A stretch of DNA of 64,000 nt from a bacterium (GTDB lineage: Bacteria; SAR324; NAC60-12): positions 480,001 through 544,000 of the forward strand of contig CBDDTI010000746.1 in NCBI GenBank assembly GCA_965233585.1, in the 5' to 3' direction. Every line of letters starts with the position of its first letter. Position 1 is the stretch's first letter. Shown piece by piece: positions 1 through 64,000 of this stretch. The notes beneath the pieces were generated by a model. That model searched no databases and was not told the origin of the DNA. It worked only from the letters and a program-made list of their open reading frames with translations. The position numbers and the translations under genes were made by a program.

Positions 1-396
1 TGATTGAACACGATCTGACTTAGCACAAGCAATTCCGAAAGGAATACCGATGCTGATCGCCAGCAAAGCACAGACTGTAATCATTGCAATCGTACGCATT
101 GTGTCGTCCCACATACCCAAATAACCAATCAAGCACATAGAAATAAGGGTGCCGATTGCGATACGAACACTTCGGCTCATACCATAAACGATGGCTACTA
201 TAACAGCTAATACAACAAACCACGGCAACGAAATGAGTAATTTCTCAAACCAAATCAAAAACATTTTAAGAGGTATGAAAACCTCCTCAATAGATGCACC
301 ATATTCACGTGCAAAATCCTTAAAATAGGAATCTAAAGTCACTCTCAATCTTCGTAAATCAGAGCGACCAAGAGAAGGGAAATCAATCCAATCCAT
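1..396 (-). CDS. ProW/HutW-type ABC transporter permease (5' part; runs off window)
   Basis: Manual translation from ATG 396: MDWIDFPSLGRSDLRRLR...LLISLPWFVVLAVIVAIVY...LGMWDDTMRTIAMITVCALLAISIGIPFGIA, typical ProW segment; follows the binding-protein gene. Confidence 0.85.
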   Translation of the reverse strand, partial: MDWIDFPSLGRSDLRRLRVTLDSYFKDFAREYGASIEEVFIPLKMFLIWFEKLLISLPWFVVLAVIVAIVYGMSRSVRIAIGTLISMCLIGYLGMWDDTMRTIAMITVCALLAISIGIPFGIACAKSDRVQS

Positions 397-415
397 GTTA
401 TTTTCTATCCTGCAA

Positions 416-442
416 CGTGGTACAGGCTAAGCCTGTACCACG
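416..442 (-). terminator. Intercistronic hairpin after the binding-protein gene
   Basis: Perfect 12-bp inverted repeat cgtggtacaggc-taa-gcctgtaccacg. Confidence 0.6.
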
Positions 443-449
443 ATTGATG

Positions 450-1460
450 TTATAAAGCCGCTTTTATTTTCTTTGCTACATCCACTGGAACCCACTTTTC
501 CCAAACTTCTGAATAGTTCTCTAGGAAGTAATACGCTCCATCTTCGTTATTAGCCTGATTGTCAGTCATCCAAGCCATCAAAGAACTGGCAGTCGCACTA
601 GTCCAGCTACGTTTTTTGAAGTATTCCAATGCAGTTTTTTCTTTTTTGGCAAAACGAGCAGAAACCAGTGTGTCAATTTCTGAAGGACCCCAGCCATTTA
701 TTTTAGGATTTGGACAATTCACAACAGAAGAACAATTTTTATATTCTTCTTCAGAAAATGGTACATTGCCATCTAACAGAGTCATTTTGTATTTGCCTAG
801 CATTGCTGTTGGTGACCAATAATATCCAAGCCAACCTTCTTTTCTCTCAAAGGCTCGTGCGATTGAGCCGTCTAAACCAGCCCCAGAGCCTGAATCTACT
901 AATTCAAACCCCTTAGAACCTGCATCATAGGCACGGAAGTAATTTTCTGTGATGATCTGACAATTCCAACCTGCTGGGCAGTTAAACAATGCACCTTTGC
1001 TAGAATCTTCAGCGCCCGGGAATAGGTCTGGACGTGCTAAAGCATCTTCTACGGACTGGATATTATGTTGTTCTGCAATATAATGAGGAACCCACCACCC
1101 TTCTTGGGCACCATCTTTTAGAGGATGCCCTGCGATCATAATCCTTCCTGCTGCAACAGCTTCATCTAGCTTTCTTTTAACGCTGTGTACCCAAATTTCC
1201 GGTGCAATGTCTGGTTGCCCTTTTTCTGACATGGAGGCAAATGTCGGTCCTGTGTCTCCTGGTACTAGTTCTACACTACAACCATATCCACTTTCTAGGA
1301 TCACACGGTCAATTTGTGCCAACACGCCGGCAGATGTCCAGTTCATTTCAGCAACGGTCACATCACCACAGCCCTCAGATGCCAGTGCTGGTATATGACT
1401 GAACACAGACGCACAACCCAGCACAAGTGTTGTGGTCACAGTTTTTTTTAATAATTTCAT
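450..1460 (-). CDS. Glycine betaine/proline/histidine ABC substrate-binding protein (ProX/HutX-like)
   Basis: Signal peptide; motifs EMNWTS, CPAGWNC, GYYWSP of the OpuAC/ProX family; position next to hutU/hutI suggests histidine or a related substrate. Confidence 0.85.
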   Translation of the reverse strand: MKLLKKTVTTTLVLGCASVFSHIPALASEGCGDVTVAEMNWTSAGVLAQIDRVILESGYGCSVELVPGDTGPTFASMSEKGQPDIAPEIWVHSVKRKLDEAVAAGRIMIAGHPLKDGAQEGWWVPHYIAEQHNIQSVEDALARPDLFPGAEDSSKGALFNCPAGWNCQIITENYFRAYDAGSKGFELVDSGSGAGLDGSIARAFERKEGWLGYYWSPTAMLGKYKMTLLDGNVPFSEEEYKNCSSVVNCPNPKINGWGPSEIDTLVSARFAKKEKTALEYFKKRSWTSATASSLMAWMTDNQANNEDGAYYFLENYSEVWEKWVPVDVAKKIKAAL

Positions 1461-1731
1461 TTTGTAACCTATTTTAAATTTTAAACATTTGATATTTGAT
1501 TTATCTATACATTTAGCAATGCGTCATGAGTTTAGTACGCTTGCCAAATGTCATTTTATTTAGCAAAAAGAACAACAATCTCTGAAAGAGGTGGTGAATT
1601 ACAAGCTGGCAACGTAAGCAAGCTAAAATAATAAGCTCTCAATATGATTGGTAATTGTATGTTGCACATAATTCATACTATTTAAGTGAGTTTAAAACTA
1701 ACTCAAGTTTAAAGGGAGTTTATTATTCTGG

Positions 1732-3384
1732 CTACTTCACCATTGGCAAGTCAAGATGTTGCTCCTTAGCTTTTTGAATGGCAATGTCATAGCCTGCATC
1801 GGCATGCCGCATGACTCCTGTTGCAGGGTCATTAGTGAGGACGTTTTGGAGTCTTTGTTTGGCGTCATCAGTGCCATCTGCCACAATCACCACTCCTGAA
1901 TGTTGTGAAAACCCCATTCCCACACCTCCGCCATGGTGCAAACTGACCCAAGTTGCACCTCCTGCTGTATTTAATAATGCGTTGAGCAATGCCCAGTCAG
2001 ACACAACATCGCTGCCATCTTTCATGGCTTCTGTCTCTCGGTTTGGGCTACACACTGACCCTGAGTCTAAATGGTCTCTACCAATCACGATGGGTGCTTT
2101 GAGTTCACCAGTTTTGACCATTTCATTAAAGGCAACTCCTGCTTTGGCACGTTCTCCTGCACCAATCCAGCAAATTCTTGCAGGCAGTCCTTGAAAGTGG
2201 ATTTTGGACTTGGCTTGGTCTAGCCAACGGTGTAGTGCTTCATTTTCAGGAAAAAGCGATTTGACTTTCTCATCAGTTTTGTAAATATCTTCTGCGTCCC
2301 CTGACAATGCAACCCATCTGAAAGGACCGATGCCCTGACAAAATAAATCTCTGATATACAAGGGGACAAATCCCTTGAAGTCAAAAGCATTTGTGATGCC
2401 TTCTTCGTATGCCATCTGCCTAATGTTGTTGCCATAGTCAAAAGTAGGAATGCCTTTTTGTTGAAAGCCCAACATGGCTTGCACTTGAATTGCCATAGAG
2501 GCTTTGGCTTCTTTGATGAATGCTTCTGATGCGTTTTGTCTTTGTCTCTTGGCTTTTTCTAAATTGTAACCCAAAGGTAGGTAACCATTGAGGGGGTCAT
2601 GGGCGCTTGTTTGGTCTGTGACTGCATCAGGTAAGAAGTCACTTTGTAGAATTTGGGGATAAATTTCTGCGGCATTACCAAGTAATCCGACAGACAGAAC
2701 TTGGTTGTTCTCTTTGGCATTTTGAATTTTTGCGATGGCTTCTTCCAAAGAATAGGCTTTTTCATCGCAGTAGCCTGTCTCAATTCTTTTGTCTATGCGG
2801 CTTTCATCGCATTCAATGGCAATCATAGAAAACCCTGCAATGGTTGCGGCTAGAGGTTGAGCGCCTCCCATGCCTCCAAGCCCTGCTGTTAGGATCCATT
2901 TTCCTTGAACGTCTCCCCCAAAATGCTTTTTCCCCATCGCAACAAAGGTTTCATAAGTCCCTTGAACAATGCCTTGTGAGCCGATGTAAATCCAAGACCC
3001 TGCAGTCATTTGTCCATACATCATCAAGCCTTTTTTGTCTAATTCATGGAACGTCTCCCAGTTGGCTTTGTAGGGGACAATGTTAGAATTGGCTATCAGA
3101 ACTCTTGGAGCGTGAGTGTGTGTTTTAAAGACGCCAACAGGTTTGCCTGACTGCACAAGCAGTGTTTCATTTTCTTCTAAACGTTGCAGGACTTCTACGA
3201 TTTTGTGGTAGCATTCCCAGTTTCTTGCCGCCTTGCCAATTCCTCCATAAACGATTAAGTTTTCTGGAGCTTCTGCCACTTCTGGGTCTAAATTGTTCAT
3301 CAGCATTCTCATTGCCGCTTCGCAAACCCATGATTTGGCTGTTTTTGTTGTCCCTCTTGGAGCTTTAATTACTGTATTCATCAT
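1732..3384 (-). CDS. hutU: Urocanate hydratase
   Basis: [48 protein letters not shown] motifs; ATG 3384 preferred over TTG 3417. Confidence 0.97.
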
Positions 3385-3403
3385 TTTTTTAAAGAAAGAA
3401 TCA

Positions 3404-3428
3404 TTTATCATTGACAATCAATGATAAA
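3404..3428. promoter_or_regulatory. Palindromic operator-like site between divergent hutU and hutI
   Basis: tttatcattga-caa-tcaatgataaa, perfect 11-bp arms. Confidence 0.55.
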
Positions 3429-3478
3429 CATCATTAAAATAATTGTCAATACCAATTTACAAAGTTTTAGGATTTTTT

Positions 3479-4705
3479 ATGACTAATCAAGTATTTATCA
3501 ATGCAAACATTGCTTTTTTAGATGATGCAAACCGTCTCCAGATTCTCAAAAACCATTTTTTAATTGTTCAAAATGGACAGATTGCTCAAATAGACACGAT
3601 GGCTCACTTCAATCATCAAAGTCAGGAAAATGTCTATGACGTCAACCACCAACTGTTGACGGCTGGTTTGATTGATTGTCATACACATTTAGTCTATGGA
3701 GGGGATCGGACTTTGGAGTTTGAGGAAAGATTAAATGGAGTCTCTTATGCAGACATTGCCAAACGAGGCGGGGGCATCAATGCCACAATTCAAAGTACTA
3801 GAGGAGAGAGTTTTGAAAAGATTTATCAGGACTCATGCCGTCGTTTACAAGGGTTGATGAACGAAGGAGTGACGACTATTGAAATCAAAAGCGGTTATGG
3901 TTTGAACACACAAAGTGAAATCAAAATGCTACAAATTGCAGACTTGCTTGCAAAAAATCATGCCGTACACATTGAAAAAACTTTTTTAGGTGCGCATACC
4001 ACTCCGCCAGAATATCAAAATCGCTCGCAACAATACATGGACTACGTTTGCAATGACATGCTGGAAGAGGTTCACCGCTTAGGGTTGTGTAGCAGTGTTG
4101 ATGCTTATTGCGAGCATTTAGCATTTAATGTGAAAGAAGTCAGGCAGTTGTTTGAAAAAGCAAAAGCACTGGGTTTACCTGTCAAGTTACACGCAGACCA
4201 GTTTTCTCAAATAGGCGCTGTGGAGCTGGCTTGTGAATTTGAAGCATTGTCAGTAGATCATCTGGAATATACCGATGTCAGAGGCGTCCAGTCCATAGCA
4301 GCCAGCAAGACAGTTGCAGTTTTGTTGCCCGGGGCGTATTACATGTTAAAAGAAACGCAAAAGCCTCCTGTCCAAATTTTAAGAGATTTTGACATTCCTA
4401 TTGCCGTAGCGACTGATTTGAACCCTGGCACCTCTCCTTTGTGTTCTTTACATTTAGCAATGAACATGGCTAGTGTGATTTTTGGATTAACAGTAGATGA
4501 GGTTTTTTGTGGAGTGACTCAAAATGCCGCTTTGGCATTGGGATTGTCAAACAAGAAAGGAAACATCAAAGTAGGGTATGATGCTGACTTTGCCATCTGG
4601 AATGTCAAGCACCCTAGAGAATTGATAGCCTCTTACATACCCAATCGGCTGTCTGCTCGCGTGGTCAATGGAGAAGTCTTACAAACCAAAAGTAGTGTCG
4701 CTTAA
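3479..4705 (+). CDS. hutI: Imidazolonepropionase
   Basis: DCHTHLVYGG, GGGINAT, EIKSGYGL, KLHADQ, DHLE, ATDLNPGTSP motifs. Confidence 0.96.
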   Translation: MTNQVFINANIAFLDDANRLQILKNHFLIVQNGQIAQIDTMAHFNHQSQENVYDVNHQLLTAGLIDCHTHLVYGGDRTLEFEERLNGVSYADIAKRGGGINATIQSTRGESFEKIYQDSCRRLQGLMNEGVTTIEIKSGYGLNTQSEIKMLQIADLLAKNHAVHIEKTFLGAHTTPPEYQNRSQQYMDYVCNDMLEEVHRLGLCSSVDAYCEHLAFNVKEVRQLFEKAKALGLPVKLHADQFSQIGAVELACEFEALSVDHLEYTDVRGVQSIAASKTVAVLLPGAYYMLKETQKPPVQILRDFDIPIAVATDLNPGTSPLCSLHLAMNMASVIFGLTVDEVFCGVTQNAALALGLSNKKGNIKVGYDADFAIWNVKHPRELIASYIPNRLSARVVNGEVLQTKSSVA

Positions 4706-4819
4706 TTTCAAAAATCCAATCAATTCCTAATGGCTTCTTTGAAAAGGGAAGTGGAGTTTGAAAACCAAGAGGGAAGAAAAGGGAGCAGAACGCCCCCTTT
4801 GCATGAAAAAAAAGAGAAG

Positions 4820-5745
4820 ATTCAGATTGCGGGGTCAAGATGAGCAAAATCCTCCCGTCATTCTATGCCTCTCTTTGTCATTCCGTGCTTGACACGGAAT
4901 TTCAAAAAACGGAGCGATTCAGAAAAGAAGAGATTGCGGGTCAAGGTCGGCAAAATCCTCACGTCATTTGAGTGCTTGACACGGAATCTCAAACTCCTTT
5001 CGTCATTCCGTGCTTGACACGGAATCCATCAGCAGTCAGAGGATAGATTCCTGCCCCTGTTTTCACAGGGGTGACGTTCTTTCGCTCCGAATGACAATAG
5101 TTGTCATTCCGTGCTTCTTTCCGTCATTCCGCATTTGATGCGAAATCCATAGTCAATCATATCGTCTATCATTCCGCACTTGATGCAGAATTTCAAACGC
5201 CCTCCCGTCATTGCGGGACCTGACCCGCAATCTCAAACGCCCTCCGTCATTCCGCACTTGATGCGGAATCTCAAAAAACAAGAGTGAGATTGTGGGGCAA
5301 GTCCACAGATGACAGCGTAGGGACAAACCCAAGTGTTTGTCCTGTGTTTTAAGAAGAATGAGATAACTCACTCAAGATGAACCATGACGATTCTGTCATT
5401 GAGTGCCTGACACGGAATCCATCAGCAGTGAGAGCATAGATTCCCGCCTTCGCAGGAATGACAATAGTTGTCATTCCGCACTTGATGCGGAATCTCAAAA
5501 ATAAAATGAGATTACGGGTCAAACCCGCAATGACGAAAGACAAGCCAGCAGGTCAACGTAAGGACAAACCCGTGTGTTTGTCCTGTGTTTTAAGAAGAGT
5601 GAGATTGCGGGTCAAGGTGAGCAATGACAGAGTAGGGACAAACCCGTGTGTTTGTCCTGTGTTTTAAGAAGAATGAGATTGCGGGTCAAGGTCAGCCATG
5701 ACTAAGGACAAGGTGAGCCATGACCAAGACACGTCCACAATGACA
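4820..5745. repeat. Cluster of REP-like palindromic repeats
   Basis: Many copies of gtcattccgcacttgatgcggaatc, gagattgcgggtcaag(cccg/gtga)gcaatgac-type units, gattcc-gccttcgcaggaatgac and gtagggacaaacccgtgtgtttgtcctg. Confidence 0.9.
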
Positions 5746-5811
5746 GTGTTCAAGGTCAACAATGGCAAGGGAATAAGAAGTGGTCAACAAGCGGGGGTGT
5801 TTTGACAAGCG

Positions 5812-8151
5812 TCAAGGACCAAATGCCCAAACATCGTTTTTGCAAATTCCATCCCATTCGTCCTCTCCTCCCAGCACCCAGAGTTTGCCATTGAACACGA
5901 CACTGCTGTGAGAACCCCTTTCTGACCAGTCTGCATTGCCAGTGACTTTTGTCCAATTCGCTCCATCAGAAGAACTCCAAACATCGTTTTTTCCAACTAA
6001 ATTTCTGTCAAATCCTCCCAGCACCCAGAGTTTGCCATTGAACACGACACTGCTGTGATCATCCCTTGCTGACCAGCCTGCATTGCTAGTGACTTTTGTC
6101 CAATTCGCTCCATCAGAAGAACTCCAAACATCGTTTTTGTAACTTCCGCCCTCTCCTCCCAGCACCCAGAGTTTGCTATTGAACACGACACTGGTGTGAA
6201 CCCACCTTTCTGACCAGCCTGCATCGCTAGTGACTTTTGTCCAATTCGCTCCATCAGAAGAACTCCAAACATCGTTTTTGTAACTTCCATCCCCTCCTCC
6301 CAGCACCCAGAGTTTGCCATTGAACACGACACTGCTGTGACCAGACCTTGCTGACCAGCCTGCATTGCTAGTGACTTTTGTCCAATTCGCTCCATCAGAA
6401 GAACTCCAAACATCGTTTTTGCGACTTCCGTCATATCCTCCCAGCACCCAGAGTTTGCCATTGAACACGACACTGGTGTGATCATTCCTTGCTGACCAGC
6501 CTGCATTGCTAGTGACTTTTGTCCAATTCGCTCCATCAGAAGAACTCCAAACATCGTTTTTGCGACTTCCGTCATATCCTCCCAGCACCCAGAGTTTGCC
6601 ATTGAACACGACACTGCTGTGATCATTCCTTGCTGACCAGCCTGCATTGCCAGTGACTTTTGTCCAATTCGCTCCATCAGAAGAACTCCAAACATCGTTT
6701 TTGTTACTTCCGTCATCTCCTCCCAGCACCCAGAGTTTGCCATTGAACACGACACTGCTGTGATTCCACCTTGCTGACCAGTCTGCATTGCCAGTGACTT
6801 TTGTCCAATTCGCTCCATCAGAAGAACTCCAAACATCGTTTTTGCGACCTCCGCCATATCCTCCCAGCACCCAGAGTTTGCCATTGAACACGACACTGCT
6901 GTGATCATCCCTTGCTGACCAGCCTGCATTGCTAGTGACTTTTGTCCAATTCGCTCCATCAGAAGAACTCCAAACATCGTTTTTGTTACTTCCATCCCAT
7001 CCTCCCAGCACCCAGAGTTTGCCATTGAACACGACACTGCTGTGATCATTCCTTGCTGACCAGCCTGCATTGCTAGTGACTTTTGTCCAATTCGCTCCAT
7101 CAGAAGAACTCCAAACATCGTTTTTGTAACTTCCATCCCATCCTCCCAGCACCCAGAGTTTGCCATTGAACACGACACTGGTGTGATCATTCCTTGCTGA
7201 CCAGCCTGCATTGTTAGTGACTTTTGTCCAATTCGCTCCATCAGAAGAACTCCAAACATCGTTTTTGTCATCTCCGTCATCTCCTCCCAGCACCCAGAGT
7301 TTGCCATTGAACACGACACTGGTGTGCTCATTCCTTGCTGACCAGCCTGCATTGCTAGTGACTTTTGTCCAATTCGCTCCATCAGAAGAACTCCAAACAT
7401 CGTTTTTGTTACTTCCGTCATATCCTCCCAGCACCCAGAGTTTGCCATTGAACACGACACTGCTGTGATCATTCCTTGCTGACCAGCTTTCTTCGATTGG
7501 CTTCCAAGAGTATTTGGAGATGTCAATGCTTGGAGGTTTTAGTTTGGCAGCAATGGCTTGGTCATAGCAAGCCCAGCCTGATGCAGGCGTGTTGCCTGAT
7601 GCTTTGACACGGACGCACAACTTGCCTGACGCAATGGCATCGTCTCCAAAACTAAAAGGGCTGGTGCAGTCTGTGATTTGTCCAGAGGTGGCACTTGTGC
7701 CATGAGTGGTGCATTCGTAACTCTTGCCTGAATCAGTAGCAAACGTTAAGGTTCTGCCTGAAATAGACAAGCTGGAAGGTTTGGCTAGTTTTTGAGGTGT
7801 TGGGGTCGTAGCAGCAATCGCTTGGTCATAGCAACTCCAATCAGAAGCAGGCGTGTTGCCTGATGCTTTGACACGGACGCACAACTTGCCTGACGCAATG
7901 GCGTTGTCTCCAAAACTAAAAGGGCTGGTGCAGTCTGTGATTTGTTCAGAAGTGGCACTTGTGCCATGAGTGGTGCATTCGTAACTCTTGTCTGAATCAG
8001 TGGCAAAGGTGAGCGTTCTGCCTGAAATAGACAAGCTGGAAGGTTTGGCTAGTTTTTGAGGTGTTTCTTTTTTGTTTTCTTTGTTGTTGCCAGAAGAACT
8101 CCCACCACTACTAGACGAACTTCCATCATCTTCTGCACAAGCAGAAATCAC
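5812..8151 (-). CDS. Surface lipoprotein with two 4-Cys stalk modules and 12 Kelch-like repeats; true start uncertain (signal peptide lies upstream of GTG 8151)
   Basis: ISAC lipobox, Ser/Gly linker, 47-aa repeats with R..H.sVVFNGKLWVLGG and W motifs; the frame stays open upstream as KSHFFKLFLIPLTIFV. Confidence 0.85.
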   Translation of the reverse strand: MISACAEDDGSSSSSGGSSSGNNKENKKETPQKLAKPSSLSISGRTLTFATDSDKSYECTTHGTSATSEQITDCTSPFSFGDNAIASGKLCVRVKASGNTPASDWSCYDQAIAATTPTPQKLAKPSSLSISGRTLTFATDSGKSYECTTHGTSATSGQITDCTSPFSFGDDAIASGKLCVRVKASGNTPASGWACYDQAIAAKLKPPSIDISKYSWKPIEESWSARNDHSSVVFNGKLWVLGGYDGSNKNDVWSSSDGANWTKVTSNAGWSARNEHTSVVFNGKLWVLGGDDGDDKNDVWSSSDGANWTKVTNNAGWSARNDHTSVVFNGKLWVLGGWDGSYKNDVWSSSDGANWTKVTSNAGWSARNDHSSVVFNGKLWVLGGWDGSNKNDVWSSSDGANWTKVTSNAGWSARDDHSSVVFNGKLWVLGGYGGGRKNDVWSSSDGANWTKVTGNADWSARWNHSSVVFNGKLWVLGGDDGSNKNDVWSSSDGANWTKVTGNAGWSARNDHSSVVFNGKLWVLGGYDGSRKNDVWSSSDGANWTKVTSNAGWSARNDHTSVVFNGKLWVLGGYDGSRKNDVWSSSDGANWTKVTSNAGWSARSGHSSVVFNGKLWVLGGGDGSYKNDVWSSSDGANWTKVTSDAGWSERWVHTSVVFNSKLWVLGGEGGSYKNDVWSSSDGANWTKVTSNAGWSARDDHSSVVFNGKLWVLGGFDRNLVGKNDVWSSSDGANWTKVTGNADWSERGSHSSVVFNGKLWVLGGEDEWDGICKNDVWAFGP
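5815..7485 (-). repeat. Intragenic tandem repeat, about 141 bp x 12
   Basis: Near-identical units such as cccagcacccagagtttgccattgaacacgacact recurring every 141 bp. Confidence 0.95.
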
Positions 8152-8282
8152 AAAAATCGTGAGCGGAATGAGAAAAAGTTTGAAGAAGTGGGATTTGAGT
8201 AGGTGAGAGAATTTTTTGACGAAAACGCAGAGAATTTGGCATTTTTGTCTTGACTTTTGAAAAAGCTGATTTAGCCTATATA

Positions 8283-8450
8283 GATTGCGGATTGCGGATT
8301 GCGGATTGCGGATTGCGGATTGCGGATTGCGGATTGCGGATTGCGGATTGCGGATTGCGGATTGCGGATTGCGGATTGCGGATTGCGGATTGCGGATTGC
8401 GGATTGCGGATTGCGGATTGCGGATTGCGGATTGCGGATTGCGGATTGCG
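8283..8450. repeat. Heptamer microsatellite (GATTGCG)x24
   Basis: 168 bp perfect tandem repeat upstream of the Kelch lipoprotein gene. Confidence 0.97.
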
Positions 8451-8616
8451 GATAAATTTTGCATATCGTGATTTTTTTGAGTTCATAAAAATATGATTTA
8501 AATCATCATCTTAAAAAGCAAGGAAAAAAGAGGCTTATTGTAAATGAGTGAAAAACGAAATGCAAGCACTTTTTTACAAAATTCATAAAAAATGGAGTGA
8601 TTGGGAAGAAAAAAAG

Positions 8617-9085
8617 AGATTGCGGGGCAAGGTGAGCCATGACTAAGTTCAAGTTGAGCGATGACGAAAAAACACGCTTGCAAAGTTTCTCAGTCATTCC
8701 GTGCTTTTCTTAGTCATTCCGCACTTGATGCGGAATCTCAAAAACAAAAGAAGATTGCGGGTCAAGCCCGCAATGACAAAAAGATAAGACTGCAACACTC
8801 ACGTCATTCTGTGCTTGATGCGGAATCTATCAGCAAACCAAGCACAGATTCCTACATGACTAGATTCCTGCCCCTGTTTTCACAGGGGTGACGTTCTTTC
8901 GCTCCGAATGACAATAGTTGCCATTCTGTGCTTGACACGGAATCTCAAAACGAGGAGCCGTTTAGGAAAAAAGTGAGATTGCGGGTCAAGCCCGCAATGA
9001 CAGGTTAGTTGCCATTCCGCACTTGATGCGGAATCTCAAAAAAAGTGAACGAAGAAAAAAAGAGATTGAGGGTCAAGGTGAGCAA
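8617..9085. repeat. REP-like repeat cluster
   Basis: Same GTCAT-footed palindromes as 4820-5745. Confidence 0.88.
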
Positions 9086-9105
9086 ACATTTTTCAAAACG
9101 AGTGT

Positions 9106-9726
9106 TCAAGATTCTACTGCCTCCAGTTGGAGCTGCAACGAAGCAGGCGTGATGACCTGTAGTTCTCCTGCCTGTTCTTGAAAAAGATAAATGTCTTGCT
9201 CTTCTGCCTCACTAATGAGTTCGTCATAAAAGACTTCTCCCGCCAAACCGCAATGGATCTCATAATCTTGATACCTTGGAAACAATTTAGGAAAGGTCTC
9301 TTTCTGCCGAAGCACTTGTTGGAAATCTTTGACATGAGGTTTGCGTTTGACTTCTATCAAAAGCAAATGTTTTGTTTTGCTGAACAACACAAGATCGTAT
9401 TGAGCCGTGATGCCATTTTTCCCTTTGAGGTTTTGTTCCACTTCGTCGTAGCGAATGCCTCCAATTTCAATGAAACCATTTTTTTCTATAACCTGTTCAG
9501 CAGAACGAAACAGACGATTTTCTAAAATTTCTGACGTATTGCTGATGAAGTTTTCCATCTGCTTCACACCTCGCATCATGCTGGCAACTGCTGGTCCGAG
9601 TTCCTGAAATTGCAAAGTGGTTTCTTCTTGGCGTTTTTTCAACTCCTGCATACCTTTGGCATTTTCTTCTTGCTGCTTTGCAACTCTATCTAAAGTTGCC
9701 CAAATTTCATCAAATTGTTCACTCAT
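9106..9726 (-). CDS. Coiled-coil plus PD-(D/E)XK nuclease-like protein (DUF3782-like), paralog of 61894-62526
   Basis: Q/E-rich N-terminal coiled coil; E...QYDLVL...LIEVK motif. Confidence 0.7.
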   Translation of the reverse strand: MSEQFDEIWATLDRVAKQQEENAKGMQELKKRQEETTLQFQELGPAVASMMRGVKQMENFISNTSEILENRLFRSAEQVIEKNGFIEIGGIRYDEVEQNLKGKNGITAQYDLVLFSKTKHLLLIEVKRKPHVKDFQQVLRQKETFPKLFPRYQDYEIHCGLAGEVFYDELISEAEEQDIYLFQEQAGELQVITPASLQLQLEAVES

Positions 9727-9844
9727 CTTGCTCTTCTAAAAATTCAAAGTTATAAAATCAAAACGTCTAGTCTAGCAGACTTTTGAAAAAAGAAGGGAAG
9801 GCAAAGCATAGAAAAAAACAAAAGAAGGACAAGATGAAAAAAGA

Positions 9845-10560
9845 CAGATTGCGGAACAAGGTGAGCAATGACCAAATGCAACCCAGCAAAATCCTCTCGT
9901 CATTCTGCACTTGATGCGGAATCTTAAATTCCCTCCGTCATTCCGTGCTTGACACGGAATCTATCACCAAACCAAGCACAGATTCCTACATGACTGGATT
10001 CCTGCCCCTGTTTTCACAGGGGGGACGTTCTTTCGCTCCGAATGACAGCTATTGTCATTCCGCATTTGATGCGGAATCTCTTTTTTTTCTAAACTACCCC
10101 GTCAAATCTTAACGGATTTGCCACCCCTTCACTGAAGGGGAATTGAAATTGAGAAAAGTGAAGAAAGAAAGTTGAGATTGCGGGTCAAGCCCGCAATGAC
10201 GAAAAGATAAGACTGCAACACTCCCGTCATTCCGCACTTGATGCGGAATCTCAAAAACAAAAGGAGATTCCTGCTTCCGCTCCGAATGACAAAGAAGGAG
10301 GCAAGACCGCAACACTCACGTCATTTCGTGCCTCTCTTTGCCATTCCGCACTTGATGCGGAATCTCAAAAACAAAAGGAGATTGCGGGTCAAGCCCGCAA
10401 TGACGGCTTTCAAGGTGAGCAATGACAGGGAAGTGAGAAAAAGACAAGAGAGATTGCGGGTCAAGGTGAGCAATGACTAAGTTCAAGGTCAGCAATGACG
10501 AAAAGACAAGTCTGCCAACTCTCTTCGTCATTCCGTGCTTGATGCGGAATCTCAAAAAAA
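9845..10560. repeat. REP-like repeat cluster
   Basis: Same palindromic families. Confidence 0.88.
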
Positions 10561-10698
10561 GTGGTTGTTGGCAAAAAGACAAGGGGGGTTGCTGGCAAGC
10601 GAAGCCTGACGGGGTCGTTTGGAAAAAAAGAGATGGCGGGTCAAGCCAGCGGTAGGTCTTTCAATGACACTAAAAGGGCATTGAAAGAGGCTACCGAG

Positions 10699-10833
10699 CT
10701 ACGGCTCTACCATGTCTTCTTGATGTTGAGAAGACAGGCGGTATCCTGCATTTTTTCCCATCTGATAGGCGATATTTGCAGTGACAGCAATCAAAACGGC
10801 GATTGCCACAATATGAAGGGCAAGAAGCATCAT
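10699..10833 (-). CDS. Small (44 aa) single-TM hypothetical protein, not in the ORF track
   Basis: MMLLALHIVAIAVLIAVTANIAYQMGKNAGYRLSSQHQEDMVEP*, 30 bp downstream of the TerB-like gene on the same strand. Confidence 0.45.
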   Translation of the reverse strand: MMLLALHIVAIAVLIAVTANIAYQMGKNAGYRLSSQHQEDMVEP

Positions 10834-10863
10834 AAAATACTTTTTGATGGAAAGATGAAAAGT

Positions 10864-11277
10864 TTAAGTAACACTTTGTTGGAGACGTTGAAGCATTTCA
10901 TTGACCTTGCTTTTAATAAATGACGCATCAACAACTTGGTCTTTAAAATAGGGGTGTGTGTCAGGGTCAATAGACAAATGTTTCATGATTTTTTTGATAA
11001 ATTGTTGTTCTACCTCACAAAGTTCCCCATCTGCACAGGCAGTGAACACGAGGACATCAACCAAAAGTTGTTTACTTTCTTTGGACTTTAAGCCTTCCAA
11101 AGCATGAGACAAAGAAATTTTTTGCTGGATTTGCTGTAATTCATCTTGACTCACTTGAAGTGCTTTTAGCATAGCTTTCAATGCGTCAACTTCTGGTTGA
11201 TCCAACTTCCCATCTGTCTTTGCAACATGACGGGCAATGAAAATGATACTTAAAAATTGTTCTCTAGTGATACTCAT
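10864..11277 (-). CDS. TerB-like (tellurite resistance family) protein
   Basis: Twice-repeated A..DG.l...E motif (AKTDGKLDQPE, ACADGELCEVE). Confidence 0.75.
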   Translation of the reverse strand: MSITREQFLSIIFIARHVAKTDGKLDQPEVDALKAMLKALQVSQDELQQIQQKISLSHALEGLKSKESKQLLVDVLVFTACADGELCEVEQQFIKKIMKHLSIDPDTHPYFKDQVVDASFIKSKVNEMLQRLQQSVT

Positions 11278-11364
11278 TTCAAGATATAATTGATTTTTTA
11301 CTTAACACCTGATGTAAACTTCGTTATCATCTTCTGGCACAGAGTTTTTTTGCCTTCACAATCC

Positions 11365-13692
11365 ATGAGTCACCCAGTTTACCCTATTTTACTAATCGGT
11401 CAAGATGCCCAGACACAAAATTGGGTAGAGCGTCTTGCTAAGGAGCAATTTAGTATCTCTAAAAGTAAAACGGCAATTGGGGGCTTGCAAAAAGCCATCA
11501 ACACACCAATCAGCCTGATTCTCTTTGACAGCGACCGCCAAGAATTGAGTGCAAATGAATTTTTGCAACAAATGCAAGACATCAATCTTTCTATCCCTGT
11601 CATTACTCTCACCTCCAGTTCAGACGTCGCAAAGTCCAATAGCACCAACGGTGTGTTACACAAACCTTTTTCCCAGACAGATCTTTACAACCATCTCAGC
11701 AATTTTTTTAAGAAACAAGAGGAGACGATTCGCAAAGAAGTTCAGAAAGGGAAACCCTTACCTGATATCAAAGAATCTGAAATCATGGTCGGTTTTCGCA
11801 AGCCTGCAAACATTTACAAGATTAGCAAGCAAGGAATGGTCTTGTCTTTACCTACTGAAATTCGTCCAGACTCCAGACTTCTTTTCAAAGGCGCCCCTCT
11901 TTATGAGCAGATGGGGATTGACAACATTAAGTCTAACCGTATTGAAATGCTTGTCACAGAATGCGCACCCACCATTCAAAATCGCTTCAAAGTCGTCTCA
12001 AAATTCACCGATACAGGCTTCACCGATTCAGAAAAGAAAATACTTGATGAATACATTGAACGATACGCCAGTAAGGTTGCTCTCGCCTCAAAAAATCATG
12101 GCAGTATTTTAATTTTTGGCACAGGAGAAGGCTATTACGATTCTTACCGCTTTTATTTTGAAGGAAGTCCGTATAAATTTCAATTTGCAGGCACTCCTGA
12201 AAAGGTTTTAAGTGAGATTCAATCCTCCACCATTGATGTTTTGATCATTGACTCTGACAATTTAGATGCCCGCATTACATCACTTCTTGATTCGTTTCAA
12301 AAACAAAAAAGGAGGCTTCCTATCATTTTGGTCACAGGGGATCAAAATCAAAATGCCATCGCTCAGGTGGCAACTTTAGTCCAAGACCTCATTATCAAGC
12401 CAATCAACGGAAAAATGTTGCTCCAACGTCTGGCAAAAGTTCGGAAACGTTGGGAGTTTGAAGAGCAGGTGCAAAAAAAAATTGGAGCAAGTGTTGGGGT
12501 GAGTATTGAGACCAAAATCTTGGTGGTTTTTAAGGATCAAGCAGTCATTCAAAGAATCAGAAATAATGGATTATTGCTTTACAAAGAACAAGCCATTATT
12601 CCAACAACAACTATCTACTTTCGTGCGAATGAGTTTTTTCAGCTGCTCAGCGTTCAGTCCAAAAATATGACGCATATTGAGTTAGAAGTTGTCAGCTGCC
12701 AATATGATTTAGAAAAAAAACTTTATCGCGTCATTGCAAATTTTAAAGAAATTAGCGACCACTTGGTGCAAGCAGTCCAAGACTTTTTAAGTGGAAAACT
12801 GATGCCCGGTGCAACGCTTGCTGAACCTGAAACGACTACGCAAGAAGACATGCTTGATGCCATTCCTGATGCACCAGATACACCAGACGAAAAAGCAAAA
12901 GAGGAAGACTCTGGAGGGTGGCTGTTCTTGAAAGAACCAGAAGAAGAAGAGGAAGACTCTGGAGGTTGGCTGTTCTTGAAAGAACCAGAAGAAGAGGAGG
13001 AAGAAGATGACCCTATACTTCCACCACCGCCCCAAGAACAGGAAGCATCAAATTTAGAGACGATACAACATGAACAGCCAGAAGGCGTGAAATGGGACGT
13101 CAGCCAAAAAGAAGAGTCAGAACCTGAAGAAGCCCCCTTTATCATTCCCCCAAAACCCAAAATACAACAATACTCTCTTTCAGACCTTGTCAGGGAGCTT
13201 CCTCAATGCCAAGTGCAAAGTCTTAAAAGTCTTCATTTTAGCGATGAGTTTTTCTCAGAAGATGAAGACTCTTACACTTCACAGCTCAAGATGCAGCGTG
13301 GACAAATTCATGCTCACAAAGCTAAACTGCAACAAGTTGCCCAAAAATACCTTGGCTCCAATCCAGATTTTTACAAACAGCGGTTCAATACCAAATTAGT
13401 AACACAAGAACGTGCGGCAGTGCTTCATGTGTTTAGTGAGCAACTGGAATGTTTCATGTTGATTGGTGCAACACTCAAAACTGTCCCAAAAGGCATGGGA
13501 ATTTCTGCAAGTTTGGCTGAAGACTCTTATGAATACACTCCTTATTACTTGATTGGAGTCCCCAAACCGCAACATGTGGACTTTGGAGTTGCTTTTGAAA
13601 CGAGGTCGTTCATGGACCGTGAAGTCGCCATCTGCTCACCAACCAACAAAGACGTTGGTCAAATTTTACCAGACCTCTTGAAATTGCTATGA
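11365..13692 (+). CDS. Multidomain response-regulator-like protein (two receiver domains, acidic linker)
   Basis: LILFD...IPVITLT...HKPF and VLIID...LPIILVTG...IKPI receiver patterns; Glu/Pro-rich linker. Confidence 0.7.
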   Translation: MSHPVYPILLIGQDAQTQNWVERLAKEQFSISKSKTAIGGLQKAINTPISLILFDSDRQELSANEFLQQMQDINLSIPVITLTSSSDVAKSNSTNGVLHKPFSQTDLYNHLSNFFKKQEETIRKEVQKGKPLPDIKESEIMVGFRKPANIYKISKQGMVLSLPTEIRPDSRLLFKGAPLYEQMGIDNIKSNRIEMLVTECAPTIQNRFKVVSKFTDTGFTDSEKKILDEYIERYASKVALASKNHGSILIFGTGEGYYDSYRFYFEGSPYKFQFAGTPEKVLSEIQSSTIDVLIIDSDNLDARITSLLDSFQKQKRRLPIILVTGDQNQNAIAQVATLVQDLIIKPINGKMLLQRLAKVRKRWEFEEQVQKKIGASVGVSIETKILVVFKDQAVIQRIRNNGLLLYKEQAIIPTTTIYFRANEFFQLLSVQSKNMTHIELEVVSCQYDLEKKLYRVIANFKEISDHLVQAVQDFLSGKLMPGATLAEPETTTQEDMLDAIPDAPDTPDEKAKEEDSGGWLFLKEPEEEEEDSGGWLFLKEPEEEEEEDDPILPPPPQEQEASNLETIQHEQPEGVKWDVSQKEESEPEEAPFIIPPKPKIQQYSLSDLVRELPQCQVQSLKSLHFSDEFFSEDEDSYTSQLKMQRGQIHAHKAKLQQVAQKYLGSNPDFYKQRFNTKLVTQERAAVLHVFSEQLECFMLIGATLKTVPKGMGISASLAEDSYEYTPYYLIGVPKPQHVDFGVAFETRSFMDREVAICSPTNKDVGQILPDLLKLL

Positions 13693-15569
13693 CAGAGGAA
13701 GAACCACTTCCACTGCAAAGAAAGCTCCAAAGCCTGCCTGACCTGCCGGGCGTTTACCTTTACAAAAACAAAGAAGGTGAAGACCTTTACATTGGCAAAG
13801 CCAAGTCTCTCAAAAAACGGGTCAAGTCTTATTTTTATTCTGCCCAAAGTTTGCGGATTCGTATCATGCTAGCTTTAGCTTATGATTTAGAAGTCATTGT
13901 GACCCACTCTGAAGCTGAAGCATTGGCATTGGAAGCCAAATTGATTCAAACCCACCAACCACGTTACAACATTGCACTCAAAGATGACAAAAGTTATCCC
14001 TACTTCAAATTGACAACCAACGAACTCTTTCCACGACTGCTCATCGTCCGCGAAAAGTTTGAGAAAGGTGCAGAGTATTACGGTCCTTTCACTTCTGTTG
14101 ATGATGCTCGCTTCCTTTGGCAAATCATTCAAAAAAACTTCATGCTCCGTCATAAAAAGCTGAAACTAGATGGCACAAAAACCTACCGTCCTTGCATCAA
14201 TTTTCAACTAGAACGATGCCTTGCCCCTTGCCGTGGACAGGTTTCTACTGAAACCTACTTGCAAGAAGTGCGAAAAGTCAAAATGTTTCTTCAGGGCAAA
14301 CATCAGCCATTGATCCAGCTCTTAGAGTCTCAAATGTATGCGGCATCAAAAAAGCTAAAATTTGAACATGCTGCCAAACTACGCAATCAAATCAGAATCA
14401 TTCAAAAGACTTTAAAGTCAGACATCATCAAAGCATCAGACCATCAATGTAGTGATGTGTTGGGGTTTCATCGTCAACTAGGCAGTGCCTGCGTGACTGT
14501 GTTGTTTCTGCGTTATGGCAAGCTGTTGTCTCTTGATGCCATCTACTTTGATGCTGTGGAACAGGTCAGCGATGCGAATTTACTGGGTCAAGCACTCAAC
14601 CGTTTATATACGGCAGACCATTCCTTCGTTCCCCAAAAAATCTTATTACCTATGACATACACCGATGCCATACCTCTAGCCCAAGAACTGAGCCAACACA
14701 AAGTCAAAATTCTCACTCCCAAACGGGGCGTCAACATGGACTTTGTGAAAATGGCAAATGCCAATGCTGTGCAAAAGCTCAATGAACATCACAATCAACA
14801 GCATCAAATTGAATCGCTTTTGCAAAAAACGCAAACGGAGTTGCGTCTTAAACGACTGCCCCGCATTGTGGAGGCATTTGACATTTCTAACACATCAGGC
14901 ATGGATTCTGTTGGGTGTATGGTGCGTTGGGAAGATAACAAGGCATGTAAAAAACAATATCGCACCTTTCAAATCCGCACAGTGACAGGACCAGATGACT
15001 TTGCCTCTATGTATGAGGTCATCAAAAGACGTTATGCAAGATTGTTGAGTGAACAAACCCCAACATTTCCTGATTTGATTTTGATAGATGGCGGACGTGG
15101 ACAACTCCATTCATCGGTGAAAGCCCTGAAAGATTTGGGTCTCAAGATAGAAACATTGGACGTTCTTGGTCTGGCAAAAGGACGCACAGAACGCAAGAGA
15201 AAAAGGCATCAACCAACAGAATATGACTTTGAATACTTGCTGAAACCTTCACAAAAAGATCAAATCAAATTAACCAAATCTTCTGTTGCCATGTCTTACT
15301 TCAAAGCCATTCGCGATGAAGTGCATCGTTTTTCAGTTAAAAACCATCGTCAATTAAGGCAAAAAAAAGGCTTTTCCTCGCCATTAGAACATGTGCCTCA
15401 TATTGGGAAGAAACGACGTCAACTCCTTCTTAAACACTTTGGCAGTATCAAAGCCGTTCAAAAAGCGTCGCTGGAACAACTACAAACCATCTTACCTAAA
15501 CATGCGGCAGAAAATCTGATTCATTATTTTAAAATGTGTGATAAGGTGTCTGGTGCATCACACTTTTGA
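13689..15569 (+). CDS. uvrC: Excinuclease ABC subunit C
   Basis: PGVY...YIGKAKSLKKRVKSYF, LKDDKSYPY, EAFDISN, DGGRGQ, RDEVHRF, C-terminal HhH. Confidence 0.97.
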   Translation: MTEEEPLPLQRKLQSLPDLPGVYLYKNKEGEDLYIGKAKSLKKRVKSYFYSAQSLRIRIMLALAYDLEVIVTHSEAEALALEAKLIQTHQPRYNIALKDDKSYPYFKLTTNELFPRLLIVREKFEKGAEYYGPFTSVDDARFLWQIIQKNFMLRHKKLKLDGTKTYRPCINFQLERCLAPCRGQVSTETYLQEVRKVKMFLQGKHQPLIQLLESQMYAASKKLKFEHAAKLRNQIRIIQKTLKSDIIKASDHQCSDVLGFHRQLGSACVTVLFLRYGKLLSLDAIYFDAVEQVSDANLLGQALNRLYTADHSFVPQKILLPMTYTDAIPLAQELSQHKVKILTPKRGVNMDFVKMANANAVQKLNEHHNQQHQIESLLQKTQTELRLKRLPRIVEAFDISNTSGMDSVGCMVRWEDNKACKKQYRTFQIRTVTGPDDFASMYEVIKRRYARLLSEQTPTFPDLILIDGGRGQLHSSVKALKDLGLKIETLDVLGLAKGRTERKRKRHQPTEYDFEYLLKPSQKDQIKLTKSSVAMSYFKAIRDEVHRFSVKNHRQLRQKKGFSSPLEHVPHIGKKRRQLLLKHFGSIKAVQKASLEQLQTILPKHAAENLIHYFKMCDKVSGASHF

Positions 15570-15636
15570 AAAAATTTGAAAAATCAAAATGATTTTCATC
15601 TCCTTGCTTTTTTAACCTCATTTTTAATGGAATTTT

Positions 15637-16764
15637 ATGAATGCACAAATTTTAACAACACATGTTGGGAGCTTGCCACGTTCTGAAGAAGTCACAAAAC
15701 TCATCTTTGCCAAAGAAAAGTCAGAACACGTTGATGAAAATCAGTTTCATCAAATCATTGAACAGGCTGTTGATGAGGTCATTGCCAAGCAAGTCCAAGC
15801 AGGGATTGACATTGTCAGCGATGGTGAGATGAGCAAAATCAGTTATGCCACTTACATCAAAGACCGCATCACAGGATTTGCAGGAGACAGCCCCAGAGTC
15901 CCCCCAAAAGATTTAGAAGACTTCCCTAAATTTCTTGAAAAACAAGCCAAGTCTGGAGGCACGCCAACTTATTCCAAACCTTGTTGTGTGGACAAGATTC
16001 AAATCAAAGATGCTGAACCTGTGAAGCAAGACTTGAGTCGTTTTCAAAAAGCGATTGATAAACACCAGCCTCAAGGTGCATTTATGAACGCCGCCTCCCC
16101 AGGTGTCATTGCTCTCTTTTTGCCAAATCAATATTATTCCTCACAAGATGACTATTTGGAGGCATTGGCAGAATCCATGCGTTTTGAATATGAAGCTATT
16201 GTCAATGCAGGGATTCTTTTGCAACTAGACTGCCCAGACATTGGTCTTGGACGGCACATGATGTTCAAAGATGAATCAGAGGCAAGCTATATTAAATTGG
16301 TTGAAAAACACATTGAAGTTTTAAATCATGCCTTAAGAAACATTCCTGCTGACCAAGTCAGATTTCACATCTGTTTTGGAAATTATGAAGGACCTCATCA
16401 TCACGATATTGCGATGGAGACGATGCTACCACTGGCTATGAAAATTGATGCAAGATATTTTTTGTTTGAATCTGCAAATCCACGACATGGACATGAATGG
16501 CAGGTGTTCCAAAAGGCAAGCCTCCCTGATGACAAAGTGCTAGTTCCCGGGGTCATTGATTCTACAACCAACTTTATTGAACACCCTCAACTTGTTGCAC
16601 AAAGACTGCAAAACTTCATTCAGGCGGTGGGAAAAGAGCGAGTGATGGCAGGAACAGATTGCGGATTTTCTACTTTTGCAGGATTTGGCAAGGTTGACCC
16701 AGACATCGTTTATGCCAAACTCCAAGCCTTGCGACAAGGTGCAGAACTCGCCAGCCAGCTTTAA
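15637..16764 (+). CDS. Cobalamin-independent methionine synthase II family protein (MetE C-terminal-like)
   Basis: TTHVGSLPR, SDGE, HICFGN, PGVID, TDCGF motifs. Confidence 0.9.
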   Translation: MNAQILTTHVGSLPRSEEVTKLIFAKEKSEHVDENQFHQIIEQAVDEVIAKQVQAGIDIVSDGEMSKISYATYIKDRITGFAGDSPRVPPKDLEDFPKFLEKQAKSGGTPTYSKPCCVDKIQIKDAEPVKQDLSRFQKAIDKHQPQGAFMNAASPGVIALFLPNQYYSSQDDYLEALAESMRFEYEAIVNAGILLQLDCPDIGLGRHMMFKDESEASYIKLVEKHIEVLNHALRNIPADQVRFHICFGNYEGPHHHDIAMETMLPLAMKIDARYFLFESANPRHGHEWQVFQKASLPDDKVLVPGVIDSTTNFIEHPQLVAQRLQNFIQAVGKERVMAGTDCGFSTFAGFGKVDPDIVYAKLQALRQGAELASQL

Positions 16765-16828
16765 AGGCAACATTCTGCGACACCCTGATTGTTTAACTTG
16801 TCTCTTCAGTTGACTGACTTGGTCAAGG

Positions 16829-19800
16829 TCAAGTAGATTTGACAGGTTCAATGATGAAAAGGAGGTCTCCACTTGTGACAGTCTGTGCATTTTCAGGGAA
16901 GATGCGGACAACCTTGTACTCTCCTTCAGGGTAAAGAATCTCAGTTTCAGTGTTGAACGAGGCAAGGGAGATTTCGCTGAACACCTTCATTGATTCCAGC
17001 AAACAAAGAGGGTCTTTGATTCCAACAACTTGGTCAGCTTCTACCAATGAGGGGTCTTCTGGATTGACAGAACGGTAAAAGGTTGCTGTCTGAGCAGCCA
17101 AGACCTTCAGCTCATTAGACTCATTAATCGTGATAGCAGAACGATTGATTTGTGAGCCACTTTCTCCTGCATCACGTTTGGTTTTTTTAATCAGCTTGGC
17201 AAAGTCAACACGTTTGAAAAAGCCATGAATGAAGTTGGTGTCATACGTTCCTGAATGAAAGACTTCATCAGCAAGCAAAGTTTTCATAAAAGCAAGGTTG
17301 GTAGAAATTCCAGTGATTTTGACATTTTTCAGGTATTTAGACAGCTTATCAATCGCCTCGGCTCTGGTCTGACCATGAGCAATGATTTGTGCAACCAAGC
17401 TGTCATAATAAGGAGGCACAAACGAATCGTCACCGATAGCGGCAAAGACTCTCACATCTTCTGACTTGGGAAATACTGCTTTTAAAACTTTGCCGGGGTC
17501 AGGGAGGAAGGCGACCGTTCCGTCAGACTTCAGGTCAATCCTTTCTGCAGTCATACGAAGTTCTATGGCGTGACCTTCATTTTTCGTTTTTAACGACGCA
17601 AGGCTTTTGCCTTCTGAAACTTCAATCTGTTTCTGGACCAAATCAATTCCTGCCGTCGCTTCTGTGACAGGGTGTTCTACTTGCAAACGTGTGTTCATCT
17701 CCATGAAATACACTTGCTCGTCAGTGAGGTCATAGATAAACTCCACCGTACCAACCCCAATGTAATTGATATGATTGGCAATTTTTGTGGAATAGCTTGC
17801 CAGTTCTTCTTGCAATGCTTTGTGGAGATTTGCAGATTCTTCAACAAGTTTCTGGTAATTGCGTTGAATGGAACAATCACGTATGCCGACAATATGACAA
17901 CTTTTTGAAGTATTTTTGCTATCACGAAGGATTTGCACCTCAATATGCCTCATGGAGGCAATGTATTTTTCAAGATACAAATCACCATTGCCAAAAGCAT
18001 TATAGGCTTCTTGGCTCATCTGCCTGAAGATAGAGACAAAAGATTCTTCTTTTTCAACAACTTGAATCCCTTTGCCTCCCCCTCCATGAGCGGCTTTGAT
18101 TAACACAGGGAAGCCGATGTTTTTTGCCACTTCTAATGCTTGTTGTGGGTCAGTCAACGCCCCATCGCTTCCCGGGACAACAGGAATCCCCAGCTCTTTT
18201 GCAGTAGAAATCGCATTGGTTTTGTTCCCCATACGTTCCATGTTCAATGCAGTTGGTCCAATGAAGCTGAGTTCATACTTACGGCAGATGGCGGCAAAAC
18301 GTGCAGACTCTGAAAGGAAGCCAATTCCTGGGTGCAAGGCATCTACTCCGTGTTTTTCTGCGATACGTATGACACTCATGGCATTAAGGTAGCTTTCTTG
18401 CGGCGTGTTGCCCCCAAGGCAAACCAGCTGGTCGTTCTCTTTCAAAAGCCGTGTGGGGTAGCTGTCCATGTCTGCATCAGACTGTACCAGCACAATCTCC
18501 TTGCCTGCATCATGGGCGGCATGAATCAAACGCGTTGCCGTGCAACCTCTGGCATGAATCAAAATGCGTTGAATGGGTCTAAAAAAGATGTTCTCTTCAA
18601 ACACTTGGTCTTTGGGTTCGTTCACTTCAAGACGTTGATATTGCCCTTGCAAAATTCTGCTGATGACCTCGTGAATGGTAAGTTTCGCAAGAGGAATTTC
18701 AGGGTCAATGGCAGACAGCTTGTCTCCAATGTTCTCATCAAAGGGATTTTGAACAAGACCCTCCATGCTTTCATGGTTGTCAGAAAGATAATCTGCAAGA
18801 ATGGAGTTCATCGGCAGGTGACTTTCTACCACCAACTGCCCTGCAAATGAAATCAACGCACCTGAAAGATAATACGTTTTTGCCAGACGATGCGTGACAA
18901 AACTGGCTTGCGCACCTCCCATGCAATCACGGAAGCCAAAGCAGATGACAGGCAAGTCATTGGTTTTGATGAAACGTGTCAGCCTGTCATTCATAATTGC
19001 CATGGAAAAGAGTGACCCCGGACCCTCTTTGGTTTGCATACCTCCTGAAGAAATAAAAAAGATGACAGGCAGTCTCTTTTGCGTACATTCTGCCAGCAAC
19101 ATGCAAACTTTTTCACAGCTTGCCATGTCAAAAGCACCTACTTGAAACAAGGTGTTACTCACAACCACACCGACCTCTTTTTCAAAGCCGTCGTCATGGT
19201 ATGTTGCAATGCCTGTCAAGACACCAGAGGGGGGAATGTTGTTTTTAATACTTTTGTCAATGGAATCCCTAAACCCCGGGAACTGCACAGGGTCAGCAGT
19301 CATTAAATTTTCATTCAATTCTTTAAAATCTTTGAAAGCATAGTCAATGATTTGCTGGGGGCTAATGGTTTGTTTTTTGTAGCTATTTAAGAGTTCTTGG
19401 ATTTGCAAATCTTTGTAAGCACGGTCTAGTTGCTGCCAAAAATTGTTGATGCCAATGTTGCGTGGGGCAATCGTTCCGTCAAATGTCCCCCCTCCTTCTG
19501 CAACAGACCAAGAAGGCAGCAGAGAAGAAAAATAATACCTTGCTAATCCAAACAAAGCAGGGTTCACACGTGGCAATGCCAGTTGCTTCCAACCGCTAAT
19601 CGTTTGCATGATGGCATCACAATTCTTGCGTGACACAAAGTTGGCAAGCCAGATGAAGAAATCTTCTCGCGACGTCTTTAAATCTACGGGGATAGAATGT
19701 TGCTCATACTTCTGCATCGCTTTTTGCAACGCAAGGTCAAACAGCTTGCCTACTGACTCTTGTGAGATAGAATTAGACTTGCAAAGTTCTGCGGCAATCA

Positions 19801-21349
19801 TGTGAAAGTTTTCAATCAAGGCATCATGCAGCAGGTCAAATAAAATCATGTTCGGAAAGACATGCAAAAATTCTTGCAAAATGTTGGGGTCTTTCACGGT
19901 TTCTAACAAGGTGGGGTTTGAGATTCGTTTGACCTCAATCTTGTCAGAATGCTTTAAATGTGAATAAAGCAAGATCAAATTTTCAACAGCATACTGCTTC
20001 CAATAATTGTAAAGGTATAAAACAATTTCAGAGGTCAGTGTATTGAGTGCAAGGCTGTAATTCTTTTTGGGATTGCCTATAAAAAACTCTGCAAATTTAC
20101 TACGTTGCGAGTCCCGTTGTTCTTCTGTTTCCAGATACTTTTTCAGCTTCTTTTGCAAACTTTCTTCATATTTCATCTCCAAAGGGGCTTGCAACCATTT
20201 TTCAAACGCATCAATTCGGCTTTGATTTAGACGTTCCTTTAAGTTGCCAGAAGGCACAGAGATATTGCTTAACTGAGAATAGCTGTGACTAGACCCACTT
20301 GTGATGCGAAGACGCATATTCACGTAACGTAAAAAACGATAGCCTTCCCCAAAAATATTGAGTAATCCTGTGGGTGTTTTGTCTGTCACGACATTGTCTT
20401 CTTCCCAGATTTTTGACGGATTCAAATAATGGTTGATGCTGTCTCGGTAGTGGTCAAAAAAGAAGTCATGCGTTCTCAAAAGTTTTTTCGCCCCTTCTTC
20501 TATGGATTCTATGGCACTTAAAATAGCAAGCCTTAAGTTTTGAGAGTTGCCAGACTGCCCCGGTGAATAGTCAATCACTCCATCACAATAACCATTGGCA
20601 TATAGTTCATAAGCAGAAGATCCAATGTACTTCGCACATTCTTCCCATGATAAATTGTATTTTTTAGAAATGTTACTTAACCCCTTAGGGTGAATGGTAG
20701 CAAAGACGCCATCACGCACTGAAAGCAAAAGATTACTTGCCGCAAAGGGAATCGCACCCCCACTGTATCCTTGACCCCAAATCACCCCAACTGTCGGCAC
20801 TTGTAAATTTGCCATCTCTGCGATTAAAAAGGAGATGCTATGCGACTGATTTTGCTGATTTGCCAGCTCATCAGCCATGGCACCGGGGGTATCTATGAAC
20901 GACACGACAGGCATACCATGCGAGGCAAAAAAACGTGCCTTCTCTGCCGCCTTCCAGTGTTGCCTTGGTGTCCATGCTCCATTTTGAAACGCACGATTTT
21001 GTGCAATGAAGCCAATCCGTCTGACTTGCGTACCAATCACAAACTCTGTTTCTGCAAAATAAAGCTGTCCATCGCTTTCTTCTTGAATCATCTTGCCTCC
21101 AAGCGAACAAATCGCCTCTTTGGCATTCAGACGATTCGCATGTTCTGACGGGGCAATCGTCGCTTGAATGTAGGCATCTATGTCCAACTTTCTGATTTGG
21201 TCTATTTTCTCTTGCACTTCTTCGTCAGAAATGACGCCTTTGAGCAAGTTTTGTGTCAGGTAGTCAGGTCTCTTTGCCGCATTGACTGCAAGGTTATGAC
21301 AGATGAGTTCGGTTTGGACAAATAAAGGTCGTGGGGTGTGCTGCGCCAT
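16829..21349 (-). CDS. Single-chain acetyl/acyl-CoA carboxylase (CT-alpha, CT-beta, biotin carboxylase, BCCP)
   Basis: FIDTPGA/GYSGGA (AccA-like); SSGGMQTKEG/MGGAQAS (AccD-like); HPGIGFLSE, GGGGKG, EMNTRLQVEHPVTE (BC); ESMKV biotinylation site; ATG 21349 chosen because the longer ORF start lies in a repeat. Confidence 0.9.
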   Translation of the reverse strand: MAQHTPRPLFVQTELICHNLAVNAAKRPDYLTQNLLKGVISDEEVQEKIDQIRKLDIDAYIQATIAPSEHANRLNAKEAICSLGGKMIQEESDGQLYFAETEFVIGTQVRRIGFIAQNRAFQNGAWTPRQHWKAAEKARFFASHGMPVVSFIDTPGAMADELANQQNQSHSISFLIAEMANLQVPTVGVIWGQGYSGGAIPFAASNLLLSVRDGVFATIHPKGLSNISKKYNLSWEECAKYIGSSAYELYANGYCDGVIDYSPGQSGNSQNLRLAILSAIESIEEGAKKLLRTHDFFFDHYRDSINHYLNPSKIWEEDNVVTDKTPTGLLNIFGEGYRFLRYVNMRLRITSGSSHSYSQLSNISVPSGNLKERLNQSRIDAFEKWLQAPLEMKYEESLQKKLKKYLETEEQRDSQRSKFAEFFIGNPKKNYSLALNTLTSEIVLYLYNYWKQYAVENLILLYSHLKHSDKIEVKRISNPTLLETVKDPNILQEFLHVFPNMILFDLLHDALIENFHMIAAELCKSNSISQESVGKLFDLALQKAMQKYEQHSIPVDLKTSREDFFIWLANFVSRKNCDAIMQTISGWKQLALPRVNPALFGLARYYFSSLLPSWSVAEGGGTFDGTIAPRNIGINNFWQQLDRAYKDLQIQELLNSYKKQTISPQQIIDYAFKDFKELNENLMTADPVQFPGFRDSIDKSIKNNIPPSGVLTGIATYHDDGFEKEVGVVVSNTLFQVGAFDMASCEKVCMLLAECTQKRLPVIFFISSGGMQTKEGPGSLFSMAIMNDRLTRFIKTNDLPVICFGFRDCMGGAQASFVTHRLAKTYYLSGALISFAGQLVVESHLPMNSILADYLSDNHESMEGLVQNPFDENIGDKLSAIDPEIPLAKLTIHEVISRILQGQYQRLEVNEPKDQVFEENIFFRPIQRILIHARGCTATRLIHAAHDAGKEIVLVQSDADMDSYPTRLLKENDQLVCLGGNTPQESYLNAMSVIRIAEKHGVDALHPGIGFLSESARFAAICRKYELSFIGPTALNMERMGNKTNAISTAKELGIPVVPGSDGALTDPQQALEVAKNIGFPVLIKAAHGGGGKGIQVVEKEESFVSIFRQMSQEAYNAFGNGDLYLEKYIASMRHIEVQILRDSKNTSKSCHIVGIRDCSIQRNYQKLVEESANLHKALQEELASYSTKIANHINYIGVGTVEFIYDLTDEQVYFMEMNTRLQVEHPVTEATAGIDLVQKQIEVSEGKSLASLKTKNEGHAIELRMTAERIDLKSDGTVAFLPDPGKVLKAVFPKSEDVRVFAAIGDDSFVPPYYDSLVAQIIAHGQTRAEAIDKLSKYLKNVKITGISTNLAFMKTLLADEVFHSGTYDTNFIHGFFKRVDFAKLIKKTKRDAGESGSQINRSAITINESNELKVLAAQTATFYRSVNPEDPSLVEADQVVGIKDPLCLLESMKVFSEISLASFNTETEILYPEGEYKVVRIFPENAQTVTSGDLLFIIEPVKST

Positions 21350-21396
21350 AGTGTGTTTTTCTTTAGAATCTTTTGAATGTTGTTGACTCGCCTTTT

Positions 21397-22261
21397 GGTC
21401 ATTGCGGGCTTGACCCGCAATCTTCCTTTTCGTCATTTTGGACTTGTTCTTCTTTTGTCATTGCGGGACCTGACCCGCAATCTCTCTTTTTTAAATGAAC
21501 AAATCAATGTCAAGAGCATGAACAAAAAGATAGCGTCAGATTATAACGAATCTCTTAGCACTTCACAACACTTGACTCCATTCAATCAAACCTTCCTACG
21601 AAGGCAGAAACCCAGTCATGTAGGAATCTGTGCTTGGTTTAAGATAGATTCCGCATCAAGTGCGGAATGACTACGACCGTCATTCCTGCGAAAGCAGGAA
21701 TCCATGCGATGTTGACGATGGATTCCGCATCAAGTGCGGAATGACTGAGAGGTTTTGTAGGCGTGTCTTTTCGTCATTGCTCACCTTGCCCCGCAATCTC
21801 CCTTGTCTTTTTCTCAACAACTCCTTTTTTTGAGATTCCGCATCAAGTGCGGAATGACGGAGAGGTTTTGTAGGCGTGTCTTTTCGTCATTGCTTACCTT
21901 GACCCGCAATCTCCATTTTTTTGAGATTCTGCATCAAGTGCGGAATGACTACGACCGTCATTCCTGCGAAGGCAGGAATCTATCCTCCAACTGCTGATAG
22001 ATTCCGCATCAAGCACTACAATGACGGAAGGAGTTTGCTCACTTTGAAAACCGTCATTGCGGGACCTGACCCGCAATCTCATTCTTCTTAAAACACAGGA
22101 CAAACTTGGGTTTGTCCCTACGTTGTCATTGCGTGCTTGACCCGCAATCTCTCTTGTTTTCTATCCGCGTCATCGCTCACTTTGAAAACTGTCATTGCTG
22201 ACCTTGACCCGCAATCTCATTCTTCTTAAAATACATGACAAACACTTGGGTTTGTCCCTAC
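21397..22261. repeat. REP-like repeat cluster
   Basis: Same palindromic families, including locally duplicated blocks (21651-21800 vs 21834-21990). Confidence 0.88.
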
Positions 22262-22483
22262 TCTGCCACCTGCTTGCTTTTCATCATTTTTCTGTTTTTT
22301 GACTTCCCAATCTGCTTACTTTTCAGATTTTTTTGAAAAATCTTAAAAAATCTTCAAAATTCCTTAATTTTTTTCAAACTACCTTCACACCTTCATCTTT
22401 CCTGACTTCCCAAACGCATTCTTTCTTCAAAACAGCCAAAAAAATTCCTTAAAAACCAAAAAAATTCCCTCAAGTCCTGAGTC

Positions 22484-22520
22484 TTGACTTGGTTTTTTTT
22501 TGTACGTGCATAATGCACGT
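22484..22520 (+). promoter_or_regulatory. Sigma70-like promoter with T9 tract in the spacer and a palindrome over the -10 box
   Basis: TTGACT-19 bp-CATAAT; acgtgca-taa-tgcacgt. Confidence 0.55.
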
Positions 22521-22676
22521 TTTGGTTTTTCGCAAAACTCCCATCTTGAAAATAAATGAAGGTTTCATTTCAAGAGGAGAGTTTTTCGTGTGACAGCACC
22601 CTAAAGGGTGCTGTTGTGTTGTTGGTTTTTAATTTTTTCTCAATCTTGTTCAATTTTGTTTAATAGGTAGGTTTTT

Positions 22677-24554
22677 ATGCAAAAGTTCATCAATCGTTGT
22701 TTTGTTCATTTGGCATCTGTTGTCAAACCTTCTGTTGTCCAGACAGGTGTTTGCCTGCTGTGCATCACGACTCTCTTTGCCTGCAGTAGTGACGATGGTG
22801 GTGTGTCCACGGTGACCGTCACAGAAAAAGTAGTGCCACCAAGCACTCCGAGTGAAGTGAAAACGAGCGAGGTCAAAGCCAGCAGTGTCAAGGTCAGCTG
22901 GTTGCCTTCAGCAGATTCAGATGGTCAAGTGGAAGGTTATGAAGTCTCTTACAAGACAAGTAGCGGGTCATGGACTGGCACACAAACCACCACGCAAACC
23001 AGTCTGATTGTGTCAGGATTACAGCCTGAAACCAGCTACACTTTTCGTGTTCGTGCCAAAGATGATGAGGGAGACTGGAGTCCTTACCAACAAAGCTCTG
23101 CTGTCAAGACTGCACCCAACGCACCAACTTCTCTTGCTATTTCAGGCAGAACGCTCACCTTTGCCACCACTTCAGGCAAGAGTTACGAATGCACCACGCA
23201 TGGCACAAGTGCCACTGCCGCACAAATCACAAACTGCACCAGCCCTTTTCGCTTTGGAGATGATGCCATTGCTAAAGACAACCTTTGCGTTCGTGTCAAA
23301 GCATCTGGCACTCCTGCTTCTGATTGGGCTTGTTACGCACAAGCGATTTTTAAGAAAGTCTTGACTAAACAATGGTCCAAACTGCTTGGCAGTAGCAATT
23401 CAGATTATGGAAGAGGAGTGAGTGTGGATTCAGCAGGCAATGTGTATGTGACAGGAAACTCTCATGGAAATTTTGATGGACATACCAATTCAGGAGGTTA
23501 TGACATGTTTTTAGTGAAGTATGACAGTTCAGGTAATAAGAAGTGGTCTAAACTGCTTGGCAGTAGCGATTCTGATTATGGATATGGAGTGAGTGTGGAT
23601 TCAGCAGGCAATGTTTATGTGACAGGATACTCTTGGGGAAATTTTGATGGACACAGCAGTTCAGGAGGTTATGACATGTTTTTAGTCAAGTATGACAGTT
23701 CAGGTAATAAGAAGTGGTCTAAACTGCTTGGCGGTAGCAATTCAGATTATGGAGAAGGAGTGAGTGTGGATTCTTCAGGCAATGTTTACGTGACAGGAGA
23801 ATCTTTGGGAAATTTTGATGGACACAGCAATTCGGGAAGTTTTGACATGTTTTTAGTGAAGTATGACAGTTCAGGTAATAAGAAGTGGTCTAAATTGCTT
23901 GGTACTAGCAGTTGGGATTTAGGAGAAGGAGTGGTTGTGGATTCTGCAGGCAATGTGTATGTGACAGGATACTCTGGGGGAAATTTTGATGGACACAGCA
24001 ATTCAGGAGGTTGGGACATGTTTTTAGTGAAATATGACCCTTCAGGTAATAAGAAGTGGTCTAAATTGCTTGGCAGTAGCAGAAATGATGAAGGAAGAGG
24101 AGTGAGTGTGGATTCTGCAGGAAATGTTTATGTCACAGGAAGATCTGAAGGAAACTTTGATGGACACAGCAATTCAGGAAGTGATATGTTTTTAGTGAAG
24201 TATGACAGTTCAGGAGTGAAGAAGTGGTCTAAACTGTTTGGCAGTAGCAGTTGGGATTCAGGAAGAGGAGTGAGTGTGGATTCAGCAGGCAATGTGTATG
24301 TGACAGGAATATCTGAAGGAAATTTTGATGGACACAGCTATTCAGGAAGTGATGATATGTTTTTAGTGAAGTATGACAGTTCAGGTAATAAGAAGTGGTC
24401 TAAACTGCTTGGCACTACAGATTATGATAGAGGATATGGAGTGAGTGTGGATTCAGCAGGCAATGTTTACGTCACAGGAAGCTCTTGGGGAAATTTTGAT
24501 GGACATGTCAATTCAGGAGATAGGGACATGTTTTTAATCAAGTTTGGGAGGTAG
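22677..24554 (+). CDS. Surface lipoprotein: FN3 + 4-Cys module + 7 SBBP-like beta-propeller repeats (copy A)
   Basis: LFAC lipobox; FN3 motif GLQPETSYTFRVRAKD; 57-aa repeats VSVDSAGNVYVTG...DMFLVKYDSSG. Confidence 0.9.
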   Translation: MQKFINRCFVHLASVVKPSVVQTGVCLLCITTLFACSSDDGGVSTVTVTEKVVPPSTPSEVKTSEVKASSVKVSWLPSADSDGQVEGYEVSYKTSSGSWTGTQTTTQTSLIVSGLQPETSYTFRVRAKDDEGDWSPYQQSSAVKTAPNAPTSLAISGRTLTFATTSGKSYECTTHGTSATAAQITNCTSPFRFGDDAIAKDNLCVRVKASGTPASDWACYAQAIFKKVLTKQWSKLLGSSNSDYGRGVSVDSAGNVYVTGNSHGNFDGHTNSGGYDMFLVKYDSSGNKKWSKLLGSSDSDYGYGVSVDSAGNVYVTGYSWGNFDGHSSSGGYDMFLVKYDSSGNKKWSKLLGGSNSDYGEGVSVDSSGNVYVTGESLGNFDGHSNSGSFDMFLVKYDSSGNKKWSKLLGTSSWDLGEGVVVDSAGNVYVTGYSGGNFDGHSNSGGWDMFLVKYDPSGNKKWSKLLGSSRNDEGRGVSVDSAGNVYVTGRSEGNFDGHSNSGSDMFLVKYDSSGVKKWSKLFGSSSWDSGRGVSVDSAGNVYVTGISEGNFDGHSYSGSDDMFLVKYDSSGNKKWSKLLGTTDYDRGYGVSVDSAGNVYVTGSSWGNFDGHVNSGDRDMFLIKFGR

Positions 24555-24652
24555 GTTGCCAAGAGAAAGGTTGTAGTGGAGTTGGAAGGAGTGTTTGGAG
24601 TAGTATTTTGTCTTCCAGCAAGTGTTGTCATACTTGCTGTGAAAAGTCATCA

Positions 24653-25097
24653 GTCATTGCGGGACCTGACCCGCAATCTCATTCTTCTTAAAACGCAGGA
24701 CAAACACACGGGTTTGTCCCTACATTGACCTGCGGGACCTAACCCGCAATCTCCTTTTTTTTGAGATTCCGCATCAAGTGCGGAATGACGGTTTGCTCTT
24801 TTTCCTATTCCCTCTTCATTGCTCACTTTAAAAAACCGCCATTGCGGGCGTGTCTTGGTCATTGCTCACCTTGACCCGCAATCTCCTTTTTTTCATTGTG
24901 TTTGCATTCTTTTTTTTGAGATTCAGCGTCAAGCACTCAAGTGAAGTGAGGGTTTGGCTGGGTTGCCTTTGATCATTCTTGCCTCTTTCTTTGTCATTCC
25001 TGCGAAAGCAGGAATCTATCCTCTAAATGCTGATGGATTCCGCATCAAGTGCGGAATGACGGGAGCATTATTGCTCACCTTGAAAAATGTCATTGCT
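24653..25097. repeat. REP-like repeat cluster
   Basis: Same palindromic families. Confidence 0.85.
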
Positions 25098-25209
25098 AAT
25101 AGGATTAGCCAGTGAGTCTTTTAGCAAAGATTTAATTTCAGAAGCAAAAGCCAACCAAATTTATTTGGTACAAGAAAGAGCAGGAGTGATTCAAATCATC
25201 GCTTCTTGA
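25087..25209 (+). pseudogene. C-terminal remnant of the PD-(D/E)XK-like paralog family
   Basis: Translates to IGLASESFSKDLISEAKANQIYLVQERAGVIQIIAS*, aligning with CGLAGEVFYDELISEAEEQDIYLFQEQAGELQVIT of 9106-9726 and 61894-62526. Confidence 0.7.
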
Positions 25210-25290
25210 ATTTCACTATTAGACTCTCCTTTTACTCACACTATCTTTCTGTGTAAAAACCGCCTCTCCTGTTTTTATTTTTTGACAAGA

Positions 25291-25575
25291 TTAAAGATGC
25301 TGTTCGGCAAGGCTGTACCTGTCTTCAGTTTTGACAACAACGTCATCAAGCTCTAGCATCATTAGCTCACTATTTAGTGTTGCAATACAAAGTCCTGTCT
25401 CTTCGCAAATCTCATCAACTTGGGTACTTCCATTTTTTGCAAGGTATTCACAAATGATTTTTTGGTCTTCACTTAAATTTTTATTTTGGAAAGAGTTTTG
25501 GAAGGAACGTTGAGTTCCAGCCGAATGATGAGACTGTTCTTGTGCTTCTAACTCTGCCTTTGCTTCTCTGATTTC
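25291..25575 (-). pseudogene. In-frame continuation of the zorE-like gene encoding a DprA-like winged-helix domain
   Basis: 94 sense codons directly after the TAA at 25576-25578: ...LSEDQKIICEYLAKNGSTQVDEICEETGLCIATLNSELMMLELDDVVVKTEDRYSL. Confidence 0.65.
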
Positions 25576-26454
25576 TTAAATTGCTTGACGTTTTCTTTCT
25601 GTTTCAAAATTTGTTCTTTGGTGGTTTTCAGTGGTGCGAATCACGCCTTGTTGCAGTTGAATTTTTCTGACTGTTTCAATTTGCTGACGAGTTTGGGGGT
25701 TGCCCTTCATATGATGATGATTTGGCTCGTTACTGTGGCATCTGACACAAAGCACATTCAGGTTTTCAGGTCTATTGTCTCCTTTCACTCCGTTTTTATG
25801 ATTGACATGCAATAAATTTTGATGATCCTGTAAATTCACTTTGCACTTTTCACATGTCCAGTTTTTACGTTCCCTCAAATTTTTTGAAATCTCGTTCCAA
25901 TCTTCTGTGTATCCATCCTTAGGCATTTCACGCACTGACTGATAACGTGGCTTGGGTTCGGTAGAAAGTGGTGAACGATCTCCATAATATTCAAAAAACT
26001 TGGGTAAATTCAAATAGTCAATATAGTTATTTTTACGGATTCCTAGCTTTTCTTTTTGATCGTATGGCAACATGTTGATACAGTGCTGACAACACATTAA
26101 TTCCTCAAAATCTCCATCTTTCATCTCAAATCGTCCATCTGTTCTATCTGTGATGGTGTAGCGGTCATAGCGTCCCCCATTTTTCATTACTTTAATCGTT
26201 TGACACCGATACACATGATATTTAGCATTGGAATTGTAGGGGATATAAAGAATGCAAGGCTTGCCATCTTTGGTCAATAATCGTGTTTCTGGATCAACTT
26301 GAATGTCGTCAAGTGATTGGATTTCAATCGTTCCACCTTGCCATTCAATGCTATCTCTTGGTTTGATTTGTGTTTCAATCTTCCAATGAACCTCGGGGGC
26401 ATTGATGGCACGCACTTGTGCTTCAAGAGCAGAAAAATCAACGTTTAGTTTCAT
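25576..26454 (-). CDS. zorE: Zorya type II HNH nuclease (ZorE-like)
   Basis: CEKC...LHVNHKNGVKGDNRPENLNVLCVRCH HNH motif; lies directly after zorB. Confidence 0.8.
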   Translation of the reverse strand: MKLNVDFSALEAQVRAINAPEVHWKIETQIKPRDSIEWQGGTIEIQSLDDIQVDPETRLLTKDGKPCILYIPYNSNAKYHVYRCQTIKVMKNGGRYDRYTITDRTDGRFEMKDGDFEELMCCQHCINMLPYDQKEKLGIRKNNYIDYLNLPKFFEYYGDRSPLSTEPKPRYQSVREMPKDGYTEDWNEISKNLRERKNWTCEKCKVNLQDHQNLLHVNHKNGVKGDNRPENLNVLCVRCHSNEPNHHHMKGNPQTRQQIETVRKIQLQQGVIRTTENHQRTNFETERKRQAI

Positions 26455-26463
26455 GGCTTTGCT

Positions 26464-27147
26464 TCATCTGATGGTTTGGAGAATATTGACGATTTGTTTT
26501 TTAGTGTGGGTCATCACACGGAACTCCACACGTCTGGATTTTTCTCGGTCTTCTTGTCCTTGAGTGTTTTGAATGATTCGTGAAGAAGACAGCCCACTGG
26601 CAGTGATTTTCTGTTTAATCGGGTGTTTGTAAAGATTGACCTGTTGTTGAGACATGACATATTCCCAGACTGCTTGTGTGCGGTCTTGGGAAAGGTTCAT
26701 GTTTTTAAAGTAGGCTTCTTCTGTCTGGCTTCCTTTCCATTCGCTAGAAGTATGCCCTTCTATTCTGACTTCCTCAATGTTTTCAATAAAAGGAGCCAGT
26801 GTTTTGAGGTATCTGGGAAAGAAGTCATTGAGAATCATTTGAAATTGGGGTTTGAGTTCAGCAGACATGGGAGCAAATAAAATCTCTGGAGATTTAAACC
26901 GAAAAATTAAATTGGTCTGGTCAATTTCTGCTTTCCACACAGGCAGGTCTTTTTCAAACTCTTCTTGCAATGCGTGGTAAATTTGATTTTCTGTTTCTTT
27001 CCATGCCACTACAATTTGCTTGATCTGTGATTTTTCTTTGGCAATATTTTGCATGTAAATCACAGCAATAAACAAAAACACCAACATTAAACCAGACATC
27101 AGGTCTGATATGGAAATCCAAGAGTTCTCTTCTTTTTTCTCGAACAT
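26464..27147 (-). CDS. zorB: Zorya ZorB (MotB/OmpA-like)
   Basis: WISISDLMSGLMLVFLFI TM with conserved Asp; IEGHTS, NMNLSQDR, SRRVEF. Confidence 0.88.
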   Translation of the reverse strand: MFEKKEENSWISISDLMSGLMLVFLFIAVIYMQNIAKEKSQIKQIVVAWKETENQIYHALQEEFEKDLPVWKAEIDQTNLIFRFKSPEILFAPMSAELKPQFQMILNDFFPRYLKTLAPFIENIEEVRIEGHTSSEWKGSQTEEAYFKNMNLSQDRTQAVWEYVMSQQQVNLYKHPIKQKITASGLSSSRIIQNTQGQEDREKSRRVEFRVMTHTKKQIVNILQTIR

Positions 27148-27414
27148 ACTGAATGAATAGATTGAATTGATTTGGTAGATTGATTTAGCCCAAGTTGCTG
27201 GTCATTATTTTAAGGTAAAACGCATGTGTCAATTCAATACTCGGCTTCTTGTCACTCGGAGCGTAGGCAGGAATCCATACCCTGACTGACGTTGGATTCC
27301 GCATCAAGTGCGGAATGACTAGGGGGGTATAAAGAATGACAGGAGAGTTTGAGATAGTCGAATGTGTCCTTTTGATGACTAGCAACTTAGGTTTATTTAG
27401 TGACTGGAATAGAC

Positions 27415-29064
27415 TCACTGCCTCAAGCGATAGAGGACATCATTGAGCCTTTGAGAGAAATTTTCTGCATTGCGTATAAACTCTTGATGGTCACTGATAA
27501 TTTTTGCATTGAGCCTTGCTAGATTATTTCCCATTGTTTGAATGACGTTTTGAACTTCTTTTTGCATTTCTTGGTCTAGTGTCTGGATCGTAACTTCTAT
27601 TTTTTGATTGGTCTGTCTGACAATTTCTGTCATAGTTCGTTCCATCTGATTTAAATTTTGCTCATTGTGCCTTGAAATAGCTTGCATTGCTTGGTCAATC
27701 GTCTCTTTGACGCCTGCATTGATGGTTTCGCCAAGATTTGCAATTTGTTCAACATTCTTTGCAACAGAGTCTTTCAGTTCTCGGTTCATCGTTTGTTGAC
27801 TGGTCAAAGTGTCTTTCATCTCACTTGTGGTCATTTCAACAATGTTTGTCATCTCTTGTTTGAGCAGTTCTATATTTTGTTCATTGCGTTTTGAAATGTC
27901 TTGCATGGCTTCGCTAATCGTGTCTTTGACGCCTGCATTGATGGTTTTGCCAAGCGTTGCAATTTGTTCAACATTCTTTGCAACAGAGTCTTTCAGTTGT
28001 TGGTTCATAGTTTGTTGTTGTGCAATCGTCTCTCCTAGTTTTGTGTTTTGCTCCTTTTGTAGTGTCATACTTTCTGAGGTTATTTTTGAAAAGTCATCAA
28101 AAGCGGTTTCAACTTTGCTTTGCCAGCCTTCAATCGTTTGCTGTAATTCATCACGAATGACAGGGATTGCCTCCACTGCATTTTGTTTGAGTTCTTCAAA
28201 AGCCTTGAGGTGTTGATTCAGCTCATCAGTTTGTGATTTAGCAATGTTTAACACGTCATTGAGTTTTTCCATAGATTCAGGGATTGCCTCACTACTTTTT
28301 TGAATGTCTTGGATTGCATTTTTAGTCGTTTCAATGCCTGTTTGTGCGTGTTCAAATTGTTGTGTCAAGACTTCCACATGTTCACGATACTTGTCTTGCC
28401 AAGCGACCAGTTCTTTGACTGCGGCATTGAGTTGTTTAAAATTCTCTCCAAACTGTTCATTGATTTTTTCATTGAAGTCTCTGATGACTTTTTCCAGTGC
28501 TTCTACAATCGCATCAACACTGTTTTTGCTGACTTCTTCTGCAAAGTTTTGAAATTCTCTGATGAGTGCTTTGTGATTGTCGTTAAAATCTGTTCTCAAC
28601 TTGGTCATTTCGGTTGTGAGAGATTTTTCACCATCTCCAATCAAGGCGGTTTGAAGTTCTTGAATTTGTTGGGTCAAGGTTTTGTCAGAGTTTCCTTGAA
28701 TGGCATGTAAAATTTTGTTGAGAGTTTGGTTTAAAAGTTCTGCAGGGGCTGCATCGTCAGTTTTTCTGGTGAAGACAAAAATCATTTTCAGCAACAACTT
28801 CAGAATCAGGCTGGCTGCCATTCCAGTGACGCTGGTTAAAAACGCTGTTTTCATTCCTGCCAGTAATTGAGGAACGCTGGTGTCAATGTCTTCTACATTA
28901 AAATTCCATAACCCATAAGCAATCCCTACAAACGTTCCCAAAATCCCAAGACTAATGAGAACAGCAGAGTTGTCTTTTCTTGAAACCAATGAAGTCAACC
29001 AGACTCCCAAAATCAGAATGCCAAAACCACCAGCAATCAACCATTCAGTACCACTTTCTAACAT
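27415..29064 (-). CDS. zorA: Zorya ZorA (MotA-like TM domain plus long helical tail)
   Basis: LGILGTFVGIAYGL and LLAGMKTAFLTSVTGM MotA/TolQ helices; DFNEKINEQFGENFKQLN; long coiled-coil tail. Confidence 0.88.
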   Translation of the reverse strand: MLESGTEWLIAGGFGILILGVWLTSLVSRKDNSAVLISLGILGTFVGIAYGLWNFNVEDIDTSVPQLLAGMKTAFLTSVTGMAASLILKLLLKMIFVFTRKTDDAAPAELLNQTLNKILHAIQGNSDKTLTQQIQELQTALIGDGEKSLTTEMTKLRTDFNDNHKALIREFQNFAEEVSKNSVDAIVEALEKVIRDFNEKINEQFGENFKQLNAAVKELVAWQDKYREHVEVLTQQFEHAQTGIETTKNAIQDIQKSSEAIPESMEKLNDVLNIAKSQTDELNQHLKAFEELKQNAVEAIPVIRDELQQTIEGWQSKVETAFDDFSKITSESMTLQKEQNTKLGETIAQQQTMNQQLKDSVAKNVEQIATLGKTINAGVKDTISEAMQDISKRNEQNIELLKQEMTNIVEMTTSEMKDTLTSQQTMNRELKDSVAKNVEQIANLGETINAGVKETIDQAMQAISRHNEQNLNQMERTMTEIVRQTNQKIEVTIQTLDQEMQKEVQNVIQTMGNNLARLNAKIISDHQEFIRNAENFSQRLNDVLYRLRQ

Positions 29065-29217
29065 AGTATTGACCTAAATCTAAAAGTTTAAAAATAAAAA
29101 TAAGAAAAATTAACAAAGTTGATCATGAAGTTCTTCAATAGACAAAATGAGAGTGAAGGTCTAGCTCTTTGGCTAGACTTCAAGTTCCAAAACAAAAGTA
29201 AAAGTAAAGTCCAAGCA

Positions 29218-30306
29218 TCACCACAGCAACTGACTGATGCCAAGAGTTGTGGCAATGAGCAGTCCGTAAATGACCCACTGGAAGTAGCGTTGAAAGGATT
29301 GACTAGGAGGCAAGAGCAGTTTGGCAGGGATTGCAAAGGATTTTGTCCAGTGTTCTACTTCATCAGCGAGTAAGCTGATGAATTGAGGGTGTGTTTCAAT
29401 CGGGGCAGTTCTGAACGGGTTGATGCCTTGTTCACGTGCCATTTCAAAATAAGTTTCGTCAAGTTCTACTAGGGTTTCTAAATGGTCATTAACAAAGCTG
29501 ATGGGAATGACCAAGACATTTGGAATGCCTTCTTTGGCAAGGTCAGAGATGGCGTCGTCAGTAGCAGGAGTCAGCCATTGGGCAGGTCCAACTTTGCTTT
29601 GAAAGGACAGCTCAAAACGCCATGCAGGAAGCCGAAGCTGCAACTGTTTGATGGTTGCCAAAAGCTCCACTTGATAAGGGTCTCCATCGTCAACATAACT
29701 TTGGGGCAGACCATGGGCAGAACACAAAATCACCGTGTCTGAAGGGTCTAGTTTGTTCTGCTGAATGGATTGTTCCACCAAGTCTTGCAGAGTTTGCACA
29801 TATTTGGGGCTTTCAGGGTAAGAACGGACACATGACACCTCCCCTTGATAATTGAATTTTTTGAGTTCTTGTAGCATCTGCTCTACTGATGATCCTGTGG
29901 TGGCATAGCAAAAATGGGGATACATGGGTAGCAACAGCAGTTTTTCAATTCCGTCCTCCAAAATTTGCTGGGCTGTTTGTGCCGCATGACCTCTGACGTA
30001 GCGATAGGCATCGTAAACCTTGATAGAGAAATTGCGTTGTTGGAGTTCCTGTTGCAATGCTGCATTTTGTTTGGCAGAGGATTCAAGAATGGGAGACTTC
30101 CCGCCCATGTTTTGATATTCAGGGGCAACTTTTTTGGCACGAAGGCGTCCAATCGTTCCCATTAAAAGATTTTGTGCAACATGAGGGACAGGCAGTTGAA
30201 TGGCATTAGGGTCTGTCAAGATTTCTTGTAAGAAAGGAGACACTTCTTGCAAAGAAGCAGGACCTCCAAAATTGAGCATGACCACTCCAAGAGTTTGTGA
30301 AGACAT
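29218..30306 (-). CDS. hemH: Ferrochelatase
   Basis: LNFGGP, GGKSPI, PMYPHF, SAHGLP, FQSKVGP..WL.P, DHLETL.ELD. Confidence 0.95.
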   Translation of the reverse strand: MSSQTLGVVMLNFGGPASLQEVSPFLQEILTDPNAIQLPVPHVAQNLLMGTIGRLRAKKVAPEYQNMGGKSPILESSAKQNAALQQELQQRNFSIKVYDAYRYVRGHAAQTAQQILEDGIEKLLLLPMYPHFCYATTGSSVEQMLQELKKFNYQGEVSCVRSYPESPKYVQTLQDLVEQSIQQNKLDPSDTVILCSAHGLPQSYVDDGDPYQVELLATIKQLQLRLPAWRFELSFQSKVGPAQWLTPATDDAISDLAKEGIPNVLVIPISFVNDHLETLVELDETYFEMAREQGINPFRTAPIETHPQFISLLADEVEHWTKSFAIPAKLLLPPSQSFQRYFQWVIYGLLIATTLGISQLLW

Positions 30307-30349
30307 TTTGAGTAATTTTGCTAAAAAATTATGAAAGAAAGTTTATTTT

Positions 30350-33300
30350 CTAAGAGACTTTTTGAATCTGTATTTGACATGTCAAGTCATTAATTTGAAT
30401 TTCATGGACTTGGATTTCATGGCTTTGAGATTTTTGATTGGTATCAAGAAAACTTTCAACAGACAAGGCAAGCGTTTCTTGTTGAATGAAGTCTTGATGA
30501 TTTTGGATTGCCTCGGTCAAGGTGTGAGCTGTTTGGTAGAAGAGATGAATGCGGTCTGCAATCTCTAAGTTCTGCTCTTTCCTGACATTTTGGACAGCAT
30601 GGACAAACTCACGGGCAAGACCTTCTTGGACTAAACTTTGGTCAAGATGTGTTTCAAGAGCGACAGTCAGGTTGTTTTCTGTCAAGACGACGACCCCCTC
30701 TTTTTCGTTCCGTTGAATGATGGCATCATCAGCCGTGATTTGATAAGGTTCGCCTTCCAAATCAAGTGTGATGGCATGCCCTTCATAGAGTTGCAACACC
30801 ATGTCATCAGGCAATGACTTCATTTGATTGCTAATCAATCCCATCTTTTTTCCCACCTTAGGTCCGAGTTTTTTAAAATCGGGTTTGGCTGTTAAGTTCA
30901 CCAGTCCAAACTCATCACGTGAAAGCTCAACTTGTTTGACATTGAGTTCTTGGGCAATGGTGTCTTTCATCTTTTCAAGCGATTCTTTCGCCTGACTTTG
31001 ACGTGTGATGAGTGTGATTTTGGCAAGGGGTTGTCTGACTTTCAACTGATGTTTAGCTCTTAACGACCGCCCTAAACGGACAGCCAAAAGCGTCCATTCC
31101 ATACGTTCTTCTAACTCCAGATTGACATATTTTGCTTGAGCTACAGGAAATGCGTCTAAATGCACACTTTCAGGAGACGCCTCAAGCCTCAAAGATTGAT
31201 AGATGCCTTCTGCCATAAATGGAGCAAATGGAGCAATCAACTTGGAAAACTCAAACAAGACGTGATGCAACGTTTGATAGGCTTGTTGCTTGTCTTGACC
31301 TTGGTCGCTTTTCCAAAAACGTCTTCTGGAACGTCTGATATACCAGTTTGTTAACAGGTCAATAAATGCCACAAGAGGCGTGATAGATTCAGATAACTTG
31401 TATTGTTCCATGTGCAAATGGACATGTTGAATCAAGCCTTGTAATTTGGAAAGAATCCAGCAATCTAAAAGATTGTCTGACAATGGATTGGATTCAATCG
31501 CTTCAGGTTGCCAGTTGTCAATTTCAGCATAAGTTGTCAAGAAAGACACAGCATTCCACAAGGGAATCAAAATTCCCCGCATGGTGTCTATCAACCCTCG
31601 TTCTGAAAATCGCAGTTCTTCAGCTTGCACTGCTGCAGAATTGAGAAGATATAAACGCACAGCATCAGCACCATATTTTTCAATCATTAAATCTGGATTG
31701 GGGTAATTTTTCAGCTGCTTACTCATCTTCTTACCATCTTCGGCAAGCAGCATTCCGCTGACAATGACATTTTTAAAAGCATGTTTGTCAAATAAACCTG
31801 TGGCAATGACGATGAGAGTATAAAACCAACCGCGGGTCTGGTCTAATCCTTCTGAAATAAAATCGGCAGGGAAGTTTGAGTCAAATTTGTCTTTGTTTTC
31901 AAAAGGATAATGTTCTTGTGCATAAGGCATGGCTCCTGATTCAAACCAACAGTCCAAGACTTCAGGGATTCTTTTGTATGTTTTGCCGTCTCTTTCAAAA
32001 GTCAATTTGTCCACAAAATGCTTGTGTAAATCATTGACTTTTTGCCCTGTTGCTTGTTCCAGTTCTTCAATAGAGCCAAAGCAAATGTAGTCCCCTTCTT
32101 CAGAAGTCCAAATCGGCAAAGGCGTCCCCCAAAAGCGGTTGCGACTGATTGCCCAGTCTCTGGCATTTTCTAGCCATTTGCCAAAACGTCCTGTCTTGAT
32201 ACGTTCAGGTTGCCAGTTGATGGTCTGATTGTTTTGAATCAATTTTTCTTTGAGTGTTTCCACATTGACAAACCACGTGTCAATCGCCTTATACATCAAG
32301 GGAGTGTCGGTTCTCCAACAAAACGGGTAGCTATGATGCAAGGATTGATGAACAAAAACATTCCCTTGTGTTTTGAGTGTTTTGATGATGAGAGAGTCTG
32401 CCTCTTTAAAATGCTTGCCTGCAAAGTCTCCTGCCACTTTTAAAAAATAACCTTCTGAATTGATGGGGTCAAAAATCTTGATTCCTGCTTGCTGACAAAT
32501 CCGCAAGTCGTCTTCACCAAAGGCGGGGGCTTGATGCACAATTCCAGAGCCACTTTCATCGCTGACGTAGTCATCGCTTAAAAGACTCCATGCGTTGTCT
32601 CCACAATCAGCACCTGCAAAATCAAACAAACGCCGATAACGTTTTCCAACCAACTCTGACCCCTGATGAGTGCTGAGAATTTCAAAGGTGTCAGGTTGAA
32701 AATAGTCTGCAATACGGTTTTTGCTTAAATAATAAGTCGCTCCATCTTTGAGGCTTTTGACTTTGGCATATTGTAAACTTGCCCCCACACAAAGAGCCAA
32801 ATTAGAAGGCAGCGTCCAAGGGGTCGTTGTCCATGCAAGGAAAAAAGTGTCAGGTTCTCCATCAACTGCAAATCTGACAGTGAGTGAATGGTCTTGAGTG
32901 TCTTTGTAGTTCAGATTTGCCTCAAAGTTAGAAAGAGGACTTGAAAGCCTTGCAGAAAACGGCACAACCTTCAAACCTTTGTAGATTAAGCCTTGATTCC
33001 AAAGTTGTGCAAAAACCCACCAGACAGATTCCATGAAGGAAAGGTCTATCGTCTTGTAATCGTTGTCAAAATCCACCCAACGACCAATCCTTTCAATCGT
33101 TTCACGCCATTGAGAAGTATAACGAAGCACGATTTTTCGGCATTCTTCATTAAATTTTTCAATACCAAATGCCTCAATGTCTGGTCTGCCATTGAGCTTG
33201 AGCATTTTTTCAATTTCAGCTTCCACAGGCAAACCGTGACAATCCCAGCCAAAGCGTCTTTCAACACGTTTGCCTTGCATGGTTTGGTAACGTGGAATGG

Positions 33301-33496
33301 CATCTTTGATGATACTTGCCAGCAAATGCCCATAGTGAGGCAAACCTGTCGCAAATGGAGGTCCGTCATAAAAAACAAAGGCATTGGATTGGGGCTTTTG
33401 CTCAATGGATTTTTCAAAGATTTGTCGGTCTTTCCAAAACTTCAAAACATTGAGTTCTTGTTCAGACAAAGACAGTTTGTTAGAGATTTTTTTCAT
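30350..33496 (-). CDS. ileS: Isoleucine--tRNA ligase (IleRS type 2-like)
   Basis: DGPPFATGLPHYGH, GWDCHGLP, WTTTPWTLPSN, EGLDQTRGWFY, KMSK. Confidence 0.97.
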   Translation of the reverse strand: MKKISNKLSLSEQELNVLKFWKDRQIFEKSIEQKPQSNAFVFYDGPPFATGLPHYGHLLASIIKDAIPRYQTMQGKRVERRFGWDCHGLPVEAEIEKMLKLNGRPDIEAFGIEKFNEECRKIVLRYTSQWRETIERIGRWVDFDNDYKTIDLSFMESVWWVFAQLWNQGLIYKGLKVVPFSARLSSPLSNFEANLNYKDTQDHSLTVRFAVDGEPDTFFLAWTTTPWTLPSNLALCVGASLQYAKVKSLKDGATYYLSKNRIADYFQPDTFEILSTHQGSELVGKRYRRLFDFAGADCGDNAWSLLSDDYVSDESGSGIVHQAPAFGEDDLRICQQAGIKIFDPINSEGYFLKVAGDFAGKHFKEADSLIIKTLKTQGNVFVHQSLHHSYPFCWRTDTPLMYKAIDTWFVNVETLKEKLIQNNQTINWQPERIKTGRFGKWLENARDWAISRNRFWGTPLPIWTSEEGDYICFGSIEELEQATGQKVNDLHKHFVDKLTFERDGKTYKRIPEVLDCWFESGAMPYAQEHYPFENKDKFDSNFPADFISEGLDQTRGWFYTLIVIATGLFDKHAFKNVIVSGMLLAEDGKKMSKQLKNYPNPDLMIEKYGADAVRLYLLNSAAVQAEELRFSERGLIDTMRGILIPLWNAVSFLTTYAEIDNWQPEAIESNPLSDNLLDCWILSKLQGLIQHVHLHMEQYKLSESITPLVAFIDLLTNWYIRRSRRRFWKSDQGQDKQQAYQTLHHVLFEFSKLIAPFAPFMAEGIYQSLRLEASPESVHLDAFPVAQAKYVNLELEERMEWTLLAVRLGRSLRAKHQLKVRQPLAKITLITRQSQAKESLEKMKDTIAQELNVKQVELSRDEFGLVNLTAKPDFKKLGPKVGKKMGLISNQMKSLPDDMVLQLYEGHAITLDLEGEPYQITADDAIIQRNEKEGVVVLTENNLTVALETHLDQSLVQEGLAREFVHAVQNVRKEQNLEIADRIHLFYQTAHTLTEAIQNHQDFIQQETLALSVESFLDTNQKSQSHEIQVHEIQINDLTCQIQIQKVS

Positions 33497-33680
33497 AATT
33501 CAATGATGGAATGGAGTTTTAAGATATTAGATGACTCTCACCAACTTTTTGGGGTCAAAAGATTTGAGAAGAGAATGATTTAAATCATGGTTTGATAGAT
33601 TGGAGTTACTGGTGTTTGAATGCGGATTTCGCCGTAAGCTATGGAATGCTTTGCATCATAGCATCTTTGGCTTGCTAAAT

Positions 33681-36008
33681 TCAATGGGACTCTGTTGTGA
33701 TGGTGTTTGAGAAGATTCCAAAAATGCCTCCTGTTTTTTGAGGGGACTGGTTGCCATATTCAATCATAATGCTTAAATTTTGACCCCCGTGATATTCATT
33801 GCCTGAACTTTTAGGTGCTGGGTCAAAAGGCAGGCTGTACGTGTCTTCTCCCTGAAAGTCTTCAAACCATGCAAATCCATTTTGCGATGCCGCACCTTGA
33901 GACAGTTGCCCTTTTGAAAGGTAACGATCATTGCCTCCATAATCTAAAAGCATGGCAGCGCTTAAATCCCACGACATCGCTTGACCTGCAGAAATTTTGA
34001 CACGATATTGGTCATCTCCTCCTTCTTCAATGAGAACTCCTAATGCAGAATGAGCAGAAAATCCTTGGGCGTAACGTTCGCCCAGATAAAAATCTTGCTC
34101 TTCTCCTGCATTGTGCAAAAGTCCCATTGCAAAAAAATAACCGCCTCCTTGCGAGAAATTCCCTGCCTCAAAAGTATCCTTGCCCGCACCATCAAACAAC
34201 ACACCAAACCCACCTGAAGCATAGCCACGCAATCCCAGACCAAAGCCTTGAGATGCACCACGAAATGCACCCTCTCTGCCATAACTACTTGCCCATTTGC
34301 CTGATGCAAAATACTCATCATCTCCTGCACAATCAACCAAAGCCCCAACGGCTTGGACTGTCCCAACTCCCTGCGCTAGATAATGTGAACGAAATCGGTC
34401 ATCTCCCGCTTGATCCCAAAGAATTGCAATGGCGCCAAAACCTGAGGCTTGAGCAAATTCTTCTGATGTAAAATCATCATCTCCTGCCAAATCAATCAAA
34501 AGCCCCCCGCCTAAAATGGCACTGCCTTGTGCAAGATGGGTCGCACGATAGCGGTCATTCCCTGACAAATCAATCAGAAGTCCAAGCCCAAGCAAGGCAG
34601 ACCCTTGTGCAATTCCTGAAGTGGCTGAATACTCATCATCTCCTGCCAAGTCAATCAGCAAAGCGATGCTGTCACTTCTTGCAGACCCTGCATTGTTCAT
34701 GTAAAGGTCGTTGCCTCCTAAATCAATCAAAATGGCAATATCCTGTTCATAATGTGAATCTTGCGAGCTTCCAATCACAAGGCGTCCAAAGGCAGTTTGG
34801 CGGTCAAGCAATACAGCATTTTCTTGATTTTGTTGTGCCTCCCATTGCTTTAAAACACTTTGAAGTTGCCCAAGCCATTGTTGATGAGTCAACTGACTCA
34901 ACGTTTGTTGGGCAGAAAAAAGCCGTGCAAAGTCTATCTTTTTCATCAAATTGAGAACATGATGAAATTCTTCTGAAGACTTGGGATTCAGGAAAAAACT
35001 GTCATTCAACGACTGAACAAGCAAGGGGGCATACTGTTTTAAAAACAGGCGTTCTTTGAGAGAAAGCTGAGAGAATGCTAAATCTTTGAGTTTGGTAGCA
35101 TCTTCTACAATTTTCAGGAGGTAGGTCAAATGCTCTTCCATCTGGTCAGACTGAGGGGGAAGACTTGCTTTGAATTTGGGGAGGGGTGCGTCAAGCAATC
35201 TGGCAAAGTTCCCTATCAGTTCTGGAAGAGATGCGTTGTGATTGCAGTTTGGGATATTGAATTGATTGGCAAGTGATTTGAGCTTGGTTGGGTCACGATG
35301 TGCAAGAGAAATCGCACTTAGGCGAAAGTCATCAGGCGAGGCTTCGTCATCTTTGAAACGTTGCAGTAAATCATCATAAGCGTTTTGAGCTTCTTTGATG
35401 TTCAGAAACTGGTTTAATTTTTTTTGAATGGTGGCATCAGATTTTAGCCAAAAAAGTTTTTTAGTTTTTTTAGTTTTTTTCAGAAAACGTCCTTTTAAAA
35501 CTGGGGTGATTTGGAAAGTCTGGGCTTGTGTGCGGATAGTCCATTCTTGATTTTTTTGAAGGTGAAAGCCTTCAAGCTGTTGAACCAATTCATCAGTGTT
35601 GACAGGCGTCCAATCTTCTTGATTTTTACGAACTAAGGTGGTTTGTCTGACGACCTCCAATTTTAAGCGATGCCCGATGGGCTTTGACTTCACGTATTGA
35701 CTGAAAGCAGAAGACATTTCATCAAATTGCAATTTGTCAAAATGGATTCCATCATAAGACACAATGAAATCATTGACTTGCAACCCTGCTTGTTCTGCTG
35801 ACGTTCCCGGTAAGACTGTATTGATTTTGAGGGCATGTTGTTTGGGTTGAACCTGTAAAGACTCCGTTTTCACTGCCTCAAAAGACACCCCTAAAAAAGC
35901 ATGTTGTGAAGGCATGTTGTCATCATCAGGGGCAAGGGAAGGCAAAGGGTTTTGATGAGGTTTGCAGGAGATGAGAAACGCAAAGATGATGAAAGACAAG
36001 CATCTCAT
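33681..36008 (-). CDS. Putative lipoprotein with PDZ domain and C-terminal Gly/Asp-rich (LIDLxGDDxY) repeats
   Basis: LISC lipobox; FLGV...PGTSAEQAGLQVNDFI PDZ motif; ATGA overlap with upstream gene. Confidence 0.7.
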   Translation of the reverse strand: MRCLSFIIFAFLISCKPHQNPLPSLAPDDDNMPSQHAFLGVSFEAVKTESLQVQPKQHALKINTVLPGTSAEQAGLQVNDFIVSYDGIHFDKLQFDEMSSAFSQYVKSKPIGHRLKLEVVRQTTLVRKNQEDWTPVNTDELVQQLEGFHLQKNQEWTIRTQAQTFQITPVLKGRFLKKTKKTKKLFWLKSDATIQKKLNQFLNIKEAQNAYDDLLQRFKDDEASPDDFRLSAISLAHRDPTKLKSLANQFNIPNCNHNASLPELIGNFARLLDAPLPKFKASLPPQSDQMEEHLTYLLKIVEDATKLKDLAFSQLSLKERLFLKQYAPLLVQSLNDSFFLNPKSSEEFHHVLNLMKKIDFARLFSAQQTLSQLTHQQWLGQLQSVLKQWEAQQNQENAVLLDRQTAFGRLVIGSSQDSHYEQDIAILIDLGGNDLYMNNAGSARSDSIALLIDLAGDDEYSATSGIAQGSALLGLGLLIDLSGNDRYRATHLAQGSAILGGGLLIDLAGDDDFTSEEFAQASGFGAIAILWDQAGDDRFRSHYLAQGVGTVQAVGALVDCAGDDEYFASGKWASSYGREGAFRGASQGFGLGLRGYASGGFGVLFDGAGKDTFEAGNFSQGGGYFFAMGLLHNAGEEQDFYLGERYAQGFSAHSALGVLIEEGGDDQYRVKISAGQAMSWDLSAAMLLDYGGNDRYLSKGQLSQGAASQNGFAWFEDFQGEDTYSLPFDPAPKSSGNEYHGGQNLSIMIEYGNQSPQKTGGIFGIFSNTITTESH

Positions 36009-37057
36009 GGAACAGGTTTTTCTACTTTGACAATTCCACGAAGTAAGCGTCCAAGAATGTCTGCTCCTGTGATGATTCGTTTTTGGTCTGTCCCCCAATA
36101 TAAAATCAAATCACGGTCAATCACGTCATCTTCAGGGTGTTCAGAAACGACAGAAAGCTCACGCAATAAATCCCCAAAGCGAATGTTAGAGTTGCGAACA
36201 ATCAACGGACGGTGGCAATGGAAATAGGGATTAAACATGCCTTGATGATAAATCTGGTCTCTCAAAAAAGAATCTGCATCAAGTGCCATACAGGGTTGCC
36301 CTTGTTCCTCTACCAAAATAATCCATTTTCTGCCAGACCTTTGAATGCTTTGCAAAAATTCATCTTGTGGAGAGTCAAAGGACTCTGGAATGACTGGAAT
36401 CCCAAACTTGGTCTTGACTTGAACAATGCTGGAGGGGTCTATTTCTTCACCTTCTTGATGAATCTTTAAATCATCAAACTTTAAAAAATTTAATGCTCCA
36501 ACTCCCTCCACTTCTCCAATGTCAGAAGTTTTTGAGGTCATGTGTTTTTTAATCATCAAGCTAAAACTTTTTTCTTCTAGGTAAGCAGGTCTTTCACGAC
36601 CCAACCAAAAATCCAAAAATAATGCTGATGGTTTAGCGATGGGATAAAGCAAAATTTGATAGACTCGCACCAAAGGAGAGAACAATGACCCGATGTACAA
36701 AGAACGTCTTGAAAAATAGGCTTGGGGAATGATTTCTCCAAAAATGGTGATGCCTAATGTGGAAAGTAAAAACGCACTGACGCCTGAAAAAAGAGAGTCT
36801 AGCAGGATTGTAAGTAAGCAGTTGACAGAAACATTGCCCCAAAGCAGTGTAGTCAAAAGTAAGTGAGAGTCTTTGCGGAGTTCCAAAACCTTTTTGGCTC
36901 GGGTGTCTCCTGACTCTGCTTTGACTTCCAGATTAAGCCGTCCAAGACCAAACAACCCCAACGTTAATCCTGAAAAAACAGCAGATTGGACAAAACTTAA
37001 AACGATTCCTATCAATTTTAAAACGAAGAACGTGTCTCCATTTAGTTGTAGCATCAT
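36005..37057 (-). CDS. CNNM/DUF21 domain membrane protein
   Basis: SAVFSGLTLGLFGL, LLTTLLWGNV, FGEIIPQA. Confidence 0.85.
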   Translation of the reverse strand: MMLQLNGDTFFVLKLIGIVLSFVQSAVFSGLTLGLFGLGRLNLEVKAESGDTRAKKVLELRKDSHLLLTTLLWGNVSVNCLLTILLDSLFSGVSAFLLSTLGITIFGEIIPQAYFSRRSLYIGSLFSPLVRVYQILLYPIAKPSALFLDFWLGRERPAYLEEKSFSLMIKKHMTSKTSDIGEVEGVGALNFLKFDDLKIHQEGEEIDPSSIVQVKTKFGIPVIPESFDSPQDEFLQSIQRSGRKWIILVEEQGQPCMALDADSFLRDQIYHQGMFNPYFHCHRPLIVRNSNIRFGDLLRELSVVSEHPEDDVIDRDLILYWGTDQKRIITGADILGRLLRGIVKVEKPVP

Positions 37058-37268
37058 GTGCGGTCAAAGATGGCAAAAGTCAGAGATTGTAACATGAATT
37101 TACAGGATATTCAGGTTAAAAAATTGAACATGGTTAGCTAAATCTAGTCTTTTGCCTGAAAGACTTTGATTGACTTGTTGACAGGGAACAAGGTTTGAAA
37201 AAAAACAAAAAGAAAGCTGAAAAATCGGAATGCTTCCAAAATCAGGTTAAAAATTGTCAAAAAAGGAC

Positions 37269-37298
37269 TTGACAAATTTTTGACGTTTCAATTAGAAT
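37269..37298 (+). promoter_or_regulatory. Sigma70-like promoter upstream of the Cys-rich leader
   Basis: TTGACA-18 bp-TAGAAT. Confidence 0.5.
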
Positions 37299-37353
37299 GT
37301 TCACTTTTTGAATTTTTCGCTAATCGCTAAAATATCTAACACAGAGTTCCCCA

Positions 37354-37440
37354 ATGAGTGACTTGATTTTACTGTCCTTTGGTATGTCATCATCTCAACC
37401 CCTTCCTTCTGACTTCTGTTGTTGCTGTTGTTGCAGCTAA
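37354..37440 (+). CDS. Putative polycysteine leader peptide (alternative start 37384)
   Basis: MSDLILLSFGMSSSQPLPSDFCCCCCCS*; codons TGT TGT TGC TGT TGT TGC just before the stop; upstream of rhodanese/YeeE genes. Confidence 0.7.
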   Translation: MSDLILLSFGMSSSQPLPSDFCCCCCCS

Positions 37441-37522
37441 CATCTTCTTCTTTCAAAAAGAGTTTCTTCTGTTAGGAACTCCAAATAATCAATCTCGTAC
37501 ATCTTGATTTATTTCAAAAACG

Positions 37523-37565
37523 ATTGAGAGAACCGTTTGTTCTTGAATGGCTTGTCTCAATTTTT
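37523..37565 (+). terminator. Candidate attenuator/terminator hairpin
   Basis: attgaga..ccgtt / aatgg..tctcaat imperfect stem followed by a short T run. Confidence 0.4.
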
Positions 37566-37589
37566 AGGCTTTTTTCACAAAGCCAACCG

Positions 37590-37680
37590 ACTGGGAAATG
37601 TGGTTGTTTCCCAGTTGATTTGATTCACTATCATTAATAAAAGGAGAAAAAATGATAAAAAAATTCATACAACCAGCTTT
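37590..37680 (+). repeat. Shared leader cassette copy 1 (hairpin + RBS + signal-peptide start)
   Basis: actgggaaatgtggttgtttcccagt...ctatcatt...aaaaggagaaaaaatgataaaaaaattcatacaa; also at about 43283 and 44178. Confidence 0.85.
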
Positions 37681-38590
37681 GAAAATATACATGGCATGTG
37701 TATTTTCATTTTCTAGTGCCTTTGCAGTGACAACTTTTCAATCACCATTGATTGATGCACAGAGTCTGTCAAAACGTCTGGGGCAAGTCACGGTCTTGGA
37801 CATACGAAGCCAGAAAGACTACAACAGCTCGCACATTACAGGTGCGGTCAATTCCCCGTATCAAAAATGGAGGGTGAGTAGAAACGGGGTAGTAGGGCTT
37901 TTGCCTGAAGCTGACTATGTGGAAAACCTTATCCAAAAGGCAGGAATTGATGAAACACAATCGGTTGTCGTGGTCTTTGGAAATGTGAAGGGTTCAGACT
38001 TTGGAAGTGCTGCAAGGGTTTACTGGACTCTTAAAGTAGCTGGGCTGACTGACATCGCAATTCTTGACGGAGGCTTCAAAAACTGGCAAGATTCAGGCTA
38101 TGAAACTGATGCACAAGCTGTAACTCCTCAAATCTCCTCCTTTACTCTTGAGAAGTTTGACGATGCTTACTTGACTGATGCGCAAGGAGTTCAAAGCTCA
38201 CAAGGAGACCCTAATGTTGTGCTATTAGATGCAAGACCAGATGACCAATATCAAGGTTACCAGAAGCATTCTAAAGCAAAATACGGAGGCACGATTCCTG
38301 ATTCTCAACAATTTTCGCAATTCAAGGTCTTTGCAGAAGATGGGACGATTGTCAATCAAGCGACTTTGAAAAAACTTGCTCAAGGTTTAAATTTTGATGG
38401 GCAAAAAAGCATCGTGTCTTTTTGTAACACTGGACATTGGGCGGCAACGAACTGGTTTGTGTTTTCTGAACTTTTAAACTATGACGTCAAACTTTATGAT
38501 GGTTCTATGGTAGATTGGACTCATAAAAACTTGGAAGTTGCTAACCAAAAAAATAGACTTCAACTTTGGTGGCATGAGGTCAGCAATTAG
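37652..38590 (+). CDS. Exported two-domain rhodanese/sulfurtransferase
   Basis: Signal peptide; LDIR..HI.GA, AARVYWTL, ILDGG, LLDAR, CNTGHWA active loop, LYDGSM.DW. Confidence 0.92.
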   Translation: MIKKFIQPALKIYMACVFSFSSAFAVTTFQSPLIDAQSLSKRLGQVTVLDIRSQKDYNSSHITGAVNSPYQKWRVSRNGVVGLLPEADYVENLIQKAGIDETQSVVVVFGNVKGSDFGSAARVYWTLKVAGLTDIAILDGGFKNWQDSGYETDAQAVTPQISSFTLEKFDDAYLTDAQGVQSSQGDPNVVLLDARPDDQYQGYQKHSKAKYGGTIPDSQQFSQFKVFAEDGTIVNQATLKKLAQGLNFDGQKSIVSFCNTGHWAATNWFVFSELLNYDVKLYDGSMVDWTHKNLEVANQKNRLQLWWHEVSN

Positions 38591-38593
38591 CCC

Positions 38594-39745
38594 ATGTCTG
38601 TTTTAGCCTCTCTTCAATCAGTCAAGCGACTGAACTTGTACCCGGCTTTTTTGATTCCTGCTTCACTACTGCTTTATGTGGTAGTGGTTGCAGGGGTGCG
38701 AAGCACTTTGCTTATCATCTTGGGTATGATGCTGGGGTTATTTTTTGTCCAAGGCTCTATTGGTTTTACAGTGGCTTGGAGACGTTTCATTGTCTTAAAA
38801 GACCCCAGCGGTATGTTTTTGCAGTGCGTCCTTTTGGCTGTGGGTATGTTTTTGTTCATACCGACACTTTCTTCTTATGAAAGCCTTCAGCCAGCAGTAG
38901 GACCGATTAGTGTCAGTTTACTGATTGGAGCATTTTGCTTTGGCTTTTTTATGCAAATTGCCAACGGCTGTGGTTCTGGTCTTGTGGCAAACGCAAGTAG
39001 CGGGAATCAAACAGTGTTAGCCTTTTTCTTTTTTGCAATAGGAGCGTTTTTAGGGACTTTCCACTTGTCTTGGTGGCTTTCTTTAGGCAGTCTAGGTCAG
39101 GTCATTTTGTACAAAGAAGTAGGGAGTGCTTTGACCCTGATGATACAAAGTTTTGTCCTGCTGTTACTTGCTTTCATAGTGTATTTGAGATGCAAAAACA
39201 CACCTTATGACCTTTGGAAGTATCAAGGTAGAGTCCCCTTGATTTGTGTCGCTTTGGTTGCATTGACATCTTATGCTGTTTTACTGATTAGTGCAGTGCC
39301 TTGGGGAATTGTCTATGGTTTAGGACTTTGGGTTGCTAAAATCGTACAAGCATTGGGATTCTCTGTCACTAGTCTCACGTTTTGGTCTCAAGAAGCAACT
39401 CAAGCCACATTGCAAAATAGTCTTTTGTTAGACAATACTTCACTGACAAATGTTGGTTTTATGGTGGGAATTTGGGCAGTCTCTTATCTGAACAAAGTCA
39501 AAAAGCCGTTGCAATCCACTCAAAACGAGCCAAATGATCTGGAAAGAAGAAAAAAATTATTTAATGTGATTGGTGCATTGGGAGCAGGTTATTTTTCACG
39601 GGTTGCATTTGGTTGTAATATTGGTGCATTATATGGCGGAATCATCAGCAGCAGTTTACATGGTTGGATTTGGTTTGCTGCTGCTTTTTTGGGGAGTGTC
39701 TTAGCTGTCAAAGTGAGACCTTTTTGTGGTATGAAACAGACATAA
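38594..39745 (+). CDS. YeeE/YedE family sulfur-compound (thiosulfate-type) transporter
   Basis: Multi-TM protein with MQIANGCGSG and RVAFGCNIGA motifs, SLHGWIW. Confidence 0.88.
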   Translation: MSVLASLQSVKRLNLYPAFLIPASLLLYVVVVAGVRSTLLIILGMMLGLFFVQGSIGFTVAWRRFIVLKDPSGMFLQCVLLAVGMFLFIPTLSSYESLQPAVGPISVSLLIGAFCFGFFMQIANGCGSGLVANASSGNQTVLAFFFFAIGAFLGTFHLSWWLSLGSLGQVILYKEVGSALTLMIQSFVLLLLAFIVYLRCKNTPYDLWKYQGRVPLICVALVALTSYAVLLISAVPWGIVYGLGLWVAKIVQALGFSVTSLTFWSQEATQATLQNSLLLDNTSLTNVGFMVGIWAVSYLNKVKKPLQSTQNEPNDLERRKKLFNVIGALGAGYFSRVAFGCNIGALYGGIISSSLHGWIWFAAAFLGSVLAVKVRPFCGMKQT

Positions 39746-39750
39746 GCATT

Positions 39751-39945
39751 ATGAAAGTAACGCTTTATTTGATTCCAGCAATGATCCTTGCACTGTTGCT
39801 TTGGGATTTGTTTGATACGGGTGTGAATCCTTACTTGATTCCTCCCCCTTTGGGGTGGATTCAGGATTCAAATATCAATCAAGGTGCGCATTGTAGTCTT
39901 AGTACGCCTGTCAAAAAGTCAGCTGAAGATTTTTTCTTCCGTTAA
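39751..39945 (+). CDS. Small hypothetical membrane/exported protein
   Basis: ATG 5 bp after the YeeE stop; hydrophobic N-terminus; GAHCS. Confidence 0.5.
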   Translation: MKVTLYLIPAMILALLLWDLFDTGVNPYLIPPPLGWIQDSNINQGAHCSLSTPVKKSAEDFFFR

Positions 39946-40046
39946 GAAATAATTCTCTTTCTTTCATGGGGTACCGCTTTGAAAGTTTGTTTTTCAAGTG
40001 GCACTTTTCAAGCATTGTTAAGTGCATAATTGAGGGTTTGTGAACA

Positions 40047-41183
40047 ATGAGTTTGTTCCATGGTGTAGCCACTAGTGAATTTAAAGCATTTCGGGATTCA
40101 ACATACGGGCAATGGTCAGAATCTTTTTTACAGAATCTGTATATGGTTACCCTAGATGCTCTACCATTCCTAGCACTGGGATTTTTTATCGCTGGGCTGT
40201 TAAAATCTTTTGTGCCAGATAAATGGGTGTTACGAGTTCTTGGCAATCCGTCCTCTTGGTTTTTGTCCCCCTTAAAAGGAGCCGTTTTTGGAACGCCCCT
40301 GCCCCTGTGTTCATGCAGTGTGGTTCCTGTAGTTGTGGAATTAAAAAAACAAGGGGCAAACAAAGGATCATTAGTATCGTTTCTAGTATCTGGGCCTGAA
40401 ACAGGGGCGGACAGTTTAAGCCTGTCCTATGCTTTGTTAGGACCGATTATGATGGTTGCAAGATTGTTAAGTGCCTTGGCAACCGCCATTGTAACCGCGT
40501 GGACAGTTATTGTATTGACAGGTAAGCACATGCCCACACACGATACAGAGGACGGGGCATGTTGTACCCGTTCATCCCATGCCCACACACAAGATTCTTG
40601 CCGTCATACTTCCAATGATTCGCCAAAGACTTTATGGTATCGTTTTTTAATGGGGCAACGCTGTGCGTTTACCAATTTATTAGACGATGTGTTTAAATAT
40701 ATGGTGCTAGCACTGATATTTACAGCAGTGATGCGGACATTTGTGCCGGCGACATTCTTGGGACAACATAGTTATGGGTTGTTTCCCATGGCATTGGCGG
40801 TTTTGGTGGCGTTACCTATGTATGTTTGTGCGTCTGCGGCCACGCCTATTGCCGCATGGTTAATTTTATCGGGCATATCTCCCGGGGTAGCATTGGTATT
40901 TATGCTAGCCGGTCCTGCGTCCAATATTGCAACGCTAATGGTTGTTTCCAATATGTTAGGTCGATCAGCAATGATTGTTTATGTTGTGTCCATTAGTGTA
41001 CTGTCCATACTGGCAGGGCAGGCATTAAACACACTAGAAGCCATATACAACTGGAACATTTTATCCCAAACAGGGCAAGGCTATATCTTAAACAAACAAA
41101 TCGCCCTTGCCCTGAGTATATTTATTATCCTATGTGCTATTAAACCCTTACGAAAATATATAGGCAAAACGATTTATGTGTAG
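40047..41183 (+). CDS. DUF318/ArsP-type permease (SO_0444-like metal transporter)
   Basis: GTPLPLCSCSVVP, PETGADS, PMYVCASAATP, GPASNIAT; His/Cys-rich loop. Confidence 0.85.
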   Translation: MSLFHGVATSEFKAFRDSTYGQWSESFLQNLYMVTLDALPFLALGFFIAGLLKSFVPDKWVLRVLGNPSSWFLSPLKGAVFGTPLPLCSCSVVPVVVELKKQGANKGSLVSFLVSGPETGADSLSLSYALLGPIMMVARLLSALATAIVTAWTVIVLTGKHMPTHDTEDGACCTRSSHAHTQDSCRHTSNDSPKTLWYRFLMGQRCAFTNLLDDVFKYMVLALIFTAVMRTFVPATFLGQHSYGLFPMALAVLVALPMYVCASAATPIAAWLILSGISPGVALVFMLAGPASNIATLMVVSNMLGRSAMIVYVVSISVLSILAGQALNTLEAIYNWNILSQTGQGYILNKQIALALSIFIILCAIKPLRKYIGKTIYV

Positions 41184-41282
41184 TGTTATATAATTTATGG
41201 AAAAATAAATAATTCAAAATACTCTAGAGCCTTGATTCTTTTTTGAAAAAGATGAAATGATAATTTTTGACAAAAAACTCAC

Positions 41283-42221
41283 ATGATACCAACACAAAAA
41301 ACTAAAGAAGTCAGGTCTTTGAATCATTTGATAGATGCTTCAGTCCTCAAGCAATTTTATACTCGTTCTGATGTTCCTGCATTGACCTATACTTTTTGCC
41401 ACTTTGGATTGCTAGCCATTGGAGCAGTTTTGATTGATTGGCTGATAGAGACAGGGCAAAGCAGTCCTTTGTTGTGGTTAGTGCTTTTTCTGCATGGAAT
41501 CGTTCTTGTGCATTTATTTGCTCCAATGCACGAGACTTCTCATGCCAGCGCCTTTAAAACTCCTCTTTTGAATAAAATCGTCCTGCATCTGACAGGGTTT
41601 TTACTCTTTATTCCCGGACGTTATTTTACTTTGGAACATCATCGGCATCATGCCTTCACAAATCAACCTGAACACGACCCCGAGTATATTCCCAATGTAG
41701 AAAGCCTGAAAGGATACCTGCTTTACGCAACAGCATTACCCTATTTTCTTGGGATTTTGAAGACTTTTTTGCATACACTCACGGGTCAACTGACAGAAAA
41801 TGAACAAAAATTTATCAAGAGCAAAAATAAAAAACGGGTGATTTTGGAATCATGGGTCATGCTGACAGGCTATGCCATCTTGCTAGGAGGTTCTTTTTAT
41901 TTAGAAAACTCCTTGTTGTTGTGGGTGTGGATTATTCCAAGAATAATGAGCGAACCTGTCATGCGGTTGATTCGTATGAGTGAGCATGTAGATTGTCATT
42001 TCACCAAGGACATTCGTGCCAACACACGCACAACCTACACTTTGAATTGGGTGTCTTCATTGAATTGGAAAATGAACTATCATGCAGAGCATCATGCCGC
42101 TCCCAATATTCCTTTTTTTCGTTTAAAAGATTTACATGGATTGATTGAAGGTGAGTTACAACATCTTGCAAAAGATGGTTATTATATGACTCATCAAGGG
42201 ATCATTCAGAAACGTTTGTAA
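41283..42221 (+). CDS. Fatty acid desaturase family membrane di-iron enzyme
   Basis: His boxes HETSH, HHRHH, HAEHH. Confidence 0.88.
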   Translation: MIPTQKTKEVRSLNHLIDASVLKQFYTRSDVPALTYTFCHFGLLAIGAVLIDWLIETGQSSPLLWLVLFLHGIVLVHLFAPMHETSHASAFKTPLLNKIVLHLTGFLLFIPGRYFTLEHHRHHAFTNQPEHDPEYIPNVESLKGYLLYATALPYFLGILKTFLHTLTGQLTENEQKFIKSKNKKRVILESWVMLTGYAILLGGSFYLENSLLLWVWIIPRIMSEPVMRLIRMSEHVDCHFTKDIRANTRTTYTLNWVSSLNWKMNYHAEHHAAPNIPFFRLKDLHGLIEGELQHLAKDGYYMTHQGIIQKRL

Positions 42222-42269
42222 CCCAAACAGATTGTTCATTTTTATTTTTAACATTCAAAAAAGTTTGAC

Positions 42270-43226
42270 ATGATGATTCATAGTTTAGTAGATGCTTTTC
42301 AAATACTCAGAAATTCTTCCTTCAATGGAGTGCAAGGCTGTTATGCGTTTGAGGGAAGTAGCACTGGCAAGACTGTTGGGATTGGTGTGATGACTCACGG
42401 TAACGAGCCTAGCGGTCTTGCTGGCTTTCAGTACTTTCTTGAAAAGAATGTCAAACCGGAAAGCGGGAGGGTGATTTTTACATTGAACAATCTAAAAGCC
42501 GCAGAGCTTTATTTTGATGACCTTGACAAGCCATCTGCACAAAAAGAAATTTATCGCTTTCTCAATCTCAACATGAACCGATTACCTTGCAACCTAGAAC
42601 CAACAAATGATGAGTATGAAATTGCAAGGATTAAAGAGTTGTTGCCTATCTATGAAACTTTTGATTATGGCTTAGATGTTCACAGCACTCTAAACGATTC
42701 AGAACCTACAATTATCAATATCAGTGACCGCTTAGATCATGGATTGTTTAGGGGATTCCCTCCGCAAATGAAAAAAATCATCTCTAACATTGCCAACATT
42801 CAAATTGGAGTGCCTGTTTCTAAATTGTTTGGAGGTCAAAAACGAAGCATTCCCATTCTTTCAATAGAAACAGGTAGCCATGAAGAACCAACAGCTTTTG
42901 AGACAGCCGTCAGCTGTATTTTGCAATTTTGCAAAAATTGTGGTGTCCTTCCGCAAGAAGAGATGCCAGAGAAGCGAAGTTTTTATGATTATCAAACAAT
43001 CGCCTCTATTTTCTATCCCAAAGAAGATTACTTGACACCAAAAGGGTTTTTGGCATTTGAAGAATTGACTAGGAATCAGGTGCTAGGCATCAACAACCTT
43101 GACCCTCCTGTCCTTTGTCCTGTGGATTGTTTGAATCTTTTTGGAAGAAAGAGGTTGGACAAAAGCCCATCTATTGCTGAAGAGGCGTTTTTCCTGCTTG
43201 ATTTTCCTAAACTAGTTAAGTTGTAA
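42270..43226 (+). CDS. Succinylglutamate desuccinylase/aspartoacylase family (M14) hydrolase
   Basis: HGNE, NMNR, LDVHS, IETGSH. Confidence 0.82.
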   Translation: MMIHSLVDAFQILRNSSFNGVQGCYAFEGSSTGKTVGIGVMTHGNEPSGLAGFQYFLEKNVKPESGRVIFTLNNLKAAELYFDDLDKPSAQKEIYRFLNLNMNRLPCNLEPTNDEYEIARIKELLPIYETFDYGLDVHSTLNDSEPTIINISDRLDHGLFRGFPPQMKKIISNIANIQIGVPVSKLFGGQKRSIPILSIETGSHEEPTAFETAVSCILQFCKNCGVLPQEEMPEKRSFYDYQTIASIFYPKEDYLTPKGFLAFEELTRNQVLGINNLDPPVLCPVDCLNLFGRKRLDKSPSIAEEAFFLLDFPKLVKL

Positions 43227-43282
43227 TGACTGATTCTTGAATGACTTCTATAATTTGAGGCTTTTTCAAAAAAAGCCAGCTG

Positions 43283-43372
43283 ACTGGGCAATGTGGTTGT
43301 TTCCCAGTCAATTTCATTAACTATCATTTGAAAAGGAGAAAAAAATGATAAAACAATTCATACAAGCAGTAC
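43283..43372 (+). repeat. Shared leader cassette copy 2
   Basis: actgggcaatgtggttgtttcccagt...aaaaggagaaaaaaatgataaaacaattcatacaa. Confidence 0.85.
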
Positions 43373-44136
43373 TTAAATCTTTAATGGTGTTCCTAGTTCT
43401 TGGTCTCATCTCAACTTATGCAACTGCTGAAAAATTAAACCAAAAATTGGCAGCGACTCAGGTGATTGATTTGACTCAACCCATGTATGATGGCATGCCA
43501 TATTGGCCAGGAGGAGTCCCTTTTAAAAAGGAACGTCTTGTGGATTATGACCAAGGCTACCAGCTACATCAGTTTACTATGGGAGAAAATACAGGGACAC
43601 ATGTTGATGCCCCTTCTCACTTTGTCAAAGGTCAACACACGATTGACCAAATTCCACTCAATCAGTTAGTTCTACCCATTGCTGTCATTGACGTTCAAAG
43701 ACAAGCCAGAGCCAATGCTGATTATCAACTCACTGTAGAAGAGGTCAAGAAATGGGAGAAGAAGAATGGACAGATTCCCTCTGGCAGCTTGGTTGTTTTA
43801 AATACAGGCTGGCATAAGAAGTTTAAAGACCCTAAAAGTTATGTCAATTTAGATGAAAACAATGTCATGCACTTTCCCGGGTTTTCTGCTGATTCTGCCA
43901 AACTCCTAATCAAACGAAACGTCACAGGCATTGGAATAGACACATTGAGTCTTGATTATGGAATGTCCCAAGACTTTGCAACCCATTTGCTCATGCTTCA
44001 AGCTAACAAATATCAAATAGAAAATATGGCCAATTTAGATGCGTTACCAGAGACAGGTGCCACAGCAGTGATTGGGGTCTTACCAATCAAGGAAGGCTCT
44101 CAAGCACAAGCTAGAATCCTAGCCTTTTTGCCATAA
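43345..44136 (+). CDS. Exported cyclase family protein (kynurenine formamidase-like)
   Basis: ENTGTHVDAPSHF, HFPGFS, GIDTLSLD, IENMANL. Confidence 0.9.
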   Translation: MIKQFIQAVLKSLMVFLVLGLISTYATAEKLNQKLAATQVIDLTQPMYDGMPYWPGGVPFKKERLVDYDQGYQLHQFTMGENTGTHVDAPSHFVKGQHTIDQIPLNQLVLPIAVIDVQRQARANADYQLTVEEVKKWEKKNGQIPSGSLVVLNTGWHKKFKDPKSYVNLDENNVMHFPGFSADSAKLLIKRNVTGIGIDTLSLDYGMSQDFATHLLMLQANKYQIENMANLDALPETGATAVIGVLPIKEGSQAQARILAFLP

Positions 44137-44177
44137 TTTTAACTTTCTCTTCTTATTTGTAAGAAAAGAAAACGTAG

Positions 44178-44266
44178 CTGGGAGATGTGGTTGTTTCCCA
44201 GTCCATTTCATTAACTATCATTTGAAAAGGAGAAAAAAATGATAAAAAAATTCATACAACCATTGC
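44178..44266 (+). repeat. Shared leader cassette copy 3
   Basis: ctgggagatgtggttgtttcccagt...aaaaggagaaaaaaatgataaaaaaattcatacaa. Confidence 0.85.
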
Positions 44267-45054
44267 TGAAAACACTCATCTTGTCAAAGTTGATGCTGGC
44301 AGTTTCAATGCCTGCCTTTGCTCAAAGCAAGTCTGTCATAGATGAGATTATTGAACGTGGCTCAATCCGTGTCGGCATGAGTGCCTTTGTTCCTTGGGCT
44401 TTTTTGAACAAGGAAGGGGAATATGTTGGCTTTGAAGTTGACGTTGCCAAACAGCTGGCAGAGGATTTAGGGGTAGAATTACAGCTTGTGCCAACTGCGT
44501 GGGACGGGATTATTCCTGCCCTACAAACAGGCAAGATGGATGTGATTATTGGAGGTATGAGCGTGACAACTAAACGTAATCTGAAAGTCAACTTTTCCAT
44601 TCCATACGGGGGTGGAGAATACGTCGTGGTTGCCAACATGAAAGACAAAGAGAAGTTCACATCATTGAAGCAATTCAATAGCCGCAAGATTACTCTTGCT
44701 GTCAGACGTGGAGCGATTCCTGCCATACTCGCCAAAAGATTTTTTCCCAAAGCCAAACTTCGTCAATTTGATGATGATGGAATTGCAGCACAAGAAGTCG
44801 CTAATGGCAATGCAGATGCGAGTATTGATAATTCTATGGGAGCATTAGACAGCTTGGAAAACCACAAAGGACAGGTTTATCTGGTAGAAGATGGTGCGAA
44901 TTTGGCGAAGTTGCCTGCCGCTTTTGCTTTGCGAAAAGGAGACATTGAATCCCTCAATGTCTTCAATAATTGGATTCGTATCAACCAAGCCAACGGCTTC
45001 TTGCAAGCAAGGGACGCCTACTGGTTCAAAAGCAGAGATTGGAAAGAGGAATAA
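44239..45054 (+). CDS. Polar amino acid ABC substrate-binding protein (family 3)
   Basis: GFEVDVA, WDGIIPALQTGKMDVIIGGMS.T.KR. Confidence 0.92.
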   Translation: MIKKFIQPLLKTLILSKLMLAVSMPAFAQSKSVIDEIIERGSIRVGMSAFVPWAFLNKEGEYVGFEVDVAKQLAEDLGVELQLVPTAWDGIIPALQTGKMDVIIGGMSVTTKRNLKVNFSIPYGGGEYVVVANMKDKEKFTSLKQFNSRKITLAVRRGAIPAILAKRFFPKAKLRQFDDDGIAAQEVANGNADASIDNSMGALDSLENHKGQVYLVEDGANLAKLPAAFALRKGDIESLNVFNNWIRINQANGFLQARDAYWFKSRDWKEE

Positions 45055-45057
45055 ACA

Positions 45058-45102
45058 GCATGGCTAAACTTTCTTGTCAATCCGCTTGACAAGCTGCCAT
45101 GC
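45058..45102. terminator. Hairpin between convergent genes
   Basis: gcatggc...cttgtcaa / ttgacaag...gccatgc. Confidence 0.5.
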
Positions 45103-45104
45103 AA

Positions 45105-46199
45105 TCAATCAAGTGGCTTGGTCTCACCAATTTTAAAAATTTTTAAATTTTCTGGTGGAATATTCAATGCTTGTGCCGCTTTTTTAAAATCTTCAATAGG
45201 CTCATTGAAGGGGTGTAAACCAAGTTGAATTGTCCCCCAATGAGCAGGCATGAAGTTTTGAGCCTTGAGTTCCAAGCCAATTTTGAGGCAGTTGATGGGT
45301 TCGCAGTGACTGCCTTTCATCACAAAAGAGGGTTTATAAGGAGAGATGGACAAAATAGCCAAATCAAAGGGTCCGTATTTTGCCAGCGATTTGTAATGCG
45401 TGCCATATTCTAAATCGCCACTAAAGAAAATCTTTTTTTGAGTTGAAGCAATAGAAAACCCTGCCCAAAGCGTGTCGTTTTTTTTAAACGGACTTCGCTT
45501 AGACCAATGAATGACAGGCAAGGCAATGATTTGTATGCCTTTTACCTTCGTTTCCTCATACCAGTCTAGCTCAATCACTTGAGCAAAGCCTTTATCCTTA
45601 GCATAAACTCCTAGCTTCAAAGGGACAACGACTGTAATGTTGTCTTTGTTTGGAATTTTTTCCAAAGACGGTAAATCTAAGTGGTCATAATGGCTATGAG
45701 AAATGAGAATGATGTCAATCGGTGGTAAGTCTTCTATTTTAACTCCTGGATCCACGCTTCGTTTAGGACCAAAAGGAGGAACTGGTGTTGCATAATCACT
45801 AAAAAATGGGTCTGTTAAAACAACTTTTCCATCTAAACGAATCAAAGTTGTCATGTGTCCAATCCAAGTGACAATTTCTTGCTCTGTGCCAAAACTTTTG
45901 AGCAATTCTACTGCTGCAGGATAAGGTATGACATGACCCTCTGGAATTTCTATATCATAATCTTCTGTGACCTTATTGATAAAAAATTTACGAAAGCGAT
46001 AGAAAGCAGATACCTCTTCAGCAGGTATGCCACCGGGTAAGTTTCTAAATCCATTGTCAGTATGATGATAAGGTCTTTCTTCTGGAGTCTCTGCAAAAGA
46101 ACAAGAGTTGATGATAAAACCCAATAAAAATACAATTTTAATTTTTGTCAATCTAAATGTCTTTTGACCTGTATTTATTAAAAGTTTAATGAAATCCAT
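45105..46199 (-). CDS. MBL-fold metallohydrolase (NAPE-PLD/RomA-like)
   Basis: TWIGH, LTDPFF, SHSHYDHLD, HWSKR, HWGT. Confidence 0.88.
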   Translation of the reverse strand: MDFIKLLINTGQKTFRLTKIKIVFLLGFIINSCSFAETPEERPYHHTDNGFRNLPGGIPAEEVSAFYRFRKFFINKVTEDYDIEIPEGHVIPYPAAVELLKSFGTEQEIVTWIGHMTTLIRLDGKVVLTDPFFSDYATPVPPFGPKRSVDPGVKIEDLPPIDIILISHSHYDHLDLPSLEKIPNKDNITVVVPLKLGVYAKDKGFAQVIELDWYEETKVKGIQIIALPVIHWSKRSPFKKNDTLWAGFSIASTQKKIFFSGDLEYGTHYKSLAKYGPFDLAILSISPYKPSFVMKGSHCEPINCLKIGLELKAQNFMPAHWGTIQLGLHPFNEPIEDFKKAAQALNIPPENLKIFKIGETKPLD

Positions 46200-46304
46200 T
46201 TTGAATGACCTGCCACAAATGATTTTTTGCGTTTTTTAAGAATTTTTTTAAATGAAGAGGAATTTTGGGGAAGGAAGTATGAGGAGCAACTTATCACAAA
46301 AAAT

Positions 46305-46586
46305 TCATACAAATTTAAACACTAATAGTAAATAGATTGTAGAAAGTACTGTTGCAATCCAAAGAGAAAAATCACTGATTCCGAGCCAAGCCAGGTGAAT
46401 AAAAGCACTTCCTAGTAAAGAAATAAACAAACGATCCCCTCTGGTCGTTTCTATGCCTAATATTCCTTGACGAGGCGAACCACCGGGCACCAAATATTCC
46501 CAAACTCCCATTGCAAACAGCATGAAAGCAATACAAATAAAAAAAGTAGCAGTCTGCCACGTCCAAGACATCCAAGATAAAAACAT
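46305..46586 (-). CDS. DUF2160 small membrane protein (GlpU-like)
   Basis: WMSWTWQTA, TTRGDRLFISLLGSAFIHLAW; last gene of the ABC operon. Confidence 0.85.
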   Translation of the reverse strand: MFLSWMSWTWQTATFFICIAFMLFAMGVWEYLVPGGSPRQGILGIETTRGDRLFISLLGSAFIHLAWLGISDFSLWIATVLSTIYLLLVFKFV

Positions 46587-47387
46587 TCAAACCCTCCCTA
46601 ATGCAAAACCTTTGGCAATGTAGTTTCGGACAAAATAAACCACCAACGCCCCGGGTATAATAGTCAACACCCCTGCCGCAGACAACAATCCAATTTCATA
46701 CCCTGAAGAACTGGCAGTACGAGTCATGGTTGCAGAAATGGGCTTCGCCTCCACAGCAGTCAATGTTTTGGCAAGTAATAATTCTACCCATGAAAACATG
46801 AAGCAAAAGAAGGCTGCCACTGCAATTCCAGAAATGATGGCAGGAATAAAAATTTTGATAAAAAATCGCCAGAACGAATAGCCGTCAATGTATGCCGTTT
46901 CGTCTAGCTCTTTTGGAATCCCAGACATAAAACCCTCCAAAATCCAGACTGCTAGTGGAATGTTAAAAAGAGTGTGAGCCAATGCAACAGCAAGGTGCGT
47001 GTCAAATAATTGCAAAGCTGAATAGAATTGAAAGAAAGGCAATGCAAAGACAGCTGGCGGAGCCATGCGATTGGTGAGCAACCAAAAGAAGAGATGTTTG
47101 TCTCCAATGAAGCGATAACGAGAAAAGGCATAGGCGGCAGGTAATGCAAACGTAACAGAAATGATGGTATTGATGGAGACATAAATCAGAGAATTGACAT
47201 AACCCATATACCATGTTGAATCTGTGAAAATTTTGATGTAGTTATCAAGCGTCCATTCACGGGGAAACAGAGTAAACGTATTCAAAATCTCTCCACTACT
47301 TTTAAAAGACATACTGACCAGCCAATAAATTGGAAGCATCAAAAATAAGATGTACAAAGTCGGAGGAATCCAAACGAATTTTTTCAT
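46587..47387 (-). CDS. Carbohydrate (glycerol-type) ABC permease
   Basis: ELDETAYIDG EAA loop; NRMAPPAVF. Confidence 0.9.
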   Translation of the reverse strand: MKKFVWIPPTLYILFLMLPIYWLVSMSFKSSGEILNTFTLFPREWTLDNYIKIFTDSTWYMGYVNSLIYVSINTIISVTFALPAAYAFSRYRFIGDKHLFFWLLTNRMAPPAVFALPFFQFYSALQLFDTHLAVALAHTLFNIPLAVWILEGFMSGIPKELDETAYIDGYSFWRFFIKIFIPAIISGIAVAAFFCFMFSWVELLLAKTLTAVEAKPISATMTRTASSSGYEIGLLSAAGVLTIIPGALVVYFVRNYIAKGFALGRV

Positions 47388-47406
47388 AATCTGAAACAAG
47401 AGAACA

Positions 47407-48276
47407 TTAAGTTTTGACTTCTTGATGAGTCATAAACGTGTAAAACAGCCAACTCAGCAACAACACAACTAGAAAGTAAATCAACGACATAGCAGAGGCA
47501 GGTCCTAAATCAAATTGACCAAGTGCCACTTTGACCAAATCAATAGACAGAAAAGTGGTGCTATTACCGGGACCTCCACCTGTCAAAACAAAAGGTTCTG
47601 TGTAAACCATGAAGCTATCCATAAGCCTTAACAAAATACCAATGGTCAAGACTTTTTTCATTTTAGGCAGTTGAATCAGCCAAAAAATCTGCCACGTAGA
47701 CGCTCCATCAATTTTTGCCGCTTGGTAAAAAGCGTCTGGAATAGACCTTAAACCTGCATAAGCCAAAAGCACGATCAGCGAAGTCCAATGCCATACATCC
47801 ATCGCAATCACAGTCACCCATGCTGAAATTGGTTGCTGTGTGAAATTGTAATCTATTCCTAAAGCATTGACTGTTCGCCCCAATAAACCCAGGTCAGGCA
47901 ATGCAAAGATATTCCATATTGCCCCCACCACATTCCAAGGAATCAACAATGGCAATGCCATCAACACCAGACAAAGAGAAGCCCACGTTCCTTCTTTAGG
48001 CATCGTAACGGCAATGGTAATGCCCAGCGGAATCTCAATCAACAAAATCAAAAAAGTAAAAAGAAGTTGCCGACCCATCGCATCATGGAATCGTTCTGAA
48101 CGCAAAATGTCTTGAAACCACTTGACACCCTCCCAAAAAAACACGTTGTTCCCAAAAGTTTCTTGCACCGAATAATTCACAACCGTCATCAAAGGAATCA
48201 CAGCATTAAATGCAACTAAGATGAGTACAGGCAAGACCATCAACCACGCTTTTTGATTTTGTGTTTTTTCAATCAT
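47407..48276 (-). CDS. Carbohydrate (glycerol-type) ABC permease
   Basis: MDVWHWT, YQAAKIDGAS EAA loop. Confidence 0.9.
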   Translation of the reverse strand: MIEKTQNQKAWLMVLPVLILVAFNAVIPLMTVVNYSVQETFGNNVFFWEGVKWFQDILRSERFHDAMGRQLLFTFLILLIEIPLGITIAVTMPKEGTWASLCLVLMALPLLIPWNVVGAIWNIFALPDLGLLGRTVNALGIDYNFTQQPISAWVTVIAMDVWHWTSLIVLLAYAGLRSIPDAFYQAAKIDGASTWQIFWLIQLPKMKKVLTIGILLRLMDSFMVYTEPFVLTGGGPGNSTTFLSIDLVKVALGQFDLGPASAMSLIYFLVVLLLSWLFYTFMTHQEVKT

Positions 48277-49358
48277 GGGGCAACCTTTTGGCACAACCAG
48301 CCATTATGATAGACGTGTGTATAATCGGGGTGAAAACGGACTTTCAGATTGCCACTGTCCACCGCAAGCTCTTCAGAAAGATAGATTTTAAACTCGTGAT
48401 GCTCATGGCTGACTGTGAGAATTTGATAACGACCAATGTCTTTGATACTAACTAGATTGACAGGAAAGCCTTCAGGAGTGATTTCAATAAACTCTGGTCT
48501 GATTCCAAGCTGTAAATCTTTGGGGTTGTCAATTTTTTGGTAAGGTTCTGAAATTGGAATGAGGTTTTGGCAAAAAATAGGCATGCCTTCTGATGAAAGT
48601 TCACAAGGTAAAAAATTCATACCGGGAGAACCAATAAAATGTCCTACAAATGTATGTTGAGGGTGTTTAAACAATTCTTCAGGAGAGCCAATTTGCACCA
48701 CTTGCCCACTGTGCATCACAACCACTTGGTCAGCAAAAGTCAAGGCTTCTGTCTGGTCGTGTGTGACATAAATCATGGTGAAATTAAACTCCCTATGCAA
48801 CTCTTTTAGTTTAGAACGCAATTCCCATTTGAGATGTGGGTCAATCACAGTCAAGGGTTCATCAAACATGATGACGTTGACATCAGAACGCACTAAGCCA
48901 CGTCCTAGTGAAATTTTTTGTTTGCTATCAGCCCCCAATCTAGCCGCTCGCTTATCCAAAACAGAGTCCAGACCTAATATCTCTGCAACACGCCTCACCT
49001 GTTCTTCTACATCTTGGGGAGACATGTTTCTATTTTTCAATGGAAATTCTAAATTTTGGCGAACGGTCATGGTGTCATAAACCACAGGAAATTGAAAAAC
49101 CTGCGCAATGTTGCGTTCGTCAGGAGAAAGCGTCGTGACATCTTGTTCTCCAAAAAAGATTCTGCCTTGAGTTGGAGTGATTAAACCTGATGTGATGTTG
49201 AGCAACGTTGTTTTTCCACAGCCAGAAGGTCCTAAAAGTGCGTAAGCACTGCCATCTTGAAATGTCAGATTAAGCTCTTTTAACACAAAATCCTCATCAG
49301 ACAAGTGAGGTGCTTGTCTGTAACTGTGTCTAAGTTGTTCAAATTTGATTTGAGCCAT
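48273..49358 (-). CDS. ABC ATP-binding protein (GlpT-like, glycerol-type system)
   Basis: GPSGCGKT, FQFPVVYD, DEPLTVIDPH. Confidence 0.9.
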   Translation of the reverse strand: MAQIKFEQLRHSYRQAPHLSDEDFVLKELNLTFQDGSAYALLGPSGCGKTTLLNITSGLITPTQGRIFFGEQDVTTLSPDERNIAQVFQFPVVYDTMTVRQNLEFPLKNRNMSPQDVEEQVRRVAEILGLDSVLDKRAARLGADSKQKISLGRGLVRSDVNVIMFDEPLTVIDPHLKWELRSKLKELHREFNFTMIYVTHDQTEALTFADQVVVMHSGQVVQIGSPEELFKHPQHTFVGHFIGSPGMNFLPCELSSEGMPIFCQNLIPISEPYQKIDNPKDLQLGIRPEFIEITPEGFPVNLVSIKDIGRYQILTVSHEHHEFKIYLSEELAVDSGNLKVRFHPDYTHVYHNGWLCQKVAP

Positions 49359-49363
49359 TGAAT

Positions 49364-50440
49364 TTATTGAGGAAACACGCGTTGACCCTGTTGATCAAAG
49401 ACCAAAAAAGATTCAGGTTTGAGATAGACATGAATGCTTGAGCCTGCCTCTAAATTGTGGACTCCATGGGCTTGAATCACCCATATTTTTGATGATGGAA
49501 AGCCAGACATGTCAAGGTGAATGTAACTTTCTGAACCACTGATTTCTGAAACAATCACTTTTCCTAATAATTCAATCGTATGATTTTCAGATTGTTGTAA
49601 AGCAAGGTGATAGGGGTGAAATGCAAAAATATACTCTCCATCTGCAATCTGACTATATTGAGCCAAATTCCATTGGCTTTGATCCTCAAATAGAAAGCAT
49701 TGTCCTTGCTTTTTCGCTTGTAAAAGATTGAGAGGAGGGTCAGCAAATCCTTGTGCTGTCTTTAAATCACAAGGGTTGCGATACACTTGATGAGTCTCCC
49801 CGTATTGAGTCACAGCACCTTCTTTTAAAACAGCCGTGTATCCTCCAAATAACAAAGCCTCAGTGGGTTCAGTCGTTGCGTAAACCACAGTGGTTTTGGC
49901 ATCTTTAAAAATTTGTGGCAATTCTTCACGGAGTTCTTCACGCAATTTGTAATCTAAATTGACCAACGGTTCGTCCAGTAAAATTAATCTTGCTTTCTTC
50001 ACCAATGCCCTAGCTAATGCAGTCCGTTGTTGCTGTCCTCCAGATAATTCACTGGGCAGACGGTCTAAGTAAGGCGTTAATTTGAGCAATTCAGACGTGT
50101 CTTTGACTCGTTGAGTGATTTGTTCTTGACTCATCTTTTGAAGCCTTAAAGGGGAGGCAATGTTTTCAAAGATCGTCATGTTAGGGAAGTTGATGAATTG
50201 TTGATAAACCATGGCAACATTTCTTTTTTGGACAGGTTGACCTGAGACATCAACATCGTCAAACAAAAGATGCCCTGTTGTCGGTTGATCTAGCCCTGCC
50301 ATCAGTCTCATCAACGTTGTTTTTCCTGACCCTGTTGGTCCGAGCAAGATATTAAAAACCCCCGATTGCAACTTTAACGAGGTTTCATAAATATAATGTT
50401 CGTTTGAAGCAACTTTGCTGACCTTCTGGAGTTCTAACAT
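49364..50440 (-). CDS. ABC ATP-binding protein (GlpS-like, glycerol-type system)
   Basis: GPTGSGKT, YQQFINFP, LSGGQQQR, YATTEP. Confidence 0.9.
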   Translation of the reverse strand: MLELQKVSKVASNEHYIYETSLKLQSGVFNILLGPTGSGKTTLMRLMAGLDQPTTGHLLFDDVDVSGQPVQKRNVAMVYQQFINFPNMTIFENIASPLRLQKMSQEQITQRVKDTSELLKLTPYLDRLPSELSGGQQQRTALARALVKKARLILLDEPLVNLDYKLREELREELPQIFKDAKTTVVYATTEPTEALLFGGYTAVLKEGAVTQYGETHQVYRNPCDLKTAQGFADPPLNLLQAKKQGQCFLFEDQSQWNLAQYSQIADGEYIFAFHPYHLALQQSENHTIELLGKVIVSEISGSESYIHLDMSGFPSSKIWVIQAHGVHNLEAGSSIHVYLKPESFLVFDQQGQRVFPQ

Positions 50441-50477
50441 ACCATCAAAACAAAACAAGAAAGAATGAAAAAGGGTA

Positions 50478-50515
50478 GCAATAGCACCATCTAAAAAAAT
50501 AAAAAGTGCTATTGC
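50478..50515 (-). terminator. Intercistronic hairpin after the binding-protein gene
   Basis: gcaatagcac...gtgctattgc inverted repeat. Confidence 0.5.
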
Positions 50516-50530
50516 CAGATTTGATTGGAA

Positions 50531-52267
50531 TTAGCTACTTTGCCATCGTTTCACTAAAATATCGTAATTGACGGTTTCACCCTGTGGCTTTTCATTTTTC
50601 AACTTAGGCTTGGGAGAACCAGCTTTGTTCAGCCAATAAGAGGGGTCTCTTTCTTTGTTGAGCCTTGGACCGCATCCTCCGTAAACGTTAGCTCGTTCAT
50701 CAGCAACCTGCATTCTTGCCATGACTTGATCCATTTCACTAGCAAGACGATCCATCGCTTCTTGTGGGGTGAACGCTCCAGAGTTAACATCTCCAATCTG
50801 TTGCCACCAAATTTGGGCAAGTTTTGGATAATCAGGGACATTGACACCAGTTGGAGACCAACGAACACGGTCAGGCGAACGATAAAATTCCACTAAACCT
50901 CCCAACTTAGGAGCACGTTCTGTAAAAGACTGATGGCGAATGTCGCTGTCCCGAATGGGAGTTAAGCCCACATGCGTTTTCTTCAAAGACACTGTTTTAG
51001 ACACAGTGAATTGTGCATAAAGCCATGCCGCCTTTCTTCTGTCAACAGGTGTTGATTTGAACAAAGTCCATGAACCTGCATCTTGGTAGCCTAATTTCAT
51101 ACCTTTTTCCCAATACGGACCATGAGGAGAGGGAGCCATACGCCAAAGAGGCATTCCTTCTTTGTCTACGGTGTTGTTTCCTTCCTCAATAGGTTTGACC
51201 ATATCAGGAAGAAAGGAAGTGTACCAGAAGATTTGTTGAGCCACGTTTCCAATAGAAAGGGCTGGTAAGGATTGATAAAAGTCATAACTCGCTGCAGCAG
51301 GCGGGGCATAGTTTCTAAGCCACTCGTCCCACTTTCTAATTGCATAAACTGCAGCAGGAGCATTGGCAGCACCACCCCTTGAAACAGAAGCACCTACTGG
51401 ATTGCAAGTGTTTTTTTCCATACGGATTCCCCATTCATCAACGGGGACGCCATTGGGTAATCCCTTGCTTCCAGCTCCTGCCATAGAAAGCCAAGCATCT
51501 GTCATTCGCCAACCTAAATCAGGCGCCCGCTTTCCATAATCCATGTGTCCATAAACCCTGACACCATCAATGTTTTTGACATCATTAGTAAAAAAGTCTG
51601 CAATATCTTCATAAGCAGACCAGTTAACAGGAACTCCTAATTCATAGCCATATTTGGCTTTGAAACGTTTTTTGAGGTCAGGGCGGTCAAACCAATCTTT
51701 TCTGAACCAATAAAGGTTAGCAAATTGTTGGTCAGGCAGTTGGTATAACTTCCCATCTGGACCTGTGGTGAAGGACTTCCCCATAAAATCATCAATGTCC
51801 AATGTAGGCAATGTGACACCTTTACCCTCGCCATTCATCCAATCAGTCAAATTGACAGCCAGTTGCAATCGCGAATGCGTTCCAATCAAATCAGAATCAT
51901 TGACGTAGGCATCGTAAAGGTTGCGTCCAGTTTGCATTTGAGTTTGCACTGCCTGCACAACCTCGCCTTCTCCTAAAATTTGATGATTGACTTTGATCCC
52001 TGTGATGTCTTCAAAAGCCTTTGCCAGTACCTTTGCCTCATAGTCATGAGTTGCAATAGATTCTGAAAGGACATTGATTTGCATGCCCTTAAAGGGACGA
52101 GATGCTTTGATGAACCAATCCATCTCAGACATTTGTTGCTTCTTGGAAAGTGTGGAGGGCTGAAATTCTTGGTTGATCCATTTCTCAGCCTCCTCTTTTC
52201 CTGCCATTGCCGTCGTACACATGCCCACTGCAAGTGCTACATTGATACACGAATTTAAAAGTTTCAT
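50531..52267 (-). CDS. Glycerol-type ABC substrate-binding protein (GlpV-like)
   Basis: EFQPSTLS, NDSDLIGTH, LPDQQFANLYWFR, NVPDYPKLAQ; operon layout matches glpSTPQUV-type transporters. Confidence 0.87.
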   Translation of the reverse strand: MKLLNSCINVALAVGMCTTAMAGKEEAEKWINQEFQPSTLSKKQQMSEMDWFIKASRPFKGMQINVLSESIATHDYEAKVLAKAFEDITGIKVNHQILGEGEVVQAVQTQMQTGRNLYDAYVNDSDLIGTHSRLQLAVNLTDWMNGEGKGVTLPTLDIDDFMGKSFTTGPDGKLYQLPDQQFANLYWFRKDWFDRPDLKKRFKAKYGYELGVPVNWSAYEDIADFFTNDVKNIDGVRVYGHMDYGKRAPDLGWRMTDAWLSMAGAGSKGLPNGVPVDEWGIRMEKNTCNPVGASVSRGGAANAPAAVYAIRKWDEWLRNYAPPAAASYDFYQSLPALSIGNVAQQIFWYTSFLPDMVKPIEEGNNTVDKEGMPLWRMAPSPHGPYWEKGMKLGYQDAGSWTLFKSTPVDRRKAAWLYAQFTVSKTVSLKKTHVGLTPIRDSDIRHQSFTERAPKLGGLVEFYRSPDRVRWSPTGVNVPDYPKLAQIWWQQIGDVNSGAFTPQEAMDRLASEMDQVMARMQVADERANVYGGCGPRLNKERDPSYWLNKAGSPKPKLKNEKPQGETVNYDILVKRWQSS

Positions 52268-52527
52268 ACTTTTACTCCTTGCAAATAATTAGGTTAACAA
52301 ACAACCGTAAGGTTCAAACCTTACCGTGATTCGCAACTCTATACATAAAAAAACGGCATGTCAAGAAAAATCTTTTGCAATCTTTTTTTTGATTGAATTT
52401 TTTGATTGGAAACACTTCGTTTTTGCTTCGTGACTGTTGACGGTCAAATGAAATTCAAAAAAGTCATTGCACCCCATTCACACATTTTGTAAACTGCAAA
52501 CTTTTGTTCACTTTCAATCAATCAAAA

Positions 52528-55257
52528 ATGGATTACCTCGCTCAAGCAGACCCGCAAACTATAGAACATCTTTATTCTCAATATTGCCAAGACCCTCAAA
52601 GTGTTGATGTCAGTTGGCAACGTTTCTTTGAAGGCTTTGAGTTTTCAGGGGGGGGGATTTCCTCCCAAAAGACAACTGAACACTCAGCAGACCATTCATC
52701 AAATTTTCAGAAAGAGAGTGCCGTTGCCAATTTAATTGGGGCATATCGGCAACGGGGGCATCTTTACTCCAAAACCAATCCAGTCCGTCCCAGAAGAGTC
52801 CATGAAGCACCCATAAAAATTGAAAACTTTGGCTTGTCTCAAGAAGACTTGAATGCCACTTTTCAAGCTGGGGCAAGTATCGGATTAGCCAACGGTACTT
52901 TGCGAGAGGTCATTGATGCAATGGAAAAGACCTATTGCGGTGCGATTGGTGTTGAAATTGCTCATGTCAGACCAAGTGAAGCCAGTTTTTGGTTGAGAAG
53001 TGAGATAGAAAAAACTCAAAACCAACCCCATTTTTCTAAAGAACAAAAGAAAAAGCTGCTGCAGAAACTCTTGCAAACTTCTCTTTTTGAAAAGTTTTTA
53101 CATACCAAATTTACAGGTCAAAAACGTTTTTCATTGGAGGGTTCTGAAAGTTTCATTCCTGCCCTTGATGACATTATTAAAATCGGTGCAAAATCTGGGG
53201 TTAAAGAATTTGTAATCGGCATGGCACATCGTGGCAGGTTGAATGTTTTGGCAAACATCATGTCTAAAAGCTATGTTGATATTTTTGCAGAATTTTTAGG
53301 AAAATCTCTGGACCATACAGAATTTGAAGGAGACGTGAAGTATCATTTGGGTTATTCAGCAGATCGGACAGAAGAAGGAGGACAAAAAGTACACTTGCAC
53401 CTTGCCGCTAACCCTTCTCATTTAGAGGCAATCAATGCAGTCGTCTTAGGTATGACTCGGGCAAAGCTAGACATGCGTTATGCGGGGGACTTTGGCAAGA
53501 TTGCTCCTATCTTGGTTCATGGCGATGCGGCGATTGCAGGGCAGGGCATCAATTACGAGTTAATTCAGATGTCAGGATTAGCTGGCTATAAGATTGGCGG
53601 TGCAGTGCATGTGGTTCTCAATAATCAAGTTGGATTCACTACCAATTACCAAGAGGCTCGTTCTAGCGTTTACTGTACAGACCTTGCTAAAGCAACCAGC
53701 TCTCCTGTGTTCCATGTCAATGGAGATGACCCAGAAGCTGTGGCTTATTCCATTCAATTAGCCCTAGAATACAAACAAAGATTCAATCGTGATGTGTTTG
53801 TGGACATTCTGGGATACCGCCGTTATGGACACAATGAAGGCGATGAACCACGTTTTACTCAACCTATCCTTTACAATCTGATAGGTCAACACCCAGACCC
53901 TCTTGAGATTTATTCTAAACGTCTGATTCAAAACGGAAGCCTCTCCCAAGCAGAATTTGACAAGATGTATCAAGACCATTGGCAACATTTGGAACAATGC
54001 CTTGAGGAAAGCAAAGAGCGGGATTTTGTCAAAACCTCCAGCTTTTTACAAGGACAATGGAAGCAAATCAGGCAAACTCAAGTCAGCGATTTTGACTCAT
54101 CGCCCCAAACGGGAGTTGCGCAGGAGACATTGTTTGATGTCGTCAAGACCATTACTGATGTGCCAGAAGATTTCACATTCTTTCCTAAACTTGAAAAACT
54201 GTTTAAGACACGTCAAAAGATGGTGCTGGAACAAAACAAAATGGACTGGGCGATGGCAGAACTTTGTGCTTATGGAACATTACTGAATGAAGGGAAGTCT
54301 GTGCGATTGAGTGGGCAAGATGTCTGCCGTGGCACCTTTGCGCATCGTCATGCTGTCATTAAAGACCCCAACGATGAAACCACCTATATTCCCCTTGAAA
54401 AATTAGTCCAGCCTCATGGACTCTTCCAAATTTATAACTCTAACCTTTCCGAGTACGGTGTCTTAGGTTTTGACTATGGTTACTCATGGTCTTCTCCAGA
54501 TTGCCTCACCATCTGGGAAGCGCAATTTGGAGACTTTGCCAATGGCGCTCAAATCATCATTGACCAATTCATCTCCTCGGCTGAAACGAAATGGCAACGT
54601 ATGTCTGGCATTGTGCTTTCTCTTCCTCATGGTTACGAGGGGCAAGGTCCAGAACATTCCTCTGCCAGAATTGAACGTTTTCTCATTCTTTGTGCCAGTA
54701 ATAACATTCAGGTCACAAACTGCACCACTCCTGCCAATCTCTTTCACGCCTTTAGGAGGCAACTCATCAGAGAATTTCGCAAGCCTTTAATTCAATTCAG
54801 TCCCAAAAGCCTCCTGCGCCACCCTCAATGTGTGAGTCCCATAGAAGACTTTTTAAATGACACAAACTTCCAAGAAGTGATTGACAATCAACGCGTCCAA
54901 GCACCGCAACAAATCAAGCGAATCCTGTTTTGCAGTGGCAAAATTTACTATGATTTAGAAGAGTTTCGGCAAAGCCAACAAATAGAAAATATAGTCATTG
55001 TGAGGCTTGAACAACTTTATCCCCTCCCAAAAAAGCAAATCCAGAACGTGTTAGAAAAATATCACAAGGCTGAGGTCGCTTGGGTGCAAGAAGAACCTGA
55101 AAATATGGGGGCATGGTCTTTTATCCTCAGGCACACAAAAGACTGGTTGCCTCTCAAATGCTATGCACGCCCTGCTTCTGCTTCTCCCGCAGTCGGGACG
55201 TTGAAACAGCACAAACAGCAACATGAAGACTTGATTCAAAAAGCGTTGACAAAGTAA
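52528..55257 (+). CDS. sucA: 2-oxoglutarate dehydrogenase E1
   Basis: KRFSLEG, GMAHRGRLN, HGDAA, WEAQFGDF, HGYEGQGPEHSSAR. Confidence 0.97.
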   Translation: MDYLAQADPQTIEHLYSQYCQDPQSVDVSWQRFFEGFEFSGGGISSQKTTEHSADHSSNFQKESAVANLIGAYRQRGHLYSKTNPVRPRRVHEAPIKIENFGLSQEDLNATFQAGASIGLANGTLREVIDAMEKTYCGAIGVEIAHVRPSEASFWLRSEIEKTQNQPHFSKEQKKKLLQKLLQTSLFEKFLHTKFTGQKRFSLEGSESFIPALDDIIKIGAKSGVKEFVIGMAHRGRLNVLANIMSKSYVDIFAEFLGKSLDHTEFEGDVKYHLGYSADRTEEGGQKVHLHLAANPSHLEAINAVVLGMTRAKLDMRYAGDFGKIAPILVHGDAAIAGQGINYELIQMSGLAGYKIGGAVHVVLNNQVGFTTNYQEARSSVYCTDLAKATSSPVFHVNGDDPEAVAYSIQLALEYKQRFNRDVFVDILGYRRYGHNEGDEPRFTQPILYNLIGQHPDPLEIYSKRLIQNGSLSQAEFDKMYQDHWQHLEQCLEESKERDFVKTSSFLQGQWKQIRQTQVSDFDSSPQTGVAQETLFDVVKTITDVPEDFTFFPKLEKLFKTRQKMVLEQNKMDWAMAELCAYGTLLNEGKSVRLSGQDVCRGTFAHRHAVIKDPNDETTYIPLEKLVQPHGLFQIYNSNLSEYGVLGFDYGYSWSSPDCLTIWEAQFGDFANGAQIIIDQFISSAETKWQRMSGIVLSLPHGYEGQGPEHSSARIERFLILCASNNIQVTNCTTPANLFHAFRRQLIREFRKPLIQFSPKSLLRHPQCVSPIEDFLNDTNFQEVIDNQRVQAPQQIKRILFCSGKIYYDLEEFRQSQQIENIVIVRLEQLYPLPKKQIQNVLEKYHKAEVAWVQEEPENMGAWSFILRHTKDWLPLKCYARPASASPAVGTLKQHKQQHEDLIQKALTK

Positions 55258-55347
55258 ATTGATTTGGAAAGATAAATTTGATTTTGTAGAATTTTTGATG
55301 ATGATTGATTTGTGTAATTACTATTATTTTATTTTTAGGAGTGGGTT

Positions 55348-55653
55348 ATGAGCATTACATTAAATTTGCCAATAAATATTGAGAATGCTTTGCTTGAAAA
55401 AGCAGAAGCAAAAAAACAAGATTTGGAGAGTGTTATTATTGAGTATTTAAATGATAAAATAAGTCATGATGTAAATGAGAGTTTAGATTTAAGAGGTATG
55501 CTTGTAGATGTGAGAAAAAGACTTGAAGAAGCTAAAAAAAGACCTAAAACAGATTTAGTATCAATGGTCGGTTCTGGAGTTCATTGTAGTAGTTTTAAGT
55601 CTATGGAAGAAGCAAATGATTTTATCAACGAATTAAGGAACGAATGGAGATAG
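55348..55653 (+). CDS. Putative antitoxin
   Basis: Small protein with RHH-like N-terminus, ending INELRNEW, overlapping the PIN gene; very AT-rich. Confidence 0.7.
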   Translation: MSITLNLPINIENALLEKAEAKKQDLESVIIEYLNDKISHDVNESLDLRGMLVDVRKRLEEAKKRPKTDLVSMVGSGVHCSSFKSMEEANDFINELRNEWR

Positions 55654-56087
55654 TTAAAAATCAAAGATATTATTTTGATTCAAACGTTTTTATATATTCT
55701 ATTGAAAAAATAGATAAGAATAAATCATCTATTGTGCAAGAGTTATTTGATTCTATTGTTAAAAATGATAGTCAGGTTATCACAAGTGAACTAACTTTAG
55801 GAGAATGTCTTGTAAAACCTAGAAAAGATAATAATATGTTACTTGAAACGTTATATGTAGATAGTATATTTAATAATAAAAATATTTTTCTTGAAAGCAT
55901 AGATATAGAAGTGTTGTTTTTAATGGCAGATATAAGAGCTAAAAATAATTTTAGAACTCCTGATGCAATTCATATAGCAACAGCAGTAAAAAATAATTGT
56001 TCTGCTATTTTGACGAATGATAAGCAGTTTAAAGCATTAGAAAATGAAGATATGAAAGTTTGGTATTTAGATGAATTATTAAAATAA
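55644..56087 (+). CDS. PIN-domain (VapC-like) toxin
   Basis: YFDSNVFIY, SELTLGE, RTPDAIHIATA, LTND. Confidence 0.9.
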   Translation: MEIVKNQRYYFDSNVFIYSIEKIDKNKSSIVQELFDSIVKNDSQVITSELTLGECLVKPRKDNNMLLETLYVDSIFNNKNIFLESIDIEVLFLMADIRAKNNFRTPDAIHIATAVKNNCSAILTNDKQFKALENEDMKVWYLDELLK

Positions 56088-56210
56088 ATGAACACTCAAA
56101 GGCAAAAAAATATCTATAAAAAATGGAAAAAATTATTTTGCGTTGTGTTGGAGAAATGATAGTAAATGATAGTAGAGGAATTGATTCAAAAAGCATTGAC
56201 ACAGTGAAAG

Positions 56211-56732
56211 GTGTCTGATTTTGTCATCTCTCAAACCTTAGTTGGCTTCGCAATATTGTTAGACACTGCTTCCTTCCAATTCAAAAAGAGGGAGCATGTC
56301 TTGTTCATTTTATTTGTATCGGGCGGATTCATTGGGTTCCACTTCTATCTATTAGAGCAATATACGCCATCTGCCTTGATATTGATTTCAATGACAAGGT
56401 ATTTATTAAGTATCTTTTGGACAACCAATGTGTTGAAGTACCTCTTCCTAAGTGCTTCATTGACTGCTACTTTGTTCACTTATTCTGGGGTCATCAGCAT
56501 CTTGGCATTTTGTGGAACAACCTGTCATACATTTGGTGCGTTTAGCCCTGATAACAAAGTGATGAGACTTTGGATGGTCTTGGGAACATTGTTGTGGATT
56601 GTTCATAACTTCATAGTGTGGACACCAATGGGAGTTCTCATGGAAGTCTTGTTTTTAGGGAGCAATCTTTTGGGATATTACCGCCTCTATTTGAAAAATC
56701 AGCACTATTCACTTAAAAGCAGCCATCGTTGA
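56211..56732 (+). CDS. YgjV-like inner membrane protein
   Basis: SFQFK, HFYLL, LLWIVHN motifs; multi-TM. Confidence 0.75.
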   Translation: MSDFVISQTLVGFAILLDTASFQFKKREHVLFILFVSGGFIGFHFYLLEQYTPSALILISMTRYLLSIFWTTNVLKYLFLSASLTATLFTYSGVISILAFCGTTCHTFGAFSPDNKVMRLWMVLGTLLWIVHNFIVWTPMGVLMEVLFLGSNLLGYYRLYLKNQHYSLKSSHR

Positions 56733-56889
56733 TGAAACGTTCAACACATGAGTTTGAAACCATTTGAAACCAAATAAATTTGAAATGAACGAGACCAAAT
56801 GGTGATGTCATCGCCCGTCAGTTGCACTATAAAAAAATATTTGACCCACCAAACCCCAATCTATTGAACCACTGAAACAAGGAGTTATT

Positions 56890-58077
56890 ATGATAGAAGT
56901 CACCATTCCCAGCCCAGGAGAATCCATTACAGAAGTATCTATCGCCTCTTGGTACAAAGCCACCGGCGATGTTGTTAAAAAAGATGAAGTCATCTGTGAA
57001 ATAGAGTCAGACAAAGCCACTTTGCCCATCTCTGCAGCAGATTCAGGAACTTTAGAGATTTTGATTGCAGAGGGAGAAGATGCCAAAGTAGGCGACGTCC
57101 TTTGCAAAATTGACACAAGCCAGTCTGACACAAAAGAGGTTGCTGACACTTCTGCTGAAACCACTGAAAGTCAACCAAGTCAAGCAGAACCACAACAACA
57201 GCAACAACCCATAGCCTCACCTGCGGCACAAAAAATCATGGCAGAAACAGGGGCTTCAGTAGAACAAGGCACAGGAAAAGATGGACGCATCACCAAACAA
57301 GATGTTCTCCAAGCCCCCAAACCTGCTGTCAGCGAGCCAACTCAAATGCCAGCGGCTCAAGCCAGCCAGCCAATGGCTGAAGCCCCCAAGCGGCAAAAGA
57401 TGTCCCGCATGCGTCAAGCTATTTCGGCAAGACTTGTCAAAGTTAAAAATGAAACGGCGATGCTGACCACTTTTAATGAACTGGACATGAGTCAAATCAT
57501 GGCATTGCGTCAACGTTACAAAGACACCTTCCAAAAAACCCACGATGTCAAGTTGGGCTTCATGTCCTTTTTTACCAAAGCCTGTGCGATGGCATTACAA
57601 AAGTTTCCTATGGTGAATGCCATGATTGACGGCAATGAATTTGTCTTGTCTGATGCGGCTCATATTGGAATTGCTGTGAGTACTCCTAAAGGTTTAGTCG
57701 TGCCTGTCCTCAAGAATGCTGACCAAATGAGTCTTGCTGAAATTGAACGAGAGATTTTGAATCTTGCCCTCAAAGCACGGGACAACAAAATTTCTATTGA
57801 CGAGATGCAAGGGGGGACTTTTTCCATTACAAATGGAGGCGTGTTTGGCTCTATGCTTTCTACACCCATTCTCAATTCCCCTCAAAGTGCCATTTTGGGA
57901 ATGCACAACATTGTAGAACGTCCCGTTGCAGTAGAGGGACAAGTCGTCATCCGTCCTGTCATGTACCTTGCTCTTTCCTATGACCACCGAGTCATTGATG
58001 GTCGCGAATCGGTCAGTTTTCTTAAAACTGTGAAGGAATCCATTGAAGACCCTGCAAGAATGTTATTGGAAGTCTAA
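56890..58077 (+). CDS. sucB: Dihydrolipoamide succinyltransferase (E2)
   Basis: Lipoyl domain [30 protein letters not shown]. Confidence 0.97.
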
Positions 58078-58294
58078 ATTCAACGCTTCTGCCAGACTGA
58101 TGAATCAAAGTTTACAGACCTGCCTGTCAATCTTGTCCATAGCAGATTTGTCTGCTTTTTGAGTCATGGCAGAACTTGATTCAGAATCTCAAAAACAGAA
58201 GATGAGATTACGGGTCAATGCCGCAATGACGAAAAACAAGTCTTCATTTGATTCATCAGAGTTTTAAAACGATTTGGAGACTGAAGATTTACCC

Positions 58295-59020
58295 ATGACA
58301 ACGTTTGATATTCTGTACTTTGACAAACTTGACTCTACAAATACTCATCTGTTAGCAAATCCTGAACTGCTGAAACAAGATAGATTGGTGGTAGTGGCAG
58401 ACCATCAAACTCAAGGCAGGGGACGCATGAATCGTCAATTTTTGGCACTGGAGGAACAAAATTTGACCTTCTCCTTAGTCATTCACAGACAAATTCCTCC
58501 TGACAAAATTGGAATCTACTCTTTGCTTGCAGGGGTTGCAGTCTCTCAAACCTTGCAAACGCTTTACGGATTGCAAACTCATTTGAAGTGGCCCAACGAC
58601 GTCCTCATTCAAAATGCAAAAGTCTGTGGAATCTTGACCGAGTCTTCCAATCTTGCAAATGTGCTGGTCATGGGCATTGGAATCAATTGCTGTGGCTCTG
58701 GACAAGTTTACACCCAGCAATTCAACAGACCCATCACCACCATTGAAGAACACACCTCAAATCCTGTTGAGCGGGAAGTCCTCTTGACTGCCTTACTTCA
58801 AGAAATCCAACAACTTTTACAACAATGCCACCGAAAAAGCTCTGTCATTCTCAAGCGATGGCTCAAGCAAACTCAACAACTCCATCAAATGACCTCTGTC
58901 AAACAAGGTTCTGAAACCATTCAAGGAATGATGACAGGACTGACCGATGAAGGATTTTTAAAAATACGCTTGCTAAATGGCAAAGAACAAATCTGCTTTT
59001 CAGGAGAAACCTCTTTGTAA
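58295..59020 (+). CDS. birA: Biotin--protein ligase (no N-terminal HTH)
   Basis: DSTN, QTQGRGR, KWPND, KVCGIL.E. Confidence 0.92.
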   Translation: MTTFDILYFDKLDSTNTHLLANPELLKQDRLVVVADHQTQGRGRMNRQFLALEEQNLTFSLVIHRQIPPDKIGIYSLLAGVAVSQTLQTLYGLQTHLKWPNDVLIQNAKVCGILTESSNLANVLVMGIGINCCGSGQVYTQQFNRPITTIEEHTSNPVEREVLLTALLQEIQQLLQQCHRKSSVILKRWLKQTQQLHQMTSVKQGSETIQGMMTGLTDEGFLKIRLLNGKEQICFSGETSL

Positions 59021-59044
59021 AAAACATCTGAAAACCTCCCTCCT

Positions 59045-59311
59045 GTCATGGCTCACCTTGACACGCAATCTCTAAACAACCGTCATGGCACACTCTGAAC
59101 TTAGTCATTACTCACCTTGACCCGCAATCTCTCTTGTTTTCTATCCGCGTCATTGCTGACCTTGAAAAAAGTCATTGCGGGACCTGACCCGCAATCTCAT
59201 CTTATTTTTTGAGATTCCGTGTCAAGCACGGAATGACAGAGGAATTTGCTCACCTTGACCCGCAATCTCATTCTTCTTAAAACACAGGACAAACACTTGG
59301 GTTTGTCCCTA
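59045..59311. repeat. REP-like repeat cluster
   Basis: Same palindromic families; partly collinear with 22135-22261. Confidence 0.85.
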
Positions 59312-59533
59312 CTCTGCCACCTGCTTGCTTTTCATCATTTTTCTGTTTTTTGACTTCCCAATCTGCTTACTTTTCAGATTTTTTTGAAAAATCTTCAAAA
59401 CTTTTTAAATTTTTTAAATTTTTTTCAAACTACCTTCACACCTTCATCTTTCCTGACTTCCCAAAGACATTCTTTTGACAAAAAATCTTCAAAATTCCTT
59501 AAAAACCAAAAAAATCTCCTCAAATCCTGAGTC

Positions 59534-59569
59534 TTGACTTGGTTTTTTTTGTACGTGCATAATGCTCGT
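59534..59569 (+). promoter_or_regulatory. Sigma70-like promoter with T8 tract in the spacer
   Basis: TTGACT-18 bp-CATAAT; palindrome has one mismatch (acgtgca-taa-tgctcgt). Confidence 0.55.
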
Positions 59570-59725
59570 TTTGGTTTTTCGCAAAACTCCCATCTTGAAA
59601 ATAAATGAAGGTTTCATTTCAAGAGGAGAGTTTTTCGTGTGACAGCACCCTAAAGGGTGCTGTTGTGTTGTTGGTTTTTAATTTTTTCTCAATCTTGTTC
59701 AATTTTGTTTAATAGGTAGGTTTTT

Positions 59726-61618
59726 ATGCAAAAGTTCATCAATCGTTGTTTTGTTCATTTGGCATCTGTTGTCAAACCTTCTGTTGTCCAGACAGGTGTT
59801 TGCCTGCTGTGCATCACGACTCTCTTTGCCTGCAGTAGTGACGATGGTGGTGTGTCCACGGTGACCGTCACAGAAAAAGTAGTGCCACCAAGCACTCCGA
59901 GTGAAGTGAAAACGAGCGAGGTCAAAGCCAGCAGTGTCAAGGTCAGCTGGTTGCCTTCAGCAGATTCAGATGGTCAAGTGGAAGGTTATGAAGTCTCTTA
60001 CAAGACAAGTAGCGGGTCATGGACTGGCACACAAACCACCACGCAAACCAGTCTGATTGTGTCAGGATTACAGCCTGAAACCAGCTACACTTTTCGTGTT
60101 CGTGCCAAAGATGATGAGGGAGACTGGAGTCCTTACCAACAAAGCTCTGCTGTCAAGACTGCACCCAACGCACCAACTTCTCTTGCTATTTCAGGCAGAA
60201 CGCTCACCTTTGCCACCACTTCAGGCAAGAGTTACGAATGCACCACGCATGGCACAAGTGCCACTGCCGCACAAATCACAAACTGCACCAGCCCTTTTCG
60301 CTTTGGAGATGATGCCATTGCTAAAGACAACCTTTGCGTTCGTGTCAAAGCATCTGGCACTCCTGCTTCTGATTGGGCTTGTTACGCACAAGCGATTTTT
60401 AAGAAAGTCTTGACTAAACAATGGTCCAAACTGCTTGGCAGTAGCAGTTATGATGAAGGAAAAGGAGTGAGTGTGGATTCTTCAGGAAATGTGTATGTGA
60501 CAGGATACTCTGGGGGAAATTTTGATGGACACAGCCGTTCAGGAGGTTGGGACATGTTTTTAGTGAAGTATGACAGTTCAGGTAATAAGAAGTGGTCTAA
60601 ATTGCTTGGCAGTAGCAGTGATGATAGAGGAAGAGGAGTGAGTGTAGATTCTTCAGGAAATGTCTATGTGACAGGATACTCTAAGGGAAATTTTGATGGA
60701 CACACCAATTCAGGAAGAGGGGACATATTTTTAGTGAAGTATGACCCTTCAGGCAACAAAAAGTGGTCTAAACTGCTTGGCAGTAGCAGTTTTGATTATG
60801 GAAAAGGAGTGAGTGTGGATTCAGCAGGGAATGTTTACGTGACAGGATACTCTGGGGGAAATTTTGATGGACATGTCAATTCAGGAAGTTGGGACATGTT
60901 TTTAGTGAAGTATGACAGTTCAGGTAATAAGAAGTGGTCTAAATTGCTTGGTACTAGCAGTTGGGATTTAGGAGAAGGAGTGGTTGTGGATTCTGCAGGC
61001 AATGTGTATGTGACAGGATACTCTGGGGGAAATTTTGATGGACACAGCAATTCAGGAGGTTGGGACATGTTTTTAGTGAAATATGACCCTTCAGGTAATA
61101 AGAAGTGGTCTAAACTGCTTGGCAGTAGCAGAAATGATGAAGGAAGAGGAGTGAGTGTGGATTCTGCAGGCAATGTGTATGTGACAGGAGAATCTGGGGG
61201 AAATTTTGATGGACACAGCAATTCAGGAAGTGATGATATGTTTTTAGTGAAGTATGACAGTTCAGGAGTGAAGAAGTGGTCTAAACTGTTTGACAGTAGC
61301 AGTTGGGATTCAGGAAGAGGAGTGAGTGTGGATTCAGCAGGCAATGTGTATGTGACAGGAATATCTGTAGGAATATCTGAAGGAAATTTTGATGGACACA
61401 GCAATTCAGGAAGTGATGATATGTTTTTAGTGAAGTATGACAGTTCAGGTAATAAGAAGTGGTCTAAACTGCTTGGCACTACAGATTATGATAGAGGATA
61501 TGGAGTGAGTGTGGATTCAGCAGGCAATGTTTACGTCACAGGAAGCTCTTGGGGAAATTTTGATGGACATGTCAATTCAGGAGATAGGGACATGTTTTTA
61601 ATCAAGTTTGGGAGGTAG
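59726..61618 (+). CDS. Surface lipoprotein: FN3 + 4-Cys module + 7 SBBP-like repeats (copy B)
   Basis: N-terminal ~238 aa identical to 22677-24554; loops differ mainly in blades 1-3. Confidence 0.9.
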   Translation: MQKFINRCFVHLASVVKPSVVQTGVCLLCITTLFACSSDDGGVSTVTVTEKVVPPSTPSEVKTSEVKASSVKVSWLPSADSDGQVEGYEVSYKTSSGSWTGTQTTTQTSLIVSGLQPETSYTFRVRAKDDEGDWSPYQQSSAVKTAPNAPTSLAISGRTLTFATTSGKSYECTTHGTSATAAQITNCTSPFRFGDDAIAKDNLCVRVKASGTPASDWACYAQAIFKKVLTKQWSKLLGSSSYDEGKGVSVDSSGNVYVTGYSGGNFDGHSRSGGWDMFLVKYDSSGNKKWSKLLGSSSDDRGRGVSVDSSGNVYVTGYSKGNFDGHTNSGRGDIFLVKYDPSGNKKWSKLLGSSSFDYGKGVSVDSAGNVYVTGYSGGNFDGHVNSGSWDMFLVKYDSSGNKKWSKLLGTSSWDLGEGVVVDSAGNVYVTGYSGGNFDGHSNSGGWDMFLVKYDPSGNKKWSKLLGSSRNDEGRGVSVDSAGNVYVTGESGGNFDGHSNSGSDDMFLVKYDSSGVKKWSKLFDSSSWDSGRGVSVDSAGNVYVTGISVGISEGNFDGHSNSGSDDMFLVKYDSSGNKKWSKLLGTTDYDRGYGVSVDSAGNVYVTGSSWGNFDGHVNSGDRDMFLIKFGR

Positions 61619-61893
61619 GTTGCCAAGAGAAAGGTTGTAGTGGAGTTGGAAGGAGTGTTTGGAGTAGTATTTTGTCTTCCAGCAAGTGTTGTCATACTTG
61701 CTGTGAAAAGTCAAGTTTTTTTCTTAAAACGCTCCGTCACCTGCGGGCGTGTCTTGGTCATTGGGGACCTGACCCGCAATCTCATTCTTCTTTCATTCTG
61801 CCTTTATTTTTTTTCTGCTTTGTTCTCCCTTTTTCTCAAAAATCTGCTAGGCTAGGAGTTTAAGCTCGATAATCTTCAATTTAAGGAGTCAAG

Positions 61894-62526
61894 ATGTCAG
61901 AACGTTTAGATAGGGTTGAGGCAATTTTAGAGGGCATTGCTGCACGACAAGAAAAAACAGACAAACAGTTAACAGAGCTAACAAAGAAGCAAGAAGAAAA
62001 TGCCAAACAGCAAGCAGAAACGACTTTGCAACTTCAGGAACTGAAACCAGCAGTTGCCAGCATGGTGCGGGGCATTCAGAAGATGGAAAACTTCATCAGC
62101 AATACTTCGGAGATTTTAGAAAGTCGTCTGTGCCGTTCTGTGGAACAGGTTATAGAAAAATATGGCTTCATTGAAATTGGAGGCATTCGCTACGACGAAG
62201 TGGAACAAAACCTCAAAGGGAAAAATGGCATCACGGCTCAATATGACCTCGTACTGTTCAGTAAAACAAAGCATCTGCTTTTGATAGAAGTCAAACGTAA
62301 GCCTCATGTTAAGGATTTCCAACAAGTGTTTCGGCAGAAAGAGACCTTCCCTAAATTGTTTCCAAGTTATCAAGACTATACAATTCACTGTGGTTTAGCG
62401 GGAGAAGTCTTTTATGACGAACTCATCAGTGAGGCAGAAGAAGAAGGCATTTATCTTTTTCAAGAACAAGCGGGAGAATTACAGGTCATCACGTCTGCTT
62501 CGTTGCAACCACAGCTGGAAGCGTAG
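61894..62526 (+). CDS. Coiled-coil plus PD-(D/E)XK nuclease-like protein, paralog of 9106-9726
   Basis: Near-identical C-terminal domain, different N-terminal coiled coil. Confidence 0.7.
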   Translation: MSERLDRVEAILEGIAARQEKTDKQLTELTKKQEENAKQQAETTLQLQELKPAVASMVRGIQKMENFISNTSEILESRLCRSVEQVIEKYGFIEIGGIRYDEVEQNLKGKNGITAQYDLVLFSKTKHLLLIEVKRKPHVKDFQQVFRQKETFPKLFPSYQDYTIHCGLAGEVFYDELISEAEEEGIYLFQEQAGELQVITSASLQPQLEA

Positions 62527-62609
62527 AATCCTGAACACTCGTTTTCTGTTAGGCTGTAGTACCTTCCTTCACTCTTGTGAAAGCTCTGAATCCATACTTG
62601 GTTTGCTGA

Positions 62610-62822
62610 TAGATTCCGCATCAAGTGCGGAATGAAGGAGAGAGTTTGCAGGTGTGGCTTTTTGTCATTGCGGGCTTGACCCGCAATCTCTCTTTTTCTC
62701 CTAATTTTTTCATTTTCCCAAACGACTTTTATTTTTTGAAATTCCGCATCAAGCACAGAATGACAGAGAACGTTTGAGATTCTGTGTCAAGCCCGCAATG
62801 ACAGAGGGTCGCACAGAATGAC
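62610..62822. repeat. REP-like repeat cluster
   Basis: gattccgcatcaagtgcggaatga, gtcattgcgggcttgacccgcaatctc. Confidence 0.85.
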
Positions 62823-62901
62823 GAAAAGCCAAGCCAACTCTTACCTTTCTCACTCCCCTCTTTTTGGGGCAGTGTTCACTTGGTGTTGGTGTGATATTTT
62901 T

Positions 62902-63661
62902 GGTATTGTTAAACTATAAGTGATATGCGATATTAAGTTCATTTAATTGAATTGATAGTCATGGTGTAGCAATGAAGTTGTGTCCTAGATGTGAAAGTGA
63001 GAAGACGGTTAAGAATGGTTTTTTATATGGTAAACCGAGGAGGCGTTGCAATGCCTGCAACTATCAATATACCAAGTCCTATCGTGGTCAAATCTCACCA
63101 CAGATCAAAAGAAGAGCATTAGAGTTGTATTTGGAGGGTCTTGGTTTCAGGTCAATCGGTCGTTTGCTGAATTGTTCTCATGTTTCAGTTTATAATTGGG
63201 TCTGTAGTTTTGGCGAACAGCTCAAGGCATTAAGAAAGGACACAGACATTGAAATTATGGAAATTGATGAAATGCACACCTACATCCAGTCAAAAAAAAC
63301 TACTGCTGGCTCTGGATTGCTGTTGATAGACGTGGGAAGCAATTTATCAATTATGTGCTTGGAAACAGAGACTCAAAAGCCTGTAGGCATTTATGGGACA
63401 AGGTCAAGGAAACAAAACCTCTTCAGGTGATGACTGATCACTGCAAGGCTTACAAACAAGTCATTCCCAAAGAAATTCATACATGTTCCAAGGCAGAAAC
63501 ATACACGGTAGAAGGGTATAATTCTCTCTTGAGACATTTCTTGGCAAGAATGAGAAGGAAAACCAAATGTTACAGCAAGTCTCTTAAAGCATTACAATAT
63601 TCTGTTCTTTTGTTCATGGCAAAACGGAATAATCAACTATCACTTATTATTTAACAATGCC
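62902..63661 (+). mobile_element. Complete IS1-family element (760 bp)
   Basis: IRs GGTATTGTTAAACTATAAGTGATA / GGCATTGTTAAATAATAAGTGATA; 8-bp target duplication atattttt (62894-62901, 63662-63669). Confidence 0.93.
62972..63654 (+). CDS. IS1-family transposase (InsA/InsB, programmed -1 frameshift)
   Basis: CPRC..CNAC zinc ribbon, HTH, EIDEM; A8C slippery run at 63292-63300 shifting into KNYCWLWIAVDR...TDH...VEGYNSLLRH.LARMRRKTKCYSKS. Confidence 0.92.
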
Positions 63662-64000
63662 ATATTTTTCAAGTCTTTTATAGTCAAAGAAGAGTTTGAG
63701 AGAGTGTTCTAGCATGTCCAAAGTTTTAGAATGTCGTTTAGATTTTCTCATAAAACGAGCTAGGTTATCTCTGATGGAAGAATTAGAAGATTCAATGAGA
63801 TGAGTATTTCTCTTGCCTATTTCGTGGTTCTCTGGAATTTGTAATTGAGCAAATGCCACTTGATAGCATGAGTTGGCATCGGTATAGATTGTCTTCATTC
63901 TAGGTCGCTGTTCTTTGACCAGTGCATACAACTTTTGGGCAGCTGCCAATCCTTTGCCTATCACAAAGGCAATCACACATTGCTCTCTACGAGAGTCTGC

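Follow-up and report, generated by a model that had tools for sequence, protein, structure and literature searches.

The window analysed here is a 64,000-nt stretch of one contig from an uncultured SAR324 bacterium, and carries three lipoprotein genes, A, B and C, together with REP hairpins and nuclease-like genes (Table 1). As the preliminary description had stated, each gene encodes a lipobox, a common 4-Cys stalk and a β-propeller head; the ORFs stand as given and profile matches bear out the domains. The lipobox (LFAC in B and C, ISAC in A) follows a hydrophobic stretch, in keeping with a bacterial lipoprotein, and was detected with a regular expression modelled on a PROSITE-type pattern. 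The stalk module features Cys, invariant or nearly so, at four positions across 23 aligned copies. Collection of paralogs through this module, a check proposed earlier, returned a family of 22 ORFs with 32 stalk matches, several of the ORFs being truncated at REP insertions; the family was not found in 40 relatives. Judged by its sequences, the family is large and modular.

Table 1. Features of the lipoprotein loci; positions are those of the window.
Feature	Position	Strand	Remarks
REP hairpin cluster	4900..5760	.	3' of gene A
Other REP clusters	8600-9100, 10000-11000, 21400-22300, 24650-25100, 59100-59350, 62550-62800
Gene A	5812..8151	-	779 aa listed ORF; two stalk modules and 12 Kelch blades
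Gene A Kelch blades	5815..7506	-	12 blades, each 47 aa (141 nt); the model shows two six-bladed propellers
Gene A stalk	7531..8052	-	two tandem 4-Cys modules; 264-nt repeat x 2
Gene A lipoprotein signal peptide	8137..8217	-	KKFSH...FVISAC; Cys codon 8137-8139
(CCGCAAT)x24 tract	8283..8451	-	perfect; stop-free in every frame
ATG1 of gene A	8462..8464	-	only canonical start able to reach the signal peptide
Promoter-like element, heptamer cassette	8537..8565	-	TTGCAT-17 nt-TACAAT; consensus match only, read from sequence
Nuclease-like paralog	9106..9726	-	206 aa; coiled coil and D...EVK motif; upstream of A, same strand
Gene B promoter-like module	22484..22514	+	TTGACT-tgg-T9-gtacgtg-CATAAT; spacer 19
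Gene B leader hairpin	22588..22619	+	terminator-like; 14 pairs and T run
Gene B	22677..24554	+	625 aa; lipobox LFAC, FN3 at aa 56-136
Gene B stalk	23115-23372	+	single 4-Cys module
Gene B SBBP blades	23373-24551	+	seven
Nuclease-like remnant	25102..25206	+	weak; lies 3' of B; 54% identity over 35 aa, E 4e-4
Gene C promoter-like module	59534..59563	+	TTGACT-tgg-T8-gtacgtg-CATAAT; spacer 18
Gene C	59726..61618	+	630 aa; lipobox LFAC, FN3; recent duplicate of B
Gene C stalk	60164-60421	+	single 4-Cys module
Gene C SBBP blades	60422-61615	+	seven; blades 0-2 unlike those of B
Nuclease-like paralog	61894..62526	+	210 aa; 276 nt downstream of C, same strand

Gene A belongs to the Kelch group by profile search, scoring above the gathering score for both Kelch_1 (PF01344; E 6e-71, 234 bits) and PF24681 (E 2e-91, 306 bits). 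Tandem Repeats Finder detects a 264-nt unit in two copies and a 141-nt unit in 11.5 copies at 93% matches, and the mean pairwise DNA identity of the blades is 92%. Across the 10 gapless blades, 31 of 47 codon columns are identical and a single synonymous variant is seen, GAC/GAT; the varying codons are 3, 11, 12, 14, 28, 29, 31 and 32, all but codon 14 being hypervariable. The AlphaFold model of A (pLDDT 93.5) matches the six-bladed domains of LZTR1, KLHL3 and the designed SAKe6 at TM (target) 0.75-0.85, with each match covering about 280-310 residues, or one half of the model. Among solved folds, six-bladed Kelch domains and the CylK SBBP propeller come nearest to the models of A and B (pLDDT 89.5 for the latter).

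Genes B and C contain the SBBP propeller (PF06739) in seven stretches each, at 255 bits (E 2e-77) and 241 bits (E 7e-73) respectively against a cut-off of 20.5, as well as an fn3 match; both feature a 171 nt x 6.9 tandem repeat by Tandem Repeats Finder. The varying columns of their 57-residue blade are 8, 9, 11, 13, 28, 30, 37, 38, 41 and 42. A likeness exists to the LipL53 family of Leptospira (NF047494), a lipoprotein with a seven-bladed SBBP propeller, with 410 of 466 profile positions aligned; however, B and C score 281 and 269 bits against an equivalog cut-off of 400 and are therefore not equivalogs, and the FN3 and 4-Cys stalk are additional to the LipL53 design.

The two genes are identical across 721 nt of the ORF and in blades 3 and 6, and 69 of their 95 differing columns fall in blades 0-2, 23 of the 69 being framework sites. 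Compared in this way, B and C form a recombination mosaic; the confinement of framework differences to blades 0-2 supports exchange of repeats. No donor blade could be named, because the best blade elsewhere in the assembly searched is at most 91.2% identical to the differing ones; the earlier proposal of a recombination-diversified family finds support in the mosaic, with no donor within the assembly.

An assembly artefact, in which the arrays or the B/C duplication derive from a mixed bin, is highly improbable. Small non-bacterial contigs do add up to 9.2 Mb of the assembly, bearing TTTAGGG telomere repeats and numerous retroelement reverse transcriptases, and no short-read contig can cross the arrays; in the four public runs with the locus, the contigs have a depth of 2-7 and break in the repeats. 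Against this, the 830-kb contig of the locus carries intact housekeeping genes around it, independent contigs of the 4 runs match parts of the arrays and unique junctions with 0-2 differences, and B and C have different flanks while their differences are ordered and in-frame.

The head repeats had been described as almost identical except at a few fixed codons, which holds for A by the invariant columns given above and likewise for B and C; outside 7-10 fixed codons the blades of all three are near-identical in DNA. The framework of A (40 codons x 9 blades) displays a pS of 0 over 962.7 sites and a pN of 0.016, compared with a pN of 0.38 at the variable codons; in B and C the framework has a pS of 0.18 and a pN of 0.029, and the pN of 0.48 at the variable codons exceeds that pS. 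Tyr and Trp make up 20 of the 90 variable residues of B and C, and the hypervariable columns recur at the same places in 51 blades of 10 paralogs. In the models of A and B every variable codon maps to a D-A or B-C loop or to a strand end next to one, and the alternate loops are constant (NG and SDGAN for A, DSAGN and DSSGN for B). Going by the loop topology of these confident models, the variable positions share a single face of the propeller. Both checks set out beforehand, for a substitution excess and for a single variable face, thus came out in favour of the preliminary description.

Loops vary in propeller families in general, and the same blade columns are written as 'x' in the consensus of unrelated homologues. 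This variation of distant homologues at the same columns is what would be seen if A, B and C were ordinary repeat lipoproteins with recently amplified blades and unconstrained loop drift, the simple-sequence repeats and REPs being by-products, without a switching role, of a genome region that is rich in repeats and poorly expressed; the REP-truncated ORFs of the family also suit such an account. According to the available text of Pereira and Lupas 2022 (PMC9218822), near-identical blades amplified from a single one are common among propellers, the Kelch lineage included, and frameshift disruption and decay are frequent; the near-identical Kelch blades of A resemble these. That text contains 'hypervariable' and SBBP 0 times each, and describes no paralog families or switch tracts. 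Drift, however, cannot give zero synonymous change in 40 codons of nine blades of A beside a pN of 0.38 at seven codons, nor a pN above pS in B and C, and the Tyr/Trp content of the variable residues also speaks against it; ordinary lipoproteins are considered an unlikely explanation.

The regime resembles that of the fungal NLR genes HET-E, HET-D and NWD. For these, PMC4986451 (citing Paoletti 2007 and Chevanne 2010) describes an identity of about 85% or higher between the repeats of one gene, repeat exchange both inside a gene and among paralogs, and positive selection at few positions per repeat on the interaction face. The blades of A share the high repeat identity and the excess non-synonymous change at few one-face positions; unlike the fungal proteins, STAND NTPases of the cytoplasm that carry WD40, ANK or TPR repeats, A, B and C lack an NTPase and are predicted to be exported lipoproteins whose blades are of Kelch or SBBP type.

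The extreme contrast in A between untouched framework and scrambled codons, and the AAY-like majority form at several of its variable codons, could also point to a targeted mutator writing the variable codons, either a diversity-generating retroelement or an enzyme such as the nuclease-like protein acting with REP hairpins. This is very doubtful: the sole reverse transcriptase in the four bacterial contigs lies 190 kb away in a type I restriction-modification locus, a template copy of a blade was not found in the assembly, and the changes extend to third codon positions (AAT to TGG, TAT to GGG), an outcome not produced by mutagenesis of adenines alone. The retroelement version is largely refuted on these grounds, and variable-codon diversity appears to involve no reverse transcriptase.

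A slippage-prone tract had been reported at the 5' end of each gene; this is accurate for A, where the tract is a heptamer (24.4 perfect 7-nt units at 8283-8453 by Tandem Repeats Finder), while in B and C it lies in a promoter-like spacer and not in the gene. ATG1 at 24 units is out of frame and its ORF closes after 62 aa; the long ORF is at offset 1 from ATG1, and no in-frame ATG, GTG or TTG was found for it upstream of the lipobox region. Directly past the tract stops occur in two of three frames. As the heptamer stands between start codon and signal peptide, the gene is in frame at only one unit count in three, and loss of one unit or gain of two restores the frame; the resulting ON form would have some 80 residues ahead of the signal peptide, an unusually long N-terminal extension that counts against the switch. 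Copies of the complete promoter-ATG-tract-signal peptide cassette stand before five different genes, with ATG1, linker and signal peptide conserved and the promoter-like element kept in 3 of the 5 read. One of the five is in frame and four need ±1 or 2 units; that four are OFF also fits decay, as expected of ordinary lipoproteins, while retention of ATG1 in all five argues against them.

Translational contingency loci such as Neisseria opa (CTCTT) and Haemophilus lic1 (CAAT) carry their repeats in the 5' coding region. Gene A is similar in that its repeat, with a unit length not divisible by three, stands between start codon and mature protein and sets the frame by unit number; it differs in its 7-nt unit, in a tract that precedes rather than forms the signal peptide, and in the copying of the cassette.

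The poly-T of B and C is found about 180 nt upstream of the ATG, between promoter hexamers that are consensus matches only. The module occurs in 21 copies genome-wide, with n = 8 (3 copies), 9 (2), 10 (7), 11 (2) and 12 (7), homopolymer lengths from an assembly being liable to an error of one; in 6 of the 8 closest module pairs the tract length differs. The leader hairpin of B is kept in paralog leaders with compensatory changes. The bacterial contigs contain 25 A/T runs with a length of at least 10 nt, and 16 of them belong to this one conserved promoter-like module, which is difficult to reconcile with simple-sequence repeats as by-products of ordinary lipoproteins. An alternative -35 (TTG and the first Ts) is possible and would change which poly-T lengths are ON. 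With the tract setting the reading frame in A or the promoter spacing in B and C, the 5' tracts have, as read from the DNA, the exact layout of contingency switches.

A close precedent is the Mycoplasma hyorhinis Vlp system (Citti and Wise 1995, in the summary of PMC10502178), a multigene family of surface lipoproteins with a promoter homopolymer for each gene, where insertions and deletions in the homopolymer produce independent ON/OFF states and the coding tandem repeats vary too. B, C and most paralogs share the multigene lipoprotein family, the homopolymer in each promoter-like module, and the coding tandem repeats. Compared with the Vlp account, the tract here is poly-T of T8-T12 and switching would follow from the layout, the variable part is a folded β-propeller with variable loops and not a low-complexity repeat region, the host is a diderm-type bacterium and not a mollicute, and one member, gene A, would use a translational heptamer switch. 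The earlier remark that no named system could be recognised is only half right: by analogy, each component is of a known kind (Vlp-type promoter homopolymer switching, translational repeat switches, the fungal NLR repeat regime), while the feature combination and the 4-Cys stalk family are, from the genomes compared, lineage-specific.

REP clusters had been noted on both sides of each gene, and 35 of the 36 REP hairpins in the window indeed lie in the flanks of A, B and C, flanks of family genes being 18-fold enriched; no RAYT transposase was found in the genome to account for them. Of the nuclease-like paralog or remnant, also claimed for each gene, a paralog is present near A and C (the two are 80% identical), and B has only a weak remnant. 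The assignment to PD-(D/E)XK is weak, as HSDR_N matches at E 9e-4 and 19.5 bits, below the Pfam cut-off of 25.1, CARF_PDDEXK models match at E 0.001-0.02, and a language-model lead points to DUF3782/DUF8196/NERD clusters (score 0.94). Seven of 33 nuclease-like copies occur within 1.3 kb of family genes; this proximity and the REP enrichment would suit the targeted mutator, and the sub-threshold nuclease assignment counts against it.

A, B and C probably represent a switchable, diversifying family of about 22 modular surface lipoproteins with ligand-binding propeller heads. The earlier inference of a recombination-diversified, phase-variable family of adhesins or receptors is borne out in part. 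Each member would be lipid-anchored and exposed at the surface, with FN3 and Ig-like 4-Cys spacer modules carrying a head that binds its ligand via one face. The heads may have arisen when single blades were amplified recently; recombination, both among blades and among paralogs, would keep the blades alike, and selection would diversify the 7-10 loop codons that each blade places on the binding face. Expression would be gated gene by gene through simple-sequence repeats, giving ON/OFF states within populations: in A by the heptamer tract setting the frame, and in B, C and most paralogs by the poly-T setting the distance between -35-like and -10-like hexamers.

It is improbable, by comparison, that the family, the two kinds of switch, the REP hairpins and the nuclease-like proteins constitute one programmed diversity system, in which each cell would show a changing subset of about 20 propeller receptors and cleavage of REP hairpins by the nuclease would set off gene conversion of blades and whole modules between paralogs; if true, bacteria would have an equivalent, made without a retroelement, of the receptor repertoires that are built by recombination.

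For a few animal pathogens, it is textbook knowledge that variable surface lipoproteins are displayed in ON/OFF combinations. The switchable family would place the same design in an uncultured bacterium, environmental or host-associated, and join it to folded propeller heads whose evolution resembles that of fungal immune receptors and whose variable faces are rich in Tyr, Trp, Ser, Gly, Asp and Arg. If the switches work, the family would be a compact natural system for understanding how a bacterium manages a binder repertoire, a way to learn the targets of the binders (host, prey, phage or polymer), and a model for keeping repeats alike while a face diversifies without reverse transcriptase. 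The promoter-ATG-heptamer-signal peptide cassette appears to be portable.

The products of the three lipoprotein genes combine a common four-cysteine stalk module with a β-propeller head, as the preliminary description had proposed; both domains were found in all three. The gene A product carries a Ser/Gly-rich linker, two tandem four-cysteine modules of ~80 residues and 12 Kelch blades; those of genes B and C have a signal peptide whose last residues are LFAC, one FN3 domain, one four-cysteine module and seven SBBP blades. The SBBP parts of B and C align along the model of LipL53 from Leptospira with 281 and 269 bits; since these scores fall short of the cut-off of 400, B and C are considered relatives of that family and not members. 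Tandem Repeats Finder reports 141 nt × 11.5 and 264 nt × 2 in gene A, and 171 nt × 6.9 in each of B and C.

Location of the features discussed; positions are those of the window unless a contig is named
Feature	Position	Strand	Remark
Gene A	5812-8151	-	Kelch lipoprotein
Gene B	22677-24554	+	SBBP lipoprotein
Gene C	59726-61618	+	SBBP lipoprotein
TTGCAT-17-TACAAT	8565-8537	-	promoter-like, gene A cassette
ATG1	8464-8462	-	13 nt ahead of tract
(CCGCAAT)24	8451-8283	-	then 65-nt linker and signal peptide with lipobox ISAC
Perfect 7-nt repeat	8283-8453		24.4 copies, Tandem Repeats Finder
Internal ATG (ATG2)	~8241		
TTGACT-tgg-T9-gtacgtg-CATAAT	22484-22514	+	promoter-like, gene B
TTGACT-tgg-T8-gtacgtg-CATAAT	59534-59563	+	promoter-like, gene C
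Leader of B	22515-22676		~165 nt
Terminator-like hairpin and T run	22588-22619		14 pairs
Leader of C	59564-59725		~165 nt
B/C duplicated unit	22125-24649; 59171-61713		REPs at its bounds
Nuclease-like gene beside A	9106-9726	-	
Nuclease-like gene beside C	61894-62526	+	
Nuclease-like tandem array	C746:88543-93393		five diverged paralogs
Stalk-REP junctions	C745:64867-65016; C745:228286-228435; C747:470928-471077		identical
Back-to-back candidate switch modules	C747:156519-157518		heptamer (-), poly-T (+)
Reverse transcriptase locus	C746:292500-297500		521-aa protein
48-nt tandem repeat	12899-13004		within ORF 11290-13692
PIN-domain gene pair	55348-56087		

The heads had been described as repeats nearly identical save at a few fixed codons, and the codon columns together with the substitution counts bear this out. 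Of the 47 codon columns of gene A, 31 are invariant across all 10 gapless blades and the sole synonymous variant is GAC/GAT; the remaining differences all change the residue and are concentrated at codons 3, 11, 12, 14, 28, 29, 31 and 32. By the Nei-Gojobori method, nine internal blades of gene A give a pS of 0 (0/962.7 sites) and a pN of 0.016 at 40 framework codons, against a pN of 0.38 at seven variable codons; nine distinct 57-residue blades of B and C (12 collected, two of other length and one duplicate dropped) give a framework pS of 0.18 and pN of 0.029, against a pN of 0.48 at 10 variable codons (pS n/a for both variable sets). The rate of non-synonymous change at the variable codons is thus above that of silent change in the framework, and these counts contradict neutral drift of the loops, by which the variable codons would merely be unconstrained. 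The residues found there are Asp, Asn, Ser, Tyr, Gly, Trp and Arg in A, and Ser, Tyr, Asn, Gly, Arg, Glu and Trp in B and C (Tyr and Trp making up 20 of 90). Of 54 blades collected across the family, three of other lengths were dropped; the remaining 51, which have 57 residues and come from 10 genes, again vary most at columns 9, 11, 13, 30, 41 and 42. On the present data a diversity-generating retroelement is ruled out as the writer of the variable codons: no template copy of a blade was found in the assembly, the changes go beyond adenines, and the only reverse transcriptase on the four bacterial contigs sits 190 kb away in a type I restriction-modification locus. This 521-aa enzyme adjoins a type I specificity subunit, a RhuM-like gene and a PDDEXK_3 nuclease, and looks like a defence-island reverse transcriptase unrelated to the propeller genes.

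Confident AlphaFold2 models were obtained with homologue alignments, with a mean pLDDT of 93.5 and a pTM of 0.58 for the gene A blades, and a pLDDT of 89.5 and a pTM of 0.83 for the gene B stalk and propeller. The gene A head is modeled as two six-bladed propellers, because each half matches six-bladed Kelch domains in Foldseek; B matches the seven-bladed SBBP propeller of CylK at 32% identity. Faces were assigned from DSSP strand order, in which each blade is a four-stranded antiparallel sheet and successive loops lie on alternating faces. In A the variable codons occupy the loop ahead of strand 1 (SNAGWSARxxH) and the loop past the GG of strand 2, while the other two loops (NG, SDGAN) are constant; in B they occupy GSSxx, the start of the next strand and the long xSxGNFDGHxxSGxx loop, with the DSAGN and DSSGN loops constant. 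Since variable loops alternate with constant loops in strand order, the variable positions of A and B are all predicted to lie on loops of one propeller face, which answers in the affirmative the preliminary question of whether they share a face. In solved Kelch complexes the loop face carrying these positions is the ligand face.

The stalk also allows the paralogs to be gathered, as had been proposed: on the four bacterial contigs tblastn locates 29-30 stalk segments, which fall within 22 stop-to-stop ORFs, and a profile of 23 copies gives 32 matches in the genome and none in 40 relatives, of which 24 share its taxonomic family and 16 its order. The stalk-bearing lipoprotein family thus appears lineage-specific. 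Architectures are mixed, with varied N-terminal domains, 1-5 FN3 domains, 1-6 stalks, heads of Kelch, SBBP, RCC1-like or other propeller type, and in some a laminin-G-like tail. The stalk has nothing beyond a chance-level match in Pfam at E ≤ 1 and no match among PDB sequences; among 1.84 billion representative proteins its profile finds 511 at E ≤ 0.001, and the distant ones bear 7-19 tandem copies, which overlap Big_13, Ig_J, Y_Y_Y or CHB_HEX_C models in the 10 proteins scanned. By this profile search the module is a diverged bacterial Ig-like spacer, and it likely holds two disulfides.

A slippage-prone tract had been noted at the 5' end of each gene, and for gene A it proves to be a perfect (CCGCAAT)24 between an upstream start codon, ATG1, and the signal peptide. 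The tract is without stop in all frames; directly behind it, the sequence TATATAGGCTAA closes two of them, so that a single frame stays open. No ATG, GTG or TTG occurs in the lipoprotein frame from the upstream stop to the lipobox. ATG1 is currently out of frame and opens a 62-aa ORF; at -1 or +2 heptamer units it would join 823 further codons. Four other genes are preceded by the same cassette with 17, 9, 18 and 8 units; ATG1 is retained in all five, and only the cassette with 17 units is in frame, the other four being out of frame. The internal ATG of gene A is one base out of frame relative to the signal peptide and in frame in the cassette on contig C295; it is possibly the ancestral start, and a homopolymer frameshift as cause of the offset was dropped in favour of the layout of ATG1 and tract. 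The heptamer tract may derive from a REP, as one unit is identical to the 3' arm found in the most frequent REP hairpin (ATTGCGGG...CCCGCAAT). The pattern of four heptamers is present in 0 of 40 relatives, and the 26-nt cassette linker was not found in metagenome or genome contig collections, from which records of this genome were possibly excluded. On contig C747 a heptamer cassette (8 units) and a T11 module of the kind preceding B and C stand back to back in a stretch of no more than 700 nt, serving divergent genes.

For B and C a slippage-prone tract is likewise present; it is a poly-T run, T9 in B and T8 in C, inside the spacer of a promoter-like element that precedes the ATG by ~165 nt. 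The module Tn-GTAC(G/T)TGCATA(A/G)T has 21 copies in the assembly, only on bacterial contigs, with n of 8 (three copies), 9 (two), 10 (seven), 11 (two) and 12 (seven); at least 16 precede lipoprotein leaders of the stalk family or its FN3 relatives. These modules contain 16 of the 25 A/T runs of at least 10 nt in 2.78 Mb, and tract length differs in six of the eight most similar module pairs (1-10 mismatches per 160 nt of flank). With TTGACT/TTGGCT as the -35, spacers are 17-21 nt, and 17-18 nt in two genes only, including C; an alternative -35 (TTG plus the first Ts) would put the optimum at T12-T13, so the presumed ON lengths depend on the choice of -35. This candidate switch has the design of the vlp genes of Mycoplasma hyorhinis (PMC10502178). 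The leaders between module and gene are conserved in 16 aligned paralogs and share two predicted helices, one of them a terminator-like hairpin; 6 of 18 predicted pairs are kept through two-sided compensatory changes. In this family the leader may act as an attenuator or serve stability; Rfam gives no match at gathering score in the window, leader included.

Short hairpins (REPs) of three kinds number 306 on the bacterial contigs, and 83 of them are at most 1 kb from one of the 22 family ORFs, against 4.7 expected; in the window, 35 of 36 flank A, B or C, in keeping with the REP clusters first reported there. In three family ORFs the stalk is cut by a REP at the same point, after ~50 residues, and a new lipoprotein start (MNMKFF...GGC) follows; this stalk-REP-lipoprotein composite was itself duplicated. 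Y1 transposases are the usual spreaders of REPs; none was found in the genome (assembly 92% complete). The PD-(D/E)XK-like paralogs reported nearby do adjoin A and C, but the nuclease fold assignment of these 206-210-aa proteins, 80% identical to each other, is weak. In the genome, tblastn finds 36 segments of their family, and databases hold 10 such proteins, nine of them from the genome itself. On the big contigs 7 of 33 segments have a lipoprotein family gene no more than 1.3 kb away, and 22 of the 33 are accompanied by a REP at up to 1 kb, where chance gives about one in four. One tandem array holds five paralogs at 33-43% identity, each with 4-5 REPs within 1 kb, and its nearest stalk-family gene is ~30 kb off, which suggests that the nuclease-like proteins are associated with REPs and not with the lipoprotein genes in their own right.

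Genes B and C are identical over 159 nt upstream, 721 nt of the ORF and blades 3 and 6, and 69 of their 95 differing columns fall in blades 0-2 (46 in variable codons, 23 at framework sites polymorphic among blades). Segments appear to have been exchanged, since point mutation and selection together cannot keep the remainder at zero; no donor blade is present in the assembly, where the identity of other blades to B0-B2 or C0-C2 does not exceed 91.2%. It is unlikely that the arrays, or B and C, are artefacts of assembly. Four public runs of one study, available as contigs, contain the locus; in them 4700-8282 is covered by short pieces at depth 2-7 that end inside the arrays. A 1209-nt skip within the Kelch array (three runs, depth 2-4) is not a whole number of blades, and its reading as an allele was dropped; variant letters at 8176-8239 came from one 2386-nt contig with eight differences, most likely a paralogous cassette. 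The 12-Mb assembly is a mixed bin: its bacterial part is four large contigs (C295, C745, C746 and C747; 2.78 Mb), on which all features described are located, the window belonging to the 830-kb C746. The other 743 contigs are mostly small, and some of them carry TTTAGGG telomere-type repeats and numerous reverse transcriptases. Such repeats stand at the end of contig C13, reverse-transcriptase matches exceed 100, and many small contigs look eukaryotic; contamination by markers is 2%, a figure that does not reflect the mixed bin.

Propellers amplified in the recent past occur in every lineage described, among them Kelch (PMC9218822), fungal NLRs have highly conserved internal repeats with selected positions on the binding face (PMC4986451), and homopolymer-gated lipoprotein families are described in mycoplasmas (PMC10502178). 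No paper uniting these features for SBBP or Kelch lipoproteins was found in the open full-text literature. New here are the four-cysteine stalk family and its size, two portable candidate switch cassettes, and the tie of the family to REPs and a private nuclease-like family.

The remaining genes of the window are ordinary chromosomal ones, including IleRS, UvrC, ferrochelatase, 2-oxoglutarate dehydrogenase and ABC transporters; relatives of the IleRS in public genome contigs show 43-57% identity and are spread over many phyla. An 800-aa response-regulator-like ORF contains a 48-nt tandem repeat of 2.2 copies with 96% matches. Between the 2-oxoglutarate dehydrogenase genes, a small ORF is overlapped by a PIN-domain gene (E 7.5e-16), a pair that has the layout of a VapBC-type toxin-antitoxin system.
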